Assembly (NCBI GenBank): GCA_007376145.1
Contig: VMFP01000004.1
Location: forward strand, 70,988-134,987
DNA from: Parcubacteria group bacterium Gr01-1014_38
GTDB taxonomy: Bacteria > Patescibacteriota > Andersenbacteria > UBA10190 > CAIZMI01
Length of the DNA: 64,000 nt
Reading direction: 5' to 3'
Part shown: positions 1 to 64,000 of the stretch, one piece after another
How the letters are laid out: every line of letters starts with the position of its first letter
How positions within the stretch are numbered: the stretch's first letter is position 1
Position numbers and translations under genes: made by a program
The notes under the pieces: model-generated
What the model was told of the DNA's origin: nothing
What the model saw: only the letters and a program-made list of their open reading frames with translations
The model's database searches: none

Positions 1-994
1 CATCTTGCGTTCCTCCAGATCGGAAGAGAAGAGCGGTTCGCGTACGTCGGAGGAGAAGCCGCAGCACGCCGAAAACTGCGAAGAGGCTCACCCACCACGA
101 TGATGCTTTTACAAGTCGTGGGAGAACGGCCTGCTGCGGGTCCTCCCGCACATCCTTCTGAAGAGCGGCGGGATGTTTCCAGAGCGTGGTCCACCCGGTA
201 ATGTCGAGCAGGCTGTACACGCGTGACGGCATATCCCGCAGGCGTGTTCCGTACCCGCAGTCTTCGAGGCAGCGAAAATATGTGGGATTCCACAGCTTGC
301 CGAATGTCTTCGTAGCGAGCACAAGCCAGGGCGACATACAGAGAATCGTCACCCCGCCGATCGCGAGAACCGTCCGCCAGGGAACACGAAGACGAAGAAG
401 TGGGAGAAGAACGACCAGCGCGAGCATGCTCTCATAGCGTGTAAGCGCAAGCGCAGCGAAAATGACGCCTGTGATCACGACCCAGGCACGCGTCTTCCGC
501 ACGGACACCGCACAGAAGTTTGCCAGACTAAGAAGAAAGAGAAACGTGGTATCGGCAAGCTCGCGGATCCCGTTGCCGAGAAGCACCGGATGCACAAGAC
601 CGACAAACAGCAGAAGCGCAAACGGAAGCGACGCAAGTTTCAAACGTCTTCCGATGGCATACAGAACGACCGGCGTCAGCATATACGCGAGCACACTGAT
701 GGTGCGGGCAACGGCAACCGGATCGTCAGAAAACGTGCGGCCGAGAAGGATGAGGACGGAATACAGCGGGAGCCGTTTCTCATCGCTGGGAAAGGTTCCC
801 TGCGCGAGAAAATCCGCCATGACAATAAAATTGAAGGTGTCGCCCGCCGGCATGACGCGCGATCGCGCCGCAAATGTTCCGGCAGCTGCAGCAGCCACCA
901 GAAAGAGCGCAATCCCGATGCAGATATCGCGCACCCATGCCGGTTGCCAGCGACGCGGATCCGCTACGCGGATGAGCACATCCGATGGTGTCAT
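1..994 (-). CDS. GT-C fold membrane glycosyltransferase, ArnT/PMT_2-like (5' part only; gene continues beyond window start)
   Basis: My own minus-strand translation from ATG at 994-992: MTPSDVLIRVADPRRWQPAWVRDICIGIALFLVAAAAAGTFAA...FPSDEKRLPLYSVLIL.... It has multiple hydrophobic helices and the first-loop DE motif typical of ArnT/PMT_2 proteins. It is absent from the ORF track because no stop lies within the window. Its ATG overlaps the stop of the upstream gene (ATGA). Confidence 0.5.
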   Translation of the reverse strand, partial: MTPSDVLIRVADPRRWQPAWVRDICIGIALFLVAAAAAGTFAARSRVMPAGDTFNFIVMADFLAQGTFPSDEKRLPLYSVLILLGRTFSDDPVAVARTISVLAYMLTPVVLYAIGRRLKLASLPFALLLFVGLVHPVLLGNGIRELADTTFLFLLSLANFCAVSVRKTRAWVVITGVIFAALALTRYESMLALVVLLPLLRLRVPWRTVLAIGGVTILCMSPWLVLATKTFGKLWNPTYFRCLEDCGYGTRLRDMPSRVYSLLDITGWTTLWKHPAALQKDVREDPQQAVLPRLVKASSWWVSLFAVFGVLRLLLRRTRTALLFRSGGTQD

Positions 995-3387
995 GCTTCC
1001 GTGAGGTGAAACGCGCGTCTGGCGCGCCACATCCACAAAGAGAGTCCAAGCGTACTTCCAAGACTTACCAGACCGGAAAGAAGCACGGCGGGCGGTGCAT
1101 AGCGGAGATGAACGGTGACCTGTCCGGCTGGTACCGGCACGGCGGTGAGAAACATATACGCGCGCTGCGGTGCTACTGCTTTTCCGTTGACCGTCGCACG
1201 AAAACCCGGATAGGAGAGTTGAGAGAACAGCAATGCACCATCCGCGGGGACCGTTCCCGAAACTCTCCATACTCCCGGAGCCGGAGAAACACTGTCGAGG
1301 CGAACATCGGACTGCAGCGCGCGCACATGGGCAACACGCTCCGGAAGTTCTTCCGGTGAAGGATCAGCAATCACTGTATCGGTAAACGAAACGCGCGGCA
1401 ACGGGTTTGGCACCGCATGAATGAACACATGCGTCACGTAGTCCGGTCGCCACTCCAGGTGACGAGCTTTCTGCAGCAATCCCGAGAAAAACCCGTAGAC
1501 CTCGAAGGAGCCGGGAAATGGATCCCACGGAATGTCCGTGAGGAGAGGAAGAGATGGAACGGGCTTTGCGGCCAACAGATACTCCACACCGGTCAGTTGA
1601 AGGAAGCGAAGAAAGAACGGTGAAAATGTTCCTGTTTCCCACGGCTGAACGGCGGCGATCGTCGGCTGGCTCTGAATCCCCGGCAGAAACCACCCCAGTT
1701 CTGCAGGGCCAACAACTGCGAGGTTGTATGCCGGCGCAAGAAAGTCCAAGCATGGTCCCGGCCACATCGCAACATCGGGAAGACAGAACACACGCGTGGG
1801 GCGATCGCGTTCCCCGAACTGTTCGCGTACGAACTGAAATTGCGGCATGCGCGTGCGCTCAATTTTCCCCGCCTTGGGAATCGTGAATTCAGACCAGGAA
1901 AGCCCGCGAGCAGGATCGCTTCGAGCCTCTTGAATACGCTCCGGCTTCCAGATGGCAGTCAGGCCGAACGCTGCGAATAACACGACGCCTCCCGCTCCCC
2001 ACGCAATGCCGCGCGTCCGCCGATGCAGTACAAGTGATTGCAGCCGCGGAAACGAGAGACGGCGTATACCCCACCGAAGCACACGTCCAGAGCACCGCAG
2101 AATGGCATCAATACCCACACCGGAAAATATCGTGAGCGGCATCAGCAAGATCGCACCAACGACCGGAAAGACCCCGGCATGATCAAACAACGGAAAGCAA
2201 CACCACGCGATGTTGAAGAACAGCCCGCGAACAAAGAGATTTGCCAGCAGCAGAAACAAGACGCTGTGATGAACGGCAAGAGTGGAGCGGCGCCATGAGG
2301 AAACAACAAGCGCAGCACTCATGCCAACAAAAGCGAGGAGAACAAATGATTCCTTTGGCGCGTACGGAACGCCAAAGTACGCTGGCGACGATTGTTCCGG
2401 AAGAAGACGCTTCCCGAGCGGCCCGGTGAGCGTCACGCGGAAAAATTCTTGCGCGGTGAGATCACGAATGCGCCATCCGCCGACCGGATTCCATCGCCCT
2501 TCCCCCACACGACCGGTGAGGCGTGACTTCTCTCCCTGCGCGCGCGCGAGTTCGACTGACGCGACATGTTCCGGAGCGACCACCAGAAAGGCAACGAGCA
2601 GGCAGACCGTACCCCCGAAAAGAAGACGCACAATTGGCCGCCACGTGCGTTGTGCCGCATGACGAATAACCTCCACCATCGCGAGAATCGTCGCGCCGAG
2701 AAGGGCAACCACGGCGACCGTCGGCACATTGATCATCAGAAAGGCTACGGGAATACCCGCGAGCGCTGCGTCTCGCACTGCGCGCGTCTTCAAAAACTGC
2801 ATGAGCATTGCCCAGAACCACGGAAGCCACGCGTAGGCAATCGCATAGGTCACATGAATCTCGAAGCCGAAGCGGCGAAAGACCCAGGGATTGAAGATGA
2901 ATGGAACAGCCGCAAGCAGCGCGCCCGGGACGGATACGCCGGCGCGCCGCACAAGAAGATACGCCCCGACGGCACCAACCACCATGTGCGCAATAACAAG
3001 AACCGTGACGCCTGTTGCGGCGTCACGAACGAAAAGCGTCAGGGTGGTCAGCGGAGAAAAATATGCAACATAGGGATTGGCGAGCGTGGGCAATCCAACG
3101 CCCAGCGTATTCATCCAGAGCGGTGCTTGGCCTGCCCGAATGCTGTCTTGGTAAGCGCCAACGTACGGCTCGAGGATGGCGTTCGCCGTCGCCTGCGTGA
3201 GCGTTTCCGTACGCGGATTCACCACATGAAGAAAAAATCCGGCGATGAGTGCGGCGAGTGCCAACAGAACAATCCATTCACGTCGCATATATTGCCAAAA
3301 CGGAACCAGAAGGAGCGTAAACAGCACCCACGGAACAAGCAGTACCGTTCCTAGGAGAAGGTGATCAAGCAGCTGCATCCACCACAT
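991..3387 (-). CDS. YfhO-family polytopic membrane protein (putative lipid-linked-sugar dependent glycosyltransferase)
   Basis: 798-aa ORF with many TM segments. The first extracytoplasmic loop reads ...PYVGAYQDSIRAGQAPLWMNTLGVGLPTLANP..., the conserved YfhO pattern Y..G.PLW...G.G.P. It lies next to a GT2 polyprenol-P sugar synthase gene. Confidence 0.65.
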   Translation of the reverse strand: MWWMQLLDHLLLGTVLLVPWVLFTLLLVPFWQYMRREWIVLLALAALIAGFFLHVVNPRTETLTQATANAILEPYVGAYQDSIRAGQAPLWMNTLGVGLPTLANPYVAYFSPLTTLTLFVRDAATGVTVLVIAHMVVGAVGAYLLVRRAGVSVPGALLAAVPFIFNPWVFRRFGFEIHVTYAIAYAWLPWFWAMLMQFLKTRAVRDAALAGIPVAFLMINVPTVAVVALLGATILAMVEVIRHAAQRTWRPIVRLLFGGTVCLLVAFLVVAPEHVASVELARAQGEKSRLTGRVGEGRWNPVGGWRIRDLTAQEFFRVTLTGPLGKRLLPEQSSPAYFGVPYAPKESFVLLAFVGMSAALVVSSWRRSTLAVHHSVLFLLLANLFVRGLFFNIAWCCFPLFDHAGVFPVVGAILLMPLTIFSGVGIDAILRCSGRVLRWGIRRLSFPRLQSLVLHRRTRGIAWGAGGVVLFAAFGLTAIWKPERIQEARSDPARGLSWSEFTIPKAGKIERTRMPQFQFVREQFGERDRPTRVFCLPDVAMWPGPCLDFLAPAYNLAVVGPAELGWFLPGIQSQPTIAAVQPWETGTFSPFFLRFLQLTGVEYLLAAKPVPSLPLLTDIPWDPFPGSFEVYGFFSGLLQKARHLEWRPDYVTHVFIHAVPNPLPRVSFTDTVIADPSPEELPERVAHVRALQSDVRLDSVSPAPGVWRVSGTVPADGALLFSQLSYPGFRATVNGKAVAPQRAYMFLTAVPVPAGQVTVHLRYAPPAVLLSGLVSLGSTLGLSLWMWRARRAFHLTEA

Positions 3388-3402
3388 CGCCGCGCGCCGC
3401 TT

Positions 3403-4155
3403 CTAGTGGCGTACCGTTTCCCTTCCCCGCACAGCATCTCGAACGGGCATGCGGAGCGGTAGAGCTGCCTCACGCTGCGCGCGCCCGAGCGTTTCGAGAC
3501 GAAGGCGAACAAGGTATGCCAAATTCTCCCATCCGTGACGGAAGGGCCGGAGTGTGCTTTCTCCACGTCGAAGAGCGTACGGAATATGCGTTTCCCCAAA
3601 TGCGCCGCCGGCAAGTACCACCTTCAGTTTGAATTCTTCCGAAAACGGCATGCTGGGCTGTGTGGGACGAATGACATCCAACAATTCCCGACGAAACACC
3701 CACATACCGGATTGCGTGTCTTGCACGCGCGCCCCAAAAAGAACGCGCGCAGCGCCGGTCAGAAGATGATTCCCGAGTCTGCGGATCCGTGGCATTGCCT
3801 TTCCCTGCAAGGGAAACCTGGAACCGGAAAGACAATCAAGATTTCGATCGAGAAACTCGTTCACAAGGCGCGGCGTGTGTTCTATAGGATATTGTCCATC
3901 ACCATCCATGGTGACAAGAATGTTCGCTCTCGCAGCACGGAATCCTGCTTGATACGCGCGCCCATACCCCGGCTCTTTCTCAAACACGACATGCGCTCCA
4001 TGCGCTCGCGCAATTTCCGCGGTTTGATCTGTCGAATTGTTGTCGACAACAATCACTTCATCCACCGAAGACGGCACCCGCGAAAAGAGACTTTCCAACC
4101 CCCGCTCTTCGTTGTGGCAGGGGATGACAATGCCGATCGTGTTCCCGCGGATCAC
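3403..4155 (-). CDS. GT2 glycosyltransferase, polyprenol-phosphate sugar synthase type (Dpm1/GtrB/ArnC-like)
   Basis: N-terminus IGIVIPCHNEE...VIVVDNNSTD...MDGDGQYP carries the GT-A DxD and DGD motifs. Length is 250 aa. Confidence 0.8.
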   Translation of the reverse strand: MIRGNTIGIVIPCHNEERGLESLFSRVPSSVDEVIVVDNNSTDQTAEIARAHGAHVVFEKEPGYGRAYQAGFRAARANILVTMDGDGQYPIEHTPRLVNEFLDRNLDCLSGSRFPLQGKAMPRIRRLGNHLLTGAARVLFGARVQDTQSGMWVFRRELLDVIRPTQPSMPFSEEFKLKVVLAGGAFGETHIPYALRRGESTLRPFRHGWENLAYLVRLRLETLGRAQREAALPLRMPVRDAVRGRETVRH

Positions 4156-4280
4156 GGTGGCACTCTATCGTATTTCCCAAATTCTCAAAAGCAGAAGTTT
4201 ACGTCGCGGCGTGCACGCGGTCAAGGCAAGCGCGTTCCGCGTGCGCAAGAAGACGAGTAAACCCTGATCCCTGATCCGAG

Positions 4281-4309
4281 TTGACTGCCGAAAAGAGACA
4301 CCGTAGGGT
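4281..4309 (+). promoter_or_regulatory. candidate sigma70-like promoter upstream of methyltransferase 4448
   Basis: TTGACT, a 17-nt spacer, then TAGGGT, in the divergent intergenic region. A tandem CCTGATC CCTGATC repeat sits just upstream. Confidence 0.2.
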
Positions 4310-4447
4310 ACAGGATACGTTCTTATGCCGTCGCCGAGTGTACTCCAGCGACCGAACCTTCTGGCATGCCGAGGTTGAGAGAGGCGGCTGTTCCGGCGGA
4401 CGCAGATACTCGAAAGTTGTAACCATTTTGGAAGAAATCAAGGAGAC

Positions 4448-5207
4448 GATGGGTGCGACATCTGCGATGACCCGGAAGCAGACCGCCGTACTGTACGACG
4501 ACCTTTTTGATCGCTTTGATGAAGGGGCATTCGCCTTCGCGGTAAAGGAATCAGAACGGTATTACGCCCTTCCGGACGTTCGAGGAAAGCGCTGCCTGGA
4601 TGTGGAGGGTGGTGCAGGAGCCTTCATCTCTCGTCTCTTCCAGGCGGGCGCTCTCGAAGTGCACGGGGTGGATATCGGCGAAAAAAACTGTGTAAGCGTC
4701 CTTCACTGGAATAAACCATGGAAGGATCGGCTCGTCGTGAAGCAGGGCTCGGTAGAGTCCTTGGAGTATCCCGACGGGTTTTTCGACTTCGTGCACAGTG
4801 GCGGTGTCGTCCATCACCTTGTGCAGCCGGAGCAAGGATTCGAAGAACTCGCGCGTGTCACGAAACCGGGCGGGCTCACGGTCATCGGCGTGTATGGTCG
4901 TGGCGGGCTCATGCCATTCACCATTTCGGTTCTCCGACGCATCGCCTCTCTTCTTCCCTACTCGCTGGTGTCACGTGTCGTCTCCTGGTTTTTCTCGAAT
5001 CCGTACAGTCAATATCTTGTGTTGGACTTTCTCTACGTGCCTATTGTGCACCGGTACCGCGAAGAAGACATCCGACGATGGTATGAAGATGCGGGATACA
5101 CAGACATCACGCGTTCGAGACTTCACGCGCGATACACGTATGGATCCCTCTCCGCCCACCTCTTCCATGGAGAGGGATACATCACCCTCCAAGGAAGAAA
5201 GCGTTAG
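4448..5207 (+). CDS. class I SAM-dependent methyltransferase
   Basis: Motif I KRCLDVEGGAGAFISRLFQAG. The start at 4448 is preceded by AAGGAG spaced 6 nt upstream. The listed ORF (4281) is extended on its 5' side. Confidence 0.6.
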
Positions 5208-5240
5208 CGGCGTTCCCGCGCACGAAACCTTACGCGCACC

Positions 5241-5789
5241 TTACTCGAACGGCGTGATCTCTGATAAGAGCGGCTGATGCGTATCTTTTTCCGAAACAAT
5301 GAACGGCTCGTTTCCCCACTGAATCCCTAGACTTGGGTCGTTAAAACGCAGGCCGCCTTCACACTCTGGCTTGTAGGGAGCGGTCAGTTTGTACTGCACG
5401 AGCGTGTCGTCTTCTAATGACAGAAACCCGTGAGCGAATCCTTCGGGCATCCATACTATTTTCTTGTTGCTGCCCAGAAGGAATGCGTCCCACTGACCAT
5501 ACGTCGGCGAGGATTTTCTTATATCCACCACTACGTCTTTTATGCTTCCTTGTATGACGCGCACGAGTTTTCCCTGGGCGTACGGTGGTTTTTGGAAGTG
5601 AAGCCCCCGGATGACATTCTTGTGCGATACTGACTCATCATCCTGAACAAACTGCGACGGTATTCCTATGCGTTCAAAATACTCTTTGTTGTAGCTTTCC
5701 AGGAAGTATCCCCGTTCATCCGCATAACTCCGTATGTCAATCTGAAACACTCCCTTCAGCCGTGATTCTTTCACCGAAAACTTTTCTTT
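5241..5789 (-). CDS. rmlC: dTDP-4-keto-6-deoxyhexose 3,5-(or 5-)epimerase, RmlC-family cupin
   Basis: ...VIRGLHFQKPPYAQGKLVRVIQGSIKDVVVDIR...WMPEGFAHGF... are hallmark RmlC motifs. The gene lies in the lower-GC block. Confidence 0.75.
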   Translation of the reverse strand, partial: KEKFSVKESRLKGVFQIDIRSYADERGYFLESYNKEYFERIGIPSQFVQDDESVSHKNVIRGLHFQKPPYAQGKLVRVIQGSIKDVVVDIRKSSPTYGQWDAFLLGSNKKIVWMPEGFAHGFLSLEDDTLVQYKLTAPYKPECEGGLRFNDPSLGIQWGNEPFIVSEKDTHQPLLSEITPFE

Positions 5790-5811
5790 CATACACAAAT
5801 GTCCCTGAATG

Positions 5812-6780
5812 TTACTCTACTTCCTTGAGCAGCACGCGTCTTCCCTCTCTGGCTGACACCCGTAAACATTCCATGACCCGTGCCTGCGATACGAGTCCGT
5901 TGTACTCCAAGGGCTTGCCGATCTTCTCAATAAAGTTTCTGAATGCTAGGTCAAACTGGTTTGCGCTTTCCGCATCAATCACTGCTTCGTTCCCTTGGGT
6001 GCTCACGGTGATGTGAGGCCGTACCTCTGGAGGTATGCCGTACGCTCTCCCGACATGAATTTTTCCCTTTGTTCCGATGACCGAATACGTACTCTGGTAG
6101 ACATGGTTGAACCCGAAGAATCCCGTTGCCGTTCTTCCCCTGTCAAATTCCATCAGGAAACTCCCTTCGGTATCGACGTGCGCGTCCCCGCTGAACAGCG
6201 TGCAGGTCGCGGCTCTTGGCTCTCCTGAAAGCATTTTTCTTGCCATGAATACGAGGTACCCTCCCGCGTCATTGAGTGCCCCTCCCCCCAGCTCACTCTT
6301 GTACCGTATGTTATCACCCGCGAATGGGGAGTAGCAGTAGAAAGAACTGAAATGTCTTGTTTCTCCGATGTCTCCGTTTCTCGTCACGGACACAACCTTT
6401 TCGTGCTGGGGGTGGTGGTCGACCACGTAATTTTCGACCAGCAACACGCCGTGTTCCCTGCATGTCTTCACCATGCTTTTCACTTCTTCGTATGATCCCG
6501 CCAACGCTTTCTCGCACAGCACATGCTTCCCTGCCCTTGCCGCTTTCTCGACCCATTCTTTGTGCAGTCCAACGGGGAGGGGAATATACACTGCGTCAAT
6601 ATCATTCCTTTGGAGAAGCGAATCATAACTCTCATGATCGCACCCATATTCTTGAGCCCACTCCTTCCCTTTTTGGCCTCGGCTCGCCAGGGCGACAAGA
6701 CTTGCGGTTCTTTGTATTGAACCAATCGCATACTTCCTTGCTATACTTGCGCACCCGAGGACGCCGAATCGTACACGCAT
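5812..6780 (-). CDS. Gfo/Idh/MocA-family NAD(P) sugar oxidoreductase (candidate NDP-hexose 3-ketoreductase, KijD10/TylC1-like)
   Basis: N-terminal Rossmann segment MRVRFGVLGCASIARKYAIGS. The family call rests on the overall Gfo/Idh/MocA pattern. The gene sits between a C-methyltransferase and an epimerase in the cassette. Confidence 0.7.
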   Translation of the reverse strand: MRVRFGVLGCASIARKYAIGSIQRTASLVALASRGQKGKEWAQEYGCDHESYDSLLQRNDIDAVYIPLPVGLHKEWVEKAARAGKHVLCEKALAGSYEEVKSMVKTCREHGVLLVENYVVDHHPQHEKVVSVTRNGDIGETRHFSSFYCYSPFAGDNIRYKSELGGGALNDAGGYLVFMARKMLSGEPRAATCTLFSGDAHVDTEGSFLMEFDRGRTATGFFGFNHVYQSTYSVIGTKGKIHVGRAYGIPPEVRPHITVSTQGNEAVIDAESANQFDLAFRNFIEKIGKPLEYNGLVSQARVMECLRVSAREGRRVLLKEVE

Positions 6781-6782
6781 TT

Positions 6783-8051
6783 TTACACTGGAACCCTCTC
6801 GATGACTCTGGGTTTTGGAATAGCGATGAGGTATTTGCCCCCCGCCTCGCTGAAATGTTTTGTCTTCCGCATGATTTCGTCAGCAAAATTCCAGGCCAGG
6901 ATGAGTAGGTAATTCGGCGGCTCTTCTGCCAGACGATCGCTGGAGACGATCGGAATGTTTGTTCCCGCATAGATGAGGCCGTGCTTGTCCTTCGTGTCAT
7001 CGACAATGTACGGCAGGTCTTGTTCCGTCAGGCGGCAATAGTTCACGAATGTGTTTCCTTTCACCGGCGCTCCGTAGCCTGCAATTGTTTCTCCGCGAGC
7101 GTGTACACGGTCAATGCATTCTCGTGTTTCCTTGCGTATCACTGCGGCATTTCGTTCCAGTTGTAGATAGCTTTCGGGATTGAGCAGCCCGTTTTCTCTC
7201 TCCTGCCGCAGATATCCTTCTACGACATCTTCCTGTACGGGCATGCGTTTGTTGCTGCTCTTCACTGCCGTTACTCGGATGCTTCCGCCATGGATGTTTG
7301 CGAATTCTTCCACGTTGCTGATGTTCATATCATGCATCGAGAACAGCCGTTCAAGCGGACTGACCAGGTAGTACGAGTGGTGTTCATGGAGGATGGTGTC
7401 GAATTCTTTGTGTTGGAGAAGATTCTTTGCGTAGCTTGCTTCCATCACGAAGACTCCATCATCGGACATGGCTTTTTTCGCTCCTTCAATGAACCCGTGA
7501 ACGCCATCGATGTGAGCGAACACATTTGTTGCGGTCACCACATCCATTGTTCCTTTTCTGCGCACGACTTCTTCCGCACTCTGGCTGTCCCAGAATGCGC
7601 AGATGGTCTCTATTCCTTCAGCTCTCGCTTTCTCAACGAGTTTTTCCGCAGGATCAACTCCGATGCACTCATAGCCCTGCTTCCTGAATTCTTTAAGCAG
7701 GCATCCGTCATTACTTGCGATGTCCAGGACTTTCAGTCCTTCCTGTCCGCCGAATAATTCTTTGAGGCTTCCCGCCATCCGGTAACAATGTTCCTGGAAC
7801 GTTTTCGATACGGATGAATTATAGGGATAGCTTGATGAGAACAAGTATGCTGGCTTAACGATGACTCCCAGCTGTGACAGCCCGCAGTCTCTACACAGGT
7901 TCACTGATAAAGGGATTTTTTTGTCGTGCTCCTCTCCCGGCTTCTTAAAAGCCGTTGCGACAGGCATCTCACCAAAGTCGATGTACTTCAGAAGATTCCG
8001 GGAATCACAAATTCTGCAGCTCGTCCGCTCCCAATACATGTTCGCATTCAT
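6783..8051 (-). CDS. NDP-hexose C-methyltransferase (TylC3/NovU/CloU family) with N-terminal Cys4 Zn ribbon
   Basis: The N-terminus has CRICDS...CRDCG. The SAM motif is LKVLDIASNDGCLL and the C-terminal domain ends ...YLLILAWNFADEIM. It is a paralog of the ORF at 61993-63282. The start may be 8051 or 8039. Confidence 0.75.
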   Translation of the reverse strand: MNANMYWERTSCRICDSRNLLKYIDFGEMPVATAFKKPGEEHDKKIPLSVNLCRDCGLSQLGVIVKPAYLFSSSYPYNSSVSKTFQEHCYRMAGSLKELFGGQEGLKVLDIASNDGCLLKEFRKQGYECIGVDPAEKLVEKARAEGIETICAFWDSQSAEEVVRRKGTMDVVTATNVFAHIDGVHGFIEGAKKAMSDDGVFVMEASYAKNLLQHKEFDTILHEHHSYYLVSPLERLFSMHDMNISNVEEFANIHGGSIRVTAVKSSNKRMPVQEDVVEGYLRQERENGLLNPESYLQLERNAAVIRKETRECIDRVHARGETIAGYGAPVKGNTFVNYCRLTEQDLPYIVDDTKDKHGLIYAGTNIPIVSSDRLAEEPPNYLLILAWNFADEIMRKTKHFSEAGGKYLIAIPKPRVIERVPV

Positions 8052-8062
8052 AGAGAACTTCT

Positions 8063-8084
8063 GTATGCTAGGATCCTAGCATAC
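8063..8084. promoter_or_regulatory. perfect 22-bp palindrome GTATGCTAGGATCCTAGCATAC between divergent start codons (candidate operator or RBS-sequestering hairpin)
   Basis: The reverse complement is identical to the sequence itself. It ends one nucleotide before the ATG of the 2,3-dehydratase (8085) and lies 12-24 nt from the divergent C-methyltransferase start. Confidence 0.4.
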
Positions 8085-9518
8085 ATGAGAGCCGACCTTT
8101 CTGCATCACCACACCTGGCAGCGACGGAACCGAGGGGAAAAACGAGGGACGGATTCCTTGGTTCCGAACTCACCCTCGATAATAGATTCCAGACGCTTGC
8201 TGATTTTCTTCGGTGGTTCGAATCGCGGAAGAAGGCTCACCCGTTCGTGGTACGGCGGGTTCCTCTTAACACGCTTGACCAGTGGCGTTTTGATTCGCGG
8301 ATGACATGTTTCGGCCATGCATCTGGGAAATTCTTCGCGATTAAGGGCTTGAGAGTTTCCCTGAACGGTGAGGAGTGGGACCAGCCAATTATTGATCAGC
8401 CGGAAATCGGCATTCTGGGAATCATCACCAAGAAATTTGATGGCGTACGATATTTCCTGATGCAGGCGAAGATGGAGCCGGGCAACATCAACTTGATGCA
8501 GCTTTCCCCCACTGTTCAGGCCACGCGGAGCAATTACACTCGGGTTCATCAGGGCTCACTCCCAAAATATCTTGAGTACTTCCTTGACGGGTCAACATCG
8601 CGGGTTCTTGTCGATCACTTGCAGACGGAGCACGGACGCCGGTTTTTGAGAAAGAGGAATAGAAACATGATTGTGGAGGTAGAGAAGGATATTCCGGTGT
8701 ATGAGGACTTCCGGTGGCTGACGCTTGGGGAACTGAAGCAGCTTGTCCGCATGGATAACTTCGTCAACATTGACTCACGGTCTGTTCTTTCCTGCATCAA
8801 CTTCCTTGATGAGAAGCGTGATACGGAAGCAATTGATGACATCTCCGATGGGTTCAAACGGGATATATTCGTTTCCATGATGCAGAGCAACGGTTCGCTC
8901 CACAATATGAATGACATCATCCACTGGTTTACGGACATGAAAGCAAGGACGGAACTCACTACGACAGAAATTCCGCTGAACGCACTGCGTGACTGGACCG
9001 TTACGGACACGGATATCCGCCATCACGCCGATCGGTTCTTCACAGTGATCGGCGTTTCCGTGGTGGCCGGTAACCGGGAAGTTGGCAGTTGGATGCAACC
9101 GCTCATCCAGTGCCATTCGCACGGACTCATCGGATTCCTTGTGAAAAAAATCAACGGCACTGCGCATGTTCTTGTCCAAGCCAAGGCGGAACCTGGAAGC
9201 TTCACGGTTGTTGAATTGGTTCCCACCGTTGAATGTGATGATACCGAGGAGAGAATAAAGCGCAGGTCCGCTCCGCCATTTGCAGAATTTCTTCTGAACG
9301 CTCCCTCGGACCGTCGGAGATTTGATGCATTCCAGAGTGAAGAGGGCGGCCGGTTCTATCACTGTCAAAACCGCTGCATGATCGTTGAGACTGATGAAGG
9401 ATTCCCTATTCCCCCGAATTACACATGGATGACGTTAAACCAAATCATGTCCCTCATCCCGCACAATTACTTCAACATTGATGCGCGGAACCTTCTCACC
9501 TACCTCCGCCTGCAATAG
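8085..9518 (+). CDS. NDP-4-keto-6-deoxyhexose 2,3-dehydratase (EvaA/TylX3/OleV family, duplicated Nudix-like halves)
   Basis: 478 aa from MRADLS. It has two repeated halves, each with ...FLMQAKMEPGN... / ...VLVQAKAEPGS... motifs typical of sugar 2,3-dehydratases. The listed ORF (7926) is extended 5' into the divergent gene. Confidence 0.75.
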   Translation: MRADLSASPHLAATEPRGKTRDGFLGSELTLDNRFQTLADFLRWFESRKKAHPFVVRRVPLNTLDQWRFDSRMTCFGHASGKFFAIKGLRVSLNGEEWDQPIIDQPEIGILGIITKKFDGVRYFLMQAKMEPGNINLMQLSPTVQATRSNYTRVHQGSLPKYLEYFLDGSTSRVLVDHLQTEHGRRFLRKRNRNMIVEVEKDIPVYEDFRWLTLGELKQLVRMDNFVNIDSRSVLSCINFLDEKRDTEAIDDISDGFKRDIFVSMMQSNGSLHNMNDIIHWFTDMKARTELTTTEIPLNALRDWTVTDTDIRHHADRFFTVIGVSVVAGNREVGSWMQPLIQCHSHGLIGFLVKKINGTAHVLVQAKAEPGSFTVVELVPTVECDDTEERIKRRSAPPFAEFLLNAPSDRRRFDAFQSEEGGRFYHCQNRCMIVETDEGFPIPPNYTWMTLNQIMSLIPHNYFNIDARNLLTYLRLQ

Positions 9519-9527
9519 AAACCGAAA

Positions 9528-10352
9528 CTACGGTGCGTGATCTGGTTTCCGAAAGACTTTGCTCGGAAATCCCAGTTTTGCAAGCAAGAACGCTGCCAGC
9601 ACCCCGAGGGTCTGGACGGTGTACAGAATACTGTTTTTCAAACTCGCACCTCGCTTTTTGCCCGTGTACTGCACTTCGACGGGCACCTGACTCACCGCAC
9701 AGCGATGAAACGCTGCCTGCGCTAATAATTGCGCACTGAAGCTAAAGTCATCCGCGTTTGCGTGGTAGTTCACCTTTTCCAGCAGTGATCTGGCATACAC
9801 ACGAAATCCCTGATGATAATCACGAATCGGGAGACGAAGAACAATTGTGCAGAGAGCATCCAGCAGCATGACGACGGGGACTTTCCAGATGAACATGCCG
9901 CTCTTGATCGGATCGTGACCATCAGAAAATCTGTTCCCCAAGACGAATTCTGCTCCCCGCTCGATTTCTTGAAGGGCCGGCGCAATTGCAGAGGTTTTAT
10001 ATTCGCCGTCCGGATGAATATCCACGATGATGTCCGCTCCCTGCTCCAACGCGATATTCAATGCGCGCTTCAGATTCCCGCCGTATCCGCGGTTCACCTC
10101 ATTCCGATACGATTCAATGCCGAGCTCTTGAGCAAGGGCAAACGTCCGATCTTTCGATGCGTCGTCCACCAAGATGACGCGGTGGAAGAGTTCTTTTGGG
10201 AACACTCTCCAGAATTCCGCGAGCGCCTTTTCTGCATTGTAGGCAATGAAGATCGCGAAGAGCTTCGGCTGACCGCGTACAGACGCCCGTGCAGAAGCTC
10301 GCATAGTCTGGAGAGACGCGCGCGATGTTCCCGCGTGTTCCGCAACAGACAT
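9528..10352 (-). CDS. GT2 glycosyltransferase (polyprenol-phosphate sugar synthase-like) with C-terminal TM segment
   Basis: ...PKLFAIFIAYNAEKAL...VILVDDASKDRT...DIHPDGEY is a GT-A fold signature. A hydrophobic segment sits at the C-terminus. The alternative start is 10304. Confidence 0.7.
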   Translation of the reverse strand: MSVAEHAGTSRASLQTMRASARASVRGQPKLFAIFIAYNAEKALAEFWRVFPKELFHRVILVDDASKDRTFALAQELGIESYRNEVNRGYGGNLKRALNIALEQGADIIVDIHPDGEYKTSAIAPALQEIERGAEFVLGNRFSDGHDPIKSGMFIWKVPVVMLLDALCTIVLRLPIRDYHQGFRVYARSLLEKVNYHANADDFSFSAQLLAQAAFHRCAVSQVPVEVQYTGKKRGASLKNSILYTVQTLGVLAAFLLAKLGFPSKVFRKPDHAP

Positions 10353-10388
10353 TGTTCCTCAATGAAATGACGAAGATGACGTAAGCGA

Positions 10389-12173
10389 TCAGCGGGCCGC
10401 CTGAACGCTTTCTGCCACACCGTGTGTAGCGCGTGAGGATTCACGAACGGGCGCACGCGCGGCAAACCCTCCGATGATGAGCGTATCCACGCCGCCGCGA
10501 AGGAATTCTTTCACTGCGTCTTCTGGCGTACACACGATAGGCTCCTCGTGCTTGTTGAAACTCGTGTTGACACAGAGCGGCAAGCCAGTGAGCTCGTTGT
10601 ACCGACGCAGAGCGTCGGCGATGAGCGGCTGACGTCTCTCACTGACTGATTGCGGACGTGCCGTTCCGTCTTTGTGCACGATACCCGGAGCTTTCTGCTT
10701 CGCCTCCTCCGTACATTCGCAACAAATGGTCATGAACTTCGTGGCGTACGCAAACTTTGAAAAGTTCTTGAAGTACCGTGGAGCCGCATCTTCCAGAATC
10801 ATGGGCGCAAACGGCATAAACTCGGTACGCGCGAGTCTCTTGTTCAACCAATCCATCATTGTGGGGTCCGCCGGCTCTGCAAGAATCGAACGGTTGCCGA
10901 GTGCACGCGGACCGTATTCCATGCGGCCTTGATACACGCCGATCACACGTTTTGCCGCAAGTTCGCACGCGATGCGTTCCGCCGGATTGTCGAGCGTTTC
11001 AAGTGCAAGCCCGTGCTTCTGCGCGGCGGCGCGAATCGCAGACTCATCATACTGCGGACCGTAATACATGTGCTCCAGCAAGAACGGATGGAGCGGCGTG
11101 CGTTCGGCGGTGGCGAAGAACGCTGCTCCCGTACACAATCCTCCGTCTCCCATATGAGGAAAGATATGGATACTGTTGACTTCCGGAAGTTCGACAAGAA
11201 GCTGGTTGAGACGCACGTTCGCAAACGTTCCGCCCGCGAGGGCAATATCGCGAATCCCTGTGCGCTGAATCGCTGCGCGGAGAACATCAATATATGCCTC
11301 CTCAAGAACCTTCTGCGCCGCATACGCGAGTTCTTCGCGCGTGGCACCGGGAAGCACGTCCCGAATACGTTTCGCTTCTCCCAGCCAGACACGCCGTTCC
11401 TTGTTTTCAAATCGCAACGCGGAAGCATTTCCTCCGTAGAGCATTCGCAGGCGCGCGTACGCCTCCGGCGAGGGTTTGTATGCGGCAAGACCGGTAATTT
11501 TGCCGGCATGACGCGTCGGCTTGAACCCGCAGAGATGCGTGATAACGTCCCAAAACCGCCCGGAGGAATGCACGACGGACGCGTGCGCGATGCGCGTCAA
11601 GCGGCCGTCGCGACCGACGGAAACGGTGCCCGACACGCCGTCTCCCGAATAATCCGCTGTGAGCACAAGAACGGGATCGGTACCGGCGGTGAAATACGCG
11701 CTCGCCGCATGGCAGGCGTGATGATCGTAAAACCGCACTGGCGCCGTGATGCCATATGATCGCAGCGTCGCGCGGACGGCCGCTCGCGGACGCTGCAGCA
11801 TCCCGACGCCTTTCACGGCACGCGCGAACAGCGGCGAATCCGTCAGCGGTCCAAGTGTACGGGCAATCGTCTCGCCATGACGCTTCCACATATTAATTTT
11901 CTGCGCATCGAACGACAGCGCCATGGTTTCACCTACCTCAAATTTCGATTGACCGGAGATCGCCACGGCGTCAATACTGGCCGGCTCGACACCGGTCGTC
12001 TCAAAAAGATTACGAAGACTTTCGTTAGGAAATCCCCAATGAAACTTCTTTCGCGAGAAGCGCTCTTCGCTTGCCGCATAGACAAAGCGCCCGTCCTCAA
12101 GCAACGTCACTCCGCTGTCGTGCGCGTCGTGAAGACCAAGGACACGGAGCGGCTGCGTGCGCATGTACGCCAC
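10389..12173 (-). CDS. carbamoyltransferase, NodU/CmcH (NovN/TobZ) family
   Basis: The N-terminus LRVLGLHDAHDSGVTLLEDGRFVYAASEERFSRKK is the classic NodU/CmcH ASKHA opening. The C-terminal Kae1/YrdC-like part has HxH-type metal ligands (YDHHACHAASAYF). Confidence 0.8.
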   Translation of the reverse strand: MAYMRTQPLRVLGLHDAHDSGVTLLEDGRFVYAASEERFSRKKFHWGFPNESLRNLFETTGVEPASIDAVAISGQSKFEVGETMALSFDAQKINMWKRHGETIARTLGPLTDSPLFARAVKGVGMLQRPRAAVRATLRSYGITAPVRFYDHHACHAASAYFTAGTDPVLVLTADYSGDGVSGTVSVGRDGRLTRIAHASVVHSSGRFWDVITHLCGFKPTRHAGKITGLAAYKPSPEAYARLRMLYGGNASALRFENKERRVWLGEAKRIRDVLPGATREELAYAAQKVLEEAYIDVLRAAIQRTGIRDIALAGGTFANVRLNQLLVELPEVNSIHIFPHMGDGGLCTGAAFFATAERTPLHPFLLEHMYYGPQYDESAIRAAAQKHGLALETLDNPAERIACELAAKRVIGVYQGRMEYGPRALGNRSILAEPADPTMMDWLNKRLARTEFMPFAPMILEDAAPRYFKNFSKFAYATKFMTICCECTEEAKQKAPGIVHKDGTARPQSVSERRQPLIADALRRYNELTGLPLCVNTSFNKHEEPIVCTPEDAVKEFLRGGVDTLIIGGFAARAPVRESSRATHGVAESVQAAR

Positions 12174-12357
12174 TCACGGACAGTAAGCAGAAGGGCTACT
12201 TCGTGCAACTGCATGGTTCGTAACCGCTCACTGATGGGAAAGTGCCCAAAGAGAGATGCACCGAGCGGGTTTCGAGCGCGCAGTTCGCGCGAGACCCCGA
12301 TCCCTGCAGGGCGAGGAAAGCGAGAGGCGCCCTTCTTGGGCGCTCGTATGCTTTCTG

Positions 12358-14577
12358 TCAGTGGTCGTGTTCGCGCAGGGTAAGATCGGCAAGATGCATG
12401 ACAGCAGACGACGGAGCGGAAGGGAGAACAGCGATACCGACACGAACGGTTTTGAAACTCTTGGTTCCGATAGAACGCGCAATGCGATCCGTACCCGGAC
12501 CGCTATACACATCAATAGCGCCATCAGGACGGAAATCAAAGGCAAAGGTCAACGCACCTGTACCGCGAACTTCCCGCGGATGCAGCGCAACGGCAATGCC
12601 CCACCATGCATCCTTTGTCAGAAACGTTACTTCGGAAAGATTTGAGGGAAGATCAGGACGTATCGTCGCATCATCAAACAGAAGAACAAGCGCGACGGTA
12701 CCTCCGATCTCTTCGCCGTTTTTCCACCGTCGTTCGATGCCTGACAGATCGAGGCGAGCCTCAAGGAGACGATCTGCAAGCTCGGCGTTTGCCCATGTCC
12801 GTCGCGTGCGGAACAATCGGGAGCGGGTGAGGTCGAATGGCGCGTGCGGATCTGCGAATAGTTCTCCTTCTGTGCTCCACGAAGCAGGAAGCGTGTTCTC
12901 TCCTTTCCGCGCTTCCGGGGTCACGCGCTCATACAGCACATACACCGGATTCCAGATTTTGCGCGGGAGCGGACGACCGAACAGGACCGGCTCCCGACCA
13001 AACACCCGGTGGACGCGATACTGTTCGAGCAGCCGCGTAAACTCCGCGCGCACGTTCGGGTCATAGACCAGCTGGCGAAGATCGGGGTCGTAGTTGTCTG
13101 GCTCTTGTTGGGCAACGAGATACCGGACAGATGTTGCTCGATAGACAGTGGTTGCATTCCCCTGCCATTTCCGCAGCAGCGGAGCTATCTGAAGACGGGA
13201 ACGATCGAGGGGAAGGCCGTGTCGCGTGCCCGGCTCAAAATCTCCCACCGCCTCTCCTTCGCTCATCGTGTCACGGAGATACGTCGCCACCTGTTCCCGA
13301 ACGTCGGCACCGACGGCAAATGAGGGAAACTGCGCGAGCGTGATGCTTGCGGTCGCGGCAACCATCACCCCGCCGAACACCGTGGCCGCCCAACGTACTG
13401 CCTGGGGAATGCGCATACCTGGCACCGCGGCAGCCGCGATCAGAGACGGAAACAGCACGACAAAAGGAATAAAGGGAATAAGATAGCGATCGGAATAGGC
13501 GGGAAAGAAACTTAAGCTCCAGAACATAAGGAACGCTGATGCAAGCACGAGCAGGTGGCGAGCGCCTAGACCCGCCCGAAGCGCGAGAAGCGTACTCCCG
13601 ATGAACGCGGCGGCCATGACCGGGAATACCCACCGAAGCGCTGGCCCGGCAACAACAGTGAGAAACATCTTATTCGGTCGCGTGAAGGCATTCCACGTCG
13701 CGCGGAGCGTTGCCACGGTCGGCGGCGGAAACTGCGGTGTGTTATTCGGCAGCGTCGTCTGGATCCCCCACCACCGCGCGAAACCCATGTAGGGGTAGGG
13801 GAAAAGGAGAAGAAAGACCACGACGGAAGTTGCGAGAGAGATGGCCAGATTTCGGAGAGCGCTCTTCCATCGCGGCTTCCGCCAGATCCAGGCACAGAGA
13901 TGCGCAAGAAGGAGAATCGCGGTGAACGGAAGCGCGGAACTTTTGAAAGCGAAGGCTGCACCGGTCAGGAGACCTCCCGCTGCTGCGGCTTTCCACCCTC
14001 CGCGCTCGATGATGCGGAATCCAGCAAGAAGCAAGAGCGTCAGAAATGTCGCAAGGGGAACTTCGCTTTTGATGAGTTGGGAATATCCCCAGTGCCCGGG
14101 GAGAAATACCAAGAGCGCCAATGTAAAGAGACCGGCGCGCGTCCCTCCCAGCGCGCGACCAAGAAGATAGATGGCAACGAGACCGAGGATGCCGAAGACG
14201 CTCACCAATAATCGAGGGATGACATACTCGACGATCTGATTCTGTCCCGCGTTGATTCCGAGTACCTGCGTGAGCGCAACCAGCGGACGACTGAACAAGC
14301 GATAGATAAAGATTCCCTGAATAATCTCGTAATCACTGTAGGTGGTCCAGTATTCTTGCCATGGAATCTGCAGCGCATAGAGCGCATGCACTTCGTCGTG
14401 GACGGGGGAAGAATGCGAGACCGTGTGAGAAACTCCCCAATCAAGACCGCCCATACGCAGAACAATGCCAACACCAAGGAGCGCCCAAAATATTGCGCGC
14501 GGAAACCGCTGTTCCGGAAGCGGAAATGCCGCCAGAACGCGCGTGATCCAGCTACTGAAGCGAACGCGTTGAGACAT
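12358..14577 (-). CDS. GT-C fold membrane glycosyltransferase, ArnT/PMT_2-like (GT39/GT83 type)
   Basis: 739 aa. The first loop has HDEVHALYALQ (DE motif). It has more than 10 predicted TM helices followed by a large C-terminal soluble domain. Confidence 0.65.
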   Translation of the reverse strand: MSQRVRFSSWITRVLAAFPLPEQRFPRAIFWALLGVGIVLRMGGLDWGVSHTVSHSSPVHDEVHALYALQIPWQEYWTTYSDYEIIQGIFIYRLFSRPLVALTQVLGINAGQNQIVEYVIPRLLVSVFGILGLVAIYLLGRALGGTRAGLFTLALLVFLPGHWGYSQLIKSEVPLATFLTLLLLAGFRIIERGGWKAAAAGGLLTGAAFAFKSSALPFTAILLLAHLCAWIWRKPRWKSALRNLAISLATSVVVFLLLFPYPYMGFARWWGIQTTLPNNTPQFPPPTVATLRATWNAFTRPNKMFLTVVAGPALRWVFPVMAAAFIGSTLLALRAGLGARHLLVLASAFLMFWSLSFFPAYSDRYLIPFIPFVVLFPSLIAAAAVPGMRIPQAVRWAATVFGGVMVAATASITLAQFPSFAVGADVREQVATYLRDTMSEGEAVGDFEPGTRHGLPLDRSRLQIAPLLRKWQGNATTVYRATSVRYLVAQQEPDNYDPDLRQLVYDPNVRAEFTRLLEQYRVHRVFGREPVLFGRPLPRKIWNPVYVLYERVTPEARKGENTLPASWSTEGELFADPHAPFDLTRSRLFRTRRTWANAELADRLLEARLDLSGIERRWKNGEEIGGTVALVLLFDDATIRPDLPSNLSEVTFLTKDAWWGIAVALHPREVRGTGALTFAFDFRPDGAIDVYSGPGTDRIARSIGTKSFKTVRVGIAVLPSAPSSAVMHLADLTLREHDH

Positions 14578-14582
14578 ACACC

Positions 14583-16112
14583 TTACTCTGTCTGGTCCTG
14601 ATTCTCGTACACCCAGGCATACGGCAAACCGTTAATGGTGACGACAGAGAGCGGAGTTACCCGTCCCAGATATCGTTGAAGGAACGCCGTCTCGTAGCTA
14701 TCGTTCGACCGTTCGAACATGCTTCGGTACAGCACCACATATCTGAACCCTGGCTCGTGAGAACGCACCAGGCGCTCAACTTGGCCATGGTAAAATTTCG
14801 CGAGAACCCGGGGATAATACGAGACCACTGGAACGCCAGCGTCAGGCTGTGCGTTCAAAAACTCGGCGGCGTGCTCCAACCCTTCACCCCATCCCAGCTT
14901 TCGGTTTTCTCTGATAGGAAACAAGCGATTGTAGTGAGCGAGAGGGTAGGGATGGAGACGCTGAACTTCCCAAGCGTTGAGAACAAGAAAGAGACCGGCG
15001 ACGACGGCACGCGCTGCCCATGGGCGAGCGGAAGGCGCCATGCGCCCCAGAAATCCCCCCAGAGCCGACGCCCCAGACATTGCAAGGAGATCAGCGGCGA
15101 GAAAGAGGATGAGAATCCAACGGTCACTCTTGGTGGAAAAAACACTGATGACCCCGGCATACCCCGCGGCGAGGAGAAAAACGGTGAGTGCGACAGCGTG
15201 CAGGTCCGAGAGGGAGTCAGATACCGCTGTTGATTGCGGTGCGCGACGCGCCCTCCGCTTCATGTGTGCGAGCGCCGTGAGCATACCAATGGGCGCGAGC
15301 ACGGTCACGACGGGAGTTGTGCGGAAGAGAAACTCTCGCGGGTAATACCACCAGCGTTCTTCGCCACCGCGACCGCGCGCCTCCCCCAGAGAAATACCTG
15401 CTTGCTTATAAAACGCGTCGATGTTGGTTTTGGTGGGAACCCACAGCGCCGGCCAAAGAGCAATAATGGTGATGATGCTCGCGAGCGCCCAGACTGCCGC
15501 GAGGCGAATCCACGACCGCAAGGATGAAGAAGAAAACCGAAGAAGCAATAGGCAGCCGACGAGGAAGATCGCGCCATGGAGTTTCGTGAGGAGTACAAAG
15601 CCGGCAGTCACGCCACTCATGACCAAATACCGACGCGCCCGCGTTCGTTGGTAGAGCATAAGAAGCAGCGTGGTGAGGAGAAGAAAAAGCGCCAGTAGCG
15701 CATCGGTATGAACCACCCGGCTATGGGCTACCAGGAACGGATCGAGGGCGAGCGCCGCGGCCATGGCAAGCCCGACCCAGAAAGAGGTGAGTTTCACCAG
15801 GAGATACGCGCTGACGAACAGCGCACAAGAAACAGCGAAAGCGATCGCTCCCTGCGAAGCGGCAAGAGACTGAAACTGATCAGCAACTCCCGCGAGCCAG
15901 GCGGTCGTGACGCCCGGATGAATATTCGTAAACGTCTTCCCAACATCGAGTGTCGCGAGTCCCTCGATAAACTTTGCGCCGCGGGCAATCCAGAGCGGTT
16001 CGTCAATTGTGAGGGAGGTTCCGAGGCCGGCAAGACGCGGCACAAGAACCATGATCGCAAAGATCCCAATCGCACACGCGCGGCGAAGGTCTACGGGAAA
16101 GTGGACGCGCAC
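14583..16112 (-). CDS. GT-C fold membrane glycosyltransferase, ArnT/PMT_2-like
   Basis: 509 aa. It has the TIDEPLWIARG motif and many TM helices. It is tandem to the previous GT-C gene. Confidence 0.6.
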   Translation of the reverse strand: MRVHFPVDLRRACAIGIFAIMVLVPRLAGLGTSLTIDEPLWIARGAKFIEGLATLDVGKTFTNIHPGVTTAWLAGVADQFQSLAASQGAIAFAVSCALFVSAYLLVKLTSFWVGLAMAAALALDPFLVAHSRVVHTDALLALFLLLTTLLLMLYQRTRARRYLVMSGVTAGFVLLTKLHGAIFLVGCLLLLRFSSSSLRSWIRLAAVWALASIITIIALWPALWVPTKTNIDAFYKQAGISLGEARGRGGEERWWYYPREFLFRTTPVVTVLAPIGMLTALAHMKRRARRAPQSTAVSDSLSDLHAVALTVFLLAAGYAGVISVFSTKSDRWILILFLAADLLAMSGASALGGFLGRMAPSARPWAARAVVAGLFLVLNAWEVQRLHPYPLAHYNRLFPIRENRKLGWGEGLEHAAEFLNAQPDAGVPVVSYYPRVLAKFYHGQVERLVRSHEPGFRYVVLYRSMFERSNDSYETAFLQRYLGRVTPLSVVTINGLPYAWVYENQDQTE

Positions 16113-16119
16113 GCCAGGA

Positions 16120-16821
16120 ATGCTACACTACCGACTCATGCGTTTCCAGGATCTCGTAAAGCACTTGCCAGTTGATTTGGGACAAGGAACGTACCGGCAC
16201 ACGACCAAAGCAAAACTCATTGCATACAGACTAGCGGGAACGGGAAACGGAAAACGCGCTCTTGATTTGGGCTGCGGGGACGGGTTTTGGTCGGCGAAAC
16301 TTCGAGAACGCGGCTGGGACGTGACTGCGGCAAACTATCAAGACACACGCTGCCCGGGTGTAATGGAAGTGAATGTGGAGTTGCCGCTGCCATTTCCCTC
16401 CAATTCGTTTGACCTTGTATGGATGGTAGAAGTTCTCGAACACGTCCAAAATATTCCTAACTGCACCCGGGAAGTCCGAAGAGTTCTTCGGCCCAACGGA
16501 CGCATTATTCTTACCACGCCGAATTCCGCATTTTGGCTGTATCGCGTTCTACAGCTGTTTGGTATTACTCCGGCGCAAATTCAAAACCCCGATCACAAGC
16601 AGTTTTTCTCACTCCGGGACATCCGGGCGCTTTTCCCGGAGGCAGACATCTACGGCTTCTTCCCCTACGCCGTGCTCAAGTTCACCATCCGCCGCGGGAT
16701 TGGCCGCCTGTCTCCCACGTTCGTGGTTATTGACCGCGCACCCCGTGCAGCTGCGTCACAGCGTCCCTCTCTCGACGAGACGGATCAGGAAGCGCACGCG
16801 TCGATGCGCGCGCCCGCCTAG
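16120..16821 (+). CDS. class I SAM-dependent methyltransferase
   Basis: ALDLGCGDGFWSAKLRERGWDV is motif I. The start is trimmed to the first ATG after the divergent gene (16120). The alternative start is 16138. Confidence 0.6.
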   Translation: MLHYRLMRFQDLVKHLPVDLGQGTYRHTTKAKLIAYRLAGTGNGKRALDLGCGDGFWSAKLRERGWDVTAANYQDTRCPGVMEVNVELPLPFPSNSFDLVWMVEVLEHVQNIPNCTREVRRVLRPNGRIILTTPNSAFWLYRVLQLFGITPAQIQNPDHKQFFSLRDIRALFPEADIYGFFPYAVLKFTIRRGIGRLSPTFVVIDRAPRAAASQRPSLDETDQEAHASMRAPA

Positions 16822-16890
16822 TGCCGCGGTGCCTGCGCCAAGGACCCGCGTCGGACTCCCTCGGACGACCGCCGCGACGAGAGTCCACCA

Positions 16891-17835
16891 TCATTCCACC
16901 GGCGGTTTAAAGCATGAAATTTCCAGGACGGAACCCATACCAGTGATATCGAACACACCGTACAGCGCATGACGCAGAGCGCGAATGCCGGCCCCCACCA
17001 GCGATCGGCGGTAGACGTGCTGGACATAGTCGTTACGAACTCGCTCTCCCGCGCGCCGAAAAATGAGTTCGAGGAGCGTTTCGGGAATCCCGTAGCTCCG
17101 AATGGAAATGTCAGCAAACCCAAGCCGTTCAAGCATGGTGCGGGCGGATCGTCGAGAAAAAAAGAGCAGATGGAGCGGCGGGTGACCGCCGATCCAACGA
17201 TCAATTCCGAGGAGAATGGTCAGAGACTGGACATTGGGAAGCCCGGAAATAAACAAGAGTCCTCCGTTTTTGAGGAGCCGCTGGAGGTACACGACATAGC
17301 GCTCTGGCTCCGCGATATGCTCCAAGACACTCGCCATAAAAACGGCATCGAACGACCCCGCCTCCAACCGAGCCTCGAACAGGGAACAGCGCTGAATACC
17401 CAGACGCTCATCCTTTTCGGATGAACGGACCCAATCTCCTGGGTCAACGCCCGCTGTTTCCCAACCCTCCGCTGCAGCGATCTCGAGAAACTGCCCTCCG
17501 CCGCACCCCAGTTCAAAAATTTTTCCCTTCCTCTGAAGGATCCGGTGCAGCCGACCAAGCTGTTCCCGCGCTTTTTCCGCGATCCATACTCTCTCGCCGC
17601 CCAGGAAGCAGTCGGTGTCCAGGTACTCCGTGTGAAAAAAATTGTCGTATTCGTCCCTGGGAAGCGCATACGCGGCGAGCAGCGACGCCTCCGACGGACG
17701 CGGGGAGACGTAAATCATCCCGCAGACGGTGCATTTCTCCAGCCGCCAGCCGTTCAACGTCTTCCACTGCCGACTGTTGTTCCGTCCGCAGGCCGGGCAT
17801 CGAAGGACGGATACCGTTTCCGTCGGGAATGTCAT
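16891..17835 (-). CDS. class I SAM-dependent methyltransferase with N-terminal Zn-ribbon
   Basis: CPACG...CTVCG ribbon, then ELGCGGGQFLEIAAAEG. The start is ambiguous: 17835, 17862 or 17970. Confidence 0.6.
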   Translation of the reverse strand: MTFPTETVSVLRCPACGRNNSRQWKTLNGWRLEKCTVCGMIYVSPRPSEASLLAAYALPRDEYDNFFHTEYLDTDCFLGGERVWIAEKAREQLGRLHRILQRKGKIFELGCGGGQFLEIAAAEGWETAGVDPGDWVRSSEKDERLGIQRCSLFEARLEAGSFDAVFMASVLEHIAEPERYVVYLQRLLKNGGLLFISGLPNVQSLTILLGIDRWIGGHPPLHLLFFSRRSARTMLERLGFADISIRSYGIPETLLELIFRRAGERVRNDYVQHVYRRSLVGAGIRALRHALYGVFDITGMGSVLEISCFKPPVE

Positions 17836-17902
17836 CCGACCCCCGCTCTGCTCGCCACACATCCTCGTCCAACCAGTGCAAAAGGTCTTGGCCCAGAGAC
17901 GC

Positions 17903-18619
17903 TCATGGCTTTCGCGCGACGGCTGCGTAGTGAAGGGCGAAGAGCTTCCGGCGATCCGTGTGCCCATCAAACCACAGTGCGAGAGCGTTGGAAGCCCGGA
18001 GGAGACCAGACGTCAGAGGCCAGATCACGGGAACTCCGTACGCGAGCCCAACCAGGAACGTCGCGGGGATCAACTGCAGAAAACAGAATATTCCCCCGGA
18101 TGGCTCCAGAGAAAGTACTGCGAACCCCCCGTCTTCGAGAAGGCGACGAAGCCCATACGTAGTATACCGATAAAAATCGTTCGGCTCGTTGTGAAGATAT
18201 CCAAGATGCGGCACGGTGATAATCAGCTTTCCGCCGGGGCGAAGGACACGGCGGATTTCCGCAAGCGCCCTTCTCGGGTCAGGGATATGTTCGAGAACCT
18301 CCGCACACAGAACCGTGTCGAAACTCCCATCCGGAAGCGGCATGGCCTGGACGTCCCCAAGGTAGTCGAGCGCTGGGTGAGTGCGGGTGACGTCGAGACT
18401 GCGATACTCCTGCACATGAGGGAGAAGCACCGATCGGTAGGTGAGCGTTCCAGCACCGGCATCAAGTGCACGCCCGCGGGCATGGGCGGCGGCTGCGCGG
18501 CGCACATCCCGGAGAAGCGCCAGACCCGCGGCGCTTCGCGCCCAAAATGCCTCCGTCCCCGCAAGGTCCGTGGAGGACTGCGCCCACTGTCGCTTGATGC
18601 GCTCGTGTAACGAACTCAT
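17903..18619 (-). CDS. class I SAM-dependent methyltransferase (Methyltransf_11-like)
   Basis: RALDAGAGTLTYRS...VLCAEVLEHIPDP...LRPGGKLII. Confidence 0.7.
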   Translation of the reverse strand: MSSLHERIKRQWAQSSTDLAGTEAFWARSAAGLALLRDVRRAAAAHARGRALDAGAGTLTYRSVLLPHVQEYRSLDVTRTHPALDYLGDVQAMPLPDGSFDTVLCAEVLEHIPDPRRALAEIRRVLRPGGKLIITVPHLGYLHNEPNDFYRYTTYGLRRLLEDGGFAVLSLEPSGGIFCFLQLIPATFLVGLAYGVPVIWPLTSGLLRASNALALWFDGHTDRRKLFALHYAAVARKP

Positions 18620-20517
18620 GAAATCCTCCGGTCCACGGCGTGCTGGAACCAGAGCTCGAGCATCAACAACAGCCAGAGGAACTTCCCACGGTTCACGCCG
18701 CCGGAGACATGCTGATCAACGAGCGCCTTGACTGCGGCTTGGTGGAGGAACCCGCGGCGCCGGGCGCGCTCCGAGAGAAGCGTCTCGCGAAGCAGAGGCT
18801 GCAACGCACCACGAAACCACCAATCCAGCGGAAGGGAAAACCCCTGCTTGGGCCGCGAGAGAATTTCGTCGGGAACGAGTCCGCGCGCGACGTTTTTAAG
18901 AAGAGCCTTGCGTCCGGTAATTCCGCGGATCTTCAGCGCGCTCGGCATCGTGGCGGTCAGCTCCAACAGATGATGATCGAGCAACGGGGAGCGTACTTCA
19001 AGTGAGACGGCCATGCTCGCAAGGTCCATCTTTACCAGAAGATCATCCGGCAGGTACGTGTGAAGATCCGCCTCCAGCGCTTGGTCAACGGGATCGTCGG
19101 TGCCTGATGCGCGGATGCGCTCTGCGACCGCCGCGAACGGATCGCCCGTGCCGACTGCCCGCGCCCCGTCGGGCGTGAGCAGGTGTCGCTGCTCATCGCG
19201 GAGGAAGTACCCGATATACGCGGCGTACCGTTCCGGCGACGGCGCGGAAAGACTCTGCAAGAAACGTCGGAGGCGAAATCCGGCAGTCTGTGGAACGCGG
19301 CGCGCGAGTGCGTGCACTCCTGCGGACGTGAGGAGCGTTCGGAGCAGCTGGACACGATCAATGGCGGAAGCGAGCTTCTGCACGGAATACCGTGGATACC
19401 CGCCAAAGTTCTCATCGCCTCCGTCGCCCGTGAGCGCGACGGTCACGTGCGATCGCGCGCTGCGGCAGACGAGCAGTGTCGGCAACGCGCTGCTATCGCC
19501 GAAGGGCTCCTCAAACTGGCGAACGAGCGTGGTGAGTTCCCGCACCGCCCCAGGCTCGACGACGCATTCCGTATGCACGGTTCCGTAGCGTTCTGCGACG
19601 AGGCGCGCGTACGGAAGCTCGTCGTGGGAAAACTCCGGAAAGCCGACGGAGAATGTCCGAATCGGATTCGTGCTCGCGCGTGCCATGAGTGCCGTCACCA
19701 GACTTGAATCAATGCCGCCCGAGAGCAATGTGCCGACGGGAACGTCGGCAACGAGGCGGACACCGACCGCCTCATCAAGAGCGCTGCGCACGCGATCGCG
19801 CCACTCCTGTGCCCCGAAGGACTGTTTCGGCGCAAGTCGGAGCGACCAGTATCGCCGCTTCTGTACGCGCCCGGAAGGGACATCGAGGGTGAGCAGATGC
19901 CCCGGCTCGAGCTTCTGGATGTTGCGAAACCCGGTCCGTGGGGATGGCACGTACTGGAGCGCGAGGTATTCGCCGAGAGCGGGGAAATCCGGCTCGCGCG
20001 GGCATTCGGCCTGTGTAAAGAGCGCCTTGAGCTCGGACGCGAAGAGGAACACCCGGCCATCATGATAATACTTGAACGGCTTCTTTCCTATCCGATCACG
20101 AGCGCAGAACAACACGCGCTCCTGTTCGTCGTAGAGGGCGAACGCGAACATCCCGCGCACGCGCTCCAGGCATCCGGGCCCGTCCCGGTGATAGAGCGCG
20201 AGAAGAACTTCCGTGTCGGTCTGCGACCGGAACCGTTCTCCTGTCGCTTCTAGTTCGGCGCGAAGCGCACGGAAGTTGTAGAGTTCGCCATTGAAAACGA
20301 TGCTGTATCGTTCCCGAAAACGCATGGGTTGATGGCCCGCGGGCGTGAGATCAACGATGGCAAGTCGCTGCGCACCGAGACCGACGCGGCCGTCGCGACT
20401 GACATATGTGCCGGTATCATCGGGACCGCGATGGACAATCGCCGCGTTCATCCGCGCGATGTCCGCGGCGGTCACGGGCTGCCCGTCAAACCGAATCTTC
20501 CCGGTGATCCCGCACAT
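18616..20517 (-). CDS. asnB: asparagine synthase (glutamine-hydrolysing) family amidotransferase
   Basis: MCGITG N-terminal nucleophile Cys2. The central PP-loop is SGGIDSS. Length is 633 aa. It overlaps the downstream methyltransferase start by 4 nt. Confidence 0.85.
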   Translation of the reverse strand: MCGITGKIRFDGQPVTAADIARMNAAIVHRGPDDTGTYVSRDGRVGLGAQRLAIVDLTPAGHQPMRFRERYSIVFNGELYNFRALRAELEATGERFRSQTDTEVLLALYHRDGPGCLERVRGMFAFALYDEQERVLFCARDRIGKKPFKYYHDGRVFLFASELKALFTQAECPREPDFPALGEYLALQYVPSPRTGFRNIQKLEPGHLLTLDVPSGRVQKRRYWSLRLAPKQSFGAQEWRDRVRSALDEAVGVRLVADVPVGTLLSGGIDSSLVTALMARASTNPIRTFSVGFPEFSHDELPYARLVAERYGTVHTECVVEPGAVRELTTLVRQFEEPFGDSSALPTLLVCRSARSHVTVALTGDGGDENFGGYPRYSVQKLASAIDRVQLLRTLLTSAGVHALARRVPQTAGFRLRRFLQSLSAPSPERYAAYIGYFLRDEQRHLLTPDGARAVGTGDPFAAVAERIRASGTDDPVDQALEADLHTYLPDDLLVKMDLASMAVSLEVRSPLLDHHLLELTATMPSALKIRGITGRKALLKNVARGLVPDEILSRPKQGFSLPLDWWFRGALQPLLRETLLSERARRRGFLHQAAVKALVDQHVSGGVNRGKFLWLLLMLELWFQHAVDRRIS

Positions 20518-21358
20518 GGGAGCGGAAGAGATACCAATTGTTCTCGAGACCAGGCGCCTCTCGAAGCTTCACGAGAGAGAACTCGGAAAAATGGTGCTGC
20601 ACATGCGAAAGTACGTCGTTGGCCGTGGCGTACTCGTAGGGGAACCCACCGAGCCAGTCATGAACGTCCGTCTTGAGCGCCATGCCGCGCTTCTCCGCGG
20701 CGTACACGTCTCCGTGCTGCACCGACGGTTTGCCGCGGAGAACGTTGCGCACTCCGTAGAGTAGCCGAAACACTTGGCGGGCTCGCGTCTGCTGCCAGTG
20801 CGGCGCCGTGACGTACCATCGTTTGACATGCCACCAGAACTTCGAGCCGAAAGGACCTCCCACGCGATTATACAGCGCGAGGTAGAGAACGCCGCCGGGA
20901 GCGACAAGGCGCGCAGTCCGGTCGAGTGCTTCCCACATGCTGCCCGTGTGATGCAAAACGCCCCAAGCGTACACAATATCCGCCGTTCCGAGAGATGCAA
21001 CGAATGCCGGATCGAGGATCGAGCCGTGCCGGATTGTCCAGTTCCTCGGCTCCCCCGCACGGCGCCAGAGTTCGCGCGCGCACGCAACTGCCTTCGCATC
21101 CGCATCCAGACTCAATACCTCGGACGTACCCAGGACGACCGCCGCGGCGTACGAGAAGAGGCCACTCCCGCACCCCACGTCGAGGAAACGTTTCCCGCGG
21201 AGGCACTCCTCCCCGAGAAAGCTCCGCAACGAGGCCGCGGCCGCATCGATCTGCTCCGGCGTCAGTTGAGAGAGGAAACGCCGCCAGTTTTCACCAAACG
21301 GGAACACCGCATCGCTGCTGGTCGCCGGAGATCGCGCTTCCGGTAGCGGCACAGTGCT
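20486..21358 (-). CDS. class I SAM-dependent methyltransferase
   Basis: FLDVGCGSGLFSYAAAV is motif I. The start MSTVPLP at 21358 overlaps the stop of the upstream GT4 gene (ATGA). Confidence 0.6.
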   Translation of the reverse strand, partial: STVPLPEARSPATSSDAVFPFGENWRRFLSQLTPEQIDAAAASLRSFLGEECLRGKRFLDVGCGSGLFSYAAAVVLGTSEVLSLDADAKAVACARELWRRAGEPRNWTIRHGSILDPAFVASLGTADIVYAWGVLHHTGSMWEALDRTARLVAPGGVLYLALYNRVGGPFGSKFWWHVKRWYVTAPHWQQTRARQVFRLLYGVRNVLRGKPSVQHGDVYAAEKRGMALKTDVHDWLGGFPYEYATANDVLSHVQHHFSEFSLVKLREAPGLENNWYLFRSHVRDHREDSV

Positions 21359-22512
21359 CATGCGGACGCGCGGTGTCGGATTTTTTCGTACAGAGTCTCC
21401 GTCCGCCGCGCAATATCTGCCCAAGAGAACTGCTGCGCACGCTCGCGGCTCTTCCGCCCGAAGGCGGCGCGCTGGGCCGGGTCTTCAAGAAGCATCTGCA
21501 AATGTTCGGCAAGGGCATCGGGGCTTTCCTTCTGAACGACAAACCCGTTTACCCCAGGAAGGATAAGTTCAGCCGAGCCACCAGTATTTGTCGCGATGAG
21601 CGGCAGGCCGCTCGCGAGGGCTTCCAAGAGCACGTTCGGCATGCCCTCCGCGAGGGACGTGAGGACGAAGATGTCCGCTTCCTGGTACACGGAAGGAAGA
21701 CGATCATGTTCAACATCCCCTTGGAAACGGACGATATCGGTTACTCCTACTGTGGCGGCAAAGGTGGCGAGGTACGGACGATCAACGCCGTCGCCGACAA
21801 TCTCCACCCGGAACGGCATGGACATTTTTTCCTTCAGACGTGCGGCAGCAACGAGAAGAACGTCAATGCGTTTCCGGCTGATGAGCCGGCTCACCGTGAG
21901 GATCGTGAGCGGGCCGCGTGCCGTCGGAGATGCTCCCGGCCGGAACTCATCGAGATCAACCCCATTCGGGATGACGGCCGCGGTGACGCTCGCATCAATG
22001 CGGCGGACACGCTCCTCAAGATCTGCGCTCACGACAATGAGACCGTCGGCATCCCGCCAGAGCCGTTTCACGAGCGGAGTGGCCCACTGATAGTGCCGCT
22101 CATATCCATAGGGCTTGAACCCCGGAATGTCTCCACCCCCCATGCGGATGAGATACGGGAGCCCGTGCGTCCGCTTGAGCAGCCACCCGATCGGTCCGCA
22201 GGGAACGCCGAAGAAGACGTGGACAAGATCGTACCGATGAAGCGACGCGAGCTGGAGCGCCTTTGGAGGAGCAGAAAGGAGGAACGTCGACATCTCGCGG
22301 ACGGAGCAAAAGTCCATGCGCCGGCGCCGCACAGGCACGCGGTAGACCGTCACGCCGTCCACGACCTCGCGCGCCGCAAGGCCGAAGCACCGCGACGTGA
22401 GCACGTCGACGACGTGGCCGCGGCGCTTAAGCTCGCGCGTGAGGTACCGGGTCGCCGTTGACCCCCCGCCGCCGATCGGGGGAAACTCGTAGTTAACCAC
22501 GAGGATACGCAT
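21358..22512 (-). CDS. GT4-family (GT-B) glycosyltransferase
   Basis: MRILVVNYEFPPIGGGGSTATRYL... The C-terminus has ...SLAEGMPNVLLEALASGLPLIATNTGG... (the E-x7-E-like Glycos_transf_1 region). Confidence 0.8.
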   Translation of the reverse strand: MRILVVNYEFPPIGGGGSTATRYLTRELKRRGHVVDVLTSRCFGLAAREVVDGVTVYRVPVRRRRMDFCSVREMSTFLLSAPPKALQLASLHRYDLVHVFFGVPCGPIGWLLKRTHGLPYLIRMGGGDIPGFKPYGYERHYQWATPLVKRLWRDADGLIVVSADLEERVRRIDASVTAAVIPNGVDLDEFRPGASPTARGPLTILTVSRLISRKRIDVLLVAAARLKEKMSMPFRVEIVGDGVDRPYLATFAATVGVTDIVRFQGDVEHDRLPSVYQEADIFVLTSLAEGMPNVLLEALASGLPLIATNTGGSAELILPGVNGFVVQKESPDALAEHLQMLLEDPAQRAAFGRKSRERAQQFSWADIARRTETLYEKIRHRASA

Positions 22513-22551
22513 GCTGCCCACACACTACGGGAATCCCTCCCCAATGCACAA

Positions 22552-24102
22552 ATGAACCGTGGGTACGACTCTCCAGTGAACGGCGCACACGCATCGCCGC
22601 CGACGGCGCTTCCCCGCTTGCTCCGTTTCGACGTGTCGGAACGGTCACTCACCACGCGGACGGTCCACGCCCTCACGCAGTACGGGGCGCTCGGCACCCT
22701 CGGCCTGCTGACCCTTCCGCTGTTTTCTCGACTTCTCGGGTCGGCCGGCGTCGGGCGGATGTTCCTCTACCTGACCATGCGGAGTTTCGTGCGTCACCTC
22801 TGCCTCGTAAACGTCCGGGAAGGAACACTCCCTCTCCTTCCGCACCTCACGGACCGAGCGGCGATTCGCGCACAGTACCTCGCCAGTCTCACGACGGGTC
22901 TCCTGTCCGCGGCGGTCTGGAGCCTGGTCGTCGCGACCCTCGGACCGTGGATCCTCCCTGCCGTCCTCCGGGATGCGAGCCCGGCGCTTAGCCTGCTGCT
23001 CTTCTCGACGGCGGTCGCCGACCTCGGGATCATGCTCCCCCAAGCCTTCCAGCGCACCCGTATCCTCGCCCTGGCGAATACCGCCGTGGAAGTTGGCGGA
23101 GTGACACTGGCTCTGGCGCTCGTTTTCGCAGGCCGGGGCCCCGAGGCGATCATCTGGGGATTGAGCGCCTCTGCTCTGCTGACGGGCATCGTCCTGCACG
23201 CGCTCGCGCTCCGAGCCGTCGGCGGATTCGCGCGCCCGCAACCGGCGCTCGCCCGGCACGCAATCCATTTCGGCGTACGTCTCTTGCCGATAACCTTCCT
23301 CCCGAAATTCCTCGACGGCATCGGGAGGATCACCGCCGCGGTCCTTCTCGACGAACGCGCCGTGGGCATTCTCGCCACGGCGTACCTCGTCGCGAGCCCT
23401 CTCCTCGCCACTCTCACGGTGCTCGGGTTCGTCTGGCTTCCCACCGCGAAATACCTCCTCGTCCACGACCGCGACCGGTTTGCGCGGCTCCTCGCGACGG
23501 CGCCGCGAGTCTTGGGAAGCGTTCTTGGTATCGGGATCATTCTCATCACGGCCATCGCTCCCGCCGTGATCCCGGCTGTGTCCACGCCGGATTTCGCCGC
23601 CGCGGCGACCGCGGTGCCGCTCATTGCCGCCGGACTCGCGTCCTTCGTCTTCGCGGCACTCCTCCAAGGACTCTTCCTCGCCATGGGAACGGTCCGCCCC
23701 GTCCTCCAGTCAGCACTTCTCTCACTCCTCGCCAGCGCGACACTCGCCTTTCCGCTGACGCGGTCCGCGGGGATGCTCGGCGCGGCGGCCGCCGGCACCA
23801 TCGGCTACGCGGTTCATGTCGGTGTTCTCCTCTTCCGCTGGCAGCAACTCGGTGCCGTGCCGCTCCCGTGGGCGCAGCTGCGGCTGATTGCCGGTCTTTC
23901 GACGCTCTTCGTTCTCGTCGCCGTTGGCGCCGGGCGACATCTGAGCGCGGCCGCCAGCGCGGCAGGCGGAGTCCTCCTCGCCGGCGGGCTGGTCTTCCTC
24001 CTCGGCCTGTTCGGCGTTTTCTCCTGGAGAGAACTCCGGCGCTTTACTCTTCTGCTGATGAAAGCGGGCGCACGCGCGTGGGCCCCGCGCGATCCTCTGT
24101 AG
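22552..24102 (+). CDS. polysaccharide flippase, Wzx-like (MOP superfamily), start uncertain
   Basis: About 12-14 predicted TM helices. The N-terminus LTLPLFSRLLGSAGVGRMF resembles the Polysacc_synt N-terminus. It is divergent from the GT4 gene. The true start is probably downstream of 22552. Confidence 0.5.
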   Translation: MNRGYDSPVNGAHASPPTALPRLLRFDVSERSLTTRTVHALTQYGALGTLGLLTLPLFSRLLGSAGVGRMFLYLTMRSFVRHLCLVNVREGTLPLLPHLTDRAAIRAQYLASLTTGLLSAAVWSLVVATLGPWILPAVLRDASPALSLLLFSTAVADLGIMLPQAFQRTRILALANTAVEVGGVTLALALVFAGRGPEAIIWGLSASALLTGIVLHALALRAVGGFARPQPALARHAIHFGVRLLPITFLPKFLDGIGRITAAVLLDERAVGILATAYLVASPLLATLTVLGFVWLPTAKYLLVHDRDRFARLLATAPRVLGSVLGIGIILITAIAPAVIPAVSTPDFAAAATAVPLIAAGLASFVFAALLQGLFLAMGTVRPVLQSALLSLLASATLAFPLTRSAGMLGAAAAGTIGYAVHVGVLLFRWQQLGAVPLPWAQLRLIAGLSTLFVLVAVGAGRHLSAAASAAGGVLLAGGLVFLLGLFGVFSWRELRRFTLLLMKAGARAWAPRDPL

Positions 24103-24159
24103 GCGTGTCCGCTTTTAAGAAACGGCCGCAAACGTGAGGCTTGGAGAGCATTCACCGAC

Positions 24160-25344
24160 TCAAAGAGCCGCTCGACCCGCGGCGGCAGGGAGAGCATCCA
24201 CTGGCACACCGCAGGCCGCGTACGCCGTGCGAACGACGTCGGCGACGTCTTCTTCGGTCATCCCCGCCCAGAGCGGCAAACGGACGAGCGTTTCTCCCAC
24301 CGTCGTGGTCACCGGGAGCGCCCCGTGCGACCGGCTGAACCTCTGGCCCGCCGGTGACGCGTGGAGCGGAACGTAATGGAAGACCGCGTAGATGCCACGC
24401 GCATTTAGGTGGGCGAGGAACGCATCCCGAGCCTCGTGCGTGGGGAGCAGCAGAGAGTACAGGTGAGCGTTGTGGACGCAGTGGGGCGGGACCACGGGCC
24501 GCCGGACCCTTCCCGCCGCCTCGAGGGGCGCCAGTGCAGCATGGTACCGCTCCCAGATGGCACGGCGGCGCGCGGTCACGGACTCGGCGCCTTCGAGCTG
24601 CGCGGCGAGGAACGCCGCCGTGACTTCGCTCGGCTGGAAGGAGGAACCGAGATCGACCCACGTGTACTTCTCCGTCTCCCCTCGCGCAAACGCACTCCGG
24701 TTGGTCCCCTTCTGCCAGAGGGTGTCGGCTCGCTCCCGGTAGCGGTCGTCATTGATGAGGAGCGCCCCGCCTTCACCCGAGGTGATGTTCTTCGTCTCGT
24801 GGAAGCTTAGCGCGGCGAGATGCCCGATGCTCCCGAGTTCGCGCCCCCGATACGTGGCCAACATCCCGTGCGCCGCATCCTCGATGACGACCAGTCGGTG
24901 TCGCCGTGCGATGTCTACGATCGCGTCCATCTCACATCCGATTCCCCCATAGTGGACGACGACGATCGCCCGGGTGCGCGCGCTGATCGCGGCCTCGATT
25001 CTTGTTTCGTCAAGATTGAGGGTGTCCGGACGAATATCCACGAACACCGGGGTTGCACCCCGCACGGCGAAGGCGTTCGCCGTCGAGACGAACGTGAACG
25101 AGGGCATGATGACTTCGTCGCCTGGCTGCAGATCCAGGAGGAGAGCGCAGAACTCGAGCGCCGCGGTACAGGAGTGGGTGAGCAGAACTTTCCCGCAGCC
25201 AAGATGCTCCTTAAGCCACGCGTGACACCGCTGCGTGAACATCCCGTTGCCTGACAGTTGACCGCGATCGAAGGCCTCCCTGATGTAGTCGAACTCTTTT
25301 CCGGAGAGCGACGGGCGGTTGAAGGGAATCCGGTACGGAGACAT
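24160..25344 (-). CDS. DegT/DnrJ/EryC1/StrS-family PLP aminotransferase, closest in motif pattern to dTDP-4-keto-6-deoxyhexose 4-aminotransferase (WecE/RffA type)
   Basis: From MSPYRIPFNRP: ...GKEFDYIREAFDRGQLSGNGMFTQRCHAWLKEHLGCGKVLLTHSCTAALE...FSFHETKNITSGEGGALLIND tracks the E. coli WecE sequence closely as I recall it. The Schiff-base Lys is retained. Confidence 0.75.
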   Translation of the reverse strand: MSPYRIPFNRPSLSGKEFDYIREAFDRGQLSGNGMFTQRCHAWLKEHLGCGKVLLTHSCTAALEFCALLLDLQPGDEVIMPSFTFVSTANAFAVRGATPVFVDIRPDTLNLDETRIEAAISARTRAIVVVHYGGIGCEMDAIVDIARRHRLVVIEDAAHGMLATYRGRELGSIGHLAALSFHETKNITSGEGGALLINDDRYRERADTLWQKGTNRSAFARGETEKYTWVDLGSSFQPSEVTAAFLAAQLEGAESVTARRRAIWERYHAALAPLEAAGRVRRPVVPPHCVHNAHLYSLLLPTHEARDAFLAHLNARGIYAVFHYVPLHASPAGQRFSRSHGALPVTTTVGETLVRLPLWAGMTEEDVADVVRTAYAACGVPVDALPAAAGRAAL

Positions 25345-25348
25345 AGAA

Positions 25349-26272
25349 TCACCCGAGCCGAACCGTGATGCTCTTGATGAGGTCGGCAGCGCAGGCGTCG
25401 GGTCCACCCTCGAGCTGAACACGCCGGAGAAGGATCACGCCGTCACCGGTCAGCACCCAGATCCCCTCGCCGGGCCGGACCTCTACCACGCGACCAGGGA
25501 TTCGGCCCGCGTACCGCCGCGGCGTAGGGAGCGGCTGCGCCGACCACACCGTGAGCCGCTTTCCCTCAAACCACGTGTATGCGCCGGTGTACGGTCTCGT
25601 GACGGCACGAATACAATTCCAGATGACGCTGGTCGGCTCGCTCCACACGATCCGGTTGTCCTCCGGTGTCCGTTTGCAGGTATACGTCGCGCGGGAGTGG
25701 TCCTGCGATCGCCGCGGCGCCCGACCCTCCCACAGAAGCGCGAGGTTTCGCTCAAGAAGCTGTACGTACCCCTCCGTAATGCGGGGCAACACATCGGCAA
25801 TCGTCTCCTCGAGCCGGAGAGGAGTTTCCCACTGGTCGATGATGTCCCCGGCGTCAACCTCCTCCGCGACATAAATCAGCGACACGCCGCCACGCGTCTC
25901 ACCGTTGACCAGAGCCCAGACCGTGGGCGAGAAGCCACGATAGGCGGGAAGAAGGGAATCATGAAAGACGACGGACGCGCGGCGGACGGCGCGGAGCAGC
26001 GGAAAAGAAACCAGATACCGCCAATGGACCATCAAAACGAGGTCAATCGGGTTCTGCCAGATTTCCGCCGCCTTGGGAGAGGAAACATTCTTGGTCTCGA
26101 AGAACCGCGCGCCGTGCGCCTCCGAGAACCGACGGATCTCCTCGAGGTAGGGCGGCTCCCACGGTTCCTCGCGGAAACTACAGACCGTGAGATCGTCGGC
26201 CGGACAGAGTTCACGCAACCGCCGGAGAACGACGAGACCGCGCGGCGTCGCGCAGAGGAGAACGATGGACAC
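25349..26272 (-). CDS. formyltransferase (Fmt/ArnA-N-terminal-like); candidate sugar N-formyltransferase
   Basis: VVFHDSLLPAYRGFSPTVWALVNGE is the Formyl_trans_N SLLP..RG motif. It is immediately downstream of folD/glyA and upstream of the 4-aminotransferase. Confidence 0.75.
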   Translation of the reverse strand: MSIVLLCATPRGLVVLRRLRELCPADDLTVCSFREEPWEPPYLEEIRRFSEAHGARFFETKNVSSPKAAEIWQNPIDLVLMVHWRYLVSFPLLRAVRRASVVFHDSLLPAYRGFSPTVWALVNGETRGGVSLIYVAEEVDAGDIIDQWETPLRLEETIADVLPRITEGYVQLLERNLALLWEGRAPRRSQDHSRATYTCKRTPEDNRIVWSEPTSVIWNCIRAVTRPYTGAYTWFEGKRLTVWSAQPLPTPRRYAGRIPGRVVEVRPGEGIWVLTGDGVILLRRVQLEGGPDACAADLIKSITVRLG

Positions 26273-26274
26273 GG

Positions 26275-27504
26275 TTACCGTGGGGAAGTTCGTGAGGGCG
26301 CGGAGGACGCCGACCCGACAACCAGTTGGGGGAAACGCTGCATCGTCTCCGACATGTCGCGGACGCTCTCGAGGTCCAGCCGCTGCTTCGCTGCAGTATA
26401 GAGCCGTTCATGAAAAGAGACCACGGCGTCAAGATCAAAGTAGCGGCGGATACCATCTCGCCCAGCGCGGCCGATTCGCTCCATCTGGGCGCGGTCTGCG
26501 CACAGCCGCCGGATGGCAGAACCCAGTGCGCGAACGTCTCTTGGGGGGACGAGGAGACCGTTCACGCCGTCGCGAAGAACTTCCTTCCGCATGTCGACGC
26601 GGAATCCGACGAGCGGCAAGCCTGCCGCGAGCGCATGGATGACCGTCATGTTGATTCCTTCGTTGACGGACGTACGGAGCACCAGGTCGGCACGACGGAA
26701 GAGCCGGTCGAGATCCCGGCGGTAGCCGGCGAAGAGGACGGCGTGGCCCACACGGCACGCCCGGACGAGCGAGCGAAGCCGGCGTTCCTCCGGACCCTCG
26801 CCGACGAGAAGGAGACGAGCGTGCGGCCATTCCGCAAGGACATGCTGCCAGGCTTGGATGGCATACTGGTGGCCCTTGTCGACATGGAGCCGCCCGATGG
26901 AGAGCGCGACGGGGTACGCGCCCGCGAGATCAAACGGTGGAAGCGTGAACTCTGGGTCCCTCCGGAGCGCGAACATCGGCGCCAGATCCCCCACGATCTC
27001 GACCGCTTTCACTTTCCTCGACGCAATCCCCGTCCCCTCCAGCTCCCACGGAGAAAAGGTGAGATAGAGCGTGACCCAGCGTTGGAGGAGGACGAGGGCA
27101 CGGAGGTACCACGACGCCGACTGCGCTCGCGTCGCCACGATCGTGTGTACGAACGGAACGCGGGCGAGACGCGCCCCGAGCGTTCCCAGAAGGAAGGAGA
27201 CGGGGAGGAAGGCGTGAACGATATCTGGCTGCTCACGCCGAAGAAGCAGACAGAGCCGAAGGAGAACGGGAAAGACTCGGAGAAGGCTTCTCCGGGGACT
27301 CAACGTCACGACCCGCAGTCCGCACTCCGGCAACATGGTCTCATACGCCCCGCCCGCGTGAAGCGCCACCACCGCGATCCGTACACCGCGGGAAACGAGA
27401 CACCTGCCGAGCTGCGCGATGTACTCCTGGGCACCACCAGCAACGAGCGTATCAATGAGGATCACGACTCGTGGATTCTGGCGCATGTTGTTTAGGACCC
27501 TCAC
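26275..27504 (-). CDS. GT4-family (GT-B) glycosyltransferase
   Basis: VVILIDTLVAGGAQEY..., then C-terminal ...SVNEGINMTVIHALAAGLPLVGFRVD... Confidence 0.7.
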   Translation of the reverse strand: MRVLNNMRQNPRVVILIDTLVAGGAQEYIAQLGRCLVSRGVRIAVVALHAGGAYETMLPECGLRVVTLSPRRSLLRVFPVLLRLCLLLRREQPDIVHAFLPVSFLLGTLGARLARVPFVHTIVATRAQSASWYLRALVLLQRWVTLYLTFSPWELEGTGIASRKVKAVEIVGDLAPMFALRRDPEFTLPPFDLAGAYPVALSIGRLHVDKGHQYAIQAWQHVLAEWPHARLLLVGEGPEERRLRSLVRACRVGHAVLFAGYRRDLDRLFRRADLVLRTSVNEGINMTVIHALAAGLPLVGFRVDMRKEVLRDGVNGLLVPPRDVRALGSAIRRLCADRAQMERIGRAGRDGIRRYFDLDAVVSFHERLYTAAKQRLDLESVRDMSETMQRFPQLVVGSASSAPSRTSPR

Positions 27505-27510
27505 GCGAGG

Positions 27511-28470
27511 TCAGTCTCGCGGTGCACGCAGTGTGATCGGCGGTGTGTTCGTGCTCGACGTCTCGCGCACGGGACGGTTGGCCCCCGGCACGAGAGGAGA
27601 AGACGGAGCTCCTGCTTCGGCCTGTTCCGCTGCCTGCACGACGTTTTCCAGGAGCAGACAGACGGTCATGGGACCGACGCCGCCCGGGACAGGCGTCAGC
27701 GCACCGGCGATCGGCCGAACCGACACTTCGTCGACGTCACCGTGCCACCCCTCGGCGGTGTGGTGCGCTCCGGCATCAACCACGATTGCTCCCGGACGGA
27801 CATGCGCGGCCGTGATGCCGCGGGGCATTCCTGTAGCAGCGACGAGCACGTCAGCGGACCGCGTGAGCGAGGCCAAGTCGCGCGTGCCCCGGTGGCAGAC
27901 GGTCACCGTTGCGTTCGCGTCGGGACGTTTCTGCAGCAGAAGAAGCGCCAGCGGCCTGCCGACGAGCCGCCCCCGTCCCACGACGACGACGTGCCGACCG
28001 GCGATGGTGATGCCGCTCCGGAGCAGGAGCTGATGGATTCCCGCCGGCGTCGGGGGGGGGAAGCGCGGTACGCCAAGCGCGAGGAGACCGAGGTTCTCCG
28101 GATGGAGACAGTCGACGTCCTTCAACGGCGCGATGTGCGCGAGGAGATCCGCCTCCGCATGTCCAGCCGGGAGGGGAAGCTGAAGGACGATCCCGTGGAT
28201 GTCTGGTGCGGTGCTCCACGCCGTCAGGAGATCGCGGAGCTCATCGTCGGAGGTCGCGGCTCCTCGCTGCTCGACAATCGTTCGAATGGCGAGGCGGCGG
28301 GCGGCATATTCCTTGTTCTTCACAAAGACGTGGATGACGGGATCCGTTCCCACCACGAGAAGCGCCAGCGTCGGTATCACGCCGCGCCGGACGAGCCCGT
28401 CGACGCGCGGAGCCAACTCCGCGTGGAGCGCGCGCGCAACCTGCCGGCCATCGAGGAGACGGGCGGACAT
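27511..28470 (-). CDS. folD: bifunctional methylene-THF dehydrogenase / methenyl-THF cyclohydrolase
   Basis: From MSARLLDG: ...KNKEYAARRLAI...GIVLQLPLP...VVVVGRGRLVGRPLALLL...PVPGGVGPMTV. It has a Pro-rich C-terminal tail. It contains a G8/C8 run at 28052-28059. Confidence 0.8.
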   Translation of the reverse strand: MSARLLDGRQVARALHAELAPRVDGLVRRGVIPTLALLVVGTDPVIHVFVKNKEYAARRLAIRTIVEQRGAATSDDELRDLLTAWSTAPDIHGIVLQLPLPAGHAEADLLAHIAPLKDVDCLHPENLGLLALGVPRFPPPTPAGIHQLLLRSGITIAGRHVVVVGRGRLVGRPLALLLLQKRPDANATVTVCHRGTRDLASLTRSADVLVAATGMPRGITAAHVRPGAIVVDAGAHHTAEGWHGDVDEVSVRPIAGALTPVPGGVGPMTVCLLLENVVQAAEQAEAGAPSSPLVPGANRPVRETSSTNTPPITLRAPRD

Positions 28471-28472
28471 GC

Positions 28473-29795
28473 TCAAGGTGGCGGGAACGCGCGGGCAAAC
28501 GCGCGGACCTCCTCCCGAAGGCGCGTGAGACGATCGGTGTCCGAGCGATGCAGGAGCGTCTCTGCAATCCAATCTGCGATTCTCCGCATCGCGTCCTCTC
28601 GCATGCCGCGGGTCGTGAGCGGCGGCGTACCCAGGCGCAGTCCGGAAGGATCCTTGGGCGGCCGCGGGTCATCGGGAATCGTGTTTTTATTCGCGGTGAT
28701 GCCGACCAAGTCGAGGGCGGCTTCTGCCTCGGTCCCCGTCAGACCGTGCGGACGCAGGTCAAGAAGGAGAAGGTGCGTGTCTGTTCCGCCGGTGACGAGC
28801 CGGAAGCCGTGCTCCGCGAGACGCTCGGCAAGGGACCGGGCGTTGGCAACAACCTGCCGCGCATAGACGGAGAACTCCGGCTGCAGCGCTTCCTGAAAGC
28901 ACACGGCTTTCGCCGCCGTGACGTGGTCGTGCGGCCCCCCCTGGATTCCGGGGAACACGGCGCGGGCGATCGCCGCGCTGTGCTCCCGCCGGCTGACAAT
29001 GACGCCGCCGCGCGGCCCGCGAAGCGTCTTGTGCGTCGTGAACGTCACGACCGGCGTGAAGGGAAATGGCGAGGGGTGAGCACCACCGACGATGAGGCCA
29101 GCGACGTGGGCGATATCCGCGACGTGGAGAGCACCGACCTCGTCGGCAATGGACTGCAGGGCGCGGAAGTCGATCGCACGCGGATAGGCACTTGCCCCGG
29201 AGAACAGGATGGCGGGACGGACGCGCCGCGCCAGCGCGCGGATCGCGTCGAAGTCGAGGTGCTCGGTCGTCGGATCGAGTGCGTACTGATGCGCCTCATA
29301 GGCGATGCCGGAAAACGCCACCCGATGCCCGTGGGAGAGGTGACCACCGTGTGTCAGCTGAAGCCCAAGGAGGCGACTCCCAAGCGGCGCGAGGCCCAAA
29401 AGAACCGCAATGTTTGCGGACGTGCCGGAATACGGCTGGACATTCGCATCCCATTCCAAGCACTCCTTTCCACGGAGGAACAAACGAAGCGCGCGGGCGC
29501 AGGCAAGATCTTCGACCGCGTCGATCACTTCCTGCCCCCCGTAGTAGCGCTGGCCAGAGTACCCCTCCGAATACTTATTCGTGAGAACCGACGACAGCGC
29601 CGCCCGTACCGCCGGCGATGCGTAGTTTTCTGAAGGGATGAGTTCAAGCCCATCACGCTGGCGCTCTTCCTCCGCGATCAGAAGTCTCTCGACCTCCGGA
29701 TCGGTCCGGACGAGAGGGTCTGCCGACACCTCGTGCAGGGCCGCGCGGGCATCACGCGGGCCTACCGGCTCTCCGAACGTGGCTGCGGAAATCAT
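28473..29795 (-). CDS. glyA: serine hydroxymethyltransferase
   Basis: ...LELIPSENYASPAVRAALSSVLTNKYSEGY...TTHKTLRGPRGG... has the PLP-lysine motif. Confidence 0.9.
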   Translation of the reverse strand: MISAATFGEPVGPRDARAALHEVSADPLVRTDPEVERLLIAEEERQRDGLELIPSENYASPAVRAALSSVLTNKYSEGYSGQRYYGGQEVIDAVEDLACARALRLFLRGKECLEWDANVQPYSGTSANIAVLLGLAPLGSRLLGLQLTHGGHLSHGHRVAFSGIAYEAHQYALDPTTEHLDFDAIRALARRVRPAILFSGASAYPRAIDFRALQSIADEVGALHVADIAHVAGLIVGGAHPSPFPFTPVVTFTTHKTLRGPRGGVIVSRREHSAAIARAVFPGIQGGPHDHVTAAKAVCFQEALQPEFSVYARQVVANARSLAERLAEHGFRLVTGGTDTHLLLLDLRPHGLTGTEAEAALDLVGITANKNTIPDDPRPPKDPSGLRLGTPPLTTRGMREDAMRRIADWIAETLLHRSDTDRLTRLREEVRAFARAFPPP

Positions 29796-29951
29796 GAGCC
29801 TAAAAGAGCATAGGATTGGAAAATCCTAAACGCAAGTGCGCGGACTGCGTTTGGGATACCGAGCGTCGCGCAAACCCCCACGGGAACGTCAGCGCCGGCT
29901 CCGACGTGGGAACCACGCAGACGACGCGGGCAACGAGCGCACGGCAAACGT

Positions 29952-32270
29952 CTATCGCGCCCGACGGAGGTAGACCCGGATGGGAGTCCCGTTCCCACTG
30001 CCGATTTCTCGCTCGAGCCGGTACTTGGCCTCGAGCGCCGACGGGATGCGCGGGTACCGCCCATACGTGTCGTCGAAAAGCTTCTCGGTCACGACTGCCG
30101 CGATGTCGCCACGCTCGAGCATGTCGGCAAGGGGACCAAAATGTCCGTGGTACCCCGGATTCGGCCGGCCGCGCCACGTAGGCTGATCGGCGGACGGGTG
30201 CGCCAGCCTCCCGGGAACAGACCGGTCGGCAAACAGCGGAATCAACACCGCCGCTGCGAGCACCTGGTCATCCGGCGCCGTGAGCGAGCGAACGGCCGTG
30301 ATGGATTCCCGGACGGCGTGCATCGCGAGCGTGCCAGCGTAGGGACGAGCGTGAAGCACCGGGTACCACGCCGCGGTGAGTATCAGGATAAGCCCAGCAA
30401 CAACGGCCGCTCGCGCCGCCAGCCGTTCCGTGGAGCCCCATGGGCTGACGCTTGGGGACTCCGGGCGAAGCTTGGTGAAAAGCGCCTCCAGCACGCGCCC
30501 GAACCCTACGCCCGCAAGCAGGACAAGCCCCGGAAGGAACTCCGCGGCATACTTCTCGTTCGTCTTATAGAAAACGGCGTACGCGAGCGCAGGAGGAATG
30601 AGGAACGAAACGACTTCGAGCGTTTGCGTGCCGCGAAGCCCTCCGGGGAATCCCCGCCCAAGAATCCAGATGGCGAGTGGAACGGAACCGACCACGGCGG
30701 GGACCCACGCATACGCCGACCGCCACTCCCCAGAAAGATAGGGGAAAAAGAATGCTGCCGCAATTCCTCCCGCGACGATGGTGCCCGTCACGCGCCCGCG
30801 GGATGTTCGCCCAGGATACGCCAGTCCCGCAAGCGTCAGCAGTGGAACGAAGTCGCCGAAGATGCGACGCCAGCGACTGATCTTTTGGAGCACGCTTCCC
30901 CTGGACCGTTCGATAAACTCCTGGAGAAGCTCGACGAGAATGCGGGCCCCGTAAACGGCCTCTGGAACGAGTGCCGATGCGGCGAGCCCGAGGAAAACGG
31001 GAACGGATACCAGGGTAGCCGCACGCCGGAAAAACTCTCGAGGGGAGCGCGTCCGAAGCAGGAGCGCGCCTTGGAGAAACCAGAAGATCGCGCTCCAACG
31101 CGTGAGTACACCGAGTCCAAGGAGACCGCTCGCAATCACCAACAGGGAGAACGGAGCAGGTGTCTGCTGGCGCGCGCGAAGAATGCAGATGATCCCGAGG
31201 AGGATGGGAACGGCCATCAGTTGTTCGGTCAGCACCAGGACGCTGTGTGCCGCGGGTGCCGGCGCCAGAAAACCGATCAGAAGCACACCGAGCGCTGCAG
31301 ACGGTCCTACCAGCTGGCGCGCCACGCGCGCCAGGAGTACGGTGCTGAACAGTCCTGCCGCGATGATCAGCAGGCGTGGCTGCAGCGGGTCGGTAAAGGG
31401 CCGGAGTTGATGCGCAAGACCGACGAGCCCGATCAGCACCGGCGATTTCCAGAAATACGGCTGGTGAATATTCCACGTGACACCGTTGTACACGTACGAC
31501 TGCTCGTCGTTCACGAGCGGGTGCTGCACCGCAAACCACCACCGCGCGGCTGCACCGGCAATGAGAAGACCGCACACGATGGCAATCCGCCCCCACCGGG
31601 AATTGAAACGCGTGAAGAGGTGCGCAGTTCTGCGGAGCAGAAATACGGCCACGGAAAGAAGCGCGCCGACACCAACGATGCTTGCGCCGGTCGCAACGGT
31701 CCTCCCAATGTTCGGCGAGAGTGCTTCCCATCGCGGACGCGGTGTGAGGAGTTGAGAAGAAAGCGCGAATGGACGGCGCCCGTCACGCAACGAGCGCCCC
31801 TTTCCCACGCGAAGCAGATGCGCATTCGTGTCTCCTTTCTCATCGCGTTCGTCCACCCACAGACGTACTGGTTGGTCCGGCGATACTCCCCGCGTCGCCA
31901 CCTCGATTGCGACTGTCCGCCCGGCCAGGTTCTGTGGCAAGGCAATACTGAGTTCGACAACATCTCCAGCACCCCGTACCCTCGGCGCCTTGGACGCAAC
32001 AAGTGAATCGCCAGCGACGCCGCTGCGGACCGCGATCCATACCCGTCCCTTCCGAGGCCGATGGTCAGTAAAAAGAGCGAGCCGACCAGTAAATTCCTTT
32101 GGGACTTTCAGGGGCTGCACCAATCGTTCATCGTCAGAGACGAACGCAAACATGCCACTTCGTCCCACCTCTTCCATAACCACTCCAAGAGGACGCGTCA
32201 GCCACCACACTCCGTACCCGACTGCAACAGCGACGAGAAGTGCGATGCCACCGTGCAGGCGTCGAGTCAT
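29952..32270 (-). CDS. GT-C fold membrane glycosyltransferase, ArnT/PMT_2-like, with extra N-terminal extracytoplasmic domain
   Basis: 772 aa. It has LVNDEQSYVYNGVTW (DE motif) and many TM helices. Confidence 0.6.
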   Translation of the reverse strand: MTRRLHGGIALLVAVAVGYGVWWLTRPLGVVMEEVGRSGMFAFVSDDERLVQPLKVPKEFTGRLALFTDHRPRKGRVWIAVRSGVAGDSLVASKAPRVRGAGDVVELSIALPQNLAGRTVAIEVATRGVSPDQPVRLWVDERDEKGDTNAHLLRVGKGRSLRDGRRPFALSSQLLTPRPRWEALSPNIGRTVATGASIVGVGALLSVAVFLLRRTAHLFTRFNSRWGRIAIVCGLLIAGAAARWWFAVQHPLVNDEQSYVYNGVTWNIHQPYFWKSPVLIGLVGLAHQLRPFTDPLQPRLLIIAAGLFSTVLLARVARQLVGPSAALGVLLIGFLAPAPAAHSVLVLTEQLMAVPILLGIICILRARQQTPAPFSLLVIASGLLGLGVLTRWSAIFWFLQGALLLRTRSPREFFRRAATLVSVPVFLGLAASALVPEAVYGARILVELLQEFIERSRGSVLQKISRWRRIFGDFVPLLTLAGLAYPGRTSRGRVTGTIVAGGIAAAFFFPYLSGEWRSAYAWVPAVVGSVPLAIWILGRGFPGGLRGTQTLEVVSFLIPPALAYAVFYKTNEKYAAEFLPGLVLLAGVGFGRVLEALFTKLRPESPSVSPWGSTERLAARAAVVAGLILILTAAWYPVLHARPYAGTLAMHAVRESITAVRSLTAPDDQVLAAAVLIPLFADRSVPGRLAHPSADQPTWRGRPNPGYHGHFGPLADMLERGDIAAVVTEKLFDDTYGRYPRIPSALEAKYRLEREIGSGNGTPIRVYLRRAR

Positions 32271-32322
32271 CGTTGCTTTAAGACCTACGGCAGGCGCGGC
32301 ACAATGCTGGACACGTCAGCGT

Positions 32323-33120
32323 TCACGACTCTTTAGGAACAGTCCGAACAACGACGGCCTCTGTTGCTTTCAGGGTCGCCGACATCCCGCGTCTGTCACG
32401 CAGCGCGGCATGGTGGCGCCACACGTGTCGCGCGAACGCGCGCAAGAACTTCGGTATCTCTCGTGTCAGACGCAGTTTCGAGCCCCCAAAGCGCCGGTCG
32501 TGAAATGCCACCGGAACTTCACTCACCGCATACCCGCGCACATAGGCGAGGAGGATCATTTCAAACAGCAGCGCATTCGTTTTTTCCGTCGTCGCAATCG
32601 CGTGCCAGGTCTCGCGCCGCATGAATCGAAAATTCGCGGAAAAGTCTCCGATGGGGATACCCGTGATCGTGCGCACGATACGATTGCCCAACCTGCTGAC
32701 GAATCGCTTGATCCAGATCTGACGATTCGACGCCTCGTAGACGCTGCCGGCAATATGCCGACTGCCGACAACGAGGTGGTATCCTTCACGTATCCGGGCG
32801 TACAGACGAAGGAGGTCCCAAGGATCAAACGAGAGATCCGCGTCCATCGAGGCAATCACCTTCCCGCGGCTTTCGTCATAGCCAACGCGGAGAGCGGCGC
32901 CGATGCCTTCTTTCCGTTCCTTTGTCACGAGACGGACCGGATATCCAGCGTCGCACAATGCCTGCGCCAGTGCTCCCGTACCGTCCGGCGATCGGTCATC
33001 AACAATCACGATCTCGTAGGAAAGCCCATGAAGAGCGTCTGCAACCGCCGGCACAAGACGCGCGATGTTTTCTCTTTCGTTGTACGTGGGGATAACGAGC
33101 GACAGTTCGAGAGCATTCAT
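32323..33120 (-). CDS. GT2 polyprenol-phosphate sugar synthase (Dpm1/GtrB-like)
   Basis: LSLVIPTYNERENI...IVIVDDRSPDGT...MDADLSFDP. Confidence 0.8.
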   Translation of the reverse strand: MNALELSLVIPTYNERENIARLVPAVADALHGLSYEIVIVDDRSPDGTGALAQALCDAGYPVRLVTKERKEGIGAALRVGYDESRGKVIASMDADLSFDPWDLLRLYARIREGYHLVVGSRHIAGSVYEASNRQIWIKRFVSRLGNRIVRTITGIPIGDFSANFRFMRRETWHAIATTEKTNALLFEMILLAYVRGYAVSEVPVAFHDRRFGGSKLRLTREIPKFLRAFARHVWRHHAALRDRRGMSATLKATEAVVVRTVPKES

Positions 33121-34361
33121 GACGTGCCTTGGAGAGACTTGGTAACACGAAGATTCTGCGCACCCACGCCAGCCATTTCAGGAGCAGTAAAGACATCGAC
33201 GATTTCCTTCATTTCTTCCTCGGTCAATTCAGGATTATTGCCGACATACAACCCTTGCGCGTGAATGAGCGCGGCATTTGATCGAGACAAGCTCCCCGCA
33301 AGTTGGCCCATGTATTTTCGAAAAAATGGTTGCTGCGTCATGTCGCCCCCCACGATCGGACGAGTTTCAATGCGCCCCTCGCAAGCGGTGACCAGCGAAC
33401 GATGGAGACTCTCCGACTGACAGATAACAGGCAACGCGAAATTAGAAAATGTCTCAAGATGATCATGGCGAAGCGGATAATAGCGATCTGTCAGTCCGTA
33501 GATTGCCGACGCCATGCGATGAAAATTCTTCTCGCGCGTGTGTACAATCTCGGAAAGGTACGGAAGCCCCGCGTTGCCGAGAAATCCCGCAATCTCCGTG
33601 GGACGGAGATTGTACCCAAGGTCGTAAAACGTGTAGCGGGAGTAAAACGTTGAGGCAACCCGATGCTTTTCTCGCAGCGCTGTTTGCGTGGTTCGATCGA
33701 GATTCCGATCCCACCCGTGGGCGCGTACAATGCGCACCATGTTTGCGAGCTCTTGGTCATCCGTGCAGACCGCTCCTCCCTCAATCGTCGAGAACTGATG
33801 CCCGACATAGAATGAGAATGTACTCGCAAGTCCAAAATTCCCAAGGCGCGTTCCCTGGTAGACGGTGCCGAGCGATTCACACGCGTCTTCCAGAAGAACA
33901 ATGCCCCGCTCCGCGCACACATCGCGAATGCGATCAATGTCATCGCACCATCCGAGTACATCGGTAAGAAACAACAGACGCAGCGGATAGGCTTCAAGCT
34001 GATCGAGGAGAGTGCGGCTCGAAACATTCAAGGTATCGAGTTCGCAGTCGATCGGCACGGCGGTGAGTCCCAGTTGCAGTAACGGCATGACATTGGTGGA
34101 CCACGTGAGTGCGGAAAAGCCGACGCGATCGCCCGCGCGAATCCGTTCAAGATTGAACAGCGCCTGCATGAGCGCAAGATTTGCTGAACTTCCGCTGTTG
34201 ACCATCACGCAGTGCTTTCGTTCTTGGAAGATCGCAAAGTTCTTCTCGAACGTCTCGCACGCCGGACCCATGCTGAGCTTTTCGGTGTGGAGGAGAAAAT
34301 CGGCGAGTGCTTCCCGCACCTCCTGCTCGCGATAGAAGCTTGACTTGACGAGGGGAATCAT
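33117..34361 (-). CDS. DegT-family PMP-dependent sugar 3-dehydrase-like enzyme (ColD/E1/SpnQ type: active-site His replaces the PLP-binding Lys)
   Basis: ...VMVNSGSSANLA...FGLASTFSFYVGHQFSTIEGGAV... A His stands where aminotransferases of this fold (e.g. FSFHETKNITSGEGG in the ORF at 24160) have Lys. There is no C-terminal Cys cluster, which makes it ColD/SpnQ-like rather than E1-like. Confidence 0.6.
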   Translation of the reverse strand: MIPLVKSSFYREQEVREALADFLLHTEKLSMGPACETFEKNFAIFQERKHCVMVNSGSSANLALMQALFNLERIRAGDRVGFSALTWSTNVMPLLQLGLTAVPIDCELDTLNVSSRTLLDQLEAYPLRLLFLTDVLGWCDDIDRIRDVCAERGIVLLEDACESLGTVYQGTRLGNFGLASTFSFYVGHQFSTIEGGAVCTDDQELANMVRIVRAHGWDRNLDRTTQTALREKHRVASTFYSRYTFYDLGYNLRPTEIAGFLGNAGLPYLSEIVHTREKNFHRMASAIYGLTDRYYPLRHDHLETFSNFALPVICQSESLHRSLVTACEGRIETRPIVGGDMTQQPFFRKYMGQLAGSLSRSNAALIHAQGLYVGNNPELTEEEMKEIVDVFTAPEMAGVGAQNLRVTKSLQGTS

Positions 34362-34489
34362 ACGATGTGTACGCTCACCGATATGCGGCTAGTGTCCGCG
34401 GAGAGAGAGGATACGTCAATGTTCGTCTCGTGGGTGGGCCCTGACGGCACGTTGCCACGTTCGGCGTTTGTTCCCATGCTGCGTACCAC

Positions 34490-36988
34490 GTGCGCATGAC
34501 ACCCGAACCTTCCTTCCCATGGCCGCGCATATCCGTGGCGGTCATCGTCGCCGTGGCGGTGCTCCTCGGCGTCGTCGCGCTTCGTCTTTCCCTCGTGCAG
34601 ACGGTCCTCAAAACGACGGCGCCGCACACGGACACGGATATCGAGCGCTTCGGTGGCTTGAAGACAGTCGGCCAGTCGTTTGTAAGCCCTTCAGACGGAC
34701 TCGCGGAAATTTCGTTCCGGCTCCGGTCGCCGCTTCCCGTACGATGGTTCCCGCTCTTCTTCCACCTTCGACACGGCCGCTTTGCCACGCGTGACCTCCG
34801 GACCGTCGTGCTCTTGCGGACGGACGTTGAACCGGACGGGGTCGTCACGACGCGTTTCGCCCCGCTCACGAAAAGCAGAGGGAAACCATACGCGTTCGTG
34901 CTTGACGCGCCGTACGCCCCGAGCGGGACATTCGCCGCCTCCCGGCAAATCGACGGATCACTTTACGGGGACGGAACACTGTTCCGGGGAACCGCCGTCC
35001 GCCAGGGAGATTTGGAATTTTCCCTGGGCACGCAATCCGCACTTGGGCGTGTGCTCTGGACCCGTTTCCTTGCGTGGGCAGCGGAGGTGCGCCGCGTCCC
35101 TGGGTTGATGGTGGCACTGTTGCTTGGCAGTACCGTGACGTTGCTTCTGACGATGGCGACAGTGTTTGGCGGCATCGTGACGCTCCTTGCGCTCTGGGCT
35201 CCTTGGTGGACGCAACGCCTCCACCGCACACGCGCGTGGCTTCTTCCGGTCGCACTGGGCACGCTCGCTGTTCTCCACATCGCGCTTCATCTCCCCTTCG
35301 CCCTCTCCTATCCGATTTCGAACGATGAGGGGGCATACCTCATGGACATCCAAAACCTCCGCGTTGGCGCATGGCCGTTTCTCCACACACTCGCGAAGGG
35401 ACCGCTGTTTCTTACGCTGTTCGCGCCGGTTGCATTCAGCTTTCCCGAAGCACTCCTCCCGGCGCGCTTGTTCATTGCCGTGACTTCGGCGTTGATCATT
35501 GTGCCGCTCTACCTCCTCGGCGTCCGCCACAGCGACAGAACTGCCGGGCTTTTCGCCGCTGCGCTGTGGGCGTTTTCTCCCGCCGTCATCGGGCAGACGA
35601 CACACGTCCTTCTCCAACCGCTCGCAGTGCTCCTGGTCGCACTGGCGCTTCTTACCATTTCTCGACAGCGCGATGACACTCCTTGGAGAACGAGATGGGC
35701 GTATGGCGGGGGCGCGCTGCTCGCCGCCGCCTACCTGACCCGTGTCTCTTCCGTCGCGTTCCTCCCCAGTGCGCTTCTCCTCCCGTTCGTGATGCATCCC
35801 CGGCGCGCGGCTTGGCGCACGGCTGCCCGCACTGGTCTCGGTTTCGCACTGACCCTTCTCGTCGCCGCCCTGCTTTTTCTCCCCATCCTCGGTGCGGTCC
35901 GAACGGCCATCACATTCAACGTGGAGGCGGTGCTCATCGGCCAGGCCCGAAACGCGGGTGGGCCCGACGTCGCCGCATTCTGGCCACCACGTGAACTCCT
36001 CGAGCGAATCAGTGCCTATGGAAGCACCCTGTTCCGGACGGGACTCCCGGTCGTGATACTCTGGTGGGCATTTCTCTTAAGTCAGGTCCGCACCGTACTC
36101 CGCCTGCCCGGATGGACCGCGGCGCTGGCATTTCTTGGTGGAGCGCTTCCCCTCCTTTTGGAACTCCAGCGCAACACATACTTCTTCACGGACGACAGCA
36201 ACGCGCCATTCGCGGCACTCGCTCGCATCGCCGCACCGGCGTTCGTCCTTCTGGTGGCCGCACGCCTCCTGACCCTACGCCGCGAGTCGGGAGACCCCGC
36301 CACACTGCGCCGCGCGTGGCGGGGTCTCCTCCTTGGGGGTGGAAGCTGGCTGGCGCTGACCGTCGTCTATGCATATTTCGGGCGTTTCCGGCAGCACTAC
36401 CACATGGAATTTCTTCTTCCGTATATCCTCGGTGCAGCACTCTTCCTTCGGGAGATTCTTGTGGCCGAGAGCGGGCAGGCGCGGGCGCGCTGGCGCACGT
36501 TCGCCCGCCGGGTGCTTGGGCCGCTCGTCGCCGGGGCGCTCGCCGCCGCGACCTTTCTCCTCTACACGCCGACGAAAACGCAATCACACACGGGATCGAT
36601 CGCTGTCGCGACCGCCCACCGCGTCGCGGACATCATCGCATCCGTTTCGGGACCGAGGGAAGAAATCCTCACCGCCCAGGGAATCTTTCCCTTCCTCGCT
36701 GGCCGTTTTCTCCCGTTCGGCGCCTCGCACCCCGGCTGGTACCTCGAAGAACGCGTTGGAACAGTGACGCCCGCCATGCGCCGTCTGTTCCTGCCTGACA
36801 AATCTGTCTTGAGGACGTATGTTCGCGACAAGCCGATCCGCCTCGTCGCGATCGACCGCCGGACGTGGGAAGTCTACTTCCAATTCGACGCAGACATGCG
36901 TGCGCTCGTCGCGGAGTACTTCAAGCTCCTCGCGGAAGTTCCGAATCCGTCCGAGGAACAACCGGTGGAAATTTGGATCCGAAAATGA
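34490..36988 (+). CDS. GT-C fold membrane glycosyltransferase, ArnT/PMT_2-like
   Basis: 832 aa. It has YPISNDEGAYLMDIQN (DE motif) and many TM helices. Confidence 0.6.
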   Translation: MRMTPEPSFPWPRISVAVIVAVAVLLGVVALRLSLVQTVLKTTAPHTDTDIERFGGLKTVGQSFVSPSDGLAEISFRLRSPLPVRWFPLFFHLRHGRFATRDLRTVVLLRTDVEPDGVVTTRFAPLTKSRGKPYAFVLDAPYAPSGTFAASRQIDGSLYGDGTLFRGTAVRQGDLEFSLGTQSALGRVLWTRFLAWAAEVRRVPGLMVALLLGSTVTLLLTMATVFGGIVTLLALWAPWWTQRLHRTRAWLLPVALGTLAVLHIALHLPFALSYPISNDEGAYLMDIQNLRVGAWPFLHTLAKGPLFLTLFAPVAFSFPEALLPARLFIAVTSALIIVPLYLLGVRHSDRTAGLFAAALWAFSPAVIGQTTHVLLQPLAVLLVALALLTISRQRDDTPWRTRWAYGGGALLAAAYLTRVSSVAFLPSALLLPFVMHPRRAAWRTAARTGLGFALTLLVAALLFLPILGAVRTAITFNVEAVLIGQARNAGGPDVAAFWPPRELLERISAYGSTLFRTGLPVVILWWAFLLSQVRTVLRLPGWTAALAFLGGALPLLLELQRNTYFFTDDSNAPFAALARIAAPAFVLLVAARLLTLRRESGDPATLRRAWRGLLLGGGSWLALTVVYAYFGRFRQHYHMEFLLPYILGAALFLREILVAESGQARARWRTFARRVLGPLVAGALAAATFLLYTPTKTQSHTGSIAVATAHRVADIIASVSGPREEILTAQGIFPFLAGRFLPFGASHPGWYLEERVGTVTPAMRRLFLPDKSVLRTYVRDKPIRLVAIDRRTWEVYFQFDADMRALVAEYFKLLAEVPNPSEEQPVEIWIRK

Positions 36989-36992
36989 AGCT

Positions 36993-37100
36993 CCACGGGC
37001 AAGCCCGTGGTATCCCCCGCATACGGTCGCGCCCGAAGGCTTAAGCCCGTGGAGCGGAATCCCGCTCCAGAAGACCATTCATCCACGGGTAAACCCGTGG
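36993..37100. repeat. three tandem stem-loops (REP-like palindromic units) in the gap between convergent genes; probable bidirectional terminator
   Basis: CCACGGGC-AA-GCCCGTGG (36993-37010), TGGAGCGG-AATC-CCGCTCCA (37050-37069) and CCACGGGT-AA-ACCCGTGG (37083-37100). Units 1 and 3 are near-identical. A further ATCCACG/CGTGGAT outer arm lies around unit 3. Confidence 0.5.
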
Positions 37101-37125
37101 TCTTCTGGGGCGTGGATAAACCGCG

Positions 37126-37992
37126 CTAGCCCCGGCTGCGCACGATGAGATCGGCGATCAGACCCATGAGTCCAATTTGAATTCCGACGACGACAAGCAC
37201 GATGCTGGCATCGGAGATGTTTCGCTCGAGCGTGAGGGTGCGAGCCATGTTGGCGATGCCGAGTCCCAAAAACAGGAGGCTGGGGACCGCGAAGAATCTT
37301 AAGGGGCGAAAATACGTCACGATGCGAACGATGAGCGTCAAGAAGTTCGGAAACTCCTGGAACAGACCGCGTCGAAGGGTGATGGTGGATTTCCCGACGC
37401 GCGGCGCGTAGACGACGGGCACCCACCGAACGCCGAGTTTGTTTGTCAGCGCGGCGAGCGTCGCCGTCGTCGTGAACGAGAAGCCGTCGGGAAACAGATG
37501 GAAGAATCGCTCAACGAATTCTCGTCGCATCACGCGCATGCCGGAGTTGAGATCCGGAATGCGCCGACCGACGAGAAACGCCGCCAGTGCGGAAACGATC
37601 ACCTTTCCGGGACGCCGCAGCAGCGGAAACGCCGCGACGTTCCCAACGCGAACGCCGACGACCATCTCGACACCGTCGGTCAACGTCTCCAGGAGGCGTG
37701 GGAAGTCATCCACCGGATACGTACCGTCCGAGTCAATGATGCCAAGGAGGTCGCCGCGCGCAGCGCGGATACCGGTTTTCAGCGCCGCCCCATACCCGCG
37801 GTTCTCCGGGTGGCGGACGACCATCACCGCCGAATGCCGACGAAGAATTTCTGGAGTGTTGTCGGTAGAACCGTCGTCCACGACAAGAATCTCCGACGGC
37901 ATGGAAAGCCTCTCGCGCATACGGAGAAGCCCCGCCAGACTTTTCTCGAGTCCTTGGGCCTCGTTGTAGGTCGGCACGATAATGCTGAGCAC
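37126..37992 (-). CDS. GT2 polyprenol-phosphate glycosyltransferase (GtrB/CsbB-like) with C-terminal TM helices
   Basis: LSIIVPTYNEAQG...ILVVDDGSTDNT...IDSDGTYP, plus two C-terminal hydrophobic helices. Confidence 0.8.
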   Translation of the reverse strand: MLSIIVPTYNEAQGLEKSLAGLLRMRERLSMPSEILVVDDGSTDNTPEILRRHSAVMVVRHPENRGYGAALKTGIRAARGDLLGIIDSDGTYPVDDFPRLLETLTDGVEMVVGVRVGNVAAFPLLRRPGKVIVSALAAFLVGRRIPDLNSGMRVMRREFVERFFHLFPDGFSFTTTATLAALTNKLGVRWVPVVYAPRVGKSTITLRRGLFQEFPNFLTLIVRIVTYFRPLRFFAVPSLLFLGLGIANMARTLTLERNISDASIVLVVVGIQIGLMGLIADLIVRSRG

Positions 37993-40951
37993 GAACGCAG
38001 TCTATGCGAGGGGCCGCAGTTCGTCGAGACGTCTCTTGGAACCCGCTCGGCCTTCCAAGCAACTCTCCCGCGCGGTTGCGCTCGAAGATGATCGCCGGGA
38101 TGATACGAGAGTCGTGAGCATCCGAGGATGGAACGGAGTGGCCTGGTGGCGTGGGCGCGTGCGGATCCTGACGCGACGAGAATCCATCAAAGCGGCGGCG
38201 TGTTTTTCCCTCCTCGTCAGTCTCTTCTTCGGTGCCACCTGGCTCCAAGGCCGGCTTCTCCTCTTCTTCGACCTTCTGTTCATCACCGCGCCCTTTGAAG
38301 ACATCTTTGCGCGGTACCAACGGGCCGGCCAGCTCCCGATCTGGGTTCCCGAGATGCAGAGCGGGTACCCCCTTCTCGGAGCACCGCACATGAACTTCTT
38401 TTACCCCGTGCACCTGTTGCTTCGGCAGTTCCTTCCCGGCGTGGTCACTCTCAACCTCTCGCTCGCGTTTCACCTCTTCATCGCCGGGTACGGGATGTGG
38501 CTCTTCCTTCGCGCACACCGACTTTCGTGGGCAAGTGCGCTGACCGGTGGCATCCTCTACGCCCTCGGCGCGCATCTCACGGGGCGCTTCGGCCTCCTCA
38601 ACATTGTCTTGCCTGTCTCCTGGCTGCCGTTGCTCCTCTGGACATTCCAGCGTCTCTGGGACCGGCCGACGCTCCCGCGCGCGATCGCCTTGGCCGCCAT
38701 CGCCTCGCTCCACGTCCTCTCCGGCTCACCGCAGATGTCGGTGATCGCTGCGAGCGTGGTGGGCCTGTACGCCCTCGGTCTCCTTGCCACGTCGCGCCGA
38801 GAGCCGCGGCGTCACGCACGCCGCGGCGCCCTGCTCTTGGTGAGCGTGGCGGCAACCCTCGGACTCGTGGCGGTGCAGCTGGTCCCTGGGCTTTCAAACC
38901 TGCGATTCACCGATCGGAATGAACCGCTCTCGCGGCGCGAACTCCTCGAATTCGGGTACCCGCCGTGGCAGACGTTGACCTGGGCATTCCCAGACGCCTT
39001 TGGCCATGATCGGCAGTACTTCGGCGCGAAAAACGAAACGGAACTCGCGTTCTCGTTCGGCGCCGTCGGCTGGCTCCTCGTATTTGGCGGAACGTTGTTC
39101 ATCCGCCGCCTGGACAGGCCACTGCGCGTGTTCCTCGTGCTGCTCGCGATCGTCGGCGTGTCGCTCGCTCCCGGAGAACATTCGCCGGTGTACCGCTGGC
39201 TCGTCGAACATCGTCTCATCCAGCACTTCGCGCAACCGGCGCGCGTCCTGATCATGCTCCACTTCGCGGGGAGTGTGGCCGGCGCCGCGTTCGTCGCTGC
39301 GCTGCCGACACTCCGCTCACGCCACCGTGCGCTTCTCACCATTATTGCGGCCGCCGTCCTTTTCAGCACCCTCGCCGGCGCGGTCACGCTCCTTCCTTCG
39401 TCCATCGCGGAACGAACTACTGCAGCACTTCGTCACTCTCCCTGGCGGGTCGTCACGCCGCTCGCCGCGTTCCTCGGCGTGGCCCTGCTCCTGCTGCCCG
39501 GGTCTTGGCGGTCGTGGCGGACAGCCCTGCTCCTCGGCGTGAGCAGCGCAGAACTCCTCGGTGTCGCCTGGTGGTTCAACACGAGCGAAGACGCGGCGGT
39601 GGCACTCCAACGCCCCTGGGTTCTCCAATACCTCGGTGGTCCTCCACCACAACCCCGACTCTACGAACGCAGTAACCTCATCGTCACTCGCCCGGCAGAC
39701 TATACGCCCACCCTCTGGCACCGTCCCACGAACCTGCGCTCCGCACGTCAATCCTTCATTGCGCAGCAAGACGGACTGAAGGGAGTGACCGTTCAGTTCT
39801 CCTGGGACCGGCAGGTGGTCCACCGCGGCACGCTCCGGCTGACCCTGGAAGATGCCGAGGGCGTTCCGTTGGCGACTGCGGAGCGCGCGTATGCCGACGC
39901 CCAAGACGCTCAACCGCTCGAATTCCCTTTCGCGCGCCAGCCGCACTCCTTGGATCGTGCGTACCGCCTGGTGCTCGCGTGGCAAGACGCGACCGGTCCC
40001 GGACCAAGTCTCTACCTCTACGGAAACCTGTCAGGAGACTACGACCCGACGGGAGCGTTCGAGACCTGTTCTCCGCACTGTGCTCCCCTGGCCTCCCCCG
40101 AACACGTATACGGCTTCGACCTGAATTTTGTTCCGCGGTATGCCCCACCCACGGCGAACCGGCACCTCCAGCGGCAGCTTCTCCTCCCGCACATGGGAGC
40201 CGCCCTCGGCATCGAAACGACGCGGTGGGCGGGAGCCCTCGCGCTCGCGCATCAGAAACAGTACCTCCGCGAAATCGGTGAAGACCACGAAGGCTACCCA
40301 ACGCGCTTCAATCCGCTGCCCCAGATCAACCGTCCGCTCTTGGATCGCTACAGCATCGGGTACCTTCTCGTCTCCCACCCGTTCCACGAAGGTCCTCTTA
40401 CTTTGGAAGGCATCGAACGCATCAGCGAAACGCGGATTGATGATCGGCGGGTCGCCCTGTACCGGAACCGGCACGCCTTTCCGCGGTTTCACTTTGCGGC
40501 ACAGACCGTCGTCGCCGGCGATAACCCGGAAGCACTCCGTCGTCTTACCGGAAAGCACGCACTGCCCAAAGAGGCGGTGACCGTCCAAGGACCGGGTATT
40601 ACTGCCTGGCCGCCGGTGGAAACGTTCGATACGTCGGGGAGGGTGACGCTGCAGTCATACCGTCCAACCGAGGTGGTCTTCACCGTCGACACCGCCGCGC
40701 GTGCCTTCCTTGTTCAGAGAGACGCCTACCACCCGGGGTGGCACGTGTTCGTGGATACTGACGAGGCACCATTGATTCCTGTCGACGTTATCTTCCGTGG
40801 CGTGGTGGTTCCCCCCGGCATGCATACGATCCGGTTTGCCTTCGACACACGCTCGGTCTACGCCGGACTCGGCATCACCCTCGCCACGATCGCCTTCCTC
40901 GCGCTTTTGGGAATTCCGCGTCTCTGGCACCGATTGACGTTCTTCCGCTGA
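37982..40951 (+). CDS. YfhO-family polytopic membrane protein (start probably downstream of 37982)
   Basis: ...DLLFITAPFEDIFARYQRAGQLPIWVPEMQSGYPLLGAPH... is the YfhO first-loop pattern. It has a large C-terminal extracytoplasmic domain. The listed start overlaps the 5' end of the divergent GT2 gene by 11 nt, so the true start is likely later. Confidence 0.6.
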   Translation: MLSTNAVYARGRSSSRRLLEPARPSKQLSRAVALEDDRRDDTRVVSIRGWNGVAWWRGRVRILTRRESIKAAACFSLLVSLFFGATWLQGRLLLFFDLLFITAPFEDIFARYQRAGQLPIWVPEMQSGYPLLGAPHMNFFYPVHLLLRQFLPGVVTLNLSLAFHLFIAGYGMWLFLRAHRLSWASALTGGILYALGAHLTGRFGLLNIVLPVSWLPLLLWTFQRLWDRPTLPRAIALAAIASLHVLSGSPQMSVIAASVVGLYALGLLATSRREPRRHARRGALLLVSVAATLGLVAVQLVPGLSNLRFTDRNEPLSRRELLEFGYPPWQTLTWAFPDAFGHDRQYFGAKNETELAFSFGAVGWLLVFGGTLFIRRLDRPLRVFLVLLAIVGVSLAPGEHSPVYRWLVEHRLIQHFAQPARVLIMLHFAGSVAGAAFVAALPTLRSRHRALLTIIAAAVLFSTLAGAVTLLPSSIAERTTAALRHSPWRVVTPLAAFLGVALLLLPGSWRSWRTALLLGVSSAELLGVAWWFNTSEDAAVALQRPWVLQYLGGPPPQPRLYERSNLIVTRPADYTPTLWHRPTNLRSARQSFIAQQDGLKGVTVQFSWDRQVVHRGTLRLTLEDAEGVPLATAERAYADAQDAQPLEFPFARQPHSLDRAYRLVLAWQDATGPGPSLYLYGNLSGDYDPTGAFETCSPHCAPLASPEHVYGFDLNFVPRYAPPTANRHLQRQLLLPHMGAALGIETTRWAGALALAHQKQYLREIGEDHEGYPTRFNPLPQINRPLLDRYSIGYLLVSHPFHEGPLTLEGIERISETRIDDRRVALYRNRHAFPRFHFAAQTVVAGDNPEALRRLTGKHALPKEAVTVQGPGITAWPPVETFDTSGRVTLQSYRPTEVVFTVDTAARAFLVQRDAYHPGWHVFVDTDEAPLIPVDVIFRGVVVPPGMHTIRFAFDTRSVYAGLGITLATIAFLALLGIPRLWHRLTFFR

Positions 40952-43287
40952 TGGGCACACTCCCGGCCCGGTGGATGCCACTCGTGCTCGCGATGGTCTT
41001 CGGAAGTGCCATCGCGATCAATGCACACACGCTCCAAGTCGGGCGCGCCGACCATCACGTTGTCCCGCGCACGCGGGCAGACGACCGCGTCATCGTCCCG
41101 CCGGGAGGACGCGTTCGTCAAACCGCCCGTCCGAGCGGGGAATTACTGAACGCCTTCACCGTCCTCCTCATTCCTGACGATCTTCCCCCGCACCGACCAC
41201 GAGCACGGCTCACGGTCGAGGACCGCCGCGGCACCATCCTCGCGGAATCCTCCTCGGCCAGACAGCAAACCGATCAACAGGGCGCGACGCTGGAATTCCA
41301 GCTCGTTCCGCCGGTCGCCCTTCCGAAGACCTTCGTGACATTCATCATCGAAAACCGCGGGCCGAAGGCCTTCCACCTCGCGACGGCACCGGACGATGCG
41401 TACGAAAATGGCACGCTGGAGCAGGCGGACGGCGAGCCCCAGCACCGGGATCTCGTCTGGGGCTTTGCCACACCGACACGGGCTTCCCTCCCCACACGCA
41501 TTGGTGCTTCTCTGGCGGCGGCCCTGACGTTGGCCTGGGGCGTGCTCGAGAGTACCCGCTGGAAAACGCCCGGCATCTGGCGGGCCGCCGGCGTCCTGGC
41601 AGTGCTCGCGGTTCCTGCGGGCATGCTCGGTGTCCTCGCTGACCCTGCGGCGTGGGGAATTTCGGACTGGGACCTGTACTTCACCACGCATGACCTGTAC
41701 CGCGCGGCTCTCCTCCGCTTCCACCAAATTCCTTTCTGGAATCCCGCGGTATGCGGTGGAACCGCCGGCCTCGCCGATCCCGAATTTCCGGTCTTCGGGC
41801 CTGGGTTTCTGCTTGAGCTCCTCGCGGGCGTTCCGTGGGGACTCCGGCTGTCGCTCCTCGGCCACCTGGCGACCGGAGGACTCGGGATGCTGCTGCTCGG
41901 ACGCGCCGTGGGACTGTCCGCACGAGGGTCCTTCCTGGCGGCGCTCGTGGCGTTCACGAGCTCATCCATCCCTCTGCGATTCGTGGAGGGACACGTTTCG
42001 TGGTTCGCGGTGACCTGGATCCCGTGGGTGGTGTGGGCGTGGATCAGAGCCTATCGTCGCCAGTCGGGGACGGTTCTCCCGGCAGTGTTCCTCGTGCTGA
42101 TGTTGTTCGAAGGAGGCATCTATCCGCTCTTCTATCTGCTCGGCGGCTTCGCCCTCTGGCCGTGGCTCTTGAAAGACCGCCGGGCGGCGCTCCTCACGTC
42201 CGTACGCGCGGTGCTGTGGACGACGGGCCTCGCAGGAATCAAGCTCCTTCCCACGCTGCAATGGGTACAGACCTACCAAGACCAGGTGTTTGCGACCTCC
42301 GCCTTCACCTTCCCCCACCTGTGGCAGATCTTTCTCGGTCGGCACCTCCATGGGGCCGACGTTTTCCCGCACCAGGGCGGCGGCTGGCACGAGTATGGGT
42401 CGTACCTGGGCCCGATGGTGCTCATCCTGCTCGCGCTCGGGAGTACGCGCGCGAAGACCTCACGGATCGTCCGGGCACTCTTCGTGGTGGCGCTCTTCGG
42501 TCTGATCGTTTCCTCGCTTGGGCCCTGGCTGGCACCAGTCCTCGATACGCTTTCGATCCTTCCCCGGTCGAATCTTTCCCGACTCGTCCTGGTGGTGACC
42601 TTGACAGGAGCCCTGCTTGCCGGATTCGGGTTCGACCGACTCCTGCGCTTCTTCCCGCACCGACAGGCGAGACTCGTCAGCGTCGTCGTCGTCAGTCTCA
42701 TTGCCCTTGACCTCTTCACGCTTGCCGTCCCCATCTCTTTCCAAGCATTCCGTGTCCCACCGCTCGGACTCTCCGTGCGCGCGCCGTCGCCGCTTCTGCA
42801 TACCAAGGATCGCCACGAGATCCGGATTGACGGCACGGATTACCCGCGGATGTACGCCAACGCCCGCGCGGGCTTCGGCTCTCTCGCTGCGTGTACACCG
42901 ATCGGACCACGGCCGGCAGTCGCGGATTGGCGAGAGCTCGCGACACCGACCGGCGTGACGGTCGCCGACGCGGACGCTCGGGCGACCCTCGATGCCTGGA
43001 CACCCAACCGCATGGTCGTTCGCGTGACGACACCACGACCCACGACGGTGACGCTCCAGACCAACGCTGCCCAAGGTTGGCAGGTCAATGGGAAACCACT
43101 CCCGGAAACGCGCGGCCTTCTCCGGACCACCGTCCCCGCTGGCGAACAGGCACTCGTGTTCACCTACCGACCACCGGGGCTTCCGACAGGCATCGCGGTA
43201 AGTGTCATCACGCTTCTTCTGGCGCTCAAGTCTCACCACCCTAACACCAAAAATTCGGGAGCCACTGCGCTACACTCTCGCGTATGA
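40951..43287 (+). CDS. YfhO-like polytopic membrane protein
   Basis: ...DWDLYFTTHDLYRAALLRFHQIPFWNPAVCGGTAGLADPEF... The same loop motif occurs in the ORF at 51057. There are many TM helices. Confidence 0.5.
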   Translation: MGTLPARWMPLVLAMVFGSAIAINAHTLQVGRADHHVVPRTRADDRVIVPPGGRVRQTARPSGELLNAFTVLLIPDDLPPHRPRARLTVEDRRGTILAESSSARQQTDQQGATLEFQLVPPVALPKTFVTFIIENRGPKAFHLATAPDDAYENGTLEQADGEPQHRDLVWGFATPTRASLPTRIGASLAAALTLAWGVLESTRWKTPGIWRAAGVLAVLAVPAGMLGVLADPAAWGISDWDLYFTTHDLYRAALLRFHQIPFWNPAVCGGTAGLADPEFPVFGPGFLLELLAGVPWGLRLSLLGHLATGGLGMLLLGRAVGLSARGSFLAALVAFTSSSIPLRFVEGHVSWFAVTWIPWVVWAWIRAYRRQSGTVLPAVFLVLMLFEGGIYPLFYLLGGFALWPWLLKDRRAALLTSVRAVLWTTGLAGIKLLPTLQWVQTYQDQVFATSAFTFPHLWQIFLGRHLHGADVFPHQGGGWHEYGSYLGPMVLILLALGSTRAKTSRIVRALFVVALFGLIVSSLGPWLAPVLDTLSILPRSNLSRLVLVVTLTGALLAGFGFDRLLRFFPHRQARLVSVVVVSLIALDLFTLAVPISFQAFRVPPLGLSVRAPSPLLHTKDRHEIRIDGTDYPRMYANARAGFGSLAACTPIGPRPAVADWRELATPTGVTVADADARATLDAWTPNRMVVRVTTPRPTTVTLQTNAAQGWQVNGKPLPETRGLLRTTVPAGEQALVFTYRPPGLPTGIAVSVITLLLALKSHHPNTKNSGATALHSRV

Positions 43288-43508
43288 CCGCCTCGCACCC
43301 TGTCGCGGAGACGCGCGCGGGGTCAACCGACCGCTTTGGGATGGAATGGTCCCGCTATGCTGAACTCCGGTCCGCATATCGTGCGCAGCTCCTCGACTGG
43401 ATCACGCCGCTCACGCTTGCGGACTTCCGAGACACGACCGTCCTTGACGCCGGCTGAGGTATTCTCACAACAGCTCGGCGTTGCGATTCCGATTAGAATC
43501 TAGGACGT

Positions 43509-45107
43509 ATGACGAGCCCCGTACTCCCTGCTCCCTTCTTGGCATTGAGTCGTGTCCCATGGACCCGAGCTCGAAAAGCTTCGTTCCGACTGTTCTCTAC
43601 GGTACTCCCGTGGATGACGATCGCGGCCTTCGCGTACGCGTATGGGCGCCTTGCTCTGCTGAACGAGGCACACCTCAACAATGGGCTCGATCTCGGGATC
43701 CTCCACCAACTTGTCTGGCGCATCAGCCGGGGATCGCTGCCCGAGAGCAGTCTGAAGGGATTTATCCTCTGGGGCGACCATGCCAACTTCCTTCTGTACG
43801 TCCTCGTCCCCTTCTACCGACTCTTTCCGGACGTTCGGACCTTGCTCGTGTCGCAAGCGGTCGCCGGCACCATCGCCGCCTGGCCGCTCTTCCGCGTTGC
43901 GTGGGCGGCCACGCGGAACGCATTCTTCGCTTACGTGATCCTGTTCGCATCGCTGCTGTTCTGGGGCCTGCAAAATGCGTTGGACTTCGACGTTCACGCG
44001 CCCATCTTTGTCATCGCCCCCTTGGCATGGTTTCTCTACGGACTCTACTTTCGCCGCCCGGTACTCACCGGAGGCGCACTGGCGGCGGGCCTGTTGGCAC
44101 AGGAGGACGCGGCAGCCATGTTTGCCGCCACTGGTATCTTTCTCCTCTTCACGCGACGCCGTCGCTGGGGCGTCTGGATCGCGCTGACGTCAGTCGTCTA
44201 CCTCCTCGTCATTGGCTACCTCGTCATGCCCCGCTACACCCCAGGCGGAACGCCCTTGGTGCATTTCGACATCGGCGAATACCCGGGCGGGCCGGTCCGG
44301 AGGACGTTCGGTGCACTCACTCACCCCGCGCGAACGTTCCGGATGGCAACTGACCATCCCGAAAAAGTAGACACGCTGAAGAGTCTCTTTCGGGCGTGGG
44401 GCTACCTCCCGCTTTTTTCGCCGTTCACCCTCGTCTCGTTTCTTCCATCCTTCATCTCGCGCTTTCTCTCCCTCGAAGACCTGCGCTGGGTCCGCGCCTA
44501 TCACTACAATGCGCCCACCTTTCCCTTGTTCGCGTTCGGCGCCATCTTGGTGACCGCGCGGATTTCCCGTTGGGTCACGAAAGGTATTGCCCAGCGCCTG
44601 ACCCCGTTGGTCGCAAGCACCGCGTGCGCACTCCTCGTCGCCGCCGGAACCTACGCCTCCTCAATCCGGAATCGAGATCTGCCGTTGTGGAAGCTCGCCA
44701 ACGCGCGTTTCACCGATCGCCCCTACTTCCCGGAACATGCGGCGCACTTGGTCCGCGGAATACGAGGAGTGATTCCACCGAACGCTGCCGTCTCTGTCGC
44801 CAGCGGCTTTGTCGGCATGTTTAGCAACAGAAAGCGCGTCCATGTTTTCCCGAACCTCCCGTCTACCGGCGTACCCACGTGGATCGTGACGAGTGACCAA
44901 TTTAATACGTGGCCCTTGGCGAAGGGAGAAATGGCCGAGGCCATTGATCGTCTCCGGTCCGATCCCGCGTATGAAGTTATTTGGGACGAGTACGCCATCG
45001 TCGTCGCTAAGCCGCGCCCGCGGGACAGAGGGGCGCAACGTCCGCCGTCGGCACCCTCGCTTCGCGCGGCCCCGAATGCCGACCGCCCGCCAAGCGCTGA
45101 AGAGTGA
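43509..45107 (+). CDS. DUF2079-like polytopic membrane protein (putative GT-C-type glycosyltransferase)
   Basis: The N-terminus ...LNEAHLNNGLDLGILHQLVWRISRGSLPES matches the DLGI..Q..W signature I associate with DUF2079. There are about 10 TM helices. Confidence 0.45.
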   Translation: MTSPVLPAPFLALSRVPWTRARKASFRLFSTVLPWMTIAAFAYAYGRLALLNEAHLNNGLDLGILHQLVWRISRGSLPESSLKGFILWGDHANFLLYVLVPFYRLFPDVRTLLVSQAVAGTIAAWPLFRVAWAATRNAFFAYVILFASLLFWGLQNALDFDVHAPIFVIAPLAWFLYGLYFRRPVLTGGALAAGLLAQEDAAAMFAATGIFLLFTRRRRWGVWIALTSVVYLLVIGYLVMPRYTPGGTPLVHFDIGEYPGGPVRRTFGALTHPARTFRMATDHPEKVDTLKSLFRAWGYLPLFSPFTLVSFLPSFISRFLSLEDLRWVRAYHYNAPTFPLFAFGAILVTARISRWVTKGIAQRLTPLVASTACALLVAAGTYASSIRNRDLPLWKLANARFTDRPYFPEHAAHLVRGIRGVIPPNAAVSVASGFVGMFSNRKRVHVFPNLPSTGVPTWIVTSDQFNTWPLAKGEMAEAIDRLRSDPAYEVIWDEYAIVVAKPRPRDRGAQRPPSAPSLRAAPNADRPPSAEE

Positions 45108-45259
45108 GAGAAAGCCTTGGGTACTCGACGGCTCACGTGGCAAAGAAAATAGTATGGACCACGGGATGTGCTATTTTTTACTCCTCGCGCCCGGCGGCGG
45201 AGGCACTCCTCGCTACTGCGCACGCTCCGTGCTAGCGTGAGACGTCAGTCGTTTTGCTC

Positions 45260-46975
45260 ATGCCCGACGCGCGCGCCATCTACGCGGTATCCGCCTTCCG
45301 GAGCCTGCCGCGGCTCTTGAGCCTCCTGGACCGGAACCCGCTCTCCCCCACCTACGGCTGCTTCCACCGCGACTACTGGCTGTACCGGACGTCGGACTTT
45401 CCGGACGCCGTTCGGCAATTCGGCGTGCATGCACTCGCACTCGCGTACGCAGCGGATCTTCCGCCGAATCCGTACCGAGGCAATGCGCAAATCCGCAGAT
45501 GGGCGATTGCCGCGCTCGACTTCTGGGCAACGATCCAGCATGCGGACGGCTCGTGTGATGAGTTTTATCCCTTTGAGCGCGGATGGGTCGGACCAACGGC
45601 GTTCACCACGTATACCAGCAGCGAGTCCCTCCGCCTGTTGGGCGCGGAAGTTCCGACCGCTGTTGGGAAGCGCGTGAAGACTGCGATCCGCCGCGCGGCG
45701 CAGTTCATCGCGGCGGGTGAAGCGGAGCACGACCATCTCGCGAACCATCATGCGATGGCATTTCTCGCGGTCTCCACGGCCGCCGATGTGCTCAACGACG
45801 ACGAGATTCGCGCCGGGCTTCCGAAACTCTTCGACGGATTTCTCCGGTACTGCACCGCGGAGGGATGGTGCCTGGAGTACGACGGTGCTGATCCGGGGTA
45901 TCTCTCTGCCACGGTTTCGTTTCTCGGAAAAGTCTATGCGCGGCATCCTTCTCCCGAACTCCGAGAGGTTCTGGAGAAGGCCGTTGAGTTCTGCAGCTAT
46001 TTTGTCTACCCGGACGGCTCGTACGCCGGCATGCTTGGGAGCCGAAACACCCTGCATTTCTACCCCCATGGCTTCGAGCTCCTCGCGCCGGAGATACCGC
46101 TTGCGGCGAGCGTGGCGAACCGGATGGCTTCCGCACTCGCCGAGGGGAAACTCGTGCCTCCAGAGATCATGTCCGATCGGTACGTACACTACCGTGTTCC
46201 GGAATTCCTTTTGGCGGCGCTGGAGACCCGCCCGCGGCCAGCAACGCTCACGCCACTCCCCTACCAACGCGCGCCATTCGTCCGGGTGTTTCCCCACGCC
46301 GGCATGACCGCTGCTGCTCACGGACCGGCGTACACCGTTGCGAACCTTGCAAAGGGTGGCGTCGTCAAGAGCTTCGAACGAGAACAGGGACGCCTACTCA
46401 TCAACGACAGCGGCTGGGTGGGAACGCTGGAAGACGGGCGCACGGTGACGTCGCAGTGGATCGATCCGCACTACACGCAGAACATCCAGGAAAACTCCTG
46501 GACGGTGCGCGGACAGTTGCGGGTGGTCCCATCGGCAAAGCCCTTCACACTCTGGACGCACCTCGCCTTTCGCCTGGCCCTCGCGCTGGTCGGCTGGTCG
46601 CCGCGCGCCGCGCACTGGCTCAAAACTTGGATCCGCAAAAGTCTTATTCTCGACAGCCGTCCCGTTGCCTGTATGTTCGAGCGGCGCATTGAACTCTCAA
46701 AAACGCAGCTGAAGATCACCGACGAACTACAGAGTGACGTGCAATTCCGGCAACTCCTCCTCGGCGGAGAACTTCCGGTGCGCTACGTCCCCCAGAGTCG
46801 CTTCTTCCAACCGCACGAACTGGAAAGCCGCAGTCGCATTCTCTCCGACGAAGAACTTGCGCGGGTGAATGCGGGAGAACTCTTCCAGAGTGTGCGTACG
46901 ATTGATGTCGAGACACCGCAGGAGCGCACGGCTGCCGAAGAGGAGCCTGCGAATCTTCACGTTCCCTCTTTCTAG
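45260..46975 (+). CDS. hypothetical soluble protein, 572 aa, no TM or signal peptide, family not recognised
   Basis: The long ORF matches the local codon bias. Internal segments read HADGSCDEFYPFERGW, EYDGADPGYLSATVSFL and YFVYPDGSYAGMLGSRNT. ATG at 45260; TTG at 45254 is an alternative start. Confidence 0.5.
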   Translation: MPDARAIYAVSAFRSLPRLLSLLDRNPLSPTYGCFHRDYWLYRTSDFPDAVRQFGVHALALAYAADLPPNPYRGNAQIRRWAIAALDFWATIQHADGSCDEFYPFERGWVGPTAFTTYTSSESLRLLGAEVPTAVGKRVKTAIRRAAQFIAAGEAEHDHLANHHAMAFLAVSTAADVLNDDEIRAGLPKLFDGFLRYCTAEGWCLEYDGADPGYLSATVSFLGKVYARHPSPELREVLEKAVEFCSYFVYPDGSYAGMLGSRNTLHFYPHGFELLAPEIPLAASVANRMASALAEGKLVPPEIMSDRYVHYRVPEFLLAALETRPRPATLTPLPYQRAPFVRVFPHAGMTAAAHGPAYTVANLAKGGVVKSFEREQGRLLINDSGWVGTLEDGRTVTSQWIDPHYTQNIQENSWTVRGQLRVVPSAKPFTLWTHLAFRLALALVGWSPRAAHWLKTWIRKSLILDSRPVACMFERRIELSKTQLKITDELQSDVQFRQLLLGGELPVRYVPQSRFFQPHELESRSRILSDEELARVNAGELFQSVRTIDVETPQERTAAEEEPANLHVPSF

Positions 46976-46980
46976 CGTCC

Positions 46981-47934
46981 GTGGCCGACGTTCGACTTGC
47001 CACAATCAGCGGGTGGTCCGAGCGCCGCGGACAACTGCGCGGGGTTGTTCTTCTTGTCATCACTGCGCTCATTTTTTATCTCCTGTTCCGTCGCATTGAC
47101 CTCATGTCAGTGCTCCAAACACTCGCAACAATTCCGTTCCGAACCTGGCGTGCGGCGTTTCTTCTCACGATTTCCTTTCCCATGCTCTCCGCGCTTCGGT
47201 GGCACTACACACTGAAGGCAATCGGCCATCGCGTCTCGATACTCCGCTGCTTGAAAATCATCTTGGGGACCTCACCGATCAGCGCGATTGCGCCCTCGAA
47301 AGCCGGCGATCTCTTGAAAGCGTTGAGCCTGCGCGGAGAAATCAGTCTCCTCGAGGTGGGCGGAACAGTGTTGGCAGAGCGTGTACTGGACGTGATTGTT
47401 CTCGCGGCCCTCGCACTGGCTGGCGGCATCGTCGTTGGAAACTCGCTCATCACGCGGCTCGCAGTCGCGATCGTCGGAGCTGGCATCGCGGGACTGCTTC
47501 TCCTCCCCATGCTTGTCGCCTCAATCAAAAAGCCGAAGCTCCGCGAAAAACTTGAGCGGTTGATTCGCGTCCTTCACGCGCTCCGCGCACAACCATCTAA
47601 AGCGTTCGCTATCGCGCTTTTTACCGTTCTCAATTGGCTGGCGTCCATCGTCCAGACACACTTGCTTCTTCTCGCCGTCGGCGCGCATCCGCCCTTTTGG
47701 CTCACGGCAGCGGCACTTCCCATCGCCATCTTCATCGGGCTCATCCCCATCACCATCGGCGGCATGGGGACGCGCGATGCCGCGCTCGTCACGCTTCTTG
47801 CGTCAGCCGCAACTGCACCACAAGCACTGTCTGTCGGATTGCTCTACTCCTTCTTCGGCTATTGGCTTCTTGCGATTCTCGGCCTGCCGTTCATGAAGAG
47901 CGCGCTATTCAGAAACCGGAACCAGCGTTCTTGA
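46981..47934 (+). CDS. UPF0104 / lysylphosphatidylglycerol-synthase-TM-domain family membrane protein ('flippase-like domain')
   Basis: 317 aa with about 8 TM helices. The ...WRAAFLLTISFPMLSALRWHYTLKAIG... and GIGLIPITIGGMGTRDAALV segments match this family's pattern. Confidence 0.55.
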   Translation: MADVRLATISGWSERRGQLRGVVLLVITALIFYLLFRRIDLMSVLQTLATIPFRTWRAAFLLTISFPMLSALRWHYTLKAIGHRVSILRCLKIILGTSPISAIAPSKAGDLLKALSLRGEISLLEVGGTVLAERVLDVIVLAALALAGGIVVGNSLITRLAVAIVGAGIAGLLLLPMLVASIKKPKLREKLERLIRVLHALRAQPSKAFAIALFTVLNWLASIVQTHLLLLAVGAHPPFWLTAAALPIAIFIGLIPITIGGMGTRDAALVTLLASAATAPQALSVGLLYSFFGYWLLAILGLPFMKSALFRNRNQRS

Positions 47935-48000
47935 ACACACTCGTTATGTACTCCCGCGCGTAGACTGGCATACGGAGTATACTCTGTACATGTCCGACTA

Positions 48001-48029
48001 TTGACGAAACGCGGGCCTCGCTGTATTGT
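48001..48029 (+). promoter_or_regulatory. candidate sigma70-like promoter for the two-gene unit
   Basis: TTGACG (48001-48006), a 17-nt spacer, then TATTGT (48024-48029). It lies 60-90 nt upstream of the ATG at 48092. Confidence 0.25.
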
Positions 48030-48091
48030 ACCGGGTCGTTCCTTAACAACCATTCCGTCACCGCACTTTGCGACGAGCGAGGAGGTCAGAC

Positions 48092-48856
48092 ATGCCGGTA
48101 CCAGAAACCAGATATCTCTTCAGCCGCAGCGAGCGAGGTATCTTCGCGGAAATTTACTTTCCCAAGCGAGCGGCCTATTACGGCGCGATCTTCAATGCCC
48201 TGCGGCATGGGTATGATGAGCATGAGGTCAAAACGTATTTGCGGCGCCACGTAGTCGCATTGCTGAACGAGTTTCAGACCTTTCCCGACCTGTTCAATCC
48301 CCACCGATACACTGCGGCTAGGCCTCGGCGCACGCCACCCTCGACTGCCGAAGCGCTGGAGCGTATCGACATGTACCAGTCCCCCTTCAAGGGCTGGTCG
48401 GTGTACTCGGTTGATGGCGTCTTTTTCGACGCCCAAGGGGAACCTACCGAGGAAGCTACCCAGGTAGTGCGGGTCATGTTCCGGTTCGATAGCTCGTTTA
48501 CGGAACAGGCAGCTGCCGCTGGTTGCCCGGATGTGCTGCGGTCGATTCTGTTTTGGGTCATCAGCCAGCAAGGCCGCCTGGACGAGCATAAAGTATGGAG
48601 CAAAGCCGAACAGGCGCAGTTCATAGCCCGGCACAGACCGTGGCCGAAAAGGAAACGGCTGTTTGCCCAGCAGCACTTCCAAGCCATTGCCTCCGAAGCC
48701 GCCAAGTGGGTGGATGACCGCGCCCTATTCGTTTTTGCCTACCTCGTCCGCAAGTTCTGGGGGCAGGTGGTGGAAGAACGCCTCTATGAAGAGGAGATCT
48801 GGGTGATCAACCTCTTTGATCTGGTGGTAAATGTTGTGAAGCGGACTGAACAGTAA
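48092..48856 (+). CDS. hypothetical protein (254 aa), no recognisable family, lower-GC
   Basis: A strong GAGGAGG Shine-Dalgarno sits 7 nt upstream of the ATG. The protein has no TM segments. Its sequence reads MPVPETRYLFSRSERGIFAEIYFPKRAAYYGAIFNALRHGYDEHEV.... Confidence 0.5.
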   Translation: MPVPETRYLFSRSERGIFAEIYFPKRAAYYGAIFNALRHGYDEHEVKTYLRRHVVALLNEFQTFPDLFNPHRYTAARPRRTPPSTAEALERIDMYQSPFKGWSVYSVDGVFFDAQGEPTEEATQVVRVMFRFDSSFTEQAAAAGCPDVLRSILFWVISQQGRLDEHKVWSKAEQAQFIARHRPWPKRKRLFAQQHFQAIASEAAKWVDDRALFVFAYLVRKFWGQVVEERLYEEEIWVINLFDLVVNVVKRTEQ

Positions 48857-48882
48857 CCATGTACTTTGAAAGGAGAATAGCC

Positions 48883-49110
48883 ATGCTTGCCAAGGCAACC
48901 GCGCAATTGGTGGAGGAGGTATTTGCCCACTTTGGAGCAGATGCCAAGCAGAAGGCAAAGGAGAACCCCGAGGCCTGTCTGATCTCGATGCTTACGTTGA
49001 TCAAGAAAGAGCTTCCACATGTTTACGCTACGCTGCGCATGAGCATTGAGTTGGCTCCGTACGACGGCTATCTTCAGGAAGCGCGGGAGAAACTGGAGCA
49101 GACTTCTTGA
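48883..49110 (+). CDS. hypothetical small helical protein (75 aa)
   Basis: An AAGGAG Shine-Dalgarno sits 8 nt upstream of the ATG at 48883. It is followed by an intrinsic terminator. The sequence is MLAKATAQLVEEVFAHFGADAKQKAKENPEACLISMLTLIKKELPHVYATL.... Confidence 0.4.
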   Translation: MLAKATAQLVEEVFAHFGADAKQKAKENPEACLISMLTLIKKELPHVYATLRMSIELAPYDGYLQEAREKLEQTS

Positions 49111-49138
49111 CCTGGTACACGCCTCCGTCTACTCTTTC

Positions 49139-49172
49139 GGCGGCATCATCAACGATGGTGCCGCCTTTTTAT
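49139..49172 (+). terminator. Rho-independent terminator
   Basis: GGCGGCATCATC-AAC-GATGGTGCCGCC stem (12 bp, one G.U pair) followed by TTTTTAT. Confidence 0.55.
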
Positions 49173-49333
49173 AAGGGGAAAGTCATCGTCAGCCGCGAAG
49201 GGACCGATAGTTTGACTCCCAAACTCCATGTACCCGCATCGTGGGTAAATGTCGCACCCTGCCGCTGCACCCAGACAGCGGAAGCTTCGCTGCCTGTTCC
49301 GTTTATTCACACGGTGCTGGTGCCTTTGACGAA

Positions 49334-50158
49334 TCACTTTTCGAACCGCGCGAACTTGACGCCGCGGAAGCGGACGCGGCGGAATCCGGTGCGCGCGGCG
49401 ATGAAACGCATGGCCGTCTCGCTGTAAATGCTCACGTGGGTCTCCGGTTCCTGGAGATAGAACCAATGGTCCTGCTCGCGCTGATAGTCGGGATCCTCCA
49501 AGCGGCGCGTTTGCACCAACAGAACGCCGCCGGGACGGAGAACTCGATGAAGCTCGCGGAACGTTTCCAAAACGTTCGGAATGTGCTCCAGCGTCTCAAT
49601 GGAAAAAATCCCATCAAGGTCTTCTGCCGGGAGATTGGCTTCGGAAATAGGAACTCGAAGAATATACTGGCTTTCTACCGGACTAAACGGGTCGAGGCCG
49701 ATGCAATCGAAGCCTTCCTTCCGAAGCTCCGACACGATGGTCCCATGCCCGCAGCCGAAATCGAGGAGCTTGGGAAAACGTTTTCGGGCGCTGTGCTGGT
49801 ACCAGCGTTCATACAGAGGCACGTGCTTCAGCGCGGTGTGGACGTGACGAGAGGCCCATGCCACCGGTGAGGACATGAGCCCGAGCATTTCCCACCCCTT
49901 TGCGCGCATCTCCTGCGGATCGCCCGACGGCCAGAGGCGCTCCCGCGCGTCCGCATTCGCTGCGTCCTGCGCTACCAATACGTGGGGATGATCTTCCCAG
50001 TGAAAGTTCTGCAAGAAATCGCAGGAGCCACAGTGATAATAGGAAACGCTGTCCACCGTGTGGCGGAGAGACACGGGCGCTCCGCAGAGTTTACAGCCGC
50101 GCTCGGTGCGTGTCGGTGCTTCGGCTACACGGGAAGAAACGGCGAGTTGGTGTTGCAT
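49334..50158 (-). CDS. class I SAM-dependent methyltransferase with N-terminal Zn-ribbon
   Basis: CKLCG...CGSC ribbon, LLDFGCGHGTIVSEL as motif I, then LRPGGVLLV. The start is taken at MQHQLAV (50158). Confidence 0.6.
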   Translation of the reverse strand: MQHQLAVSSRVAEAPTRTERGCKLCGAPVSLRHTVDSVSYYHCGSCDFLQNFHWEDHPHVLVAQDAANADARERLWPSGDPQEMRAKGWEMLGLMSSPVAWASRHVHTALKHVPLYERWYQHSARKRFPKLLDFGCGHGTIVSELRKEGFDCIGLDPFSPVESQYILRVPISEANLPAEDLDGIFSIETLEHIPNVLETFRELHRVLRPGGVLLVQTRRLEDPDYQREQDHWFYLQEPETHVSIYSETAMRFIAARTGFRRVRFRGVKFARFEK

Positions 50159-50346
50159 GTCGGAAGCATACCAGAACCACGCGCCACCAAAGAGACAGGC
50201 ACGAGATACGTTTTCCTTGTCGCCCGAGGCAATTTCGCGTACCATGCGCGCGTGTCAACCCCGTTACCACGGAGTCACGTACTGTGGCCGAACGTACGTA
50301 TCCCTTCCGTCTGCAGTGGGACCGTTCCGCTAATCCCCACACTCTG

Positions 50347-51060
50347 ATGCGAAACGTGGTAACGGGGTCAACCGGTTCGGGTACGGACGACCGCACGCCG
50401 TCTGGGGAACCTTCGTTCCTGCTTCGAGGGATCTTTCACGTTCATACGAGCGCGTCGAAAGACTGCCGAATGTCGGCCGAAGCGGTCGTTTCCAAATGCA
50501 TTGATGAGGGCGTGGACGTCCTGGCAGTGACGGACCACCACGAGATTTCCGGCGCACAAGCCCTCCAACGGCGTGCGCCCTTCCAAGTGATTGTCGGAGA
50601 GGAAATCCGCGCGGCCGAAGGAGGAGAAATCATCGGTCTCTTTTTGAAGGAGAAAATCTCTCAAGGACAACACGCGCGAGACGTGGTGCGGGAAATCCGC
50701 GCCCAAGGCGGCCTCGTCTATCTCCCGCACCCTTTTGATCGAATCCGAACAAAACAGTGGCCTGACGCTCTCCGCGCAGCGCTTCTTGAGACTGCGGACA
50801 TTATGGAAGTCTTCAATGCGCGGAGCATGACGCGCACGTCGGAACGAAAAGCGCGGGAAGCCGCCGAGCGACTCGGGAAGGTCGCGTGCGTCGGCGCGGA
50901 TGCACACTTCCCCAGAGAAATCGGCCCAACGGCGGTGCTGCTTCCTCCCTTCTCCACGCCGGAGTCACTCCTCGTCAGTCTCCGAACGGCGCGCTTCCGG
51001 TGCCAGCGAAGTCCGCGCTGGGTGTTTCCGGCCACCAAACTTGTTGAGCTCCTGCGATGA
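50347..51060 (+). CDS. PHP-domain metal-dependent phosphoesterase
   Basis: ...RGIFHVHTSASKDC...LAVTDHHE...GLVYLPHPFD...GADAHFPREIG is a PHP His/Asp ligand pattern. The 5' part of the listed ORF (49900-50346) is antisense to the methyltransferase and was discarded. Confidence 0.6.
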   Translation: MRNVVTGSTGSGTDDRTPSGEPSFLLRGIFHVHTSASKDCRMSAEAVVSKCIDEGVDVLAVTDHHEISGAQALQRRAPFQVIVGEEIRAAEGGEIIGLFLKEKISQGQHARDVVREIRAQGGLVYLPHPFDRIRTKQWPDALRAALLETADIMEVFNARSMTRTSERKAREAAERLGKVACVGADAHFPREIGPTAVLLPPFSTPESLLVSLRTARFRCQRSPRWVFPATKLVELLR

Positions 51061-53636
51061 GAAACACCCTGCAGTGGTTCGGTGGAGCGGCGGTACTCCT
51101 TATCGCTGGCATTGTTCTGCACGCGCTCATCCTCGTTGATGATCTTCCGGATTTGACGCACGATGTTGCTGACGACCCGGAAAATTTCGTCGAGGTGTGG
51201 GGGACACGCACGCTTGGTCAGACGATTCGGCCTCCGCTGCCAAGCATGAGCGGCATTGCGCTGTCTCTCCACCGCCGACCGGGAGTGCATCTCTCCGGGT
51301 ACATTATCCTCCACATTCGGGAATCCCCAGACGCCACAAACGATCTCCGCATTGTCCGGCTCCCGGTCGTGTTTGTCCGAGGAGATCGCTTCACCGAGTT
51401 CCCCTTTCCTCCTCTGAACACGCGATCTCGAGAAGCCCTCTATCTCTTCATTGAATACCCCGACGGGACCAACGATCGTCCGCTGCTTCTCCGCGCGGAG
51501 CAGCGGGAGGTGGATCGGTCCAAGATCGAAAGAATCGTCGATTATGCGGGCGGAACACTCATCCGCGACCACCGGGCTGCCGCCGGCGATCTCGCCTTTC
51601 AACTCTTGAAGCGCGCACGTCGGCCCTTCGGTCTTCAAGTCATCGGCGCAGCACTCCTCGGAGGGATCAGCCTGCTGATCGGGGGCATGCTGTCCATTGC
51701 TGCACGTCGGCAGTGGGTAAAAACATCATGGATCGTCCCCGCGGTTCTTCTCGTCCTCGGCGCCGGACTGCCGCTCATCTTTTACCTCCCCCTCCTTCTG
51801 CAACCCTCCTTTCTCGGCGTGGGAGACTGGGATATGAACACCACGCTCCACGCGGCGGCGGAACGCGCACTCCTCCGCGAGCAGACGTTCCCGGGGTGGA
51901 ACCCGTATCTCTGCGGAGGGACGCCCCTCGCCGCGTTCCCGGAGGCACCGGTCTTCTCTCCCTTCTTCACCACTGTGCTGCTCGGAGGACCGGTAATCGG
52001 TTTTAAGATGAATGTTCTTCTGCACGGTGCGCTCGGGTTCTTGGGCATGCTCTTGTGGCTGCGAAAGGGGTGGAACCTGTCGTGGCTCGCGGCCTTCGTG
52101 GGTGCGGCCGTCGTCGTTTTTTCTTCTTTTATGGGACTGCATCTCGCCGCCGGCCACTCGCGGAAAGTCGCGGCCGCATGGATCCCATGGATTCTCTTGT
52201 TCTTCCAACGCGCCTGCGCGTCGGAGAACCCGCCGACGGGAGCTCGCGAGCAACACCGCGCGCATCGCTGGCGGTCCCTCCGCTTCGCCGCGCCCGCCGG
52301 AGGATTTCTCGCTCTCATGCTTCTGGACGGAAGCGTGTACCTGTCCATCTACTCCGCGACCTTCGTCGTCTTGGTGGGCATCTTGGCGAGTCTCAATGAG
52401 CGACGTGTACTTCCGATCGCCGCCAGTCTCGTCACCGTCCTCCTCGGTGGACTCCTCGCGGGAGTACACCTCGTGCCGACCGCATATTCCCAAGCCACGC
52501 TCCAGACGGTCTTAACCAACGAAACGGCGCCGGTGCCTCTCCAGGCGTTGTGGCACGTGTTCCTCGATCCCAATCAGCGTGACGACGCGCAGAAATTTGC
52601 CGGTCAGACGCAGCCCTGGCTTGAGTATGGCGCGTACGTCGGTGTCGTCCCCGCGCTCTTGAGCGTGCTCGGGATCTTCACCGCGTGGCGCGCGGTGCGC
52701 CCGTGGGCCGGCGCCAGCCTCTTCTTCCTTCTGGTCCTGGTTTCGTCATCGGTGCAGCGCGGGATCGAGGCAGTGCCAATACTCGGCGATCTCCGCAATC
52801 CGCAGCGCATGGCGGGAATGGTGACGATCGCCATCGGTCTCACCGCCGCACTGGGAACCGAGCGCGTGATGCGGTGGCTTCTCGGGACCGACCGCGCGGG
52901 TTCCCTCTCGTCCTCACCGCCGTCGCTCCATCGCGCCGTTGGCGCCGCTCTCGGCGTCCTCACCACCATCACCATTGGGCATCTCATCTTCGTGAACACG
53001 GAAACGTTGGCGGGAACCTTCGTCGTCCCGCCACCTCCGGCACAGGAGGAACCATTTCGCCAGGGGTGGGCGCGGAATCGCCTCGTGGGGATCGAAGACT
53101 CATTTGTCTTCACTATGGAAAATACGTTGCGAAACCGCGGTTCCATCAACCGCTGCTCGGTCGCGGGCATTCGACCAACGGGCGCGCTCCGCATGCCACC
53201 ACCACGTGACCCCGGGGGAGAAGTTGCCGCGGAGTTCCAGGACGCTCCGTATCGTGGAGAGGCATTTCTTCTCGAAGGGCAAGGCACCGCCGCAGTCGAA
53301 GAGCAAACCACGAATCGCGTCCGCGTCCGGTACCAGACGTCCTCGCCCGCTCTGCTCGCGCTCAACCAGAATTACCATCCAGGGTGGAGAACCTCGCGCC
53401 GATCCACGGAGCAGGATCGTCCCCGAGAAGAACCGGCCACCTTCGTTCAGGGTCTGGTGGCCACCGTGCTCCCACCGGGATCGGGAACGGTGACTTTCTC
53501 GTACACCACGCCAGCATTGAGAGCAGGCATGCTCACCACGGCGTTCGGGATGCTCGCTGCGCTGTGGCTGTGGCATCGCAGCACACTCCCGCGGACTCGA
53601 CGAGCAGAGGGTCGCGATCCTTCTGCACACCGGTGA
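51057..53636 (+). CDS. YfhO-like polytopic membrane protein
   Basis: ...GDWDMNTTLHAAAERALLREQTFPGWNPYLCGGTPLAAFPEAPVF... is a loop motif shared with the ORF at 40951. Its start overlaps the PHP gene stop by 4 nt. Confidence 0.55.
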   Translation: MRNTLQWFGGAAVLLIAGIVLHALILVDDLPDLTHDVADDPENFVEVWGTRTLGQTIRPPLPSMSGIALSLHRRPGVHLSGYIILHIRESPDATNDLRIVRLPVVFVRGDRFTEFPFPPLNTRSREALYLFIEYPDGTNDRPLLLRAEQREVDRSKIERIVDYAGGTLIRDHRAAAGDLAFQLLKRARRPFGLQVIGAALLGGISLLIGGMLSIAARRQWVKTSWIVPAVLLVLGAGLPLIFYLPLLLQPSFLGVGDWDMNTTLHAAAERALLREQTFPGWNPYLCGGTPLAAFPEAPVFSPFFTTVLLGGPVIGFKMNVLLHGALGFLGMLLWLRKGWNLSWLAAFVGAAVVVFSSFMGLHLAAGHSRKVAAAWIPWILLFFQRACASENPPTGAREQHRAHRWRSLRFAAPAGGFLALMLLDGSVYLSIYSATFVVLVGILASLNERRVLPIAASLVTVLLGGLLAGVHLVPTAYSQATLQTVLTNETAPVPLQALWHVFLDPNQRDDAQKFAGQTQPWLEYGAYVGVVPALLSVLGIFTAWRAVRPWAGASLFFLLVLVSSSVQRGIEAVPILGDLRNPQRMAGMVTIAIGLTAALGTERVMRWLLGTDRAGSLSSSPPSLHRAVGAALGVLTTITIGHLIFVNTETLAGTFVVPPPPAQEEPFRQGWARNRLVGIEDSFVFTMENTLRNRGSINRCSVAGIRPTGALRMPPPRDPGGEVAAEFQDAPYRGEAFLLEGQGTAAVEEQTTNRVRVRYQTSSPALLALNQNYHPGWRTSRRSTEQDRPREEPATFVQGLVATVLPPGSGTVTFSYTTPALRAGMLTTAFGMLAALWLWHRSTLPRTRRAEGRDPSAHR

Positions 53637-55240
53637 TGGAAACGGCTCCCGCGCTCTCCCACGCCGCACGGTCAGGCACGGCAATCGGCGCCGCGCAGCT
53701 CCTGAGCTATGGAGCGAGCTTCCTGCTGAATATCGCGATCGCGGCGACATTCGGTGCTGCCCGAACCACCGACGCGTATTTCATGGCGACCTCAACCGCG
53801 GAACTCCTGGCGAAAATTCTCCTTGGCGGCGCCCTGACCTCCGTTCTTCTTCCGCTCTTCGTCGAGCACCTCGCAAAGAATGACGCGCGCCGCGCGTGGG
53901 CGCTCTTCTCCTCGCTGCTTTCCCTGGCGGTGATCGCCTTCTTCGTTCTCGGCAGCATCCTCCAGGTGTTTGCGGAACCCCTGGTGACGTTCCTGGCTCC
54001 AGGATTTTCGGGAGAAACTCGCAGCCTGACCACGCTCCTCCTGCGCCTGGTGTTCCCCGCCTACCTTCTCTCATTTCTCGCTGACCTCGCCATGGTTCCT
54101 TTGCACGCGCAACGGCGCTTTGGTCTTCCGGCGCTGTCACGCCTGGTGGTGCCAACGATCACGCTCCTAGCTCTTCTCACCCTCGCCGGCCATGTCGGAA
54201 TCCGGGTGCTGGTCTGGGGAACATTCTCGGGGACGGTCGTGCAGCTTTCGATTCTTCTCATTGCGCTTCGCCGCTTCGGGTATGTGCCGACGTTTCTCCC
54301 ACACGTGAAGAACCCTGATGTACGACGCGCCCTCCTCCTCACGCTTCCGTTTGTCCTGTCGATCTTGGCCGCGCACGGAGCCGGAATCGTCTACCGCATC
54401 CTGGTGTCATTGGAGCCGGAAGGGTCCTTGGCGAGTTTGAAATTCGGCGAGAGAATCTTTCAAATGGCAAACGTGCTCTTCATCGGAACGATTGTTCAGG
54501 TGGCGTTTCCCGCCTTCGCGCGCGCGGTGTCCACGTCACCAGAAGAAGCACAGCAGCGACTGCAGACCGCGATCCGACTGGTGACCTTCGTCGGTATCCC
54601 GCTCACCATCGGCCTTATCCTCCTTCGCACACCCCTCGTCCGCGTGCTCTATGAACGCGGTGCGTTCACGGCGGAAGACACGGCGGCCACCGCTGCGCTC
54701 GTCCCGTTCTTTGTTCTCGGACTGTTAGGAAACGGGTGGAGTTCACTCCTCGGTCACTTCGTTCTCGCCTTTCAGGAAACGCGGATGGCGGTCGCGGTGT
54801 CCGTCGCTCTCCAAGCCGTGGCGGCAGCGTGCTTCGTCCTCCTCGTCCCTCCGCTTGGCGTGACGGGGTTAGCCCTCGTCTCCGGTCTCGGGCCGTTTGT
54901 GCTCACCGCGCTGTACCTCTGGGTTTTTCGCCACCGAACTCCTCGACCCGGAACGTTATTCTTCAACGCGCGGACGTTTCGGTTGATACTGGCGGGGGGA
55001 ATCTGCGCCCTCGCCGTGACCGCCATTCGCGTACTCGCACAGTCTTTCCCGCTCACCAAGGCACGCGACGCCAGCATGCTGATCGCGGCTGGCGCCTTCG
55101 GCGGGACCGCGTATGTCCTTGCCGCCTGGTTGCTCCGCGTTCCCGAAACTGGTATCGTGCTCCGTCTCCTGCGCCATGAATTCACACGCATCCTGGGGTT
55201 CCGCTTTGGAAGAAAAGCGCGTCCAGCGAACGCCGCATGA
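53636..55240 (+). CDS. MurJ/MviN-family MOP flippase
   Basis: From METAPALSH: ...LLSYGASFLLNIAIAATFGAARTTDAYFMATSTAELLAKIL... is the MurJ N-terminal signature. There are about 14 TM helices. The start overlaps the upstream stop (TGATG). Confidence 0.65.
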   Translation: METAPALSHAARSGTAIGAAQLLSYGASFLLNIAIAATFGAARTTDAYFMATSTAELLAKILLGGALTSVLLPLFVEHLAKNDARRAWALFSSLLSLAVIAFFVLGSILQVFAEPLVTFLAPGFSGETRSLTTLLLRLVFPAYLLSFLADLAMVPLHAQRRFGLPALSRLVVPTITLLALLTLAGHVGIRVLVWGTFSGTVVQLSILLIALRRFGYVPTFLPHVKNPDVRRALLLTLPFVLSILAAHGAGIVYRILVSLEPEGSLASLKFGERIFQMANVLFIGTIVQVAFPAFARAVSTSPEEAQQRLQTAIRLVTFVGIPLTIGLILLRTPLVRVLYERGAFTAEDTAATAALVPFFVLGLLGNGWSSLLGHFVLAFQETRMAVAVSVALQAVAAACFVLLVPPLGVTGLALVSGLGPFVLTALYLWVFRHRTPRPGTLFFNARTFRLILAGGICALAVTAIRVLAQSFPLTKARDASMLIAAGAFGGTAYVLAAWLLRVPETGIVLRLLRHEFTRILGFRFGRKARPANAA

Positions 55241-55296
55241 CACACCCGTCACGGAGTACGCGGAAGCCCTAACTTGGGCCTGACATCGAGACCCCC

Positions 55297-56472
55297 GTGC
55301 GGTTTGCGTGTATTGAATTCACGACCAAGGCTGGAAAGATCTGGCGTCCGACGCCGGAGCGGCCAAACTACCTCTGCGATCCGGAGAGGGAAATTGACCC
55401 GACCAGCTTTGGGTGTTACACCTCCGCGCTGCATGGCGAGCACGTGCCTCTCACCGGCCTGATCTACGGGTCACTCGACCGTCCGCCCTCCCGGTTCCAG
55501 CGAGCCCGACATAATCTCGCCCGGCGCACGCGCGGGACCTTTGCCCCGTACGATCTCTCCTACCTGAAACAGTTCGATGTGCTCCTGGTCATCTACCAGC
55601 TCAGCAACGATGGCGAACTCGTCCGTTTCGTGCAGCGGGTCCGAACGGAACTGCCGAACATTCTCCTCGTGAGCTGCTCGTCACCACCCTTCGGCCGCCT
55701 GCGGGAGTACTGGAAGGATCACCCCGAGACCATCGTTCGGTACCAGACATTCCTGAACTCTACGCACCTGAACATGAATGTCTGCCGCGCGACCGTCCCG
55801 TTCACCCGACTCCTCACCACGACGCCGTCCGTCTACTTGCCGCAACCGTATCCGGTGGAATACGCCGTGGCATGCGCGCAGAAGACCTCGAAGCGTCGTC
55901 CGATCGTGTACGTGGCGGGCGACACGGTCCGACCCGATATCGTGACGGGTCACCTCATCGCCAACGTGCTGCAGCAGCACCACCCGGAGCTCCACATCCG
56001 GGTCACAAAGACGCCTGGGTTCTCCTTGAACACCGCGTTCCTGAAGGGGACACGTTTCGAGGTCGTACCGTTTCGGCCCTGGGCAGACCAAGTGCACGAA
56101 CTCGCCAGTGTCCGCCTCGTGATCAACACCGATCTCTGGTGGACGCGCGGCCGTGTTCCCGTGGACTGTGCCGCCGCCGGAGTCCCGTGCGTGGGGACCA
56201 CGAGCGACGGACAGACGGAACTCTGGCCCGAGCTCGCTTCTTCAGAGAGCACGGACGTCGACCGCCTGATTGCGCTTGCCGAGCGAGCGCTCACCGACGA
56301 CGCCTTTCGAGCAGCGGTGGTGTCGAAAGCCCAGCGCCGCCTCACCCAGTATGCCTATGGTCCGACCATCCAGCGCTTTGCTGGTGCGGTCGAACTCACG
56401 CGCGCCGGACGGTTGGCCGCATGGCGGGATCCGGTCTGGAAAGACGATATGCTCGTATGGCCGACTCCATGA
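55297..56472 (+). CDS. hypothetical protein; C-terminal half weakly GT-B-like (possible divergent glycosyltransferase)
   Basis: The ORF has a GTG start. ...PVDCAAAGVPCVGTTSDGQTELWPEL... resembles the donor-binding region of GT4 enzymes. The N-terminal half has no recognisable family. Confidence 0.35.
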   Translation: MRFACIEFTTKAGKIWRPTPERPNYLCDPEREIDPTSFGCYTSALHGEHVPLTGLIYGSLDRPPSRFQRARHNLARRTRGTFAPYDLSYLKQFDVLLVIYQLSNDGELVRFVQRVRTELPNILLVSCSSPPFGRLREYWKDHPETIVRYQTFLNSTHLNMNVCRATVPFTRLLTTTPSVYLPQPYPVEYAVACAQKTSKRRPIVYVAGDTVRPDIVTGHLIANVLQQHHPELHIRVTKTPGFSLNTAFLKGTRFEVVPFRPWADQVHELASVRLVINTDLWWTRGRVPVDCAAAGVPCVGTTSDGQTELWPELASSESTDVDRLIALAERALTDDAFRAAVVSKAQRRLTQYAYGPTIQRFAGAVELTRAGRLAAWRDPVWKDDMLVWPTP

Positions 56473-57047
56473 CGGTCACACACTCCCTGCGGCGCGTCCT
56501 CCGATTCCCGCAGACACCGGAAACGCGCGCCGAGGCACTGGTCTTCAGTACGCTCATCGTGGTGTTTCTCGTCTTCTTGGGTGGAGCCCTGAACTACGCC
56601 GCACGTGAGCACCGCGATGGCGTCCGACGACAGCAACTCCGAGAAATCAAGACGGAACTCGAACGCTGGTACAACAGTACGAACGGGTTCCCGCTCCATC
56701 CTTCGGGAGATCTCGGCTGGTGCGGTTCCACGGACGATCCGGAAGACTGGTTCTTTACGTCGTTTCTGAAGCGCGAACGGCAATGGAGCGCGTTGGTCCG
56801 CGACCCCAAGGCGTCGCGCAGCTTGAAGTACCGTTACTGTCCGACGGTGCTGGAAGCAAAGAAGGGGGAAGGAACGCCCTTGGCTGCGGGGTTCTTCCTC
56901 GAAGCCACCTTGGAGAACCGCCGCCCAGGGTCTGCGGGGTTCAATGCCGAGCACAACGTCTTTGAGCGCACCTTCACCCCGAATGGCCGCACGCGCTACT
57001 GGCTTTGCGGGGGGCGAGAGACCCAGTGTGGGACAGAGCAGCCGTAA
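56457..57047 (+). CDS. hypothetical membrane-anchored protein (single N-terminal TM)
   Basis: MADSMTVT...EALVFSTLIVVFLVFLGGALNYAA then a soluble region with 4 Cys. It overlaps the upstream gene end. The alternative start is 56469. Confidence 0.4.
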   Translation: MADSMTVTHSLRRVLRFPQTPETRAEALVFSTLIVVFLVFLGGALNYAAREHRDGVRRQQLREIKTELERWYNSTNGFPLHPSGDLGWCGSTDDPEDWFFTSFLKRERQWSALVRDPKASRSLKYRYCPTVLEAKKGEGTPLAAGFFLEATLENRRPGSAGFNAEHNVFERTFTPNGRTRYWLCGGRETQCGTEQP

Positions 57048-57055
57048 GGAACACC

Positions 57056-58120
57056 ATGTCGCGGACTCCGTCACGAATCCTGCTGAAGCATGTCGGGAAC
57101 CTTGGGGACCATCTCTTCCTCGTCGGTGCGCTCCTCGAAGGGGTGGCACGGGTATGGCCGCACGCTACCGTGACGCTCGTGACCGCCTGGGGGTACAAAG
57201 ATCGGCAGGGACGGTGGGGGAAACGGAATCAGGACGGGTACGGCATTGCCCTGATGAAAGAAAACCCCCACGTTGATCACCTCGTTCACTGGAGTGATGC
57301 TCTGTGTTCTCCGGAGGGACGCATCTGCGTGGAAGAAGGGAAACGCTTTCCCACCTGGAATCGCGCGTACTTTGAGCACGTCAAGCCGACCTACGACATC
57401 GTGGCCGAGCTGGAATTTGGACTCCAGATTGAGGAGAACCCTCTCGAGCGCATCGCAGCGGCCGCAGGGCTCCCCTACGTGTCCATCGGACCGTACCCCT
57501 TCTACGGATCGCCGCAGGACGGGGACGTTGGCCGACAGGTGGCCGACCGTTTCCCGCGACCACGCGTTGTGTTCCTGGAAGGGTTAAACAGCACGACCAT
57601 GCGCGGGTGGGATCCGCGGAAAGTTACTGCTCTCGCGCAGCGCTTCCGGGACGTTGGCGTCACACCGCTCTGGTGGGGCGCATCGTTCACACCGCTGTTC
57701 CGCGGTCGAAAACTCACCCTGCGAGAGAACATTGCCCTCCTCGGCCAGTGCGATCTCGCCATTGGCGTCCTTGGCGCACCGATGCACTTTGCGGCCGCCG
57801 CCGGCGTCCAAACTCTGTGCCTGTATGGTGCCCAGTTCTACGCTCGTGCCGCGCCGGGATTCTTCTTCAACCAGACCATTCCAGACAGCCGCCGGCACCA
57901 CAGCACCGTGTTTGGTCCGACGTGTGATGAACCGTGCGCCTTAAAACGGGTATTGCCGTGCAAAAATCTCACCGGTGAGGCCCGGATTACCACGGGCTTT
58001 CGAAGCTGGCAGGCCCCCGGGCGCCAACACGACAAGTCTTGTATTGCCACCATTGCTGCCGAGACGGTCTTCGCAACCGCAGCGGAGGCTCTGGAGCGTC
58101 GAGGGCTCTGGCCGAAATAA
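57056..58120 (+). CDS. GT9-family glycosyltransferase (heptosyltransferase RfaF/WaaC-like)
   Basis: N-terminal ILLKHVGNLGDHLFLVGALLE and C-terminal ...LGQCDLAIGVLGAPMHFAAAAGVQTLCLYG. Confidence 0.65.
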   Translation: MSRTPSRILLKHVGNLGDHLFLVGALLEGVARVWPHATVTLVTAWGYKDRQGRWGKRNQDGYGIALMKENPHVDHLVHWSDALCSPEGRICVEEGKRFPTWNRAYFEHVKPTYDIVAELEFGLQIEENPLERIAAAAGLPYVSIGPYPFYGSPQDGDVGRQVADRFPRPRVVFLEGLNSTTMRGWDPRKVTALAQRFRDVGVTPLWWGASFTPLFRGRKLTLRENIALLGQCDLAIGVLGAPMHFAAAAGVQTLCLYGAQFYARAAPGFFFNQTIPDSRRHHSTVFGPTCDEPCALKRVLPCKNLTGEARITTGFRSWQAPGRQHDKSCIATIAAETVFATAAEALERRGLWPK

Positions 58121-58127
58121 CTGTGAT

Positions 58128-58844
58128 ATGCACAGCGTCGTCATCATCCCCACATACAATGAGCGGGAAAACATTCTCTCGCTCCTCGACGCATTGGAAC
58201 GTCGGTGCGGACCCGAGGTCTCCTTCCTCGTCGTTGATGATTCGTCCCCCGACGGGACGGGAAACCTCGTGCACCAGCGTGCGGTGAACGATCCGAGAGT
58301 TCGACTGTTCTCACGACCGAAGAAGGAGGGCTTGGGTCCGGCCTACACCGCGGCGTTCGAACATGTCCTCACCGCATCGGGCGATCCGGTTCCAGAAAGC
58401 ATTGTGCAGATGGATGCCGATTTTTCCCATCATCCCGACGATGTCCCCCGCCTTCTCGCGACCCTCGAACACGCCGATCTGGTGGTCGGCTCGCGGTACT
58501 GTCCGAGCGGTTCCGTGGCCAATTGGAACTGGCGTCGGCGCTTCTTGAGTCGGGTGGCAAACGAGTATGCTCGCCTCCTCACGCGAGTTTCCGTTCGGGA
58601 TCTCACGGCAGGGTTCTGCGCGTGGCGGGCAGACGTGCTCCGGCGTGTCGCGCCAAGCACCATCCGCGCCGATGGGTACGGGTACCTTCTCGCCATGAAA
58701 GTACGGGCGGCGCGGCTCGGCACGCGCATTGCGGAAGTCCCCATCATCTTCCGTGAACGCCGAGGCGGCGTGTCCAAAATTAGCTCCCACGTCATCGGCG
58801 AAGCGGCGTTGCTGGTCCTGCGCTTGGCGATTCGACGGTGGTGA
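58128..58844 (+). CDS. GT2 polyprenol-phosphate sugar synthase (Dpm1/Ppm1-like)
   Basis: MHSVVIIPTYNERENI...FLVVDDSSPDGT...MDADFSHHP. Confidence 0.8.
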   Translation: MHSVVIIPTYNERENILSLLDALERRCGPEVSFLVVDDSSPDGTGNLVHQRAVNDPRVRLFSRPKKEGLGPAYTAAFEHVLTASGDPVPESIVQMDADFSHHPDDVPRLLATLEHADLVVGSRYCPSGSVANWNWRRRFLSRVANEYARLLTRVSVRDLTAGFCAWRADVLRRVAPSTIRADGYGYLLAMKVRAARLGTRIAEVPIIFRERRGGVSKISSHVIGEAALLVLRLAIRRW

Positions 58845-61255
58845 CGTTGGTCTCTCCGATGAACCGCGCGTGGGATCTCCTCGTCCTCGCACTCGTTGCG
58901 GTTGCACTGCTGACCCCCTACACCGTCTCATCGTTTCTCCTCGCGGGAGACATCCGCGATCTCTACCTCCCGATCGAGGATTTCTTTCGCGCCGAGATGG
59001 CCGAAGGACGCGTGCCAAGCTGGGACCCTGATACGGCCTTAGGATTTCCGGTTCTCGCCTCCGCGCAAACGGGATTCTGGTATCCTCCGCTCTTCCTGCT
59101 CCGCCCCTTCCTTCCTCCCGAATATCTGTACGCCGTGACCTACCTTCTCCACGGCCTGGTCCTGGCGCTGGGCATGTACTCCTATGCGCGTTCCCTCGGT
59201 CTCTCGCGCGCGGGGTCAATGCTCACCGCACTCGCATGTACCGGAAGCGGGTTTACGGTCGGACACTTCACGCACGCCAATATTGTTTTTGGAATCGCCT
59301 GGCTTCCCTGGGTGCTCCTCGTCTCTGACGCCCTGGCCGCCTCGCTTCGACCCCGGCTTCTTGTCCTCCTAAGCATCCTCCTCGCGCTCACCGCGCTCCC
59401 CGGTCATTTCCACATCGCCGCGATCATCGCTGCGCTCAGCGCATGCCGCTTTCTCTTTCAGCTCCGCGTACGGCAGCCGGGCGTCCCGGCTTCGCACACC
59501 TTCTGGACATTCGGAGCGCTCTTTCTCCCGGTTCTGGTCGGCATGCTGGCACTCACGGCAGCGCAGCTCTTCCCCACACTCGAACTCGTTCGCGAGTCGA
59601 CGCGCGGTCCCGGTGGAGGATTTGATCTTGCGCGCGCCAATCAGCACTCCTTTCCACCGTGGCAAGCCATCACGTTCTTCCTTCCTGCCTTCTTCGGCTT
59701 CCCCGACCTGTCCGAATACTGGGGAACGCGCCCCCAAATCGAAATGGCCGCCTGGATCGGAACACTCCCGTTCCTCTTCGCCTTGGTCGGCATCGGTTCG
59801 CTTCGTGCACGCACGCGGGAGCGAGTGTCCCCGAACTTCTGGGTGATCCTCGCGCTCGTCGGGTTCCTCTTCGCGCTCGGCCGGTGGTCGCCTCTCCGTC
59901 TCCTGGGCCTGGAACCAACGTTGGGGATCTTTTCCTCACCAGCGCGGTACCTGGTGCTCACCCAGTGGTCTCTGGCACTCCTCGCAGGCATCGGCTTTGA
60001 CCGCGTGCAACGCCAGCAACGCGCAGGGCGGCTGAGCGGACTGTTTGGGATTGGTGCAGCGCTCGCTGTGGGAGGTGGATTCGTCCTCCTCAAGACCGCA
60101 CCAGACACGCTTCGTCGCCTCGGTGCTCTTGCTATCGAGCAGGTCATTTTGGGAAAGCCGGGGCATGTGCTCTCCAAGACGCAGTACCTCGAAAAACTGG
60201 ATTATCTCCTGGAACGCGTGGGTACCTGGGGCTTCAATCTCAAGAACCCGCTCATTCTTCTGTCCACCGTTCTTCTGTTGTTCGGGGGGATCTGGCTCGT
60301 TCGCTCCGCGCGCCGACCGAGAAATGCAGCTCCGAGTCCGCGGAGCCTCCTGCTGCGTGCTTCTCTCGTGCTCGGGGCGACGGCCGTCGAGCTCCTGGCG
60401 ATGGCGTGGCAGGCGCATCCGCGCGTTGCCTGGGCCGACGTGCGGAAAGAATCTCCTGTGACCCAGGTAATTCGGGATCGTCCACGGGGGCGGCTCTACG
60501 TCGTCCACCCACAAGGCGACACCGGGCTGTACTTCGCGAATCCCACCACCATCAATCGAGAAGAACATGAGCGACTCCTCCGCGATCTCGCCGTCGCCAA
60601 CATCTTCACCCGGAGCGGGATTCCCGGCATCGAGTGGACAGCATCACTCGACTTGGCGCGGGCATCTCATATTCTCTCGCGCGCGCGCGATGACCAGGGA
60701 CGACCGGTGAACGAGAATCTCCTTGATCGCCTCGGCGTCCGCTATGTCGCGGGGAGTACGCGAACACCGGCGCTGCACCTTCCGCTACCCGCGCGCGGGA
60801 TTCTCAACTTCGAAAGCGCGGAGCAGGCCACGGTGCGCGTCTGGGAGCGCCCGACAGCTCGGCCGCGTGTCGAGCTTCTCACTGCCATGCCGCAGGAAAT
60901 TACCGAGCCGCTGCCGCCGACGGCGGGAACAGCGACCATCGTTTCGGAAAACCCGCACCACCTCGCCATCAGAGCCGAGAACCGAACCGGACATCCCGCC
61001 GCACTGGTGCTGCGTGATTCGTTCTATCCAGGCTGGCAGGCAACGCTTGATGGCGTATCGGTTCCGATCGCGCGCGCGGAGAGCGTTTTCCGCGGGGTAC
61101 TGATCCCGCCGGGAACGCACACGCTGATGTTTCGATACCAACCACGGGCGCTGTACGCCGGCATTGTGGTATCGAGTATCGTCCTCATGGCGCTCGGCGG
61201 AATGCTCCTCCGCCCAGCACTACTCCGTTCCACGAACGGAGCGGCGCACGCGTGA
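58838..61255 (+). CDS. YfhO-family polytopic membrane protein
   Basis: ...DIRDLYLPIEDFFRAEMAEGRVPSWDPDTALGFPVLASAQ... is the YfhO first-loop pattern. It is 805 aa with many TM helices and a C-terminal extracytoplasmic domain. Confidence 0.65.
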   Translation: MVTLVSPMNRAWDLLVLALVAVALLTPYTVSSFLLAGDIRDLYLPIEDFFRAEMAEGRVPSWDPDTALGFPVLASAQTGFWYPPLFLLRPFLPPEYLYAVTYLLHGLVLALGMYSYARSLGLSRAGSMLTALACTGSGFTVGHFTHANIVFGIAWLPWVLLVSDALAASLRPRLLVLLSILLALTALPGHFHIAAIIAALSACRFLFQLRVRQPGVPASHTFWTFGALFLPVLVGMLALTAAQLFPTLELVRESTRGPGGGFDLARANQHSFPPWQAITFFLPAFFGFPDLSEYWGTRPQIEMAAWIGTLPFLFALVGIGSLRARTRERVSPNFWVILALVGFLFALGRWSPLRLLGLEPTLGIFSSPARYLVLTQWSLALLAGIGFDRVQRQQRAGRLSGLFGIGAALAVGGGFVLLKTAPDTLRRLGALAIEQVILGKPGHVLSKTQYLEKLDYLLERVGTWGFNLKNPLILLSTVLLLFGGIWLVRSARRPRNAAPSPRSLLLRASLVLGATAVELLAMAWQAHPRVAWADVRKESPVTQVIRDRPRGRLYVVHPQGDTGLYFANPTTINREEHERLLRDLAVANIFTRSGIPGIEWTASLDLARASHILSRARDDQGRPVNENLLDRLGVRYVAGSTRTPALHLPLPARGILNFESAEQATVRVWERPTARPRVELLTAMPQEITEPLPPTAGTATIVSENPHHLAIRAENRTGHPAALVLRDSFYPGWQATLDGVSVPIARAESVFRGVLIPPGTHTLMFRYQPRALYAGIVVSSIVLMALGGMLLRPALLRSTNGAAHA

Positions 61256-61600
61256 AAAAGCCAGGCGGGGCGACGCCTGGCTAGACGAAGGTTGTGGGAC
61301 GTTTAGGCGAGGTAGACCACAATGCCGCAGGCTCCTGCCCGCCCACACCGGTCCCAATCCGACCATGAAACACGCCATGCCTGGCCCACTCGGCAGCGGC
61401 CTGTTCATTCCAACCGTGCATGCTTGAACCTCCCGCCGCGTCGTACGCGGACAATTCGAGAACGTTGAGAAAGAACGAAACGGAGATTCACCATACAGGA
61501 TCGGCGACTCCGCGTCAACACCGTTGCCAACAGATGGAGCGTGGGCTATGCTGCCATCATGGATCAGCGAGCCAAGCAGGAAGCTCAGACCCACGCCCAG

Positions 61601-61996
61601 ATGGCCGACGACGTGCTCCGGAAGTCCGAGATCGTCGAGAACAGCGCCCGCGGGATTATCGAGAAACTGGTCGAGGGAGAGTTCCATAGTGTCCTCCGCA
61701 TTACGTCGAAGGCAGGAACCGTCCGCGCGAACCACTATCATAAGCGGGACTCTCATCTCTGCTACCTCGTCCGCGGGAAAATCGAGTACGTGTATCGCGA
61801 TGCGCTCGACGAACGCGCACCGCTCCAGCGCATGATCATCGAACCCGGGCAGCTCTTCTACAGCCCACCGATGGTGGCGCACGCGATGGTGTTCCTCGAG
61901 GATTCGGAGTTCTACTGCTTCACGACGAGCCCCCGCCACACGCAGAAGGACTACGAGGACGACGTCGTCCGGGTCACGCTTGTCCCGTCTTCGTGA
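61601..61996 (+). CDS. small cupin, FdtA/QdtA (WxcM)-like NDP-4-keto-6-deoxyhexose 3,4-ketoisomerase
   Basis: From MADDVL: ...SARGIIEKL...GTVRANHYHKRDSHLCYLVRGKIEY...SPPMVAHAMVFLE. It has the HxH metal/active-site pair and the WH.M-like motif. The upstream in-frame ATGs at 61541 and 61559 are alternatives. Confidence 0.5.
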   Translation: MADDVLRKSEIVENSARGIIEKLVEGEFHSVLRITSKAGTVRANHYHKRDSHLCYLVRGKIEYVYRDALDERAPLQRMIIEPGQLFYSPPMVAHAMVFLEDSEFYCFTTSPRHTQKDYEDDVVRVTLVPSS

Positions 61997-63282
61997 GCAT
62001 GCAGGCACCCTCGATCCTTCACACATCGCTTCGGACCAAGAGCATCATCACGAAGACCACCGCCTGCCGACTGTGCGGAAGTCAGCGGCGTACCGATGTG
62101 TGGTCGTTCGGGGAAACACCGCTGGCGAACGCCTACCGCACGGTGGAAGAACTCGGGCAGCCCGAGTTCGTGGCGCCACTCACGGTCGCACGCTGTGAAG
62201 CATGCCAGCTCGTCCAGCTGCGAGAAACGGTCGATCCAACGGTTCTTTTCCGGGACTATCTCTACGTGTCGTCAACCTCACCGACGTTCGTCGCGCACTT
62301 CGACGCGTACGCCGCGCATCTCACGGAGCGTTTCCACCTCCGTGCGGGCACCTTCGTCATCGATATCGGGAGTAACGATGGGATTCTGTTGAAACCCCTC
62401 CGCGCCCGTGGCGTTCGCGCACTCGGGGTGGAGCCAGTCGCACACATCGCGGACAGAGCGAATGCGGAAGGCGCCGAAACTCTCCCGGCGTTCTTCTCCC
62501 GAAGTCTCGCCAGGGAGATTCGCTCGCGGTACGGACCGGCGACGGTGATCACCGCAAATAATGTCTTTGCACACATGCCGGATCTGGACGACGCTCTCCA
62601 AGGCGTGCAGGAACTCCTCGCAGAGGACGGCGTGTGTGCCTTCGAAGTGCAGTACCTTGGCGATCTGCTGGAGAAGAACCTGTTTGACATCGTGTACCAC
62701 GAACACCTCTGCTACTATCACGTCGCACCGCTCGTTCCCTTCTTTGCTCGGCACGGCTTTGAACTCTTCGATGTCCAACGCGTTCCCGTCCACGGTGGTT
62801 CTATCCGTGTTTTCGTCCAGCGAGCGAACGGGCCGCATCCCACGGAGACCCGGATCCAGGAACTGTTGGATGCGGAACGCGCTCAAGGCCTGCATACCCT
62901 CGAACCGTACCGGGCGTTCTGGCAACGGGTGCAAACGAATAAAGAGTCCTTGGTCCGTCTTCTCTCTCACCTCCGCGCCTCGGGGAAACGCCTTGCTGGC
63001 TACGGAGCACCGGCCAAAGCCACGACGCTACTGCAGACCTTCGGTATCGGTCCCGAAACGCTCGAGTACATCGTGGATGACGACACGAAGTTCAAGCAGG
63101 GCCGCTATATGCCGGGGTCGCACATTCCCATCGTGGCGCCAGAGCGTCTCTACCGCGACCGGCCGGACGCCTGCCTCATCCTCGCGTGGAATTTCGCCGA
63201 ACCGCTCATGCACACGCACCGACGCTTCACACAACAAGGCGGACGTTTTATTGTTCCCGTACCCGAACCCCGGATCGTGTGA
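61993..63282 (+). CDS. NDP-hexose C-methyltransferase (TylC3/NovU family), second paralog
   Basis: CRLCGS...CEACQ Zn ribbon, FVIDIGSNDGILL SAM motif, and C-terminus ACLILAWNFAEPLM. It is co-linear with the ORF at 6783-8051. Confidence 0.75.
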   Translation: MSMQAPSILHTSLRTKSIITKTTACRLCGSQRRTDVWSFGETPLANAYRTVEELGQPEFVAPLTVARCEACQLVQLRETVDPTVLFRDYLYVSSTSPTFVAHFDAYAAHLTERFHLRAGTFVIDIGSNDGILLKPLRARGVRALGVEPVAHIADRANAEGAETLPAFFSRSLAREIRSRYGPATVITANNVFAHMPDLDDALQGVQELLAEDGVCAFEVQYLGDLLEKNLFDIVYHEHLCYYHVAPLVPFFARHGFELFDVQRVPVHGGSIRVFVQRANGPHPTETRIQELLDAERAQGLHTLEPYRAFWQRVQTNKESLVRLLSHLRASGKRLAGYGAPAKATTLLQTFGIGPETLEYIVDDDTKFKQGRYMPGSHIPIVAPERLYRDRPDACLILAWNFAEPLMHTHRRFTQQGGRFIVPVPEPRIV

Positions 63283-63287
63283 GCGAT

Positions 63288-64000
63288 ATGCGACCCCCGC
63301 CCGTCATCCAAGAAGATCTGGCGGCGATTGCCGAGACCATCGGCAGCGCCGCGCAGGAACTCGCCGGGAAGACGGTGCTGATCAGCGGTGGCGCCGGGTT
63401 CCTCGGACGGTACTTCCTCGGCGTCTTCGCGCACCTGAACCGGCGAACGCTTGGCCAGCCGTGCCGCGTCATCTCCGCTGACAACTACATCACCGGAGAT
63501 CGGGACGGTGCGTTCGGGGTCAACGATGATCCGAACGTGCTCTCGCTCTGGGCGGATGTGACACTGCCGCTTCCCGTCCGCGAACCCGTTGACTACATCA
63601 TTCACGCCGCCGGCCTTGCTTCGCCCGTCTACTACCAACGGTACCCGCTCGAAACGATTGAGAGCGCCGTCCTAGGCGCCAAAAATCTTCTCGAGTTGGG
63701 CAGGCGAAACGCGCTCAAGAGTTTCCTGCTTTTCAGCTCGAGCGAAATCTACGGCGACCCCGACCCGCGCTCCGTCCCCACGCCGGAAACGTACTGTGGG
63801 AACGTCTCGAGCGTCGGTCCCCGCGCGTGCTACGACGAGTCGAAGCGGCTGGCGGAAACGCTTTCGATCGTCTACCACCAGCAATTCGGCGTGCCCGTGA
63901 AGATTGTCCGACCGTTCAACGTGTACGGTCCGGGAATGCGGCCGGACGACCGTCGCGTCATGCCGACGTTCGGGCTGCGCACGCTCCGCGGCGAGTCGCT
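63288..64000 (+). CDS. NAD-dependent SDR epimerase/dehydratase, UDP-glucuronate decarboxylase (UXS/ArnA-C)-like; 3' end outside window
   Basis: Manual translation: TVLISGGAGFLGRYF...LFSSSEIYGDPDPRSVPTPETYCGNVSSVGPRACYDESKRLAETL. The SSEIYGDP and CYDESKR motifs are characteristic of UXS-type decarboxylases. Confidence 0.65.
   Translation, partial: MRPPPVIQEDLAAIAETIGSAAQELAGKTVLISGGAGFLGRYFLGVFAHLNRRTLGQPCRVISADNYITGDRDGAFGVNDDPNVLSLWADVTLPLPVREPVDYIIHAAGLASPVYYQRYPLETIESAVLGAKNLLELGRRNALKSFLLFSSSEIYGDPDPRSVPTPETYCGNVSSVGPRACYDESKRLAETLSIVYHQQFGVPVKIVRPFNVYGPGMRPDDRRVMPTFGLRTLRGES

Follow-up and report, generated by a model that had tools for sequence, protein, structure and literature searches.

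Extracytoplasmic Glycosylation Systems and the Gr01-1014_38 Locus

Known protein O-glycosylation systems include Pmt in actinobacteria and PgfS-PgfM1-PgfM2 in streptococci, and in mycobacteria the Emb, Aft and Mpt enzymes use decaprenyl-P-arabinose and polyprenyl-P-mannose to polymerise wall glycan outside the membrane. In the Pgf layout a single GtrB-type synthase serves two YfhO-type enzymes (PMC11092751), and the full complement listed for B. subtilis is three GT-A/GT-C pairs (PMC8035078). By comparison, 11 GT-C and five GT2 genes were identified in a single window (the whole 64 kb stretch of DNA analysed) of the metagenome-assembled genome 'Parcubacteria group bacterium Gr01-1014_38', and at least 13 GT-C genes once the left flank was counted. 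This is a 1.03 Mb, 97%-complete CPR genome, and its lineage is Andersenbacteria-like and deep-branching. The source habitat was groundwater.

The window covers most of a probable glycosylation island, which measures 69 kb or more and takes up ~7% of the ~1.03 Mb genome. GT-C genes (five YfhO-type, five ArnT/PMT_2-type and one DUF2079) account for 23.75 kb of the window (37%), a density far beyond chance. The components belong to known families and the system is a variant of multi-component extracytoplasmic glycosylation; what stands out is the density of the locus and the host lineage. The literature searched yielded no comparable locus and no GT-C or YfhO protein in CPR, which fits the remark in the first-pass annotation that such modular repetition was new, without proving novelty.

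Table 1. Features of the 64 kb window (deoxysugar tailoring block, 4281..9518; cytoplasmic glycan block, 21358..29795).
Feature	Coordinates	Strand	Evidence
P0, ArnT/PMT_2-like GT-C	1..994 (cut by left edge)	-	N-terminal 331 aa of 534-aa protein
Y1, YfhO-type GT-C, 798 aa	991..3387	-	PF09586 27.7 bits; hhalign 99.7% to Y5-family profile
G1, Dpm1-like GT2	3403..4155	-	PF00535 E 2e-25; no TM helix
SAM methyltransferase	4281-5207	+	Pfam; deoxysugar block
RmlC-like epimerase	5241-5798	-	Pfam; deoxysugar block
GFO-family reductase	5812-6780	-	Pfam; deoxysugar block
Sugar C-methyltransferase	6783-8051	-	Pfam; deoxysugar block
NDP-hexose 2,3-dehydratase	8085-9518	+	Pfam; deoxysugar block
G2, Dpm1/PpgS-like GT2	9528..10304	-	PF00535 E 3e-16; C-terminal hydrophobic helices
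NodU/CmcH-type O-carbamoyltransferase	10389..12173	-	Carbam_trans_N + Carbam_trans_C; NodU 140 bits
P1, PMT_2-type GT-C, 739 aa	12358..14577	-	PF13231 35.4 bits; hhalign 97.8% to P3 family
P2, PMT_2/PMT-type GT-C, 509 aa	14583..16112	-	PF13231 35.8 bits, PF02366 24.4 bits; hhalign 95.9%
SAM methyltransferase	16009-16821	+	Pfam
SAM methyltransferase	16891-17970	-	Pfam
SAM methyltransferase	17903-18619	-	Pfam
AsnB-type amidotransferase	18616-20517	-	Pfam; XrtA-type amidotransferase 579 bits
SAM methyltransferase	20486-21424	-	Pfam
GT4	21358-22521	-	Pfam; glycan block
Wzx-like MOP protein, weak	22552..24102	+	Polysacc_synt 25.7 bits vs gathering score 28.2
WecE-type 4-aminotransferase	24160-25422	-	WecE-type model 572 bits, cutoff 375; glycan block
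Fmt/ArnA-N-like formyltransferase	25349-26272	-	173 bits; glycan block
GT4	26275-27504	-	Pfam; glycan block
FolD	27511-28572	-	Pfam; glycan block
SHMT	28473-29795	-	Pfam; glycan block
P3, ArnT-like GT-C, rare family	29952..32270	-	PF13231 16.8 bits; AlphaFold model
G3, Dpm1/ArnC-like GT2	32323..33120	-	PF00535 E 3e-31; no TM helix
DegT/RfbH-like PLP enzyme	33117..34361	-	PF01041; RfbH 198 bits; first gene of DegT-G3-P3 module
P4, PMT_2-type GT-C, P3 paralogue	start about 34490-34496, end 36988	+	PF13231 32.0 bits
G4, AglJ/DPMS-like GT2	37126..37992	-	PF00535 E 2e-34; C-terminal TM segment; divergent from Y2
Y2, YfhO-type GT-C, 989 aa	37982..40951	+	PF09586 35.3 bits; hhalign 100%
Y3, YfhO/PTPS_related-type GT-C, 778 aa	40951..43287	+	PF09586 20.0 bits; hhalign 99.7%
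DUF2079 polytopic membrane protein	43509..45107 (gene caller start 43614)	+	PF09852 160 bits
UPF0104/LPG_synthase_TM 'flippase-like' membrane protein	46981..47934	+	PF03706 139.5 bits
Y4, YfhO/PTPS_related-type GT-C, 859 aa	51057..53636	+	PF09586 27.9 bits, PF10131 21.7 bits
MurJ-family MOP flippase	53633..55240	+	PF03023 219.6 bits
Conserved protein without family name	55297-56472	+	
~190-aa protein, one TM helix	about 56470-57047	+	
GT9-like protein	57005-58120	+	
G5, Dpm1-like GT2, 238 aa	58128..58844	+	PF00535 E 4e-28; no TM helix
Y5, YfhO-type GT-C, 805 aa	58838..61255	+	PF09586 44.2 bits; AlphaFold model pLDDT 89.6
Cupin	61541-61996	+	Sugar tailoring
Second sugar C-methyltransferase	61993-63282	+	Sugar tailoring
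NAD-dependent epimerase/dehydratase	starts near 63288 (cut by right edge)	+	Sugar tailoring

Probable Polyprenol-P-Sugar Synthases

All five GT2 proteins matched PF00535 (E-values of 1e-16 to 1e-34). Their lengths of 238–288 aa and the absence from each of the QxxRW motif of processive synthases argue against cellulose or chitin synthase-like enzymes. Dol-P-Man synthase (DPMS, 5mlz) was the top solved match for four of the five, followed by ArnC and GtrB where there were further matches: it led for G1, was the sole PDB match of G2, preceded ArnC and GtrB for G3 (E 4e-30) and aligned with G5 over its full length (E 6e-27). The longest single-stretch PDB matches of G4 were likewise DPMS, ArnC and GtrB. 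Chondroitin synthase came first for G4 by E-value, via two short stretches only, which cover the first ~90 residues. These relatives, the best when the entire catalytic domain is compared, agree with the Dpm1/GtrB/CsbB-like assignment in the first-pass annotation. The best NCBIfam matches were Dol-P-hexose transferase, AglJ, PpgS or ArnC (for G1, Dol-P-hexose transferase at 132 bits; for G2, PpgS; for G3, ArnC at 82 bits; for G4, AglJ, aligned full length at 115 bits), all of which scored too far under the equivalog cutoffs to name the donor sugars.

GT-C Proteins and Candidate Flippases

PF09586 (gathering score 28.5 bits) matched the C-terminal end of the YfhO-type proteins, two of which (Y2 and Y5) passed on Pfam alone. 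Profile comparison with hhalign tied Y1–Y4 to the Y5-family profile with a probability of 99.7–100% over the N-terminal membrane core (99.8% for Y4), and the AlphaFold model of Y5 showed a GT-C fold whose top fold matches were GT-C glycosyltransferases only. Y3, with its N-terminal TM helix and soluble module, matched Y4 by BLASTP (E 1e-36). Y1, in which the near-invariant Asp after TM1 is missing from the alignment, may be inactive.

The model of P3 also showed a GT-C fold with GT-C top matches only, ArnT being the closest bacterial structure, and Pmt4 and Pmt2 were among the top fold matches of the GT-C models. P3 consists of an N-terminal TM helix, a beta-sandwich domain, a membrane core and a C-terminal domain. 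P4 has the same N-terminal module and aligned to the P3 family over its full length (hhalign 100%, E 4e-65); the module is also common to Y4, whose N-terminal domain aligned to the P3 family at 95.7%. The gathering score of PF13231 is 26.1 bits. P0, present at full length in the contig L004, had no Pfam match and was linked to the P3-family profile by hhalign (91–94%), and P1 carries a 315-aa C-terminal soluble domain. In all, eight proteins (Y1–Y4, P0, P1, P2 and P4) were tied to the Y5 and P3 models by profile comparison. DE motifs or a single Asp were located in the first loop after a core TM helix (GD/SDE after TM1 in P0, HDE after TM1 in P1, IDE in P2, NDE in P4). These loops were net-negative (net zero in Y2) and the segment before the helix, where there was one, was net-positive, as expected for outside-facing loops.

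The DUF2079 protein showed no profile link to either group and was provisionally counted with the GT-C proteins by its Pfam match alone. With that qualification, the large membrane proteins are enzymes of the GT-C fold and not transporters, and the counts of five, five and one first proposed were confirmed by Pfam, hhalign and models, one PMT_2-type gene being cut at the left edge. A 573-aa ORF at 45254-46975 was rejected as a membrane protein; it is soluble and lyase-like.

Two MOP flippases had been proposed, of which the MurJ-family protein was strongly matched and the Wzx-like one fell under its gathering score. Examination of start codons placed the MurJ-family start across the Y4 stop codon; this adjacency is kept in the related contigs L005 and L009, and natural fusions of MOP flippases with YfhO proteins exist (P0098 and P0117). 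The UPF0104 protein, also noted at first pass, matched TIGR00374 (80.5 bits, cutoff 43.2), and its ortholog in L009 lies directly after a GT2 gene; it is a candidate lipid-sugar flippase. The window encodes no GtrA/ArnEF-type small membrane flippase, so the flipping would be done by the MOP proteins, the UPF0104 protein or the product of a gene elsewhere.

Gene Pairing and Synteny

Each GT2 gene adjoins a GT-C gene as first described (G1/Y1, G3/P3, G4/Y2 and G5/Y5, with G2 upstream of P1 and P2), and related contigs repeat three of these pairings. The proposed repetition of a three-component architecture held for pairing and folds but not as simple pairs: with 11 GT-C to five GT2, two or even three GT-C genes often come after a single GT2, a GtrA-type flippase is absent and several sugar-tailoring modules are present. 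G1 opens the operon G1-Y1-P0, which ends with an 834-aa YfhO-like protein in the left flank.

L005 and L009 repeat the G5-Y5 pair and, upstream of it, Y4-MurJ; in these contigs G5 orthologs of 74–78% identity adjoin Y5 orthologs, the gene trio at 55297-58120 keeps its order and a cupin ortholog follows Y5. DegT-G3-(YfhO-like)-P3-SHMT recurs in L010. A lone GT2 and YfhO pair was found in L008, a 5.9 Mb genome carrying the 974-aa P0063; this protein belongs to a set of matches of like size and equal score, one of which is named Caldilineaceae, and the YfhO-type pairing would accordingly extend to Chloroflexota.

Proposed Function and Alternative Origins

The window probably spans the larger part of an island for cell-envelope glycosylation in a CPR genome, in which lipid-sugars loaded by GT2 enzymes feed GT-C transferases. 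We infer the following biochemistry. Cytoplasmic tailoring modules would supply uncommon nucleotide sugars: the first resembles a 2,6-dideoxy-3-C-methyl-hexose pathway, a second may lead to a 4-formamido-4,6-dideoxyhexose with its own FolD/SHMT supply of formyl-tetrahydrofolate, and carbamoylation, amidation and methylation enzymes would complete the set. Each of the five Dpm1/ArnC/GtrB-like enzymes would load one sugar onto polyprenyl monophosphate, the presumed carrier. The lipid-linked monosaccharides would be flipped across the membrane, perhaps by the Y4-coupled MurJ-family protein, the weakly matched Wzx-like protein or the UPF0104 protein, and the 11 GT-C transferases (13 with the left flank) would pass the sugars to acceptors outside, possibly a wall polymer, a lipid or a surface protein. 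A single donor may serve several GT-C enzymes, which would then be distinguished by their acceptors or linkages. Several findings weigh against this reading: the missing GtrA/ArnEF-type protein, the low equivalog scores of the GT2 enzymes, the lost Asp of Y1, the isolated profile of DUF2079, and the fact that G1, G3 and G5 have neither a TM helix nor an evident membrane partner.

The same genes could instead construct, not decorate, a whole wall glycan from a few polyprenyl-P-monosaccharide donors, as in mycobacteria. The 11–13 GT-C for five GT2, which imply shared donors, speak for this, as does the solubility of G1, G3 and G5, a property of Ppm1/DPM1-type synthases. The scanned ORFs included no initiating phosphoglycosyltransferase, Wzy polymerase or ligase, an absence that weighs against the main reading and fits construction outside the membrane. 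However, two GT4 and the Wzx-like protein hint at an additional unit of the conventional kind, assembled in the cytoplasm, and sequence comparison revealed no relationship to Emb or Aft; we regard this reading as possible but somewhat unlikely. That surface proteins (pilins, S-layer or Ser/Thr-rich disordered regions) are the main acceptors, which would make the island one of protein O-glycosylation, seems unlikely. Matches to the PMT/PMT_2 families, the Pmt4 and Pmt2 fold matches and the likeness to the Pgf layout point that way, and the only NCBIfam matches of the Y1 and Y5 C-termini were PgfM1/PgfM2. Yet these last are very weak (E ~0.01) and confined to the C-terminal helix, the only candidate acceptor encoded in the island is the ~190-aa single-TM protein, and dideoxy, C-methyl and formamido chemistry is rather a hallmark of polysaccharide antigens.

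It is very improbable that the island is Chloroflexota-type DNA brought in by mis-binning or recent transfer, which would make the reduced-genome context wrong. In favour of this origin, the YfhO homologues closest to those of the clade (~30% identity) carry Chloroflexota names (Promineifilum, Caldilinea and Anaerolineales), the block at 4281-10304 has a GC content of 48–55% vs. 61% for the genome, and no phylogenetic marker gene was found in the window. However, ~30% identity is too low for recent transfer, and the GC content of the window (60.7%) matches the bin mean (61.2%). The bin is 97% complete with no misbin among 25 scaffolds, the island sits on a 136 kb contig, one assembly each from ENA and Logan contains the same locus, and a 60%-identical syntenic locus occurs in a second bin, also placed with Andersenbacteria by rpS3. 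In the CPR, where very little is known of the cell surface, this likely envelope glycosylation island suggests that an unusually elaborate coat of sugars is built outside the cell.

Gene Content and Extent of the Glycosylation Island

Open reading frames (ORFs) were listed for the window, and about 55 candidates were run against Pfam. By these two measures, glycan biosynthesis accounted for nearly the entire content of the window. Genes of the same type continued beyond its left edge, where the contig covering that flank (L004, 12394-18144) carried the remainder of P0, an 834-aa YfhO-like protein (hhalign 99.8%), and a 551-aa weak PMT_2 protein. DUF6580/DUF4430 genes mark the start of unrelated genes and the left end of the island, which consequently spans at least 69 kb, or ~6.7% of the genome. 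Within the ~69 kb, five GT2 enzymes stand against 13 GT-C genes, i.e., more than two GT-C per GT2, and the GT-C genes together occupy roughly 28.5 kb (2.8% of the genome). Rfam and tRNA scans of the window gave no matches.

Features of the glycosylation island in the order in which they occur in the window
Feature	Position (strand)	Assignment and context
P0	from 994 (-)	ArnT/PMT_2-type, polytopic; left operon, running from 4155 down beyond the left edge
Y1	991-3387 (-)	YfhO-type; left operon
G1	3403-4155 (-)	short GT2; left operon
Deoxysugar block	4281-9518	methyltransferase, RmlC-like epimerase, GFO-family reductase, sugar C-methyltransferase, NDP-hexose 2,3-dehydratase
G2	9528-10304	short GT2
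Carbamoyltransferase		between G2 and P1
P1	12358-14577	PMT_2-type
P2	14583-16112	PMT_2-type
Genes beyond P2		four methyltransferases, AsnB-type amidotransferase, two GT4, weak Wzx-like protein
Aminotransferase, formyltransferase		WecE-type aminotransferase, then formyltransferase
FolD and SHMT	27511-29795 (-)	next to the formyltransferase
P3	29952-32270	ArnT/PMT_2-type
G3	32323-33120	short GT2
DegT/RfbH-like enzyme	33117-34361	
P4	34496-36988	ArnT/PMT_2-type
G4	37126-37992 (-)	short GT2, divergent from Y2
Y2	37982-40951 (+)	YfhO-type
Y3	40951-43287	YfhO-type
57-aa ORF	43284-43457 (+)	after Y3
DUF2079	43509-45107	
Soluble protein	45254-46975 (+)	lyase-like, 571-573 aa
UPF0104	46981-47934	
PHP protein		right part
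Y4	51057-53636	YfhO-type
MurJ-family protein		start overlaps the Y4 stop
Three conserved genes		between the MurJ-family gene and G5
G5	58128-58844	short GT2
Y5	58838-61255	YfhO-type
Cupin, second C-methyltransferase		right end
Epimerase/dehydratase		right end, truncated

Four ORFs (462-1004, 34375-34869, 49241-49870, and 61220-62026) were rejected as genes, being Arg/Ser-rich antisense frames with no family matches. The ENA annotation of the contig calls an opposite-strand ORF with no Pfam match (3586-4260, +) where G1 sits, so that G1 (PF00535, E 2e-25) is absent from it. G4 and Y2 overlap head to head by 11 nt, and any promoters must therefore fall within coding sequence; the gene caller had trimmed G4 by 5 codons, into the conserved N-terminus, avoiding this overlap. 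The 57-aa ORF after Y3 has a SAM-methyltransferase-like N-terminus, ends in VLDAG directly before its stop codon, and looks like a truncated gene remnant within the island. The soluble protein between DUF2079 and UPF0104 was rejected as a fifth PMT_2-like protein, as it is lyase-like and has no TM helix. It gave a weak Ulvan_lyase_N match, carries no obvious signal peptide, and, judging from its sequence, could be either a lyase acting on polysaccharides or an epimerase-like enzyme.

Membrane Glycosyltransferases

The first-pass annotation had assigned the large membrane proteins to YfhO (PF09586), ArnT/PMT_2 (PF13231), and DUF2079 (PF09852) types. Family models bore this out for part of the set. 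With PF09586 (gathering score 28.5 bits), Y2 (35.3) and Y5 (44.2) scored above the threshold and Y1 (27.7), Y4 (27.9), and Y3 (20.0) below it, all of these matches being confined to the C-terminal ~70 profile positions; nearly all of the Y5 homologues listed had a precomputed PF09586 match. With PF13231 (gathering score 26.1 bits), P1 (35.4), P2 (35.8), and P4 (32.0) passed, P3 reached 16.8, and P0 gave no match. DUF2079 was clear-cut at 160 bits against 28.2, over profile positions 5-452 of 459. It showed no link to the GT-C profiles of the Y5 and P3 families, and presumably it belongs to the GT-C clan.

Given that Pfam was thin for the YfhO group, weak for P3, and silent for P0, the fold was tested directly. 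The top fold matches of the predicted-structure models of both Y5 and P3 were GT-C enzymes, with AftD the best structural match for Y5 and ALG12 and ALG9 among the top matches for P3. Compared with a Y5-family profile built without them, Y1-Y4 reached local hhalign values of 99.7-100% over the membrane core, and comparison of P4, P1, P2, and P0 with the P3-family profile gave 100, 97.8, 95.9, and 91-94%, respectively. By fold and profile, P3 and P0 thus share a superfamily with the PMT_2-type proteins. Together, the two models and the values of 91-100% for eight paralogues identify the large YfhO- and ArnT/PMT_2-type proteins as GT-C enzymes rather than unrelated transporters. Sequence searches of solved structures with Y5, P1, and DUF2079 returned nothing useful, the P3-family profile found ArnT weakly (E 0.014), and NCBIfam models matched the GT-C proteins only marginally.

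In P1-P4, a DE motif directly follows the first core helix (D255/E256, near-invariant in the P3 family), and a near-invariant Asp follows TM1 in the YfhO group (D38 of Y5), except in Y1. The loops carrying these acidic motifs were net-negative or neutral (net zero in Y2), and the segments before the helix were mostly net-positive. This pattern fits an outside location of the loops. Y1 was the sole one of 34 aligned YfhO-type sequences to lack the Asp after TM1, and from this alignment it is possibly a GT-C without catalytic activity or with a divergent mechanism. Members of the P3 family are scarce, with 3 matches in an index of 5.8 billion proteins and 26 representatives among 1.84 billion. 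Paralogues inside the window were 22-36% identical, which indicates that they are old; recent tandem duplication was rejected as their source on the same grounds.

Predicted Polyprenyl-Phosphate Sugar Synthases

All five GT2 enzymes matched PF00535, and their best NCBIfam matches were Dol-P-hexose transferase, AglJ, PpgS, or ArnC, all of which are polyprenyl-phosphate sugar synthases. For four of the five, the top PDB match was the Pyrococcus Dol-P-Man synthase (DPMS, 5mlz), across the catalytic domain and interface helices, followed by ArnC and GtrB where further solved matches existed. For G4, chondroitin synthase came first by E-value, only via two short stretches within the N-terminal ~90 residues, and the longest solved matches over a single stretch were DPMS, ArnC, and GtrB. 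At 238-288 aa, the enzymes had 0-2 hydrophobic segments and no QxxRW motif; G1, G3, and G5 lacked a TM helix, and G2 and G4 had C-terminal hydrophobic segments. A processive enzyme similar to cellulose, chitin, or hyaluronan synthase was rejected on these grounds, with QxxRW absent from 5/5, no more than two hydrophobic segments, and none exceeding 288 aa. G1-G5 are thus classed, by predicted features, as GT-A-fold, non-processive polyprenyl-phosphate sugar synthases, and their description as Dpm1-like holds. All five fell far below equivalog cutoffs, so the donor sugars cannot be named. Strict co-divergence of GT2 and GT-C was rejected, given that G3 and G5 are mutually the closest GT2, yet their partners are PMT_2-type and YfhO-type, respectively.

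Sugar Modules and Candidate Flippases

The region 24160-34361 encodes an aminotransferase, a formyltransferase, a GT2, and an ArnT-like GT-C, an arrangement with Arn-like logic. The transaminase passed the WecE-type model for dTDP-4-amino-4,6-dideoxyhexose (572 bits, cutoff 375) and scored 215 bits with the ArnB model (cutoff 631), which makes a 4-formamido-4,6-dideoxyhexose the probable sugar. FolD and SHMT adjoin the formyltransferase within the glycan operon. They may be the sole copies in the ~1 Mb genome, in which case one-carbon metabolism would be tied to sugar formylation.

The gene set of the deoxysugar block (2,3-dehydratase, GFO-type reductase, C-methyltransferase, and RmlC-like epimerase) resembles the TDP-mycarose-type 2,6-dideoxy-3-C-methyl pathways of antibiotic producers; in the present genome, it is part of a cell-envelope island. 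The GC content of this block and G2 (4281-10304), 48-55% against a genome value of 61%, points to acquisition by horizontal transfer. The DegT gene (54%) and G3 (58%) were also low in GC.

No hydrophobic ORF of 40-220 aa was found in the window outside known genes that could represent a GtrA/GtcA- or ArnE/F-type flippase. From their sequences, the MurJ-family, Wzx-like, and UPF0104 proteins are candidate substitutes. The adjacency of Y4 and the MurJ-family gene was conserved in relatives. In a 67%-identity relative (L009, 1-1266), a GT2 gene is followed by a UPF0104/LPG_synthase_TM gene with a 4-bp overlap, which supports a GT2-flippase partnership. In addition, two homologues of ~1350 aa found with Y5 (P0098 and P0117) joined a YfhO domain to a MOP flippase (Polysacc_synt/MatE) in one chain, a Rosetta-stone hint that speaks for MOP flippases being functionally tied to YfhO-type enzymes. 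The flippase gene of known systems often lies elsewhere in the genome, and its role can be taken over by a flippase of the Wzx type (PMC8035078).

The proposed sequence of events is as follows. Cytoplasmic modules would produce unusual NDP-sugars, with FolD and SHMT as the source of the formyl donor, and each GT2 would charge polyprenyl phosphate with one such sugar. The lipid-linked sugar would be flipped across the membrane, possibly by the MurJ-family, UPF0104, or weak Wzx-like proteins, and several GT-C per donor would carry out transfer outside the membrane. The first-pass annotation had proposed repeated multi-component systems for extracytoplasmic glycosylation; its observation is confirmed, and its interpretation is supported with caveats. 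The synthases, the GT-C enzymes, and their adjacency fit such systems; the caveats are the lack of a GtrA-type flippase and the excess of GT-C.

Source Genome and Conservation in Relatives

The genome was recovered by Danczak et al. (2017), presumably as "Y2 Bin 38", an identity that we infer from the naming scheme and the GC content of the window (60.7%). This bin, from a 0.1 µm filter sample taken at the Greene well in October 2014, has a completeness of 97% and comprises 1,028,474 bp on 25 scaffolds with 61.2% GC; 16 ribosomal proteins as well as rpS3 placed it among deep-branching Andersenbacteria (PMC5581439). Y5 and SHMT each showed 100% identity to proteins encoded on a 136 kb contig of the genome.

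The placement of GT2 genes beside GT-C genes was retained outside the window. In the Logan contig L009, U-PHP-Y4-MurJ-Q-190aa-GT9-G5-Y5-cupin was syntenic at 54-84% identity, and a second Andersenbacteria-like bin (L005) kept the Y4-to-cupin block, including G5-Y5. In L010, DegT-G3-P3-SHMT was conserved with an additional YfhO-like gene between G3 and P3; modules have thus been recombined, and one GT2 with two GT-C recurs. A distant 9.2 kb contig (L011, Logan SRR13838931) carried PMT, P3-like, P2-like, and P4-like genes, a GT4, and three methyltransferases, indicating that dense GT-C clustering is not confined to this genome. The genome of L008 (5.9 Mb, probably of Chloroflexota) had a single GT2 and YfhO pair and encodes the homologue P0063 (974 aa, ~30% identical). 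A Chloroflexota MAG (29% identical) was among the matches listed for Y2 in GTDB species genomes.

Comparison with Known Glycosylation Systems

The component families and the logic of multi-component glycosylation are already known. The model organisms listed in a review of such systems have at most three GT-A/GT-C pairs each, scattered over the genome (PMC8035078). The Firmicutes systems CsbB-GtcA-YfhO, GtlA-GtcA-GtlB, and CsdAB/CD/EF share with the island a GT-A-fold GT2 that would form C55-P-sugar, adjoining a YfhO/PMT_2-type GT-C, GT-C partners that are poorly conserved in sequence, and a flippase that need not be in the cluster (PMC8035078). In contrast to them, the island has no GtrA-type gene, three of its GT2 lack TM helices, its modules are interleaved with rare-sugar pathways, and its host is a CPR genome of ~1 Mb. 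It resembles the Arn pathway of lipid A (ArnB/ArnA/ArnC/ArnT) in logic, but membership in that L-Ara4N pathway was rejected: the transaminase is WecE-type and not ArnB, G3 scored 82 bits against an ArnC cutoff of 529, the ArnD deformylase and ArnE/F are missing, and FolD and SHMT are in the operon. For the archaeal and eukaryotic systems (DPMS and AglJ with ALG/PMT GT-C), the likeness lies in DPMS as the closest solved relative of four of the five GT2 (and the longest single-stretch match of G4) and in the ALG12/ALG9 fold matches of P3. The island differs in being bacterial, in its presumably undecaprenyl-type carrier, and in showing no evident oligosaccharyltransferase-type acceptor logic.

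Two further comparisons suggest other readings of the island. Polymerisation of a glycan outside the membrane in the manner of mycobacteria recalls Ppm1 with Emb/Aft/Mpt/PimE, in which many GT-C likewise draw on few polyprenyl-P-monosaccharide donors made by soluble Dpm1-like synthases. The mycobacterial sugars differ from those of the island, however, the genes lie dispersed in a genome of 4.4 Mb, and solved-structure searches detected no sequence-level homology of the island GT-C to Emb or Aft; we regard this reading as rather doubtful. Protein O-glycosylation, as carried out by PgfS-PgfM1-PgfM2 in Streptococcus mutans, appears unlikely. That system also has one GtrB-type synthase per two YfhO-type GT-C, and the C-termini of Y1 and Y5 match the PgfM1/M2 models weakly, far below the model cutoffs. 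The island, on the other hand, mixes PMT_2-type and YfhO-type enzymes in single operons.

Mis-binning, by which the island would not belong to this genome at all, we hold to be very improbable. The low-GC stretch at 4281-10304 speaks for it; against it, the GC content of the window (60.7%) matches that of the bin (61.2%), the same locus is present in both the ENA assembly (on a 90.8 kb contig) and a Logan assembly, and the bin is reported with 0 misbin (PMC5581439).

Implications for the CPR Cell Surface

What sets the island apart is the combination of scale, GT-C excess, missing GtrA, rare-sugar modules, rare GT-C families, and a CPR host. No report on YfhO, GT-C, or DUF2079 in CPR, or on a similar island, was found in the searchable literature. 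In a more speculative reading, which we consider less likely than not, the surface glycan of this deep-branching Andersenbacteria-like lineage would be built mostly on the outer side of the membrane, with a set of many GT-C using a few polyprenyl-P-linked rare sugars, including types from antibiotic pathways (2,6-dideoxy-3-C-methyl hexoses). GT2, GT-C, and sugar modules might be shuffled between strains for surface diversity, serving host attachment or phage evasion. Some of the GT-C families involved would be new to science, such as the very rare family of P3 and P4, whose N-terminal beta-sandwich module also occurs on YfhO-type cores.

CPR/Patescibacteria account for much of bacterial diversity. 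Their genomes measure ~1 Mb, and attachment to other cells is believed to be their way of life; to our knowledge, their cell-surface chemistry is essentially unknown. The island is a compact source of divergent GT-C and Dpm1-like synthases for glycoengineering, and it offers candidate non-GtrA flippases (MurJ-family and UPF0104) for lipid-linked monosaccharides, whose flipping is little understood throughout the bacteria. It also provides genomic evidence that "antibiotic-type" deoxysugars may serve on the cell surface. The commitment of ~7% of the genome to one glycosylation island, and ~3% to GT-C alone, implies a central role in such an attached way of life for a sugar coat that is elaborate and assembled externally.

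Follow-up and report, generated by a model that had tools for sequence, protein, structure and literature searches.

The locus described here raises the question of what a long perfect palindrome does in the narrow gap between two divergent deoxysugar genes. In Parcubacteria group bacterium Gr01-1014_38, a 24-bp perfect palindrome, TGTATGCTAGGATCCTAGCATACA, lies at 8062-8085 between a gene for a sugar C-methyltransferase and one for an NDP-hexose 2,3-dehydratase (Table 1; all positions are those of the window, the whole stretch of 64,000 nucleotides that was analysed). Its arms are TGTATGCTAGGA and TCCTAGCATACA, symmetric in 24 of 24 bp about a centre at 8073/8074, which is 11 bp from the ATG of the dehydratase and 22 bp from that of the C-methyltransferase, and its final A doubles as the first base of the dehydratase ATG (8085-8087). 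The sequence of 8020-8090 reads ...CCCAATACATGTTCGCATTCAT/AGAGAACTTCTGTATGCTAGGATCCTAGCATAC/ATGAGA. The palindrome has GGATCC, and within it GATC, at its centre and contains two CTAG words. A first-pass annotation had described a perfect palindrome of 22 bp, GTATGCTAGGATCCTAGCATAC (8063-8084), of which there is one copy in the window. The palindrome is present as described, but its symmetry runs one base further on each side, and the distances reported for the 22-mer need correction: it does not end 1 nt before the dehydratase ATG but abuts it (0 nt), and it lies 11 nt, not 12 nt, from the C-methyltransferase ATG (reverse strand, 8051-8049). The short reading frame within the palindrome is probably incidental.

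Table 1. Positions of genes and sequence elements at the divergent deoxysugar locus
Feature	Position	Strand	Remarks
Sugar C-methyltransferase gene, 422 aa	6783-8051	-	PF08421 and PF08484
NDP-hexose 2,3-dehydratase gene, 477 aa	8085-9518	+	PF03559, E 7e-147
33-bp spacer between the divergent start codons	8052-8084		42% GC
TATGCTA (TANNNTA)	8064-8070	+ and -	TATGCT 8064-8069 on plus, TAGCAT 8070-8065 on minus; at the spacer centre
TAGCATA (mirror TANNNTA)	8077-8083	+ and -	TAGCAT on plus, TATGCT on minus
Central TAGGATCCTA	8069-8078	+ and -	TAGGAT on both strands; 4/6 match to TATAAT including A2 and T6
TTCGCA, best -35-like hexamer (4/6)	8041-8046	+	17 bp upstream of TATGCT; within the C-methyltransferase coding sequence
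Imperfect inverted repeat CATAGAGAA-c-TTCTGTATG	8049-8067		One mismatch; runs across the C-methyltransferase start codon into the left palindrome arm
Mini-ORF ATG CTA GGA TCC TAG	8065-8079	+	Same mini-ORF on the minus strand at 8082-8068

The 33-bp gap is real, because the N-termini of homologues and a survey of start codons back both starts. The N-terminus of the C-methyltransferase is MNANMYWERTSCRIC, in which MNANMYWER aligns with MSTERYWER of the closest relative and with METSEIYWER and MEDSNLYWER of others. The N-terminus of the dehydratase is variable among homologues; the next in-frame ATG, GTG or TTG after 8085 is already inside the conserved domain, and the upstream candidates, TTG at 7956 and GTG at 7926, would carry the gene at least 96 nt into the methyltransferase gene. 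Wrong start codons are rejected on this evidence, which also disposes of the possibility raised in the first-pass annotation that the true starts lie further apart. The gene identities, start codons and gap length given there are upheld by Pfam matches, N-terminal alignments and independent gene calls, the last of these made on two other assemblies with the same starts for both genes. Proteins identical to both are on record for Parcubacteria group bacterium Gr01-1014_38.

The C-methyltransferase gene is the first of a leftward unit with genes for a GFO-type ketoreductase (5812-6780) and a 3,5-epimerase (5241-5792), and the dehydratase gene is a lone plus-strand gene among minus-strand neighbours, the C-methyltransferase gene upstream and a GT2 gene (9528-10352) downstream. 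By the established TylX3/C1/C3/K pathway, this is the gene set for a mycarose-like, dTDP-linked 2,6-dideoxy-3-C-methyl hexose. The region 5241-9518 comprises the 2,3-dehydratase, ketoreductase, C-methyltransferase and epimerase genes with no adjacent 4-ketoreductase gene; two relatives, L005 and L025, unlike the window, have an RmlD-like gene. A mycarose-like sugar pathway is unusual in a CPR bacterium.

The window as a whole is a cell-envelope glycan-biosynthesis island, with GT2 and GT4 transferases, many methyltransferases and PMT_2/YfhO-like membrane proteins, at least six of which are very large. It also encodes a carbamoyltransferase, AsnB, DegT aminotransferases, a formyltransferase with FolD and SHMT, and MurJ. 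At 24160-29795, GT4 genes are grouped with those for SHMT, FolD (THF dehydrogenase/cyclohydrolase), the formyltransferase and a DegT aminotransferase, which would suit a pathway that makes an N-formylated amino sugar and supplies its own one-carbon units. A second paralogue of the sugar C-methyltransferase (PF08421/PF08484) is found at 61993-63282, and a 16-nt imperfect inverted repeat (61987-62002/62042-62057) straddles its start codon. The deoxysugar block (4000-10000) has a GC content of about 51%, against 58-67% elsewhere in the window, and this dip, taken with the mostly 30-36% GC of the hosts of homologues, suggests that the block was acquired horizontally.

The 24-mer is the longest perfect palindrome in the 64-kb window, the next longest having 18 bp. 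A length of 24 bp was reached in three of 200 dinucleotide shuffles of the window, and palindromes with arms of at least 12 nt are expected 0.007-0.011 times per 64 kb (analytical estimate, Markov orders 0-3). Markov order 3 makes the observed word some 80-fold less probable than order 0 does, because it consists of avoided words: CTAG occurs 19 times in the window against 227 expected, and two of the 19 copies are inside the palindrome. The palindrome is not a chance occurrence by these null models, which leave out a one-step mutational origin. Of the CTAG copies, several serve as stop codons or fall in intergenic DNA (which makes up 5.6% of the window); TATA and TTAA are also depleted, about 0.3-fold, and GATC is enriched 1.5-fold. 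The 18-bp perfect palindrome, ATTGTTGTCGACAACAAT at 4036-4053, lies in the 5' part of a minus-strand GT2 gene (3403-4155), where the gene caller of one assembly picked an opposite-strand ORF (3586-4260) instead; a palindrome this long is expected by chance, since about half of the shuffles contain one of at least 18 bp.

The sequence is identical in the ENA assembly ERZ27284378 (contig name prefix k139) and the Logan assembly SRR8863434, both of which are 100% identical to the window over 12-19 kb. If the prefix k139 is taken as the k-mer size, it would be far above 24 bp. The palindrome is flanked by unique genes whose adjacency is kept in relatives. A cloning or assembly artefact around the BamHI site is ruled out by the environmental source, the identical assemblies and the syntenic gene adjacency.

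Two separate sigma-70 promoters do not fit into 33 bp, which bears out the remark in the first-pass annotation that there is no room for conventional promoters. The spacer geometry therefore forces the palindrome over the core promoter (-10), the +1 site or the 5' leader of both genes. The same annotation concluded that the element must govern or include both start regions; the overlap is indeed forced by the gap, but other tight divergent pairs, at 22522-22551 (30-bp gap) and 37982-37992 (overlapping starts), have no palindrome, so tight spacing alone demands no such element. Perhaps this genome usually has its promoters within neighbouring coding sequences, or perhaps some starts are wrongly assigned. 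Most genes in the window have no Shine-Dalgarno motif, and its absence from both genes flanking the palindrome is therefore uninformative.

A consensus scan found no -35/-10 pair reaching 9 of 12 in 7700-8450. The 9-of-12 matches elsewhere include two on the minus strand, a sigma-70-like TTGACC-17-TAAACT (4224-4196) upstream of a GT2 gene and TTGACC-18-GATATT (8595-8566) inside the dehydratase gene. Promoter-like matches are depleted in the window overall, with four found against 8.2 in shuffles, and the organism appears to use canonical promoters. Another arrangement is offered by symmetric bidirectional promoters, which are widespread, are enriched in horizontally acquired DNA and have divergent starts 7-25 bp apart, most often 18 (10.1101/2020.01.31.928960; PMC12825309). 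In their TANNNTA form, found in many bacteria, the -10 hexamers of opposite strands overlap so that A2 of one pairs with T6 of the other and the starts are 18 bp apart (10.1101/2020.01.31.928960). Overlapping hexamers of this kind, the mark of a symmetric bidirectional promoter, are present in the palindrome. Each strand has three TANNNT hexamers within the 24 bp (TATGCT, TAGGAT and TAGCAT), the window average being 3.6 per kb per strand. The full TANNNTA word occurs 21 times in 64 kb (0.33 per kb); six copies are intergenic, and four of these six sit in the divergent spacers 4156-4337 and 8052-8084 of the low-GC block. The former spacer, between a leftward GT2 gene and a rightward methyltransferase gene, has its two copies at 4166 and 4304.

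With the usual distance of 7 nt from hexamer to start and the TANNNTA geometry (10.1101/2020.01.31.928960), TATGCTA would set starts at about 8076 on the plus strand and 8058 on the minus strand, with leaders of about 9 and 7 nt. TAGCATA is predicted to give a minus-strand start at about 8071; its plus-strand start, at about 8089, would be unproductive. The central TAGGAT pair could act as an alternative -10 pair, with starts predicted at about 8081 (+) and 8066 (-). On the plus strand TTCGCA is a weak candidate for the -35 element, below the 9-of-12 threshold of the scan; the minus strand has nothing comparable, and the -35 hexamers for its candidate starts are very poor.

On these grounds, the palindrome is tentatively read as an element that acts at the DNA level, which may well be a shared compact bidirectional promoter core and, if so, probably also the site of a dimeric repressor, an assignment held with somewhat less than even confidence. 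RNA polymerase would start in both directions from the left TANNNTA word at the spacer centre, at positions about 18 bp apart, with its -35 contacts inside the neighbouring coding sequences. Both mRNAs would then have leaders of 7-9 nt that include only part of the palindrome and form no hairpin, so that transcripts starting inside it would avoid a severe structure at the start codon. A symmetric protein on the 24-bp dyad would cover the -10/+1 regions of both promoters and shut the two deoxysugar units together. Since a protein bound within 11-22 bp of both start codons would sit on -10/+1 or the early leader, the expected effect is repression rather than activation. This reading is favoured by a palindrome that is far beyond chance and built of words that the genome avoids, by the concentration of TANNNTA in divergent spacers and the position of the deoxysugar block in a GC dip, by signs that the organism uses canonical promoters, by the precedent of QacR IR1 (PMC3617543), and, by analogy, by look-alike half-sites that lie just upstream of small repressor-type genes in two unrelated sequences, L011 and L012. 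Against it, no -35/-10 pair around the spacer reaches 9 of 12, the agreement of the -10-like hexamers with TATAAT is limited to 4 of 6 positions, other tight divergent pairs in the window do without such a palindrome, and a bidirectional promoter needs about 7 bp of symmetry, so that 24 perfect bp are left unexplained by a promoter alone.

The look-alikes came from a search of public collections with GTATGCTAG-N4-CTAGCATAC, which gave one match in 185,579 genomes, 13 in JGI metagenomes and none in viral contigs, where the exact palindrome core is absent as well. By a rough estimate from the 18 specified bases, this number is about the chance level. None of the matches in genomes or metagenomes is near sugar genes or has a GGATCC centre; they adjoin RHH, XRE and TonB genes in unrelated bacteria, and several are real palindromes upstream of them. 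In L011 (4195-4404, a Solirubrobacterales MAG) and L012 (5523-5726, a soil metagenome contig), the same half-sites are part of longer palindromes, about 32-36 bp, each with a small ribbon-helix-helix-like gene (motif QFNVYLP) 5 nt downstream and, next to that, a gene that by eye looks glyoxalase/VOC-like at its N-terminus. These sites look like autoregulated leaderless operator-promoters. In L012 the start codon follows the right half-site TAGCAT by 7 nt, and TTGACC precedes that half-site by 17 bp, so that TAGCAT looks like the -10 of a leaderless gene; this is an analogy to the palindrome, not homology.

A partner for the palindrome was sought nearer to hand. The half-site search advocated in the first-pass annotation, run on the window and a further 10 kb of contig (74 kb) with one or two mismatches allowed, gave nothing above chance, only matches inside genes. 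No ORF of the 64-kb window has a DNA-binding domain, and no regulator gene was found there; the gene table of the further 10 kb leftward lists no DNA-binding family among its Pfam families. The RHH and XRE proteins from the look-alike loci have no relative in the window by tblastn, and a literature search found nothing on regulation in Gr01-1014_38. What the palindrome shares with operators is a dyad symmetry in the usual range of about 14-30 bp; a cognate regulator was not found in the 74 kb, and neither conservation nor a regulon was seen. The failure to find a regulator gene or a second site in 74 kb, and the absence of the palindrome from six homologous loci, count against a DNA-level element.

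In these six loci (L005, L008, L025, L027, L029 and L030) the divergent pair of C-methyltransferase and 2,3-dehydratase genes is kept, so the arrangement is old, and none of them has a comparable palindrome. Five of them (L005, L008/L009, L025/L026, L027/L028 and L029) encode proteins with 58-70% amino acid identity, in hosts of 30-36% GC, and have AT-rich spacers of 88-152 bp without a comparable inverted repeat. The closest relative, L030, has about 59% GC, a C-methyltransferase 79% identical and the same synteny as the window, in the order AsnB, PMT_2, GT2 and dehydratase, then divergently C-methyltransferase, ketoreductase and epimerase; its dehydratase matches the 76%-identical P0002 over the aligned N-terminal stretch. 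The L030 spacer has no inverted repeat at all, and an alignment of the two spacers in search of an ancestral arm was no better than shuffles. The dehydratase start in L030 (7892-8000) is ambiguous, the called ATG giving a 30-bp gap and the ATG that matches P0002 one of 108 bp; with the called starts, the SD-like motifs GAGAGG and GGAAG, both absent in the window, precede the two genes. The protein collection holds no member closer than 79%. The six fetched loci thus speak against a conserved operator. The first-pass annotation, whose reasoning is sound, would have taken absence from homologous loci as refutation; with all six of six lacking a comparable palindrome its operator idea is weakened, not refuted. 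Both mechanisms put forward there, an operator and an mRNA hairpin that occludes ribosome binding, are still tenable.

Lineage specificity also bears on the possibility that the palindrome has no dedicated function and is a young mutational product, made for example by intrastrand template switching, or left when a deletion or rearrangement shortened the ancestral spacer, and tolerated in non-coding DNA. Such an origin is possible, if on balance doubtful. It agrees with a single-copy (74 kb), lineage-specific palindrome for which no partner was found, with a perfection that old functional operators usually lack, with a spacer that resists alignment with its counterpart in the closest relative, and with neighbouring divergent pairs that work across equally small gaps. 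Public data hold no close strain variants (cluster size 1) that could show purifying selection. On the other hand, strongly avoided words, including two CTAG, placed exactly at two start codons make this a costly place for an accident, which would moreover have created the strongest start-codon structure in the window; the chance estimates leave template switching unmodelled. That structure is the starting point for an RNA-level explanation, in which both mRNAs start upstream in the opposite coding sequence and carry a 10-bp stem with a GAUC loop that throttles translation. In the dehydratase mRNA the 3' arm would end on the A of AUG and block 30S binding, and in the C-methyltransferase mRNA the modelled hairpin would end 10 nt before AUG; in a variant, translation would be conditional on temperature, a helicase or a protein. 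For the RNA hairpin the predicted energy is -13.1 kcal/mol (z = -4.5), a stability that none of 200 shuffles attained, and the dehydratase start (-25 to +15; -14.6 kcal/mol, 47% GC) is the most structured of the 43 ORF starts in the window. Full transcription of the palindrome would be unfavourable for dehydratase translation, especially where most genes lack a Shine-Dalgarno motif. No strong promoter match is found in or beside the spacer, and from the minus-strand match at 8595-8566 a transcript with a long leader could run into the C-methyltransferase gene, but promoters inside opposite genes would be required, and matches of that class are depleted here rather than enriched. Perfect Watson-Crick pairing, free of G-U pairs and closed by a loop that is itself palindromic, is seen more typically at DNA sites than in RNA structures, a constitutive block of -13 kcal/mol on an enzyme needed with its neighbours has no evident logic, and the element has neither homologues that would allow a covariation test nor an Rfam match, the covariance-model search giving only chance snoRNA matches with E above 2, none of them at the palindrome. 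Control at the RNA level is therefore judged unlikely.

Two further explanations have little to recommend them. As a structural or epigenetic switch, which is very improbable, the palindrome could be extruded as a cruciform by the negative supercoiling from two diverging polymerases, or methylation at the central GATC/GGATCC could gate protein binding; the single-stranded DNA hairpin is predicted at -8.2 kcal/mol per strand. It hardly comes into consideration that the palindrome is a site of recombination or part of a mobile element (tyrosine-recombinase core, REP/MITE remnant or inversion junction), or the cloning or assembly artefact dealt with above. The geometry of 9-bp arms around a 6-bp spacer (9+6+9) is compatible with recombinase core sites, and the dehydratase gene is the lone inverted gene among minus-strand genes. 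Yet there is no second copy at its other end or anywhere in the 74 kb, the inverted arrangement is ancient and common to all relatives, which lack the palindrome, and no recombinase or transposase was found in the window and no match in viral contigs; an artefact is disfavoured by identity in independent assemblies of environmental reads. The defining features of a terminator, a REP/MITE or a recombination site are missing. The terminator scan did not call the site, there is no T-run on either strand and the flanking genes diverge, and a single-copy palindrome (74 kb) is no dispersed repeat of the REP/MITE type. Elsewhere in the window, a GC-rich hairpin with perfect 14-nt arms (GGAGACCCCGCCAC...GTGGCGGGGTCTCC) lies at 36290-36329 inside a long ORF (34490-36988), and an inverted repeat with 15-nt arms at 37063-37112, between convergent gene ends at 36988 and 37126, is likely a bidirectional terminator.

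The palindrome is best regarded as a candidate for a compact bidirectional promoter/operator. If functional, it would join a short list of concrete cis-regulatory elements put forward for a bacterium of the Candidate Phyla Radiation, and would show how a spacer of only 33 bp can drive, and perhaps also silence, two units of a cell-surface deoxysugar pathway. If it were a switch, a mycarose-like surface sugar would be turned on and off (phase-variable) in a reduced-genome CPR bacterium with almost no classical regulators. Its general significance is limited by its being a single, unconserved site without a partner protein.

Several known systems can be set beside it. Template switching at quasi-palindromes, as known from the E. 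coli literature, makes perfect inverted repeats in one step, which are typically lineage-specific. It would explain the origin of the palindrome only, not its position at two start codons or its avoided words. Hairpins in 5' leaders that occlude the start codon or ribosome binding site are familiar as translational operators and RNA thermometers. Like the palindrome they have a stable stem that ends at the start codon, whereas the stem here, which would have to be transcribed as a whole, has no conserved family and no covariation. We know of no described arrangement in which two divergent mRNAs carry the same stem. Long palindromic repressor operators between divergent genes include tetO, bound by TetR, and bioO, bound by BirA (bioA-bioBFCD). 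Similarly, QacR IR1 is a long inverted-repeat operator on the transcription start between the divergent qacA and qacR (PMC3617543). In this type a dyad of 20-40 bp lies on -10/+1 of one or both divergent promoters and one bound protein controls both directions, as is proposed for the palindrome. The QacR, TetR and BirA operators are conserved in relatives and have known regulators, most often encoded by an adjacent gene or accompanied by further sites, whereas for the palindrome no regulator or second site was found in 74 kb and no conservation in six loci. Symmetric bidirectional promoters, described by Warman, Forrest, Grainger and colleagues (10.1101/2020.01.31.928960; PMC12825309), likewise serve divergent genes from one short symmetric region. 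They are pseudo-symmetric over about 7-12 bp, whereas the palindrome is perfect over 24 bp and has the -10 word twice; its -10-like hexamers are weak (4/6), and its starts are predicted. It shares with them the overlapping TANNNTA arrangement of -10-like hexamers, a start spacing of about 18 bp (predicted here) and a setting in compositionally odd DNA. The palindrome, found only in one uncultured lineage, belongs to a familiar class, that of palindromic control sites and symmetric bidirectional promoters.

Follow-up and report, generated by a model that had tools for sequence, protein, structure and literature searches.

A glyA-folD pair near ArnA-like formyltransferase and WecE-type aminotransferase genes in a bacterial glycan island

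Gene content of the locus

The window analysed in the present work is a 64-kb stretch of DNA from an uncultured, high-GC host whose MAG carries the NCBI label Parcubacteria. The block of interest is embedded in a glycan island that takes up the entire window, in which glyA and folD are the only non-glycan genes identified. Proteins of this MAG include TSC72477.1 and TSC72480.1.

The initial annotation described five tightly packed genes, and these are confirmed on the (-) strand from position 29795 down to position 24160, in an order which is that of transcription: serine hydroxymethyltransferase (SHMT, glyA), folD, a GT4 glycosyltransferase, a formyltransferase and a WecE-type aminotransferase (Table 1). 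The identities it gave to the five are also right, as judged by Pfam, NCBIfam and PDB matches. When genes are called independently on the source contig, the intergenic gaps along the block come to 2, 24, 2 and 4 nt, and no terminator-like sites beyond the level of shuffled sequence were found within it. Co-transcription of glyA-folD with the sugar genes is likely on the basis of this spacing. Along the same-strand run 34361..24160, only the region 5' of glyA forms a gap of more than 60 nt; neither an Rfam riboswitch nor a consensus promoter was found in it, and its fold stability is not above that of shuffled sequence (z = -1.2).

Table 1. Features of the five-gene block and its surroundings (positions are those of the window).
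Feature	Position	Strand	Length	Basis or remark
Wzx-like flippase, convergent with operon end	22552..24102	(+)	516 aa	weak Polysacc_synt, 25.7 bits vs cut-off 28.2
WecE-type dTDP-4-keto-6-deoxyhexose 4-aminotransferase	24160..25344	(-)	394 aa	NF008687, TIGR02379, PDB 4piw
ArnA/Fmt-fold formyltransferase, predicted sugar N-formyltransferase	25349..26272	(-)	307 aa	Formyl_trans_N + Formyl_trans_C
GT4 glycosyltransferase, presumed nucleotide-sugar user	26275..27486	(-)	403 aa	Glycos_transf_1 + Glyco_transf_4
folD, methylene-THF dehydrogenase / methenyl-THF cyclohydrolase	27511..28470	(-)	319 aa	both THF_DHG_CYH Pfam domains
glyA, serine hydroxymethyltransferase	28473..29795	(-)	440 aa	Pfam SHMT, NCBIfam NF000586
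Intergenic region 5' of glyA, which may hold an internal promoter or allow read-through	29796..29951	(-)	156 nt	
Polytopic membrane protein, GT-C-like, directly upstream on same strand	29952..32270	(-)	772 aa	~12 hydrophobic segments, NDEQSY loop motif
GT2 of Dpm1/GtrB/ArnC type	32323..33120	(-)	265 aa	Pfam Glycos_transf_2
Second DegT-family PLP enzyme, RfbH-like, first gene of same-strand run	33117..34361	(-)	414 aa	Pfam DegT_DnrJ_EryC1

The assignments differ in how closely the proteins approach curated models. GlyA matches the Pfam SHMT domain over its full length (E=3e-142) and scores above the NF000586 cut-off (519 bits vs 335), and the aminotransferase exceeds the cut-offs of both NF008687 (572 vs 375 bits) and TIGR02379 (554 vs 435 bits) and matches the PDB WecE structure with E=3e-134; its product may have either C4 stereochemistry (Fuc4N or Qui4N), between which the sequence does not discriminate. 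Both THF_DHG_CYH domains of FolD score above the Pfam cut-off, with M. tuberculosis FolD as the nearest solved relative (E=1.6e-60), but the protein lies under every NCBIfam equivalog cut-off (best 280 vs 438 bits). The top NCBIfam match of the GT4 is a PEP-CTERM-system GT4, far under its cut-off.

Among the upstream genes, the top NCBIfam match of the GT2 is ArnC, at 82 bits and far below the cut-off of 529, and that of the second DegT enzyme is RfbH, at 198 bits and likewise under the cut-off; an ortholog of the latter, 62% identical, lies upstream of glyA-folD in a related contig (L083). The polytopic membrane protein has no Pfam or NCBIfam match, and its putative GT-C class is suggested by the features listed in Table 1. 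Many GT2 and GT-C pairs occur across the window.

The formyltransferase and its family

The proposal that the formyltransferase is of sugar type rather than a Met-tRNA formyltransferase is borne out by its sequence. Its score against the Fmt equivalog TIGR00460 is 129 bits, below the cut-off of 201.5, and its top PDB match is the ArnA formyltransferase domain (E=3e-33), at 118 bits compared with 87 for Fmt. The curated cut-offs for sugar formyltransferases are also missed, with 147 of 777 bits for NF005998 (ArnA), 173 of 316 for NF005414 (formyltransferase) and 31.5 of 238 for the dTDP-Qui4N formyltransferase model NF005755. The C-terminal OB-like domain Formyl_trans_C (PF02911) is present (E=1.3e-20), but it cannot distinguish Fmt from ArnA because ArnA has the same domain. 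The AlphaFold2 model (pLDDT 92) superimposes on the ArnA formyltransferase domain 2bln with a TM score of 0.87, and its fold match to Fmt is as good (TM 0.84-0.89).

The family to which the enzyme belongs is under strong constraint, with a mean column identity of 66% over 28 members, in all of which H104, D140 and the S106-L108-P109...Y111-G113 residues of the SLLPxYRG folate loop are invariant. The catalytic Asn of ArnA (N102, two residues before the His) is, in an ungapped alignment, Val102 in the window, and Val occupies this position in at least 90% of the 28 members; in addition, the family has an invariant Asp after the catalytic His which is without counterpart in ArnA or Fmt. The analogy that had been drawn with ArnA, WbtJ and VioF leaves out of account that the catalytic Asn is missing across this family. 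The formyltransferase belongs to a widespread, uncharacterised ArnA-like family with an altered active site.

The genomic setting of this family was assessed from 160 other formyltransferase loci, 80 from GTDB genomes and 80 from metagenomes, with 1.79 Mb of flanks. A WecE-like gene accompanies the formyltransferase in 57 of the 80 genome loci by ORF clustering and in 59 by tblastn, and in 42 of the 80 metagenome loci, a set that includes many short ones. An ArnC-like GT2, whose top NCBIfam match is ArnC at 193 bits, is present at 65 of the 80 genome loci; the usual neighbourhood, in genomes and metagenomes alike, is ArnC-like GT2, formyltransferase, WecE-like aminotransferase. A WecD-like N-acetyltransferase (GNAT) is also found in 21 of 80 loci. 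The family is spread over many phyla with large genomes, Chloroflexota among them. Since a sugar-type formyltransferase is combined here with a conserved WecE-type pairing, the natural prediction for the product of the operon is therefore a dTDP-4-formamido-4,6-dideoxyhexose, as the initial annotation had suggested, and this appears reasonable for an ArnA-like enzyme so paired.

The same loci give no sign of a linkage to one-carbon genes. Within the 1.79 Mb of flanks, folD was found near none of the 160 loci and glyA near one, on the opposite strand and 4 kb away, while chance alone would give about 0.45 hits for any gene present once in a 4-Mb genome; across the family, adjacency of glyA-folD to the formyltransferase is no more than chance.

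glyA and folD in related contigs

In six of six related contigs glyA and folD are adjacent, with folD directly after an SHMT gene whose product is 68-71% identical to that of the window, and the surroundings of the pair vary: a DEAD helicase, MsrA/MsrB and sigma-70 in L085 and L086, DedA in L087 and L170, and glycan genes in L083 and L084. When the window is counted together with the six relatives, glycan genes abut the pair in four of seven contexts; no formyltransferase was found within 10 kb of the relatives' glyA-folD in glycan contexts. Because the orthologous pairs sit in changing and partly housekeeping contexts, the glyA-folD of the window looks like the ordinary pair of its lineage.

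A closer relative, L088, has a GT4 ortholog 83% identical to that of the window and directly upstream of the formyltransferase, with the Wzx-like gene in the same position. An ORF in L088 runs from the contig start to a homologous stop codon just upstream of the GT4, which suggests that the glyA-folD arrangement is probably kept there.

Two features of the window FolD set it apart from those of four relatives: in its YxxxK motif the Lys is kept and the Tyr, present in the four, is replaced by Phe, and it has a 35-aa C-terminal tail which they lack. These differences could give it the look of a specialised paralog. The GC3 of glyA and folD (0.75-0.76) is the same as that of the GT4, formyltransferase and WecE genes and of most of the window, and thus gives no hint that an additional copy was acquired recently.

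Proposed cofactor supply and possible fates of the sugar

The explanation judged probable is that the normal glyA-folD pair of the lineage is co-transcribed, in this lineage only, with common formyl-aminosugar genes, as a juxtaposition and not as a conserved dedicated module. The block would then be the downstream part of a (-) strand glycan operon within a very large cell-envelope glycan island. The WecE-type enzyme would convert dTDP-4-keto-6-deoxyglucose to dTDP-4-amino-4,6-dideoxyhexose, which the ArnA-like formyltransferase would N-formylate with 10-formyl-THF; the adjacent GT4 may add the resulting formamido sugar to a lipid-linked glycan, and the neighbouring Wzx-like protein may flip this glycan. 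The glyA-folD pair is most likely the ordinary, and probably the only, pair of the lineage, which would lie within the operon by happenstance and would probably be co-expressed with a consumer of its product.

The alternatives concern either the enzyme itself or the genes around it. That the enzyme is the organism's Met-tRNA formyltransferase, with glyA, folD and fmt forming a housekeeping unit for one-carbon metabolism and translation initiation which happens to lie among glycan genes, is extremely improbable. The equal fold match to Fmt, the basic character of the Fmt-type C-terminal domain (pI 9.7) and the fmt-like annotation of the gene by NCBI and JGI are in keeping with it, but the TIGR00460 score, the greater sequence similarity to ArnA and the association of the family with WecE and ArnC-like genes across many large-genome phyla are not. 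The N-terminal domain of E. coli Fmt, moreover, has a basic insertion loop that touches the acceptor arm of the tRNA, and the segment of the window enzyme which matches this loop (residues 30-50, an equivalence judged by alignment and not from a complex structure) is acidic, with a pI of 4.65 and invariant E35 and E39. It is very unlikely, if less so, that the protein has the formyltransferase fold without being a sugar N-formyltransferase, and that it uses another acceptor (such as a thiol, as in the Asn-less FDH and HypX domains) or another donor, or is non-catalytic. The Val in place of Asn, the additional invariant Asp and the failure to reach the curated cut-off of any named formyltransferase family point in this direction, and the WecD-like N-acetyltransferase would compete for the same amine; against this stand the invariant His104, Asp140 and folate loop, the high column identity, the confident model superimposed on ArnA and the constant pairing with a sugar 4-aminotransferase, which is what is expected of an N-acylating enzyme. 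The presence of glyA-folD nearby, if it bears on this at all, agrees with a folate donor.

With regard to the surrounding genes, the initial annotation saw in glyA-folD a built-in formyl-THF supply, and a dedicated and selected module of this kind, possibly a second copy, would let the output of 10-formyl-THF scale with glycan synthesis through co-transcription. Together glyA and folD convert serine and THF to 10-formyl-THF, the donor used by the GART/Fmt/ArnA fold, so that the product of the pair is exactly what an enzyme of this fold requires. The pair also lies inside the island and not at its edge, with same-strand glycan genes on both sides and gaps of 2-24 nt downstream; the window FolD is atypical beside its relatives; L088 probably has the same arrangement; and cofactor-supply genes do occur in glycan clusters, as in L089, where a fused ATP-sulfurylase/APS-kinase lies beside sulfotransferases and the same formyltransferase-WecE pair. 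This claim nevertheless emerges as weak, and a dedicated module as unlikely, given the absence of folD and the chance rate of glyA at the other family loci, the shifting contexts of the pair in the six relatives, which are non-glycan or else without a nearby formyltransferase, and the lack of any compositional mark of separate origin. Linkage of the supply genes to the transferase was not found to be conserved across independent lineages. A further alternative bears on what becomes of the sugar and fits both views of glyA-folD: N-formylation would be transient, as in the synthesis of lipid A aminoarabinose, and the GT2 would load the formylated sugar onto polyprenyl phosphate; after flipping, the GT-C-like protein would transfer it outside the membrane, the GT4 and Wzx not being the route. 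This can be entertained tentatively, since the canonical partners of the family are an ArnC-like GT2 and a WecE-like aminotransferase, the upstream same-strand genes encode a GT2 with ArnC as its top match and a 12-TM GT-C-like protein, and GT2 and GT-C pairs are numerous in the window. However, the window GT2 shares only 26% identity with the ArnC-like GT2 usual in the family and, at 265 aa, falls short of the membrane-anchored C-terminus of ArnC; a cytoplasmic GT4 immediately precedes the formyltransferase in the window, L088 and L089; and no ArnD-like deformylase domain was found among the ~45 ORFs scanned in the window.

The Arn pathway of E. coli and Salmonella (ArnB, the ArnA N-terminal formyltransferase, the GT2 ArnC and the GT-C ArnT) shares the two-domain formyltransferase fold, for which ArnA is the top match in both sequence and structure, the partnership with a DegT-family 4-aminotransferase and, in most relatives of the family, the ArnC-like GT2; it differs in that the window aminotransferase is of WecE type (dTDP-6-deoxyhexose) and not ArnB (UDP-Ara4O), the formyltransferase has no fused UDP-GlcA decarboxylase domain and carries Val at the Asn102 position, a GT4 takes the place of the ArnC-like GT2, and no ArnD-like gene was seen in the window. 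The chemistry predicted here, in which 10-formyl-THF serves to N-formylate a 4-amino-4,6-dideoxyhexose nucleotide, is also that of Francisella WbtJ, Providencia VioF, M. tuberculosis Rv3404c and Brucella WbkC; the product Qui4NFm is a known constituent of the Francisella O-antigen (PMC10924466, PMC2897883). The window formyltransferase is only distantly related to WbkC and to the PDB dTDP-Qui4N formyltransferases (E=1e-11 to 8e-6). WbtJ, VioF, Rv3404c and WbkC are shorter and keep the Asn-His-Asp triad, and we know of no report, in the literature searched or otherwise, of any of them beside glyA or folD. The WecE/WecD enzymes of enterobacterial common antigen (ECA) resemble the locus in that the aminotransferase passes WecE models and a WecD-like GNAT recurs in the family, but the N-acylating partner in the window is a formyltransferase-fold protein and not the acetyl-CoA-dependent WecD, and an ECA-type WecF/WzyE/WzxE set was not identified in the window. 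The PAPS genes such as NodPQ that accompany sulfotransferases follow the same logic, in which genes for an activated donor lie beside the transferase, as in L089, but here the linkage is not conserved over the formyltransferase family and the pair looks housekeeping.

Caution is appropriate, since the adjacency of a housekeeping pair and a pathway gene in one lineage is about what chance would produce once some 160 lineages are sampled. Were the coupling functional, it would mean that a cell can tie folate one-carbon flux to the decoration of its surface glycans, and this would matter most where a small genome leaves formyl-THF few other uses. It is doubtful that the glycan operon has taken over glyA-folD, or a duplicated and specialised copy of it, in order to serve the Asn-less ArnA-like enzyme with serine-derived one-carbon units; were this so, it would be a first case in which one-carbon metabolism is wired firmly into the making of cell-surface glycans, and the Phe and the extra tail of the window FolD would fit with the specialisation. 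The uncharacterised module of Asn-less ArnA-like, WecE and ArnC-like enzymes would itself amount, in Chloroflexota and further phyla, to an Arn-like module acting on 6-deoxyhexoses, and it merits enzymology.

The five-gene block and the glycan island around it

The initial annotation described a serine hydroxymethyltransferase gene (glyA), folD, a GT4 glycosyltransferase, a formyltransferase and a WecE-type aminotransferase, tightly packed in that order, as an operon in which glyA and folD form a built-in formyl-THF supply for a sugar N-formyltransferase. The order and the packing are confirmed: open reading frames with the expected profile matches lie in this sequence on one strand (see the table), and independent gene calls on the source contig, a metagenome contig of 90.8 kb, place them at gaps of 2, 24, 2 and 4 nt. 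The closest solved relative of the aminotransferase is E. coli WecE (E=3e-134). Judged by spacing alone, co-transcription of the five genes is likely. A terminator scan found no sites within the block above the shuffled expectation, nor do terminator-like matches across 23900-32400 exceed it, and a promoter scan of the same interval found no promoter-like site.

Genes and loci referred to in the text (positions are window positions unless a related contig is named)
Feature	Location	Strand	Annotation
Five-gene block	29795-24160	minus	the next five rows, in order
Serine hydroxymethyltransferase (glyA)		minus	Pfam SHMT E=3e-142; NCBIfam NF000586 519 bits against a cut-off of 335
FolD	27511-28470	minus	both THF_DHG_CYH domains
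GT4 glycosyltransferase		minus	third gene of the block, between folD and the formyltransferase
Formyltransferase	25349-26272	minus	Formyl_trans_N and Formyl_trans_C domains
WecE-type aminotransferase		minus	NF008687 572 bits against 375; TIGR02379 554 against 435
772-aa protein	29952-32270	minus	about 12 hydrophobic segments; no Pfam or NCBIfam match
GT2s of Dpm1/GtrB/ArnC type	window		five
Large GT-C-like membrane proteins	window		at least nine: PMT_2, YfhO, DUF2079, two without Pfam matches
Flippases	window		MurJ and Wzx-like
Sugar-modifying genes	window		NDP-hexose 2,3-dehydratase, C-methyltransferases and ketoreductase, for branched or deoxy sugars
Other genes	window		methyltransferases, AsnB-like amidotransferase, carbamoyltransferase
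DUF4430 (two) and DUF6580 (one) genes	L171:19183-22293		source contig, just outside the window, beyond its position 1
Glycan cluster of a relative	L089:4031-11131		GT4, formyltransferase, WecE, two sulfotransferases, fused ATP-sulfurylase/APS-kinase
glyA-folD contig	L083		before the pair: DegT enzyme, epimerase, GT4, two 1088-aa proteins; contig ends after folD
glyA-folD contig	L084		after folD: Methyltransf_21 gene, DUF268 gene; rml genes further downstream
glyA-folD contigs	L085/L086		DEAD helicase, hydrolase, MsrA, MsrB, DedA and sigma-70 around the pair
glyA-folD contigs	L087 and L170		DedA before the pair; GT2 after the pair in L170
DedA/VTT-domain gene adjoining the pair	L085:6677-7333; L087:5146-5790; L170:3145-3798		

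The five genes close a longer series on one strand, which begins at 34361 with an RfbH-like DegT enzyme and continues with a GT2 (ArnC its top NCBIfam match, at 82 bits), a 772-aa protein and a 156-nt gap before glyA. The NDEQSY loop of the 772-aa protein recalls the DE motif of GT-C enzymes of the ArnT/PMT type; its place in the related contig L083 is occupied by the two proteins of about 1088 aa, likewise without Pfam matches. A riboswitch of the ZTP, THF or glycine type upstream of glyA was considered and rejected: Rfam scans returned no element at the gathering score in the whole window and none in 29700-30100 with the threshold relaxed to an E of 1, and the fold of the 156-nt leader is no more stable than that of its shuffles.

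Apart from glyA and folD, all assignable open reading frames in the 64-kb window are glycan or envelope genes, and the whole window (1-64000) is one glycan/envelope island. In the 9 kb past it there are only further membrane proteins and products without a known function; the DUF4430 and DUF6580 genes there come after three large proteins that have no Pfam match. No RmlA or RmlB homolog is present within the window, so the precursor dTDP-4-keto-6-deoxyglucose must come from genes elsewhere. The GC content at third codon positions (GC3) is 0.75-0.76 in glyA and folD and 0.74-0.79 in the GT4, formyltransferase, WecE and Wzx genes, and most of the window is alike. Lower values (0.56-0.66, against 0.71-0.79 elsewhere) are seen at 1-17000 and 32323-34361, a mosaic which suggests separately acquired sugar-gene cassettes.

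Identity and usual setting of the formyltransferase

The identification of the enzyme as a Met-tRNA formyltransferase (Fmt) was considered and rejected, its TIGR00460 score of 129 bits lying below the cut-off of 201.5. The nearest solved protein by sequence is the formyltransferase domain of ArnA (118 bits, E=3e-33), with Fmt further away (87 bits). An AlphaFold2 model (pLDDT 92) superimposes on ArnA and on Fmt alike, with a TM-score of about 0.87, so that the predicted fold alone does not decide between the two. The segment which presumably corresponds to the basic tRNA-contacting loop of Fmt is acidic here and carries invariant glutamates.

With more than 1500 matches at 50-59% identity over the full length, the protein is part of a coherent family, in whose alignment H104, D140 and the SLLPxYRG folate loop are invariant. 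Val takes the position of the catalytic Asn (N102 of ArnA) in the window protein, as it does in at least 90% of the family, and the residue directly after the catalytic His is an invariant Asp, giving HDS in place of HGS. GART, Fmt, ArnA and the characterised sugar N-formyltransferases share the Asn-His-Asp triad as their hallmark. The window formyltransferase is a non-textbook member of its enzyme family. Since FDH-Nt and HypX, relatives that also lack the Asn, still depend on 10-formyl-THF, though with transfer of the formyl group to a thiol, 10-formyl-THF is by analogy still the likely donor.

The usual setting of the family was established by scanning one genome for each GTDB species, which yielded 80 loci, and metagenomes, which yielded 80 more. 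The genome loci are mostly from Chloroflexota, with others from Gemmatimonadota, Acidobacteriota, Planctomycetota, Verrucomicrobiota and further groups. Clustering of the neighbouring open reading frames (within about 6 kb on each side of the formyltransferase match) in these 80 loci revealed a three-gene module conserved across at least six phyla, mainly in Chloroflexota: an ArnC-like GT2 (NCBIfam ArnC, 193 bits) is found in 65 loci and a WecE-like aminotransferase in 57, and a WecD-like GNAT accompanies the formyltransferase in 21. This conserved GT2-formyltransferase-WecE layout supports the proposal that the formyltransferase would act on the WecE product. The module shares the layout of the Arn pathway but is centred on a dTDP-6-deoxyhexose aminotransferase, and its gene content suggests an Arn-like route, so far undescribed, that handles a 4-amino-4,6-dideoxyhexose.

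No ortholog of the family's ArnC-like GT2 occurs in the window, where the best match has 31% identity; a GT4 directly precedes the formyltransferase in the window and in its relatives L088 (83% identity) and L089 (58% identity). L089 clearly illustrates cofactor supply within a glycan cluster: its PAPS genes lie together with the same formyltransferase-WecE pair.

Association of glyA-folD with the formyltransferase

In tblastn searches with the window proteins, folD was found at none of the 160 other formyltransferase loci and glyA at one (L065, on the opposite strand, 4 kb away), within flanks totalling 1.79 Mb, 94 of the loci having 4 kb or more of upstream sequence before the formyltransferase. 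Since a gene present once in a genome of about 4 Mb would be expected by chance about 0.45 times in flanks of this total length, there is no enrichment in the rest of the family. Among some 160 lineages, chance gives about 0.3 expected cases with folD no more than two genes away from the formyltransferase, and one such lineage is not improbable. The nearest named relatives of both the SHMT and the formyltransferase, at 55-57% identity, are spread over many phyla. The literature searched contained no report of glyA or folD coupled to sugar formyltransferases; descriptions of established formamido-sugar systems, Francisella WbtJ among them, do not include such a coupling.

The alternative, that the pair is an ordinary copy, is addressed by its own relatives. 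The window SHMT has a small clade at 66-72% identity, followed by proteins at no more than 61% across many phyla. In all six clade contigs looked up, folD directly follows glyA while the neighbours vary: often, though not always, these are envelope genes, among them in L083 a DegT enzyme that shares 62% identity with the one upstream in the window, and L084 has no formyltransferase within 10 kb of the pair. The DedA/VTT family, a gene of which adjoins the pair in several of these contigs, is implicated in polyprenyl-phosphate recycling. The glyA-folD pair is a conserved lineage unit in changing surroundings, which is the picture expected of an ordinary copy. Some lineage-restricted specialisation is nevertheless conceivable, given an atypical FolD and a folD end that is probably kept upstream of GT4 in a relative. 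In the YxxxK active-site motif of the window FolD the conserved Tyr is replaced by Phe, and the protein has a 35-aa C-terminal tail rich in Ser, Pro and Ala; four relatives retain the Tyr and lack the tail. In L088 a short open reading frame tail before GT4 ends at a homologous stop codon and is probably the end of folD. Joining L083, which ends just after folD, with L088, which starts just before GT4, was attempted and rejected, the ends having no overlap. The built-in supply is an attractive, unsupported reading of a lineage-specific adjacency.

The proposed sugar chemistry remains reasonable from the gene content, with the caveat of Val for Asn in the active site. If the host genome, which NCBI labels Parcubacteria group bacterium Gr01-1014_38, is truly small and of the CPR type, single copies of glyA and folD are expected and the sugar formyltransferase could be a major consumer of formyl-THF, with which co-expression would be sensible without glyA-folD being "dedicated". 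The uncharacterised module of an Asn-less ArnA-like formyltransferase, WecE and an ArnC-like GT2 is arguably a more solid lead than the supply idea.
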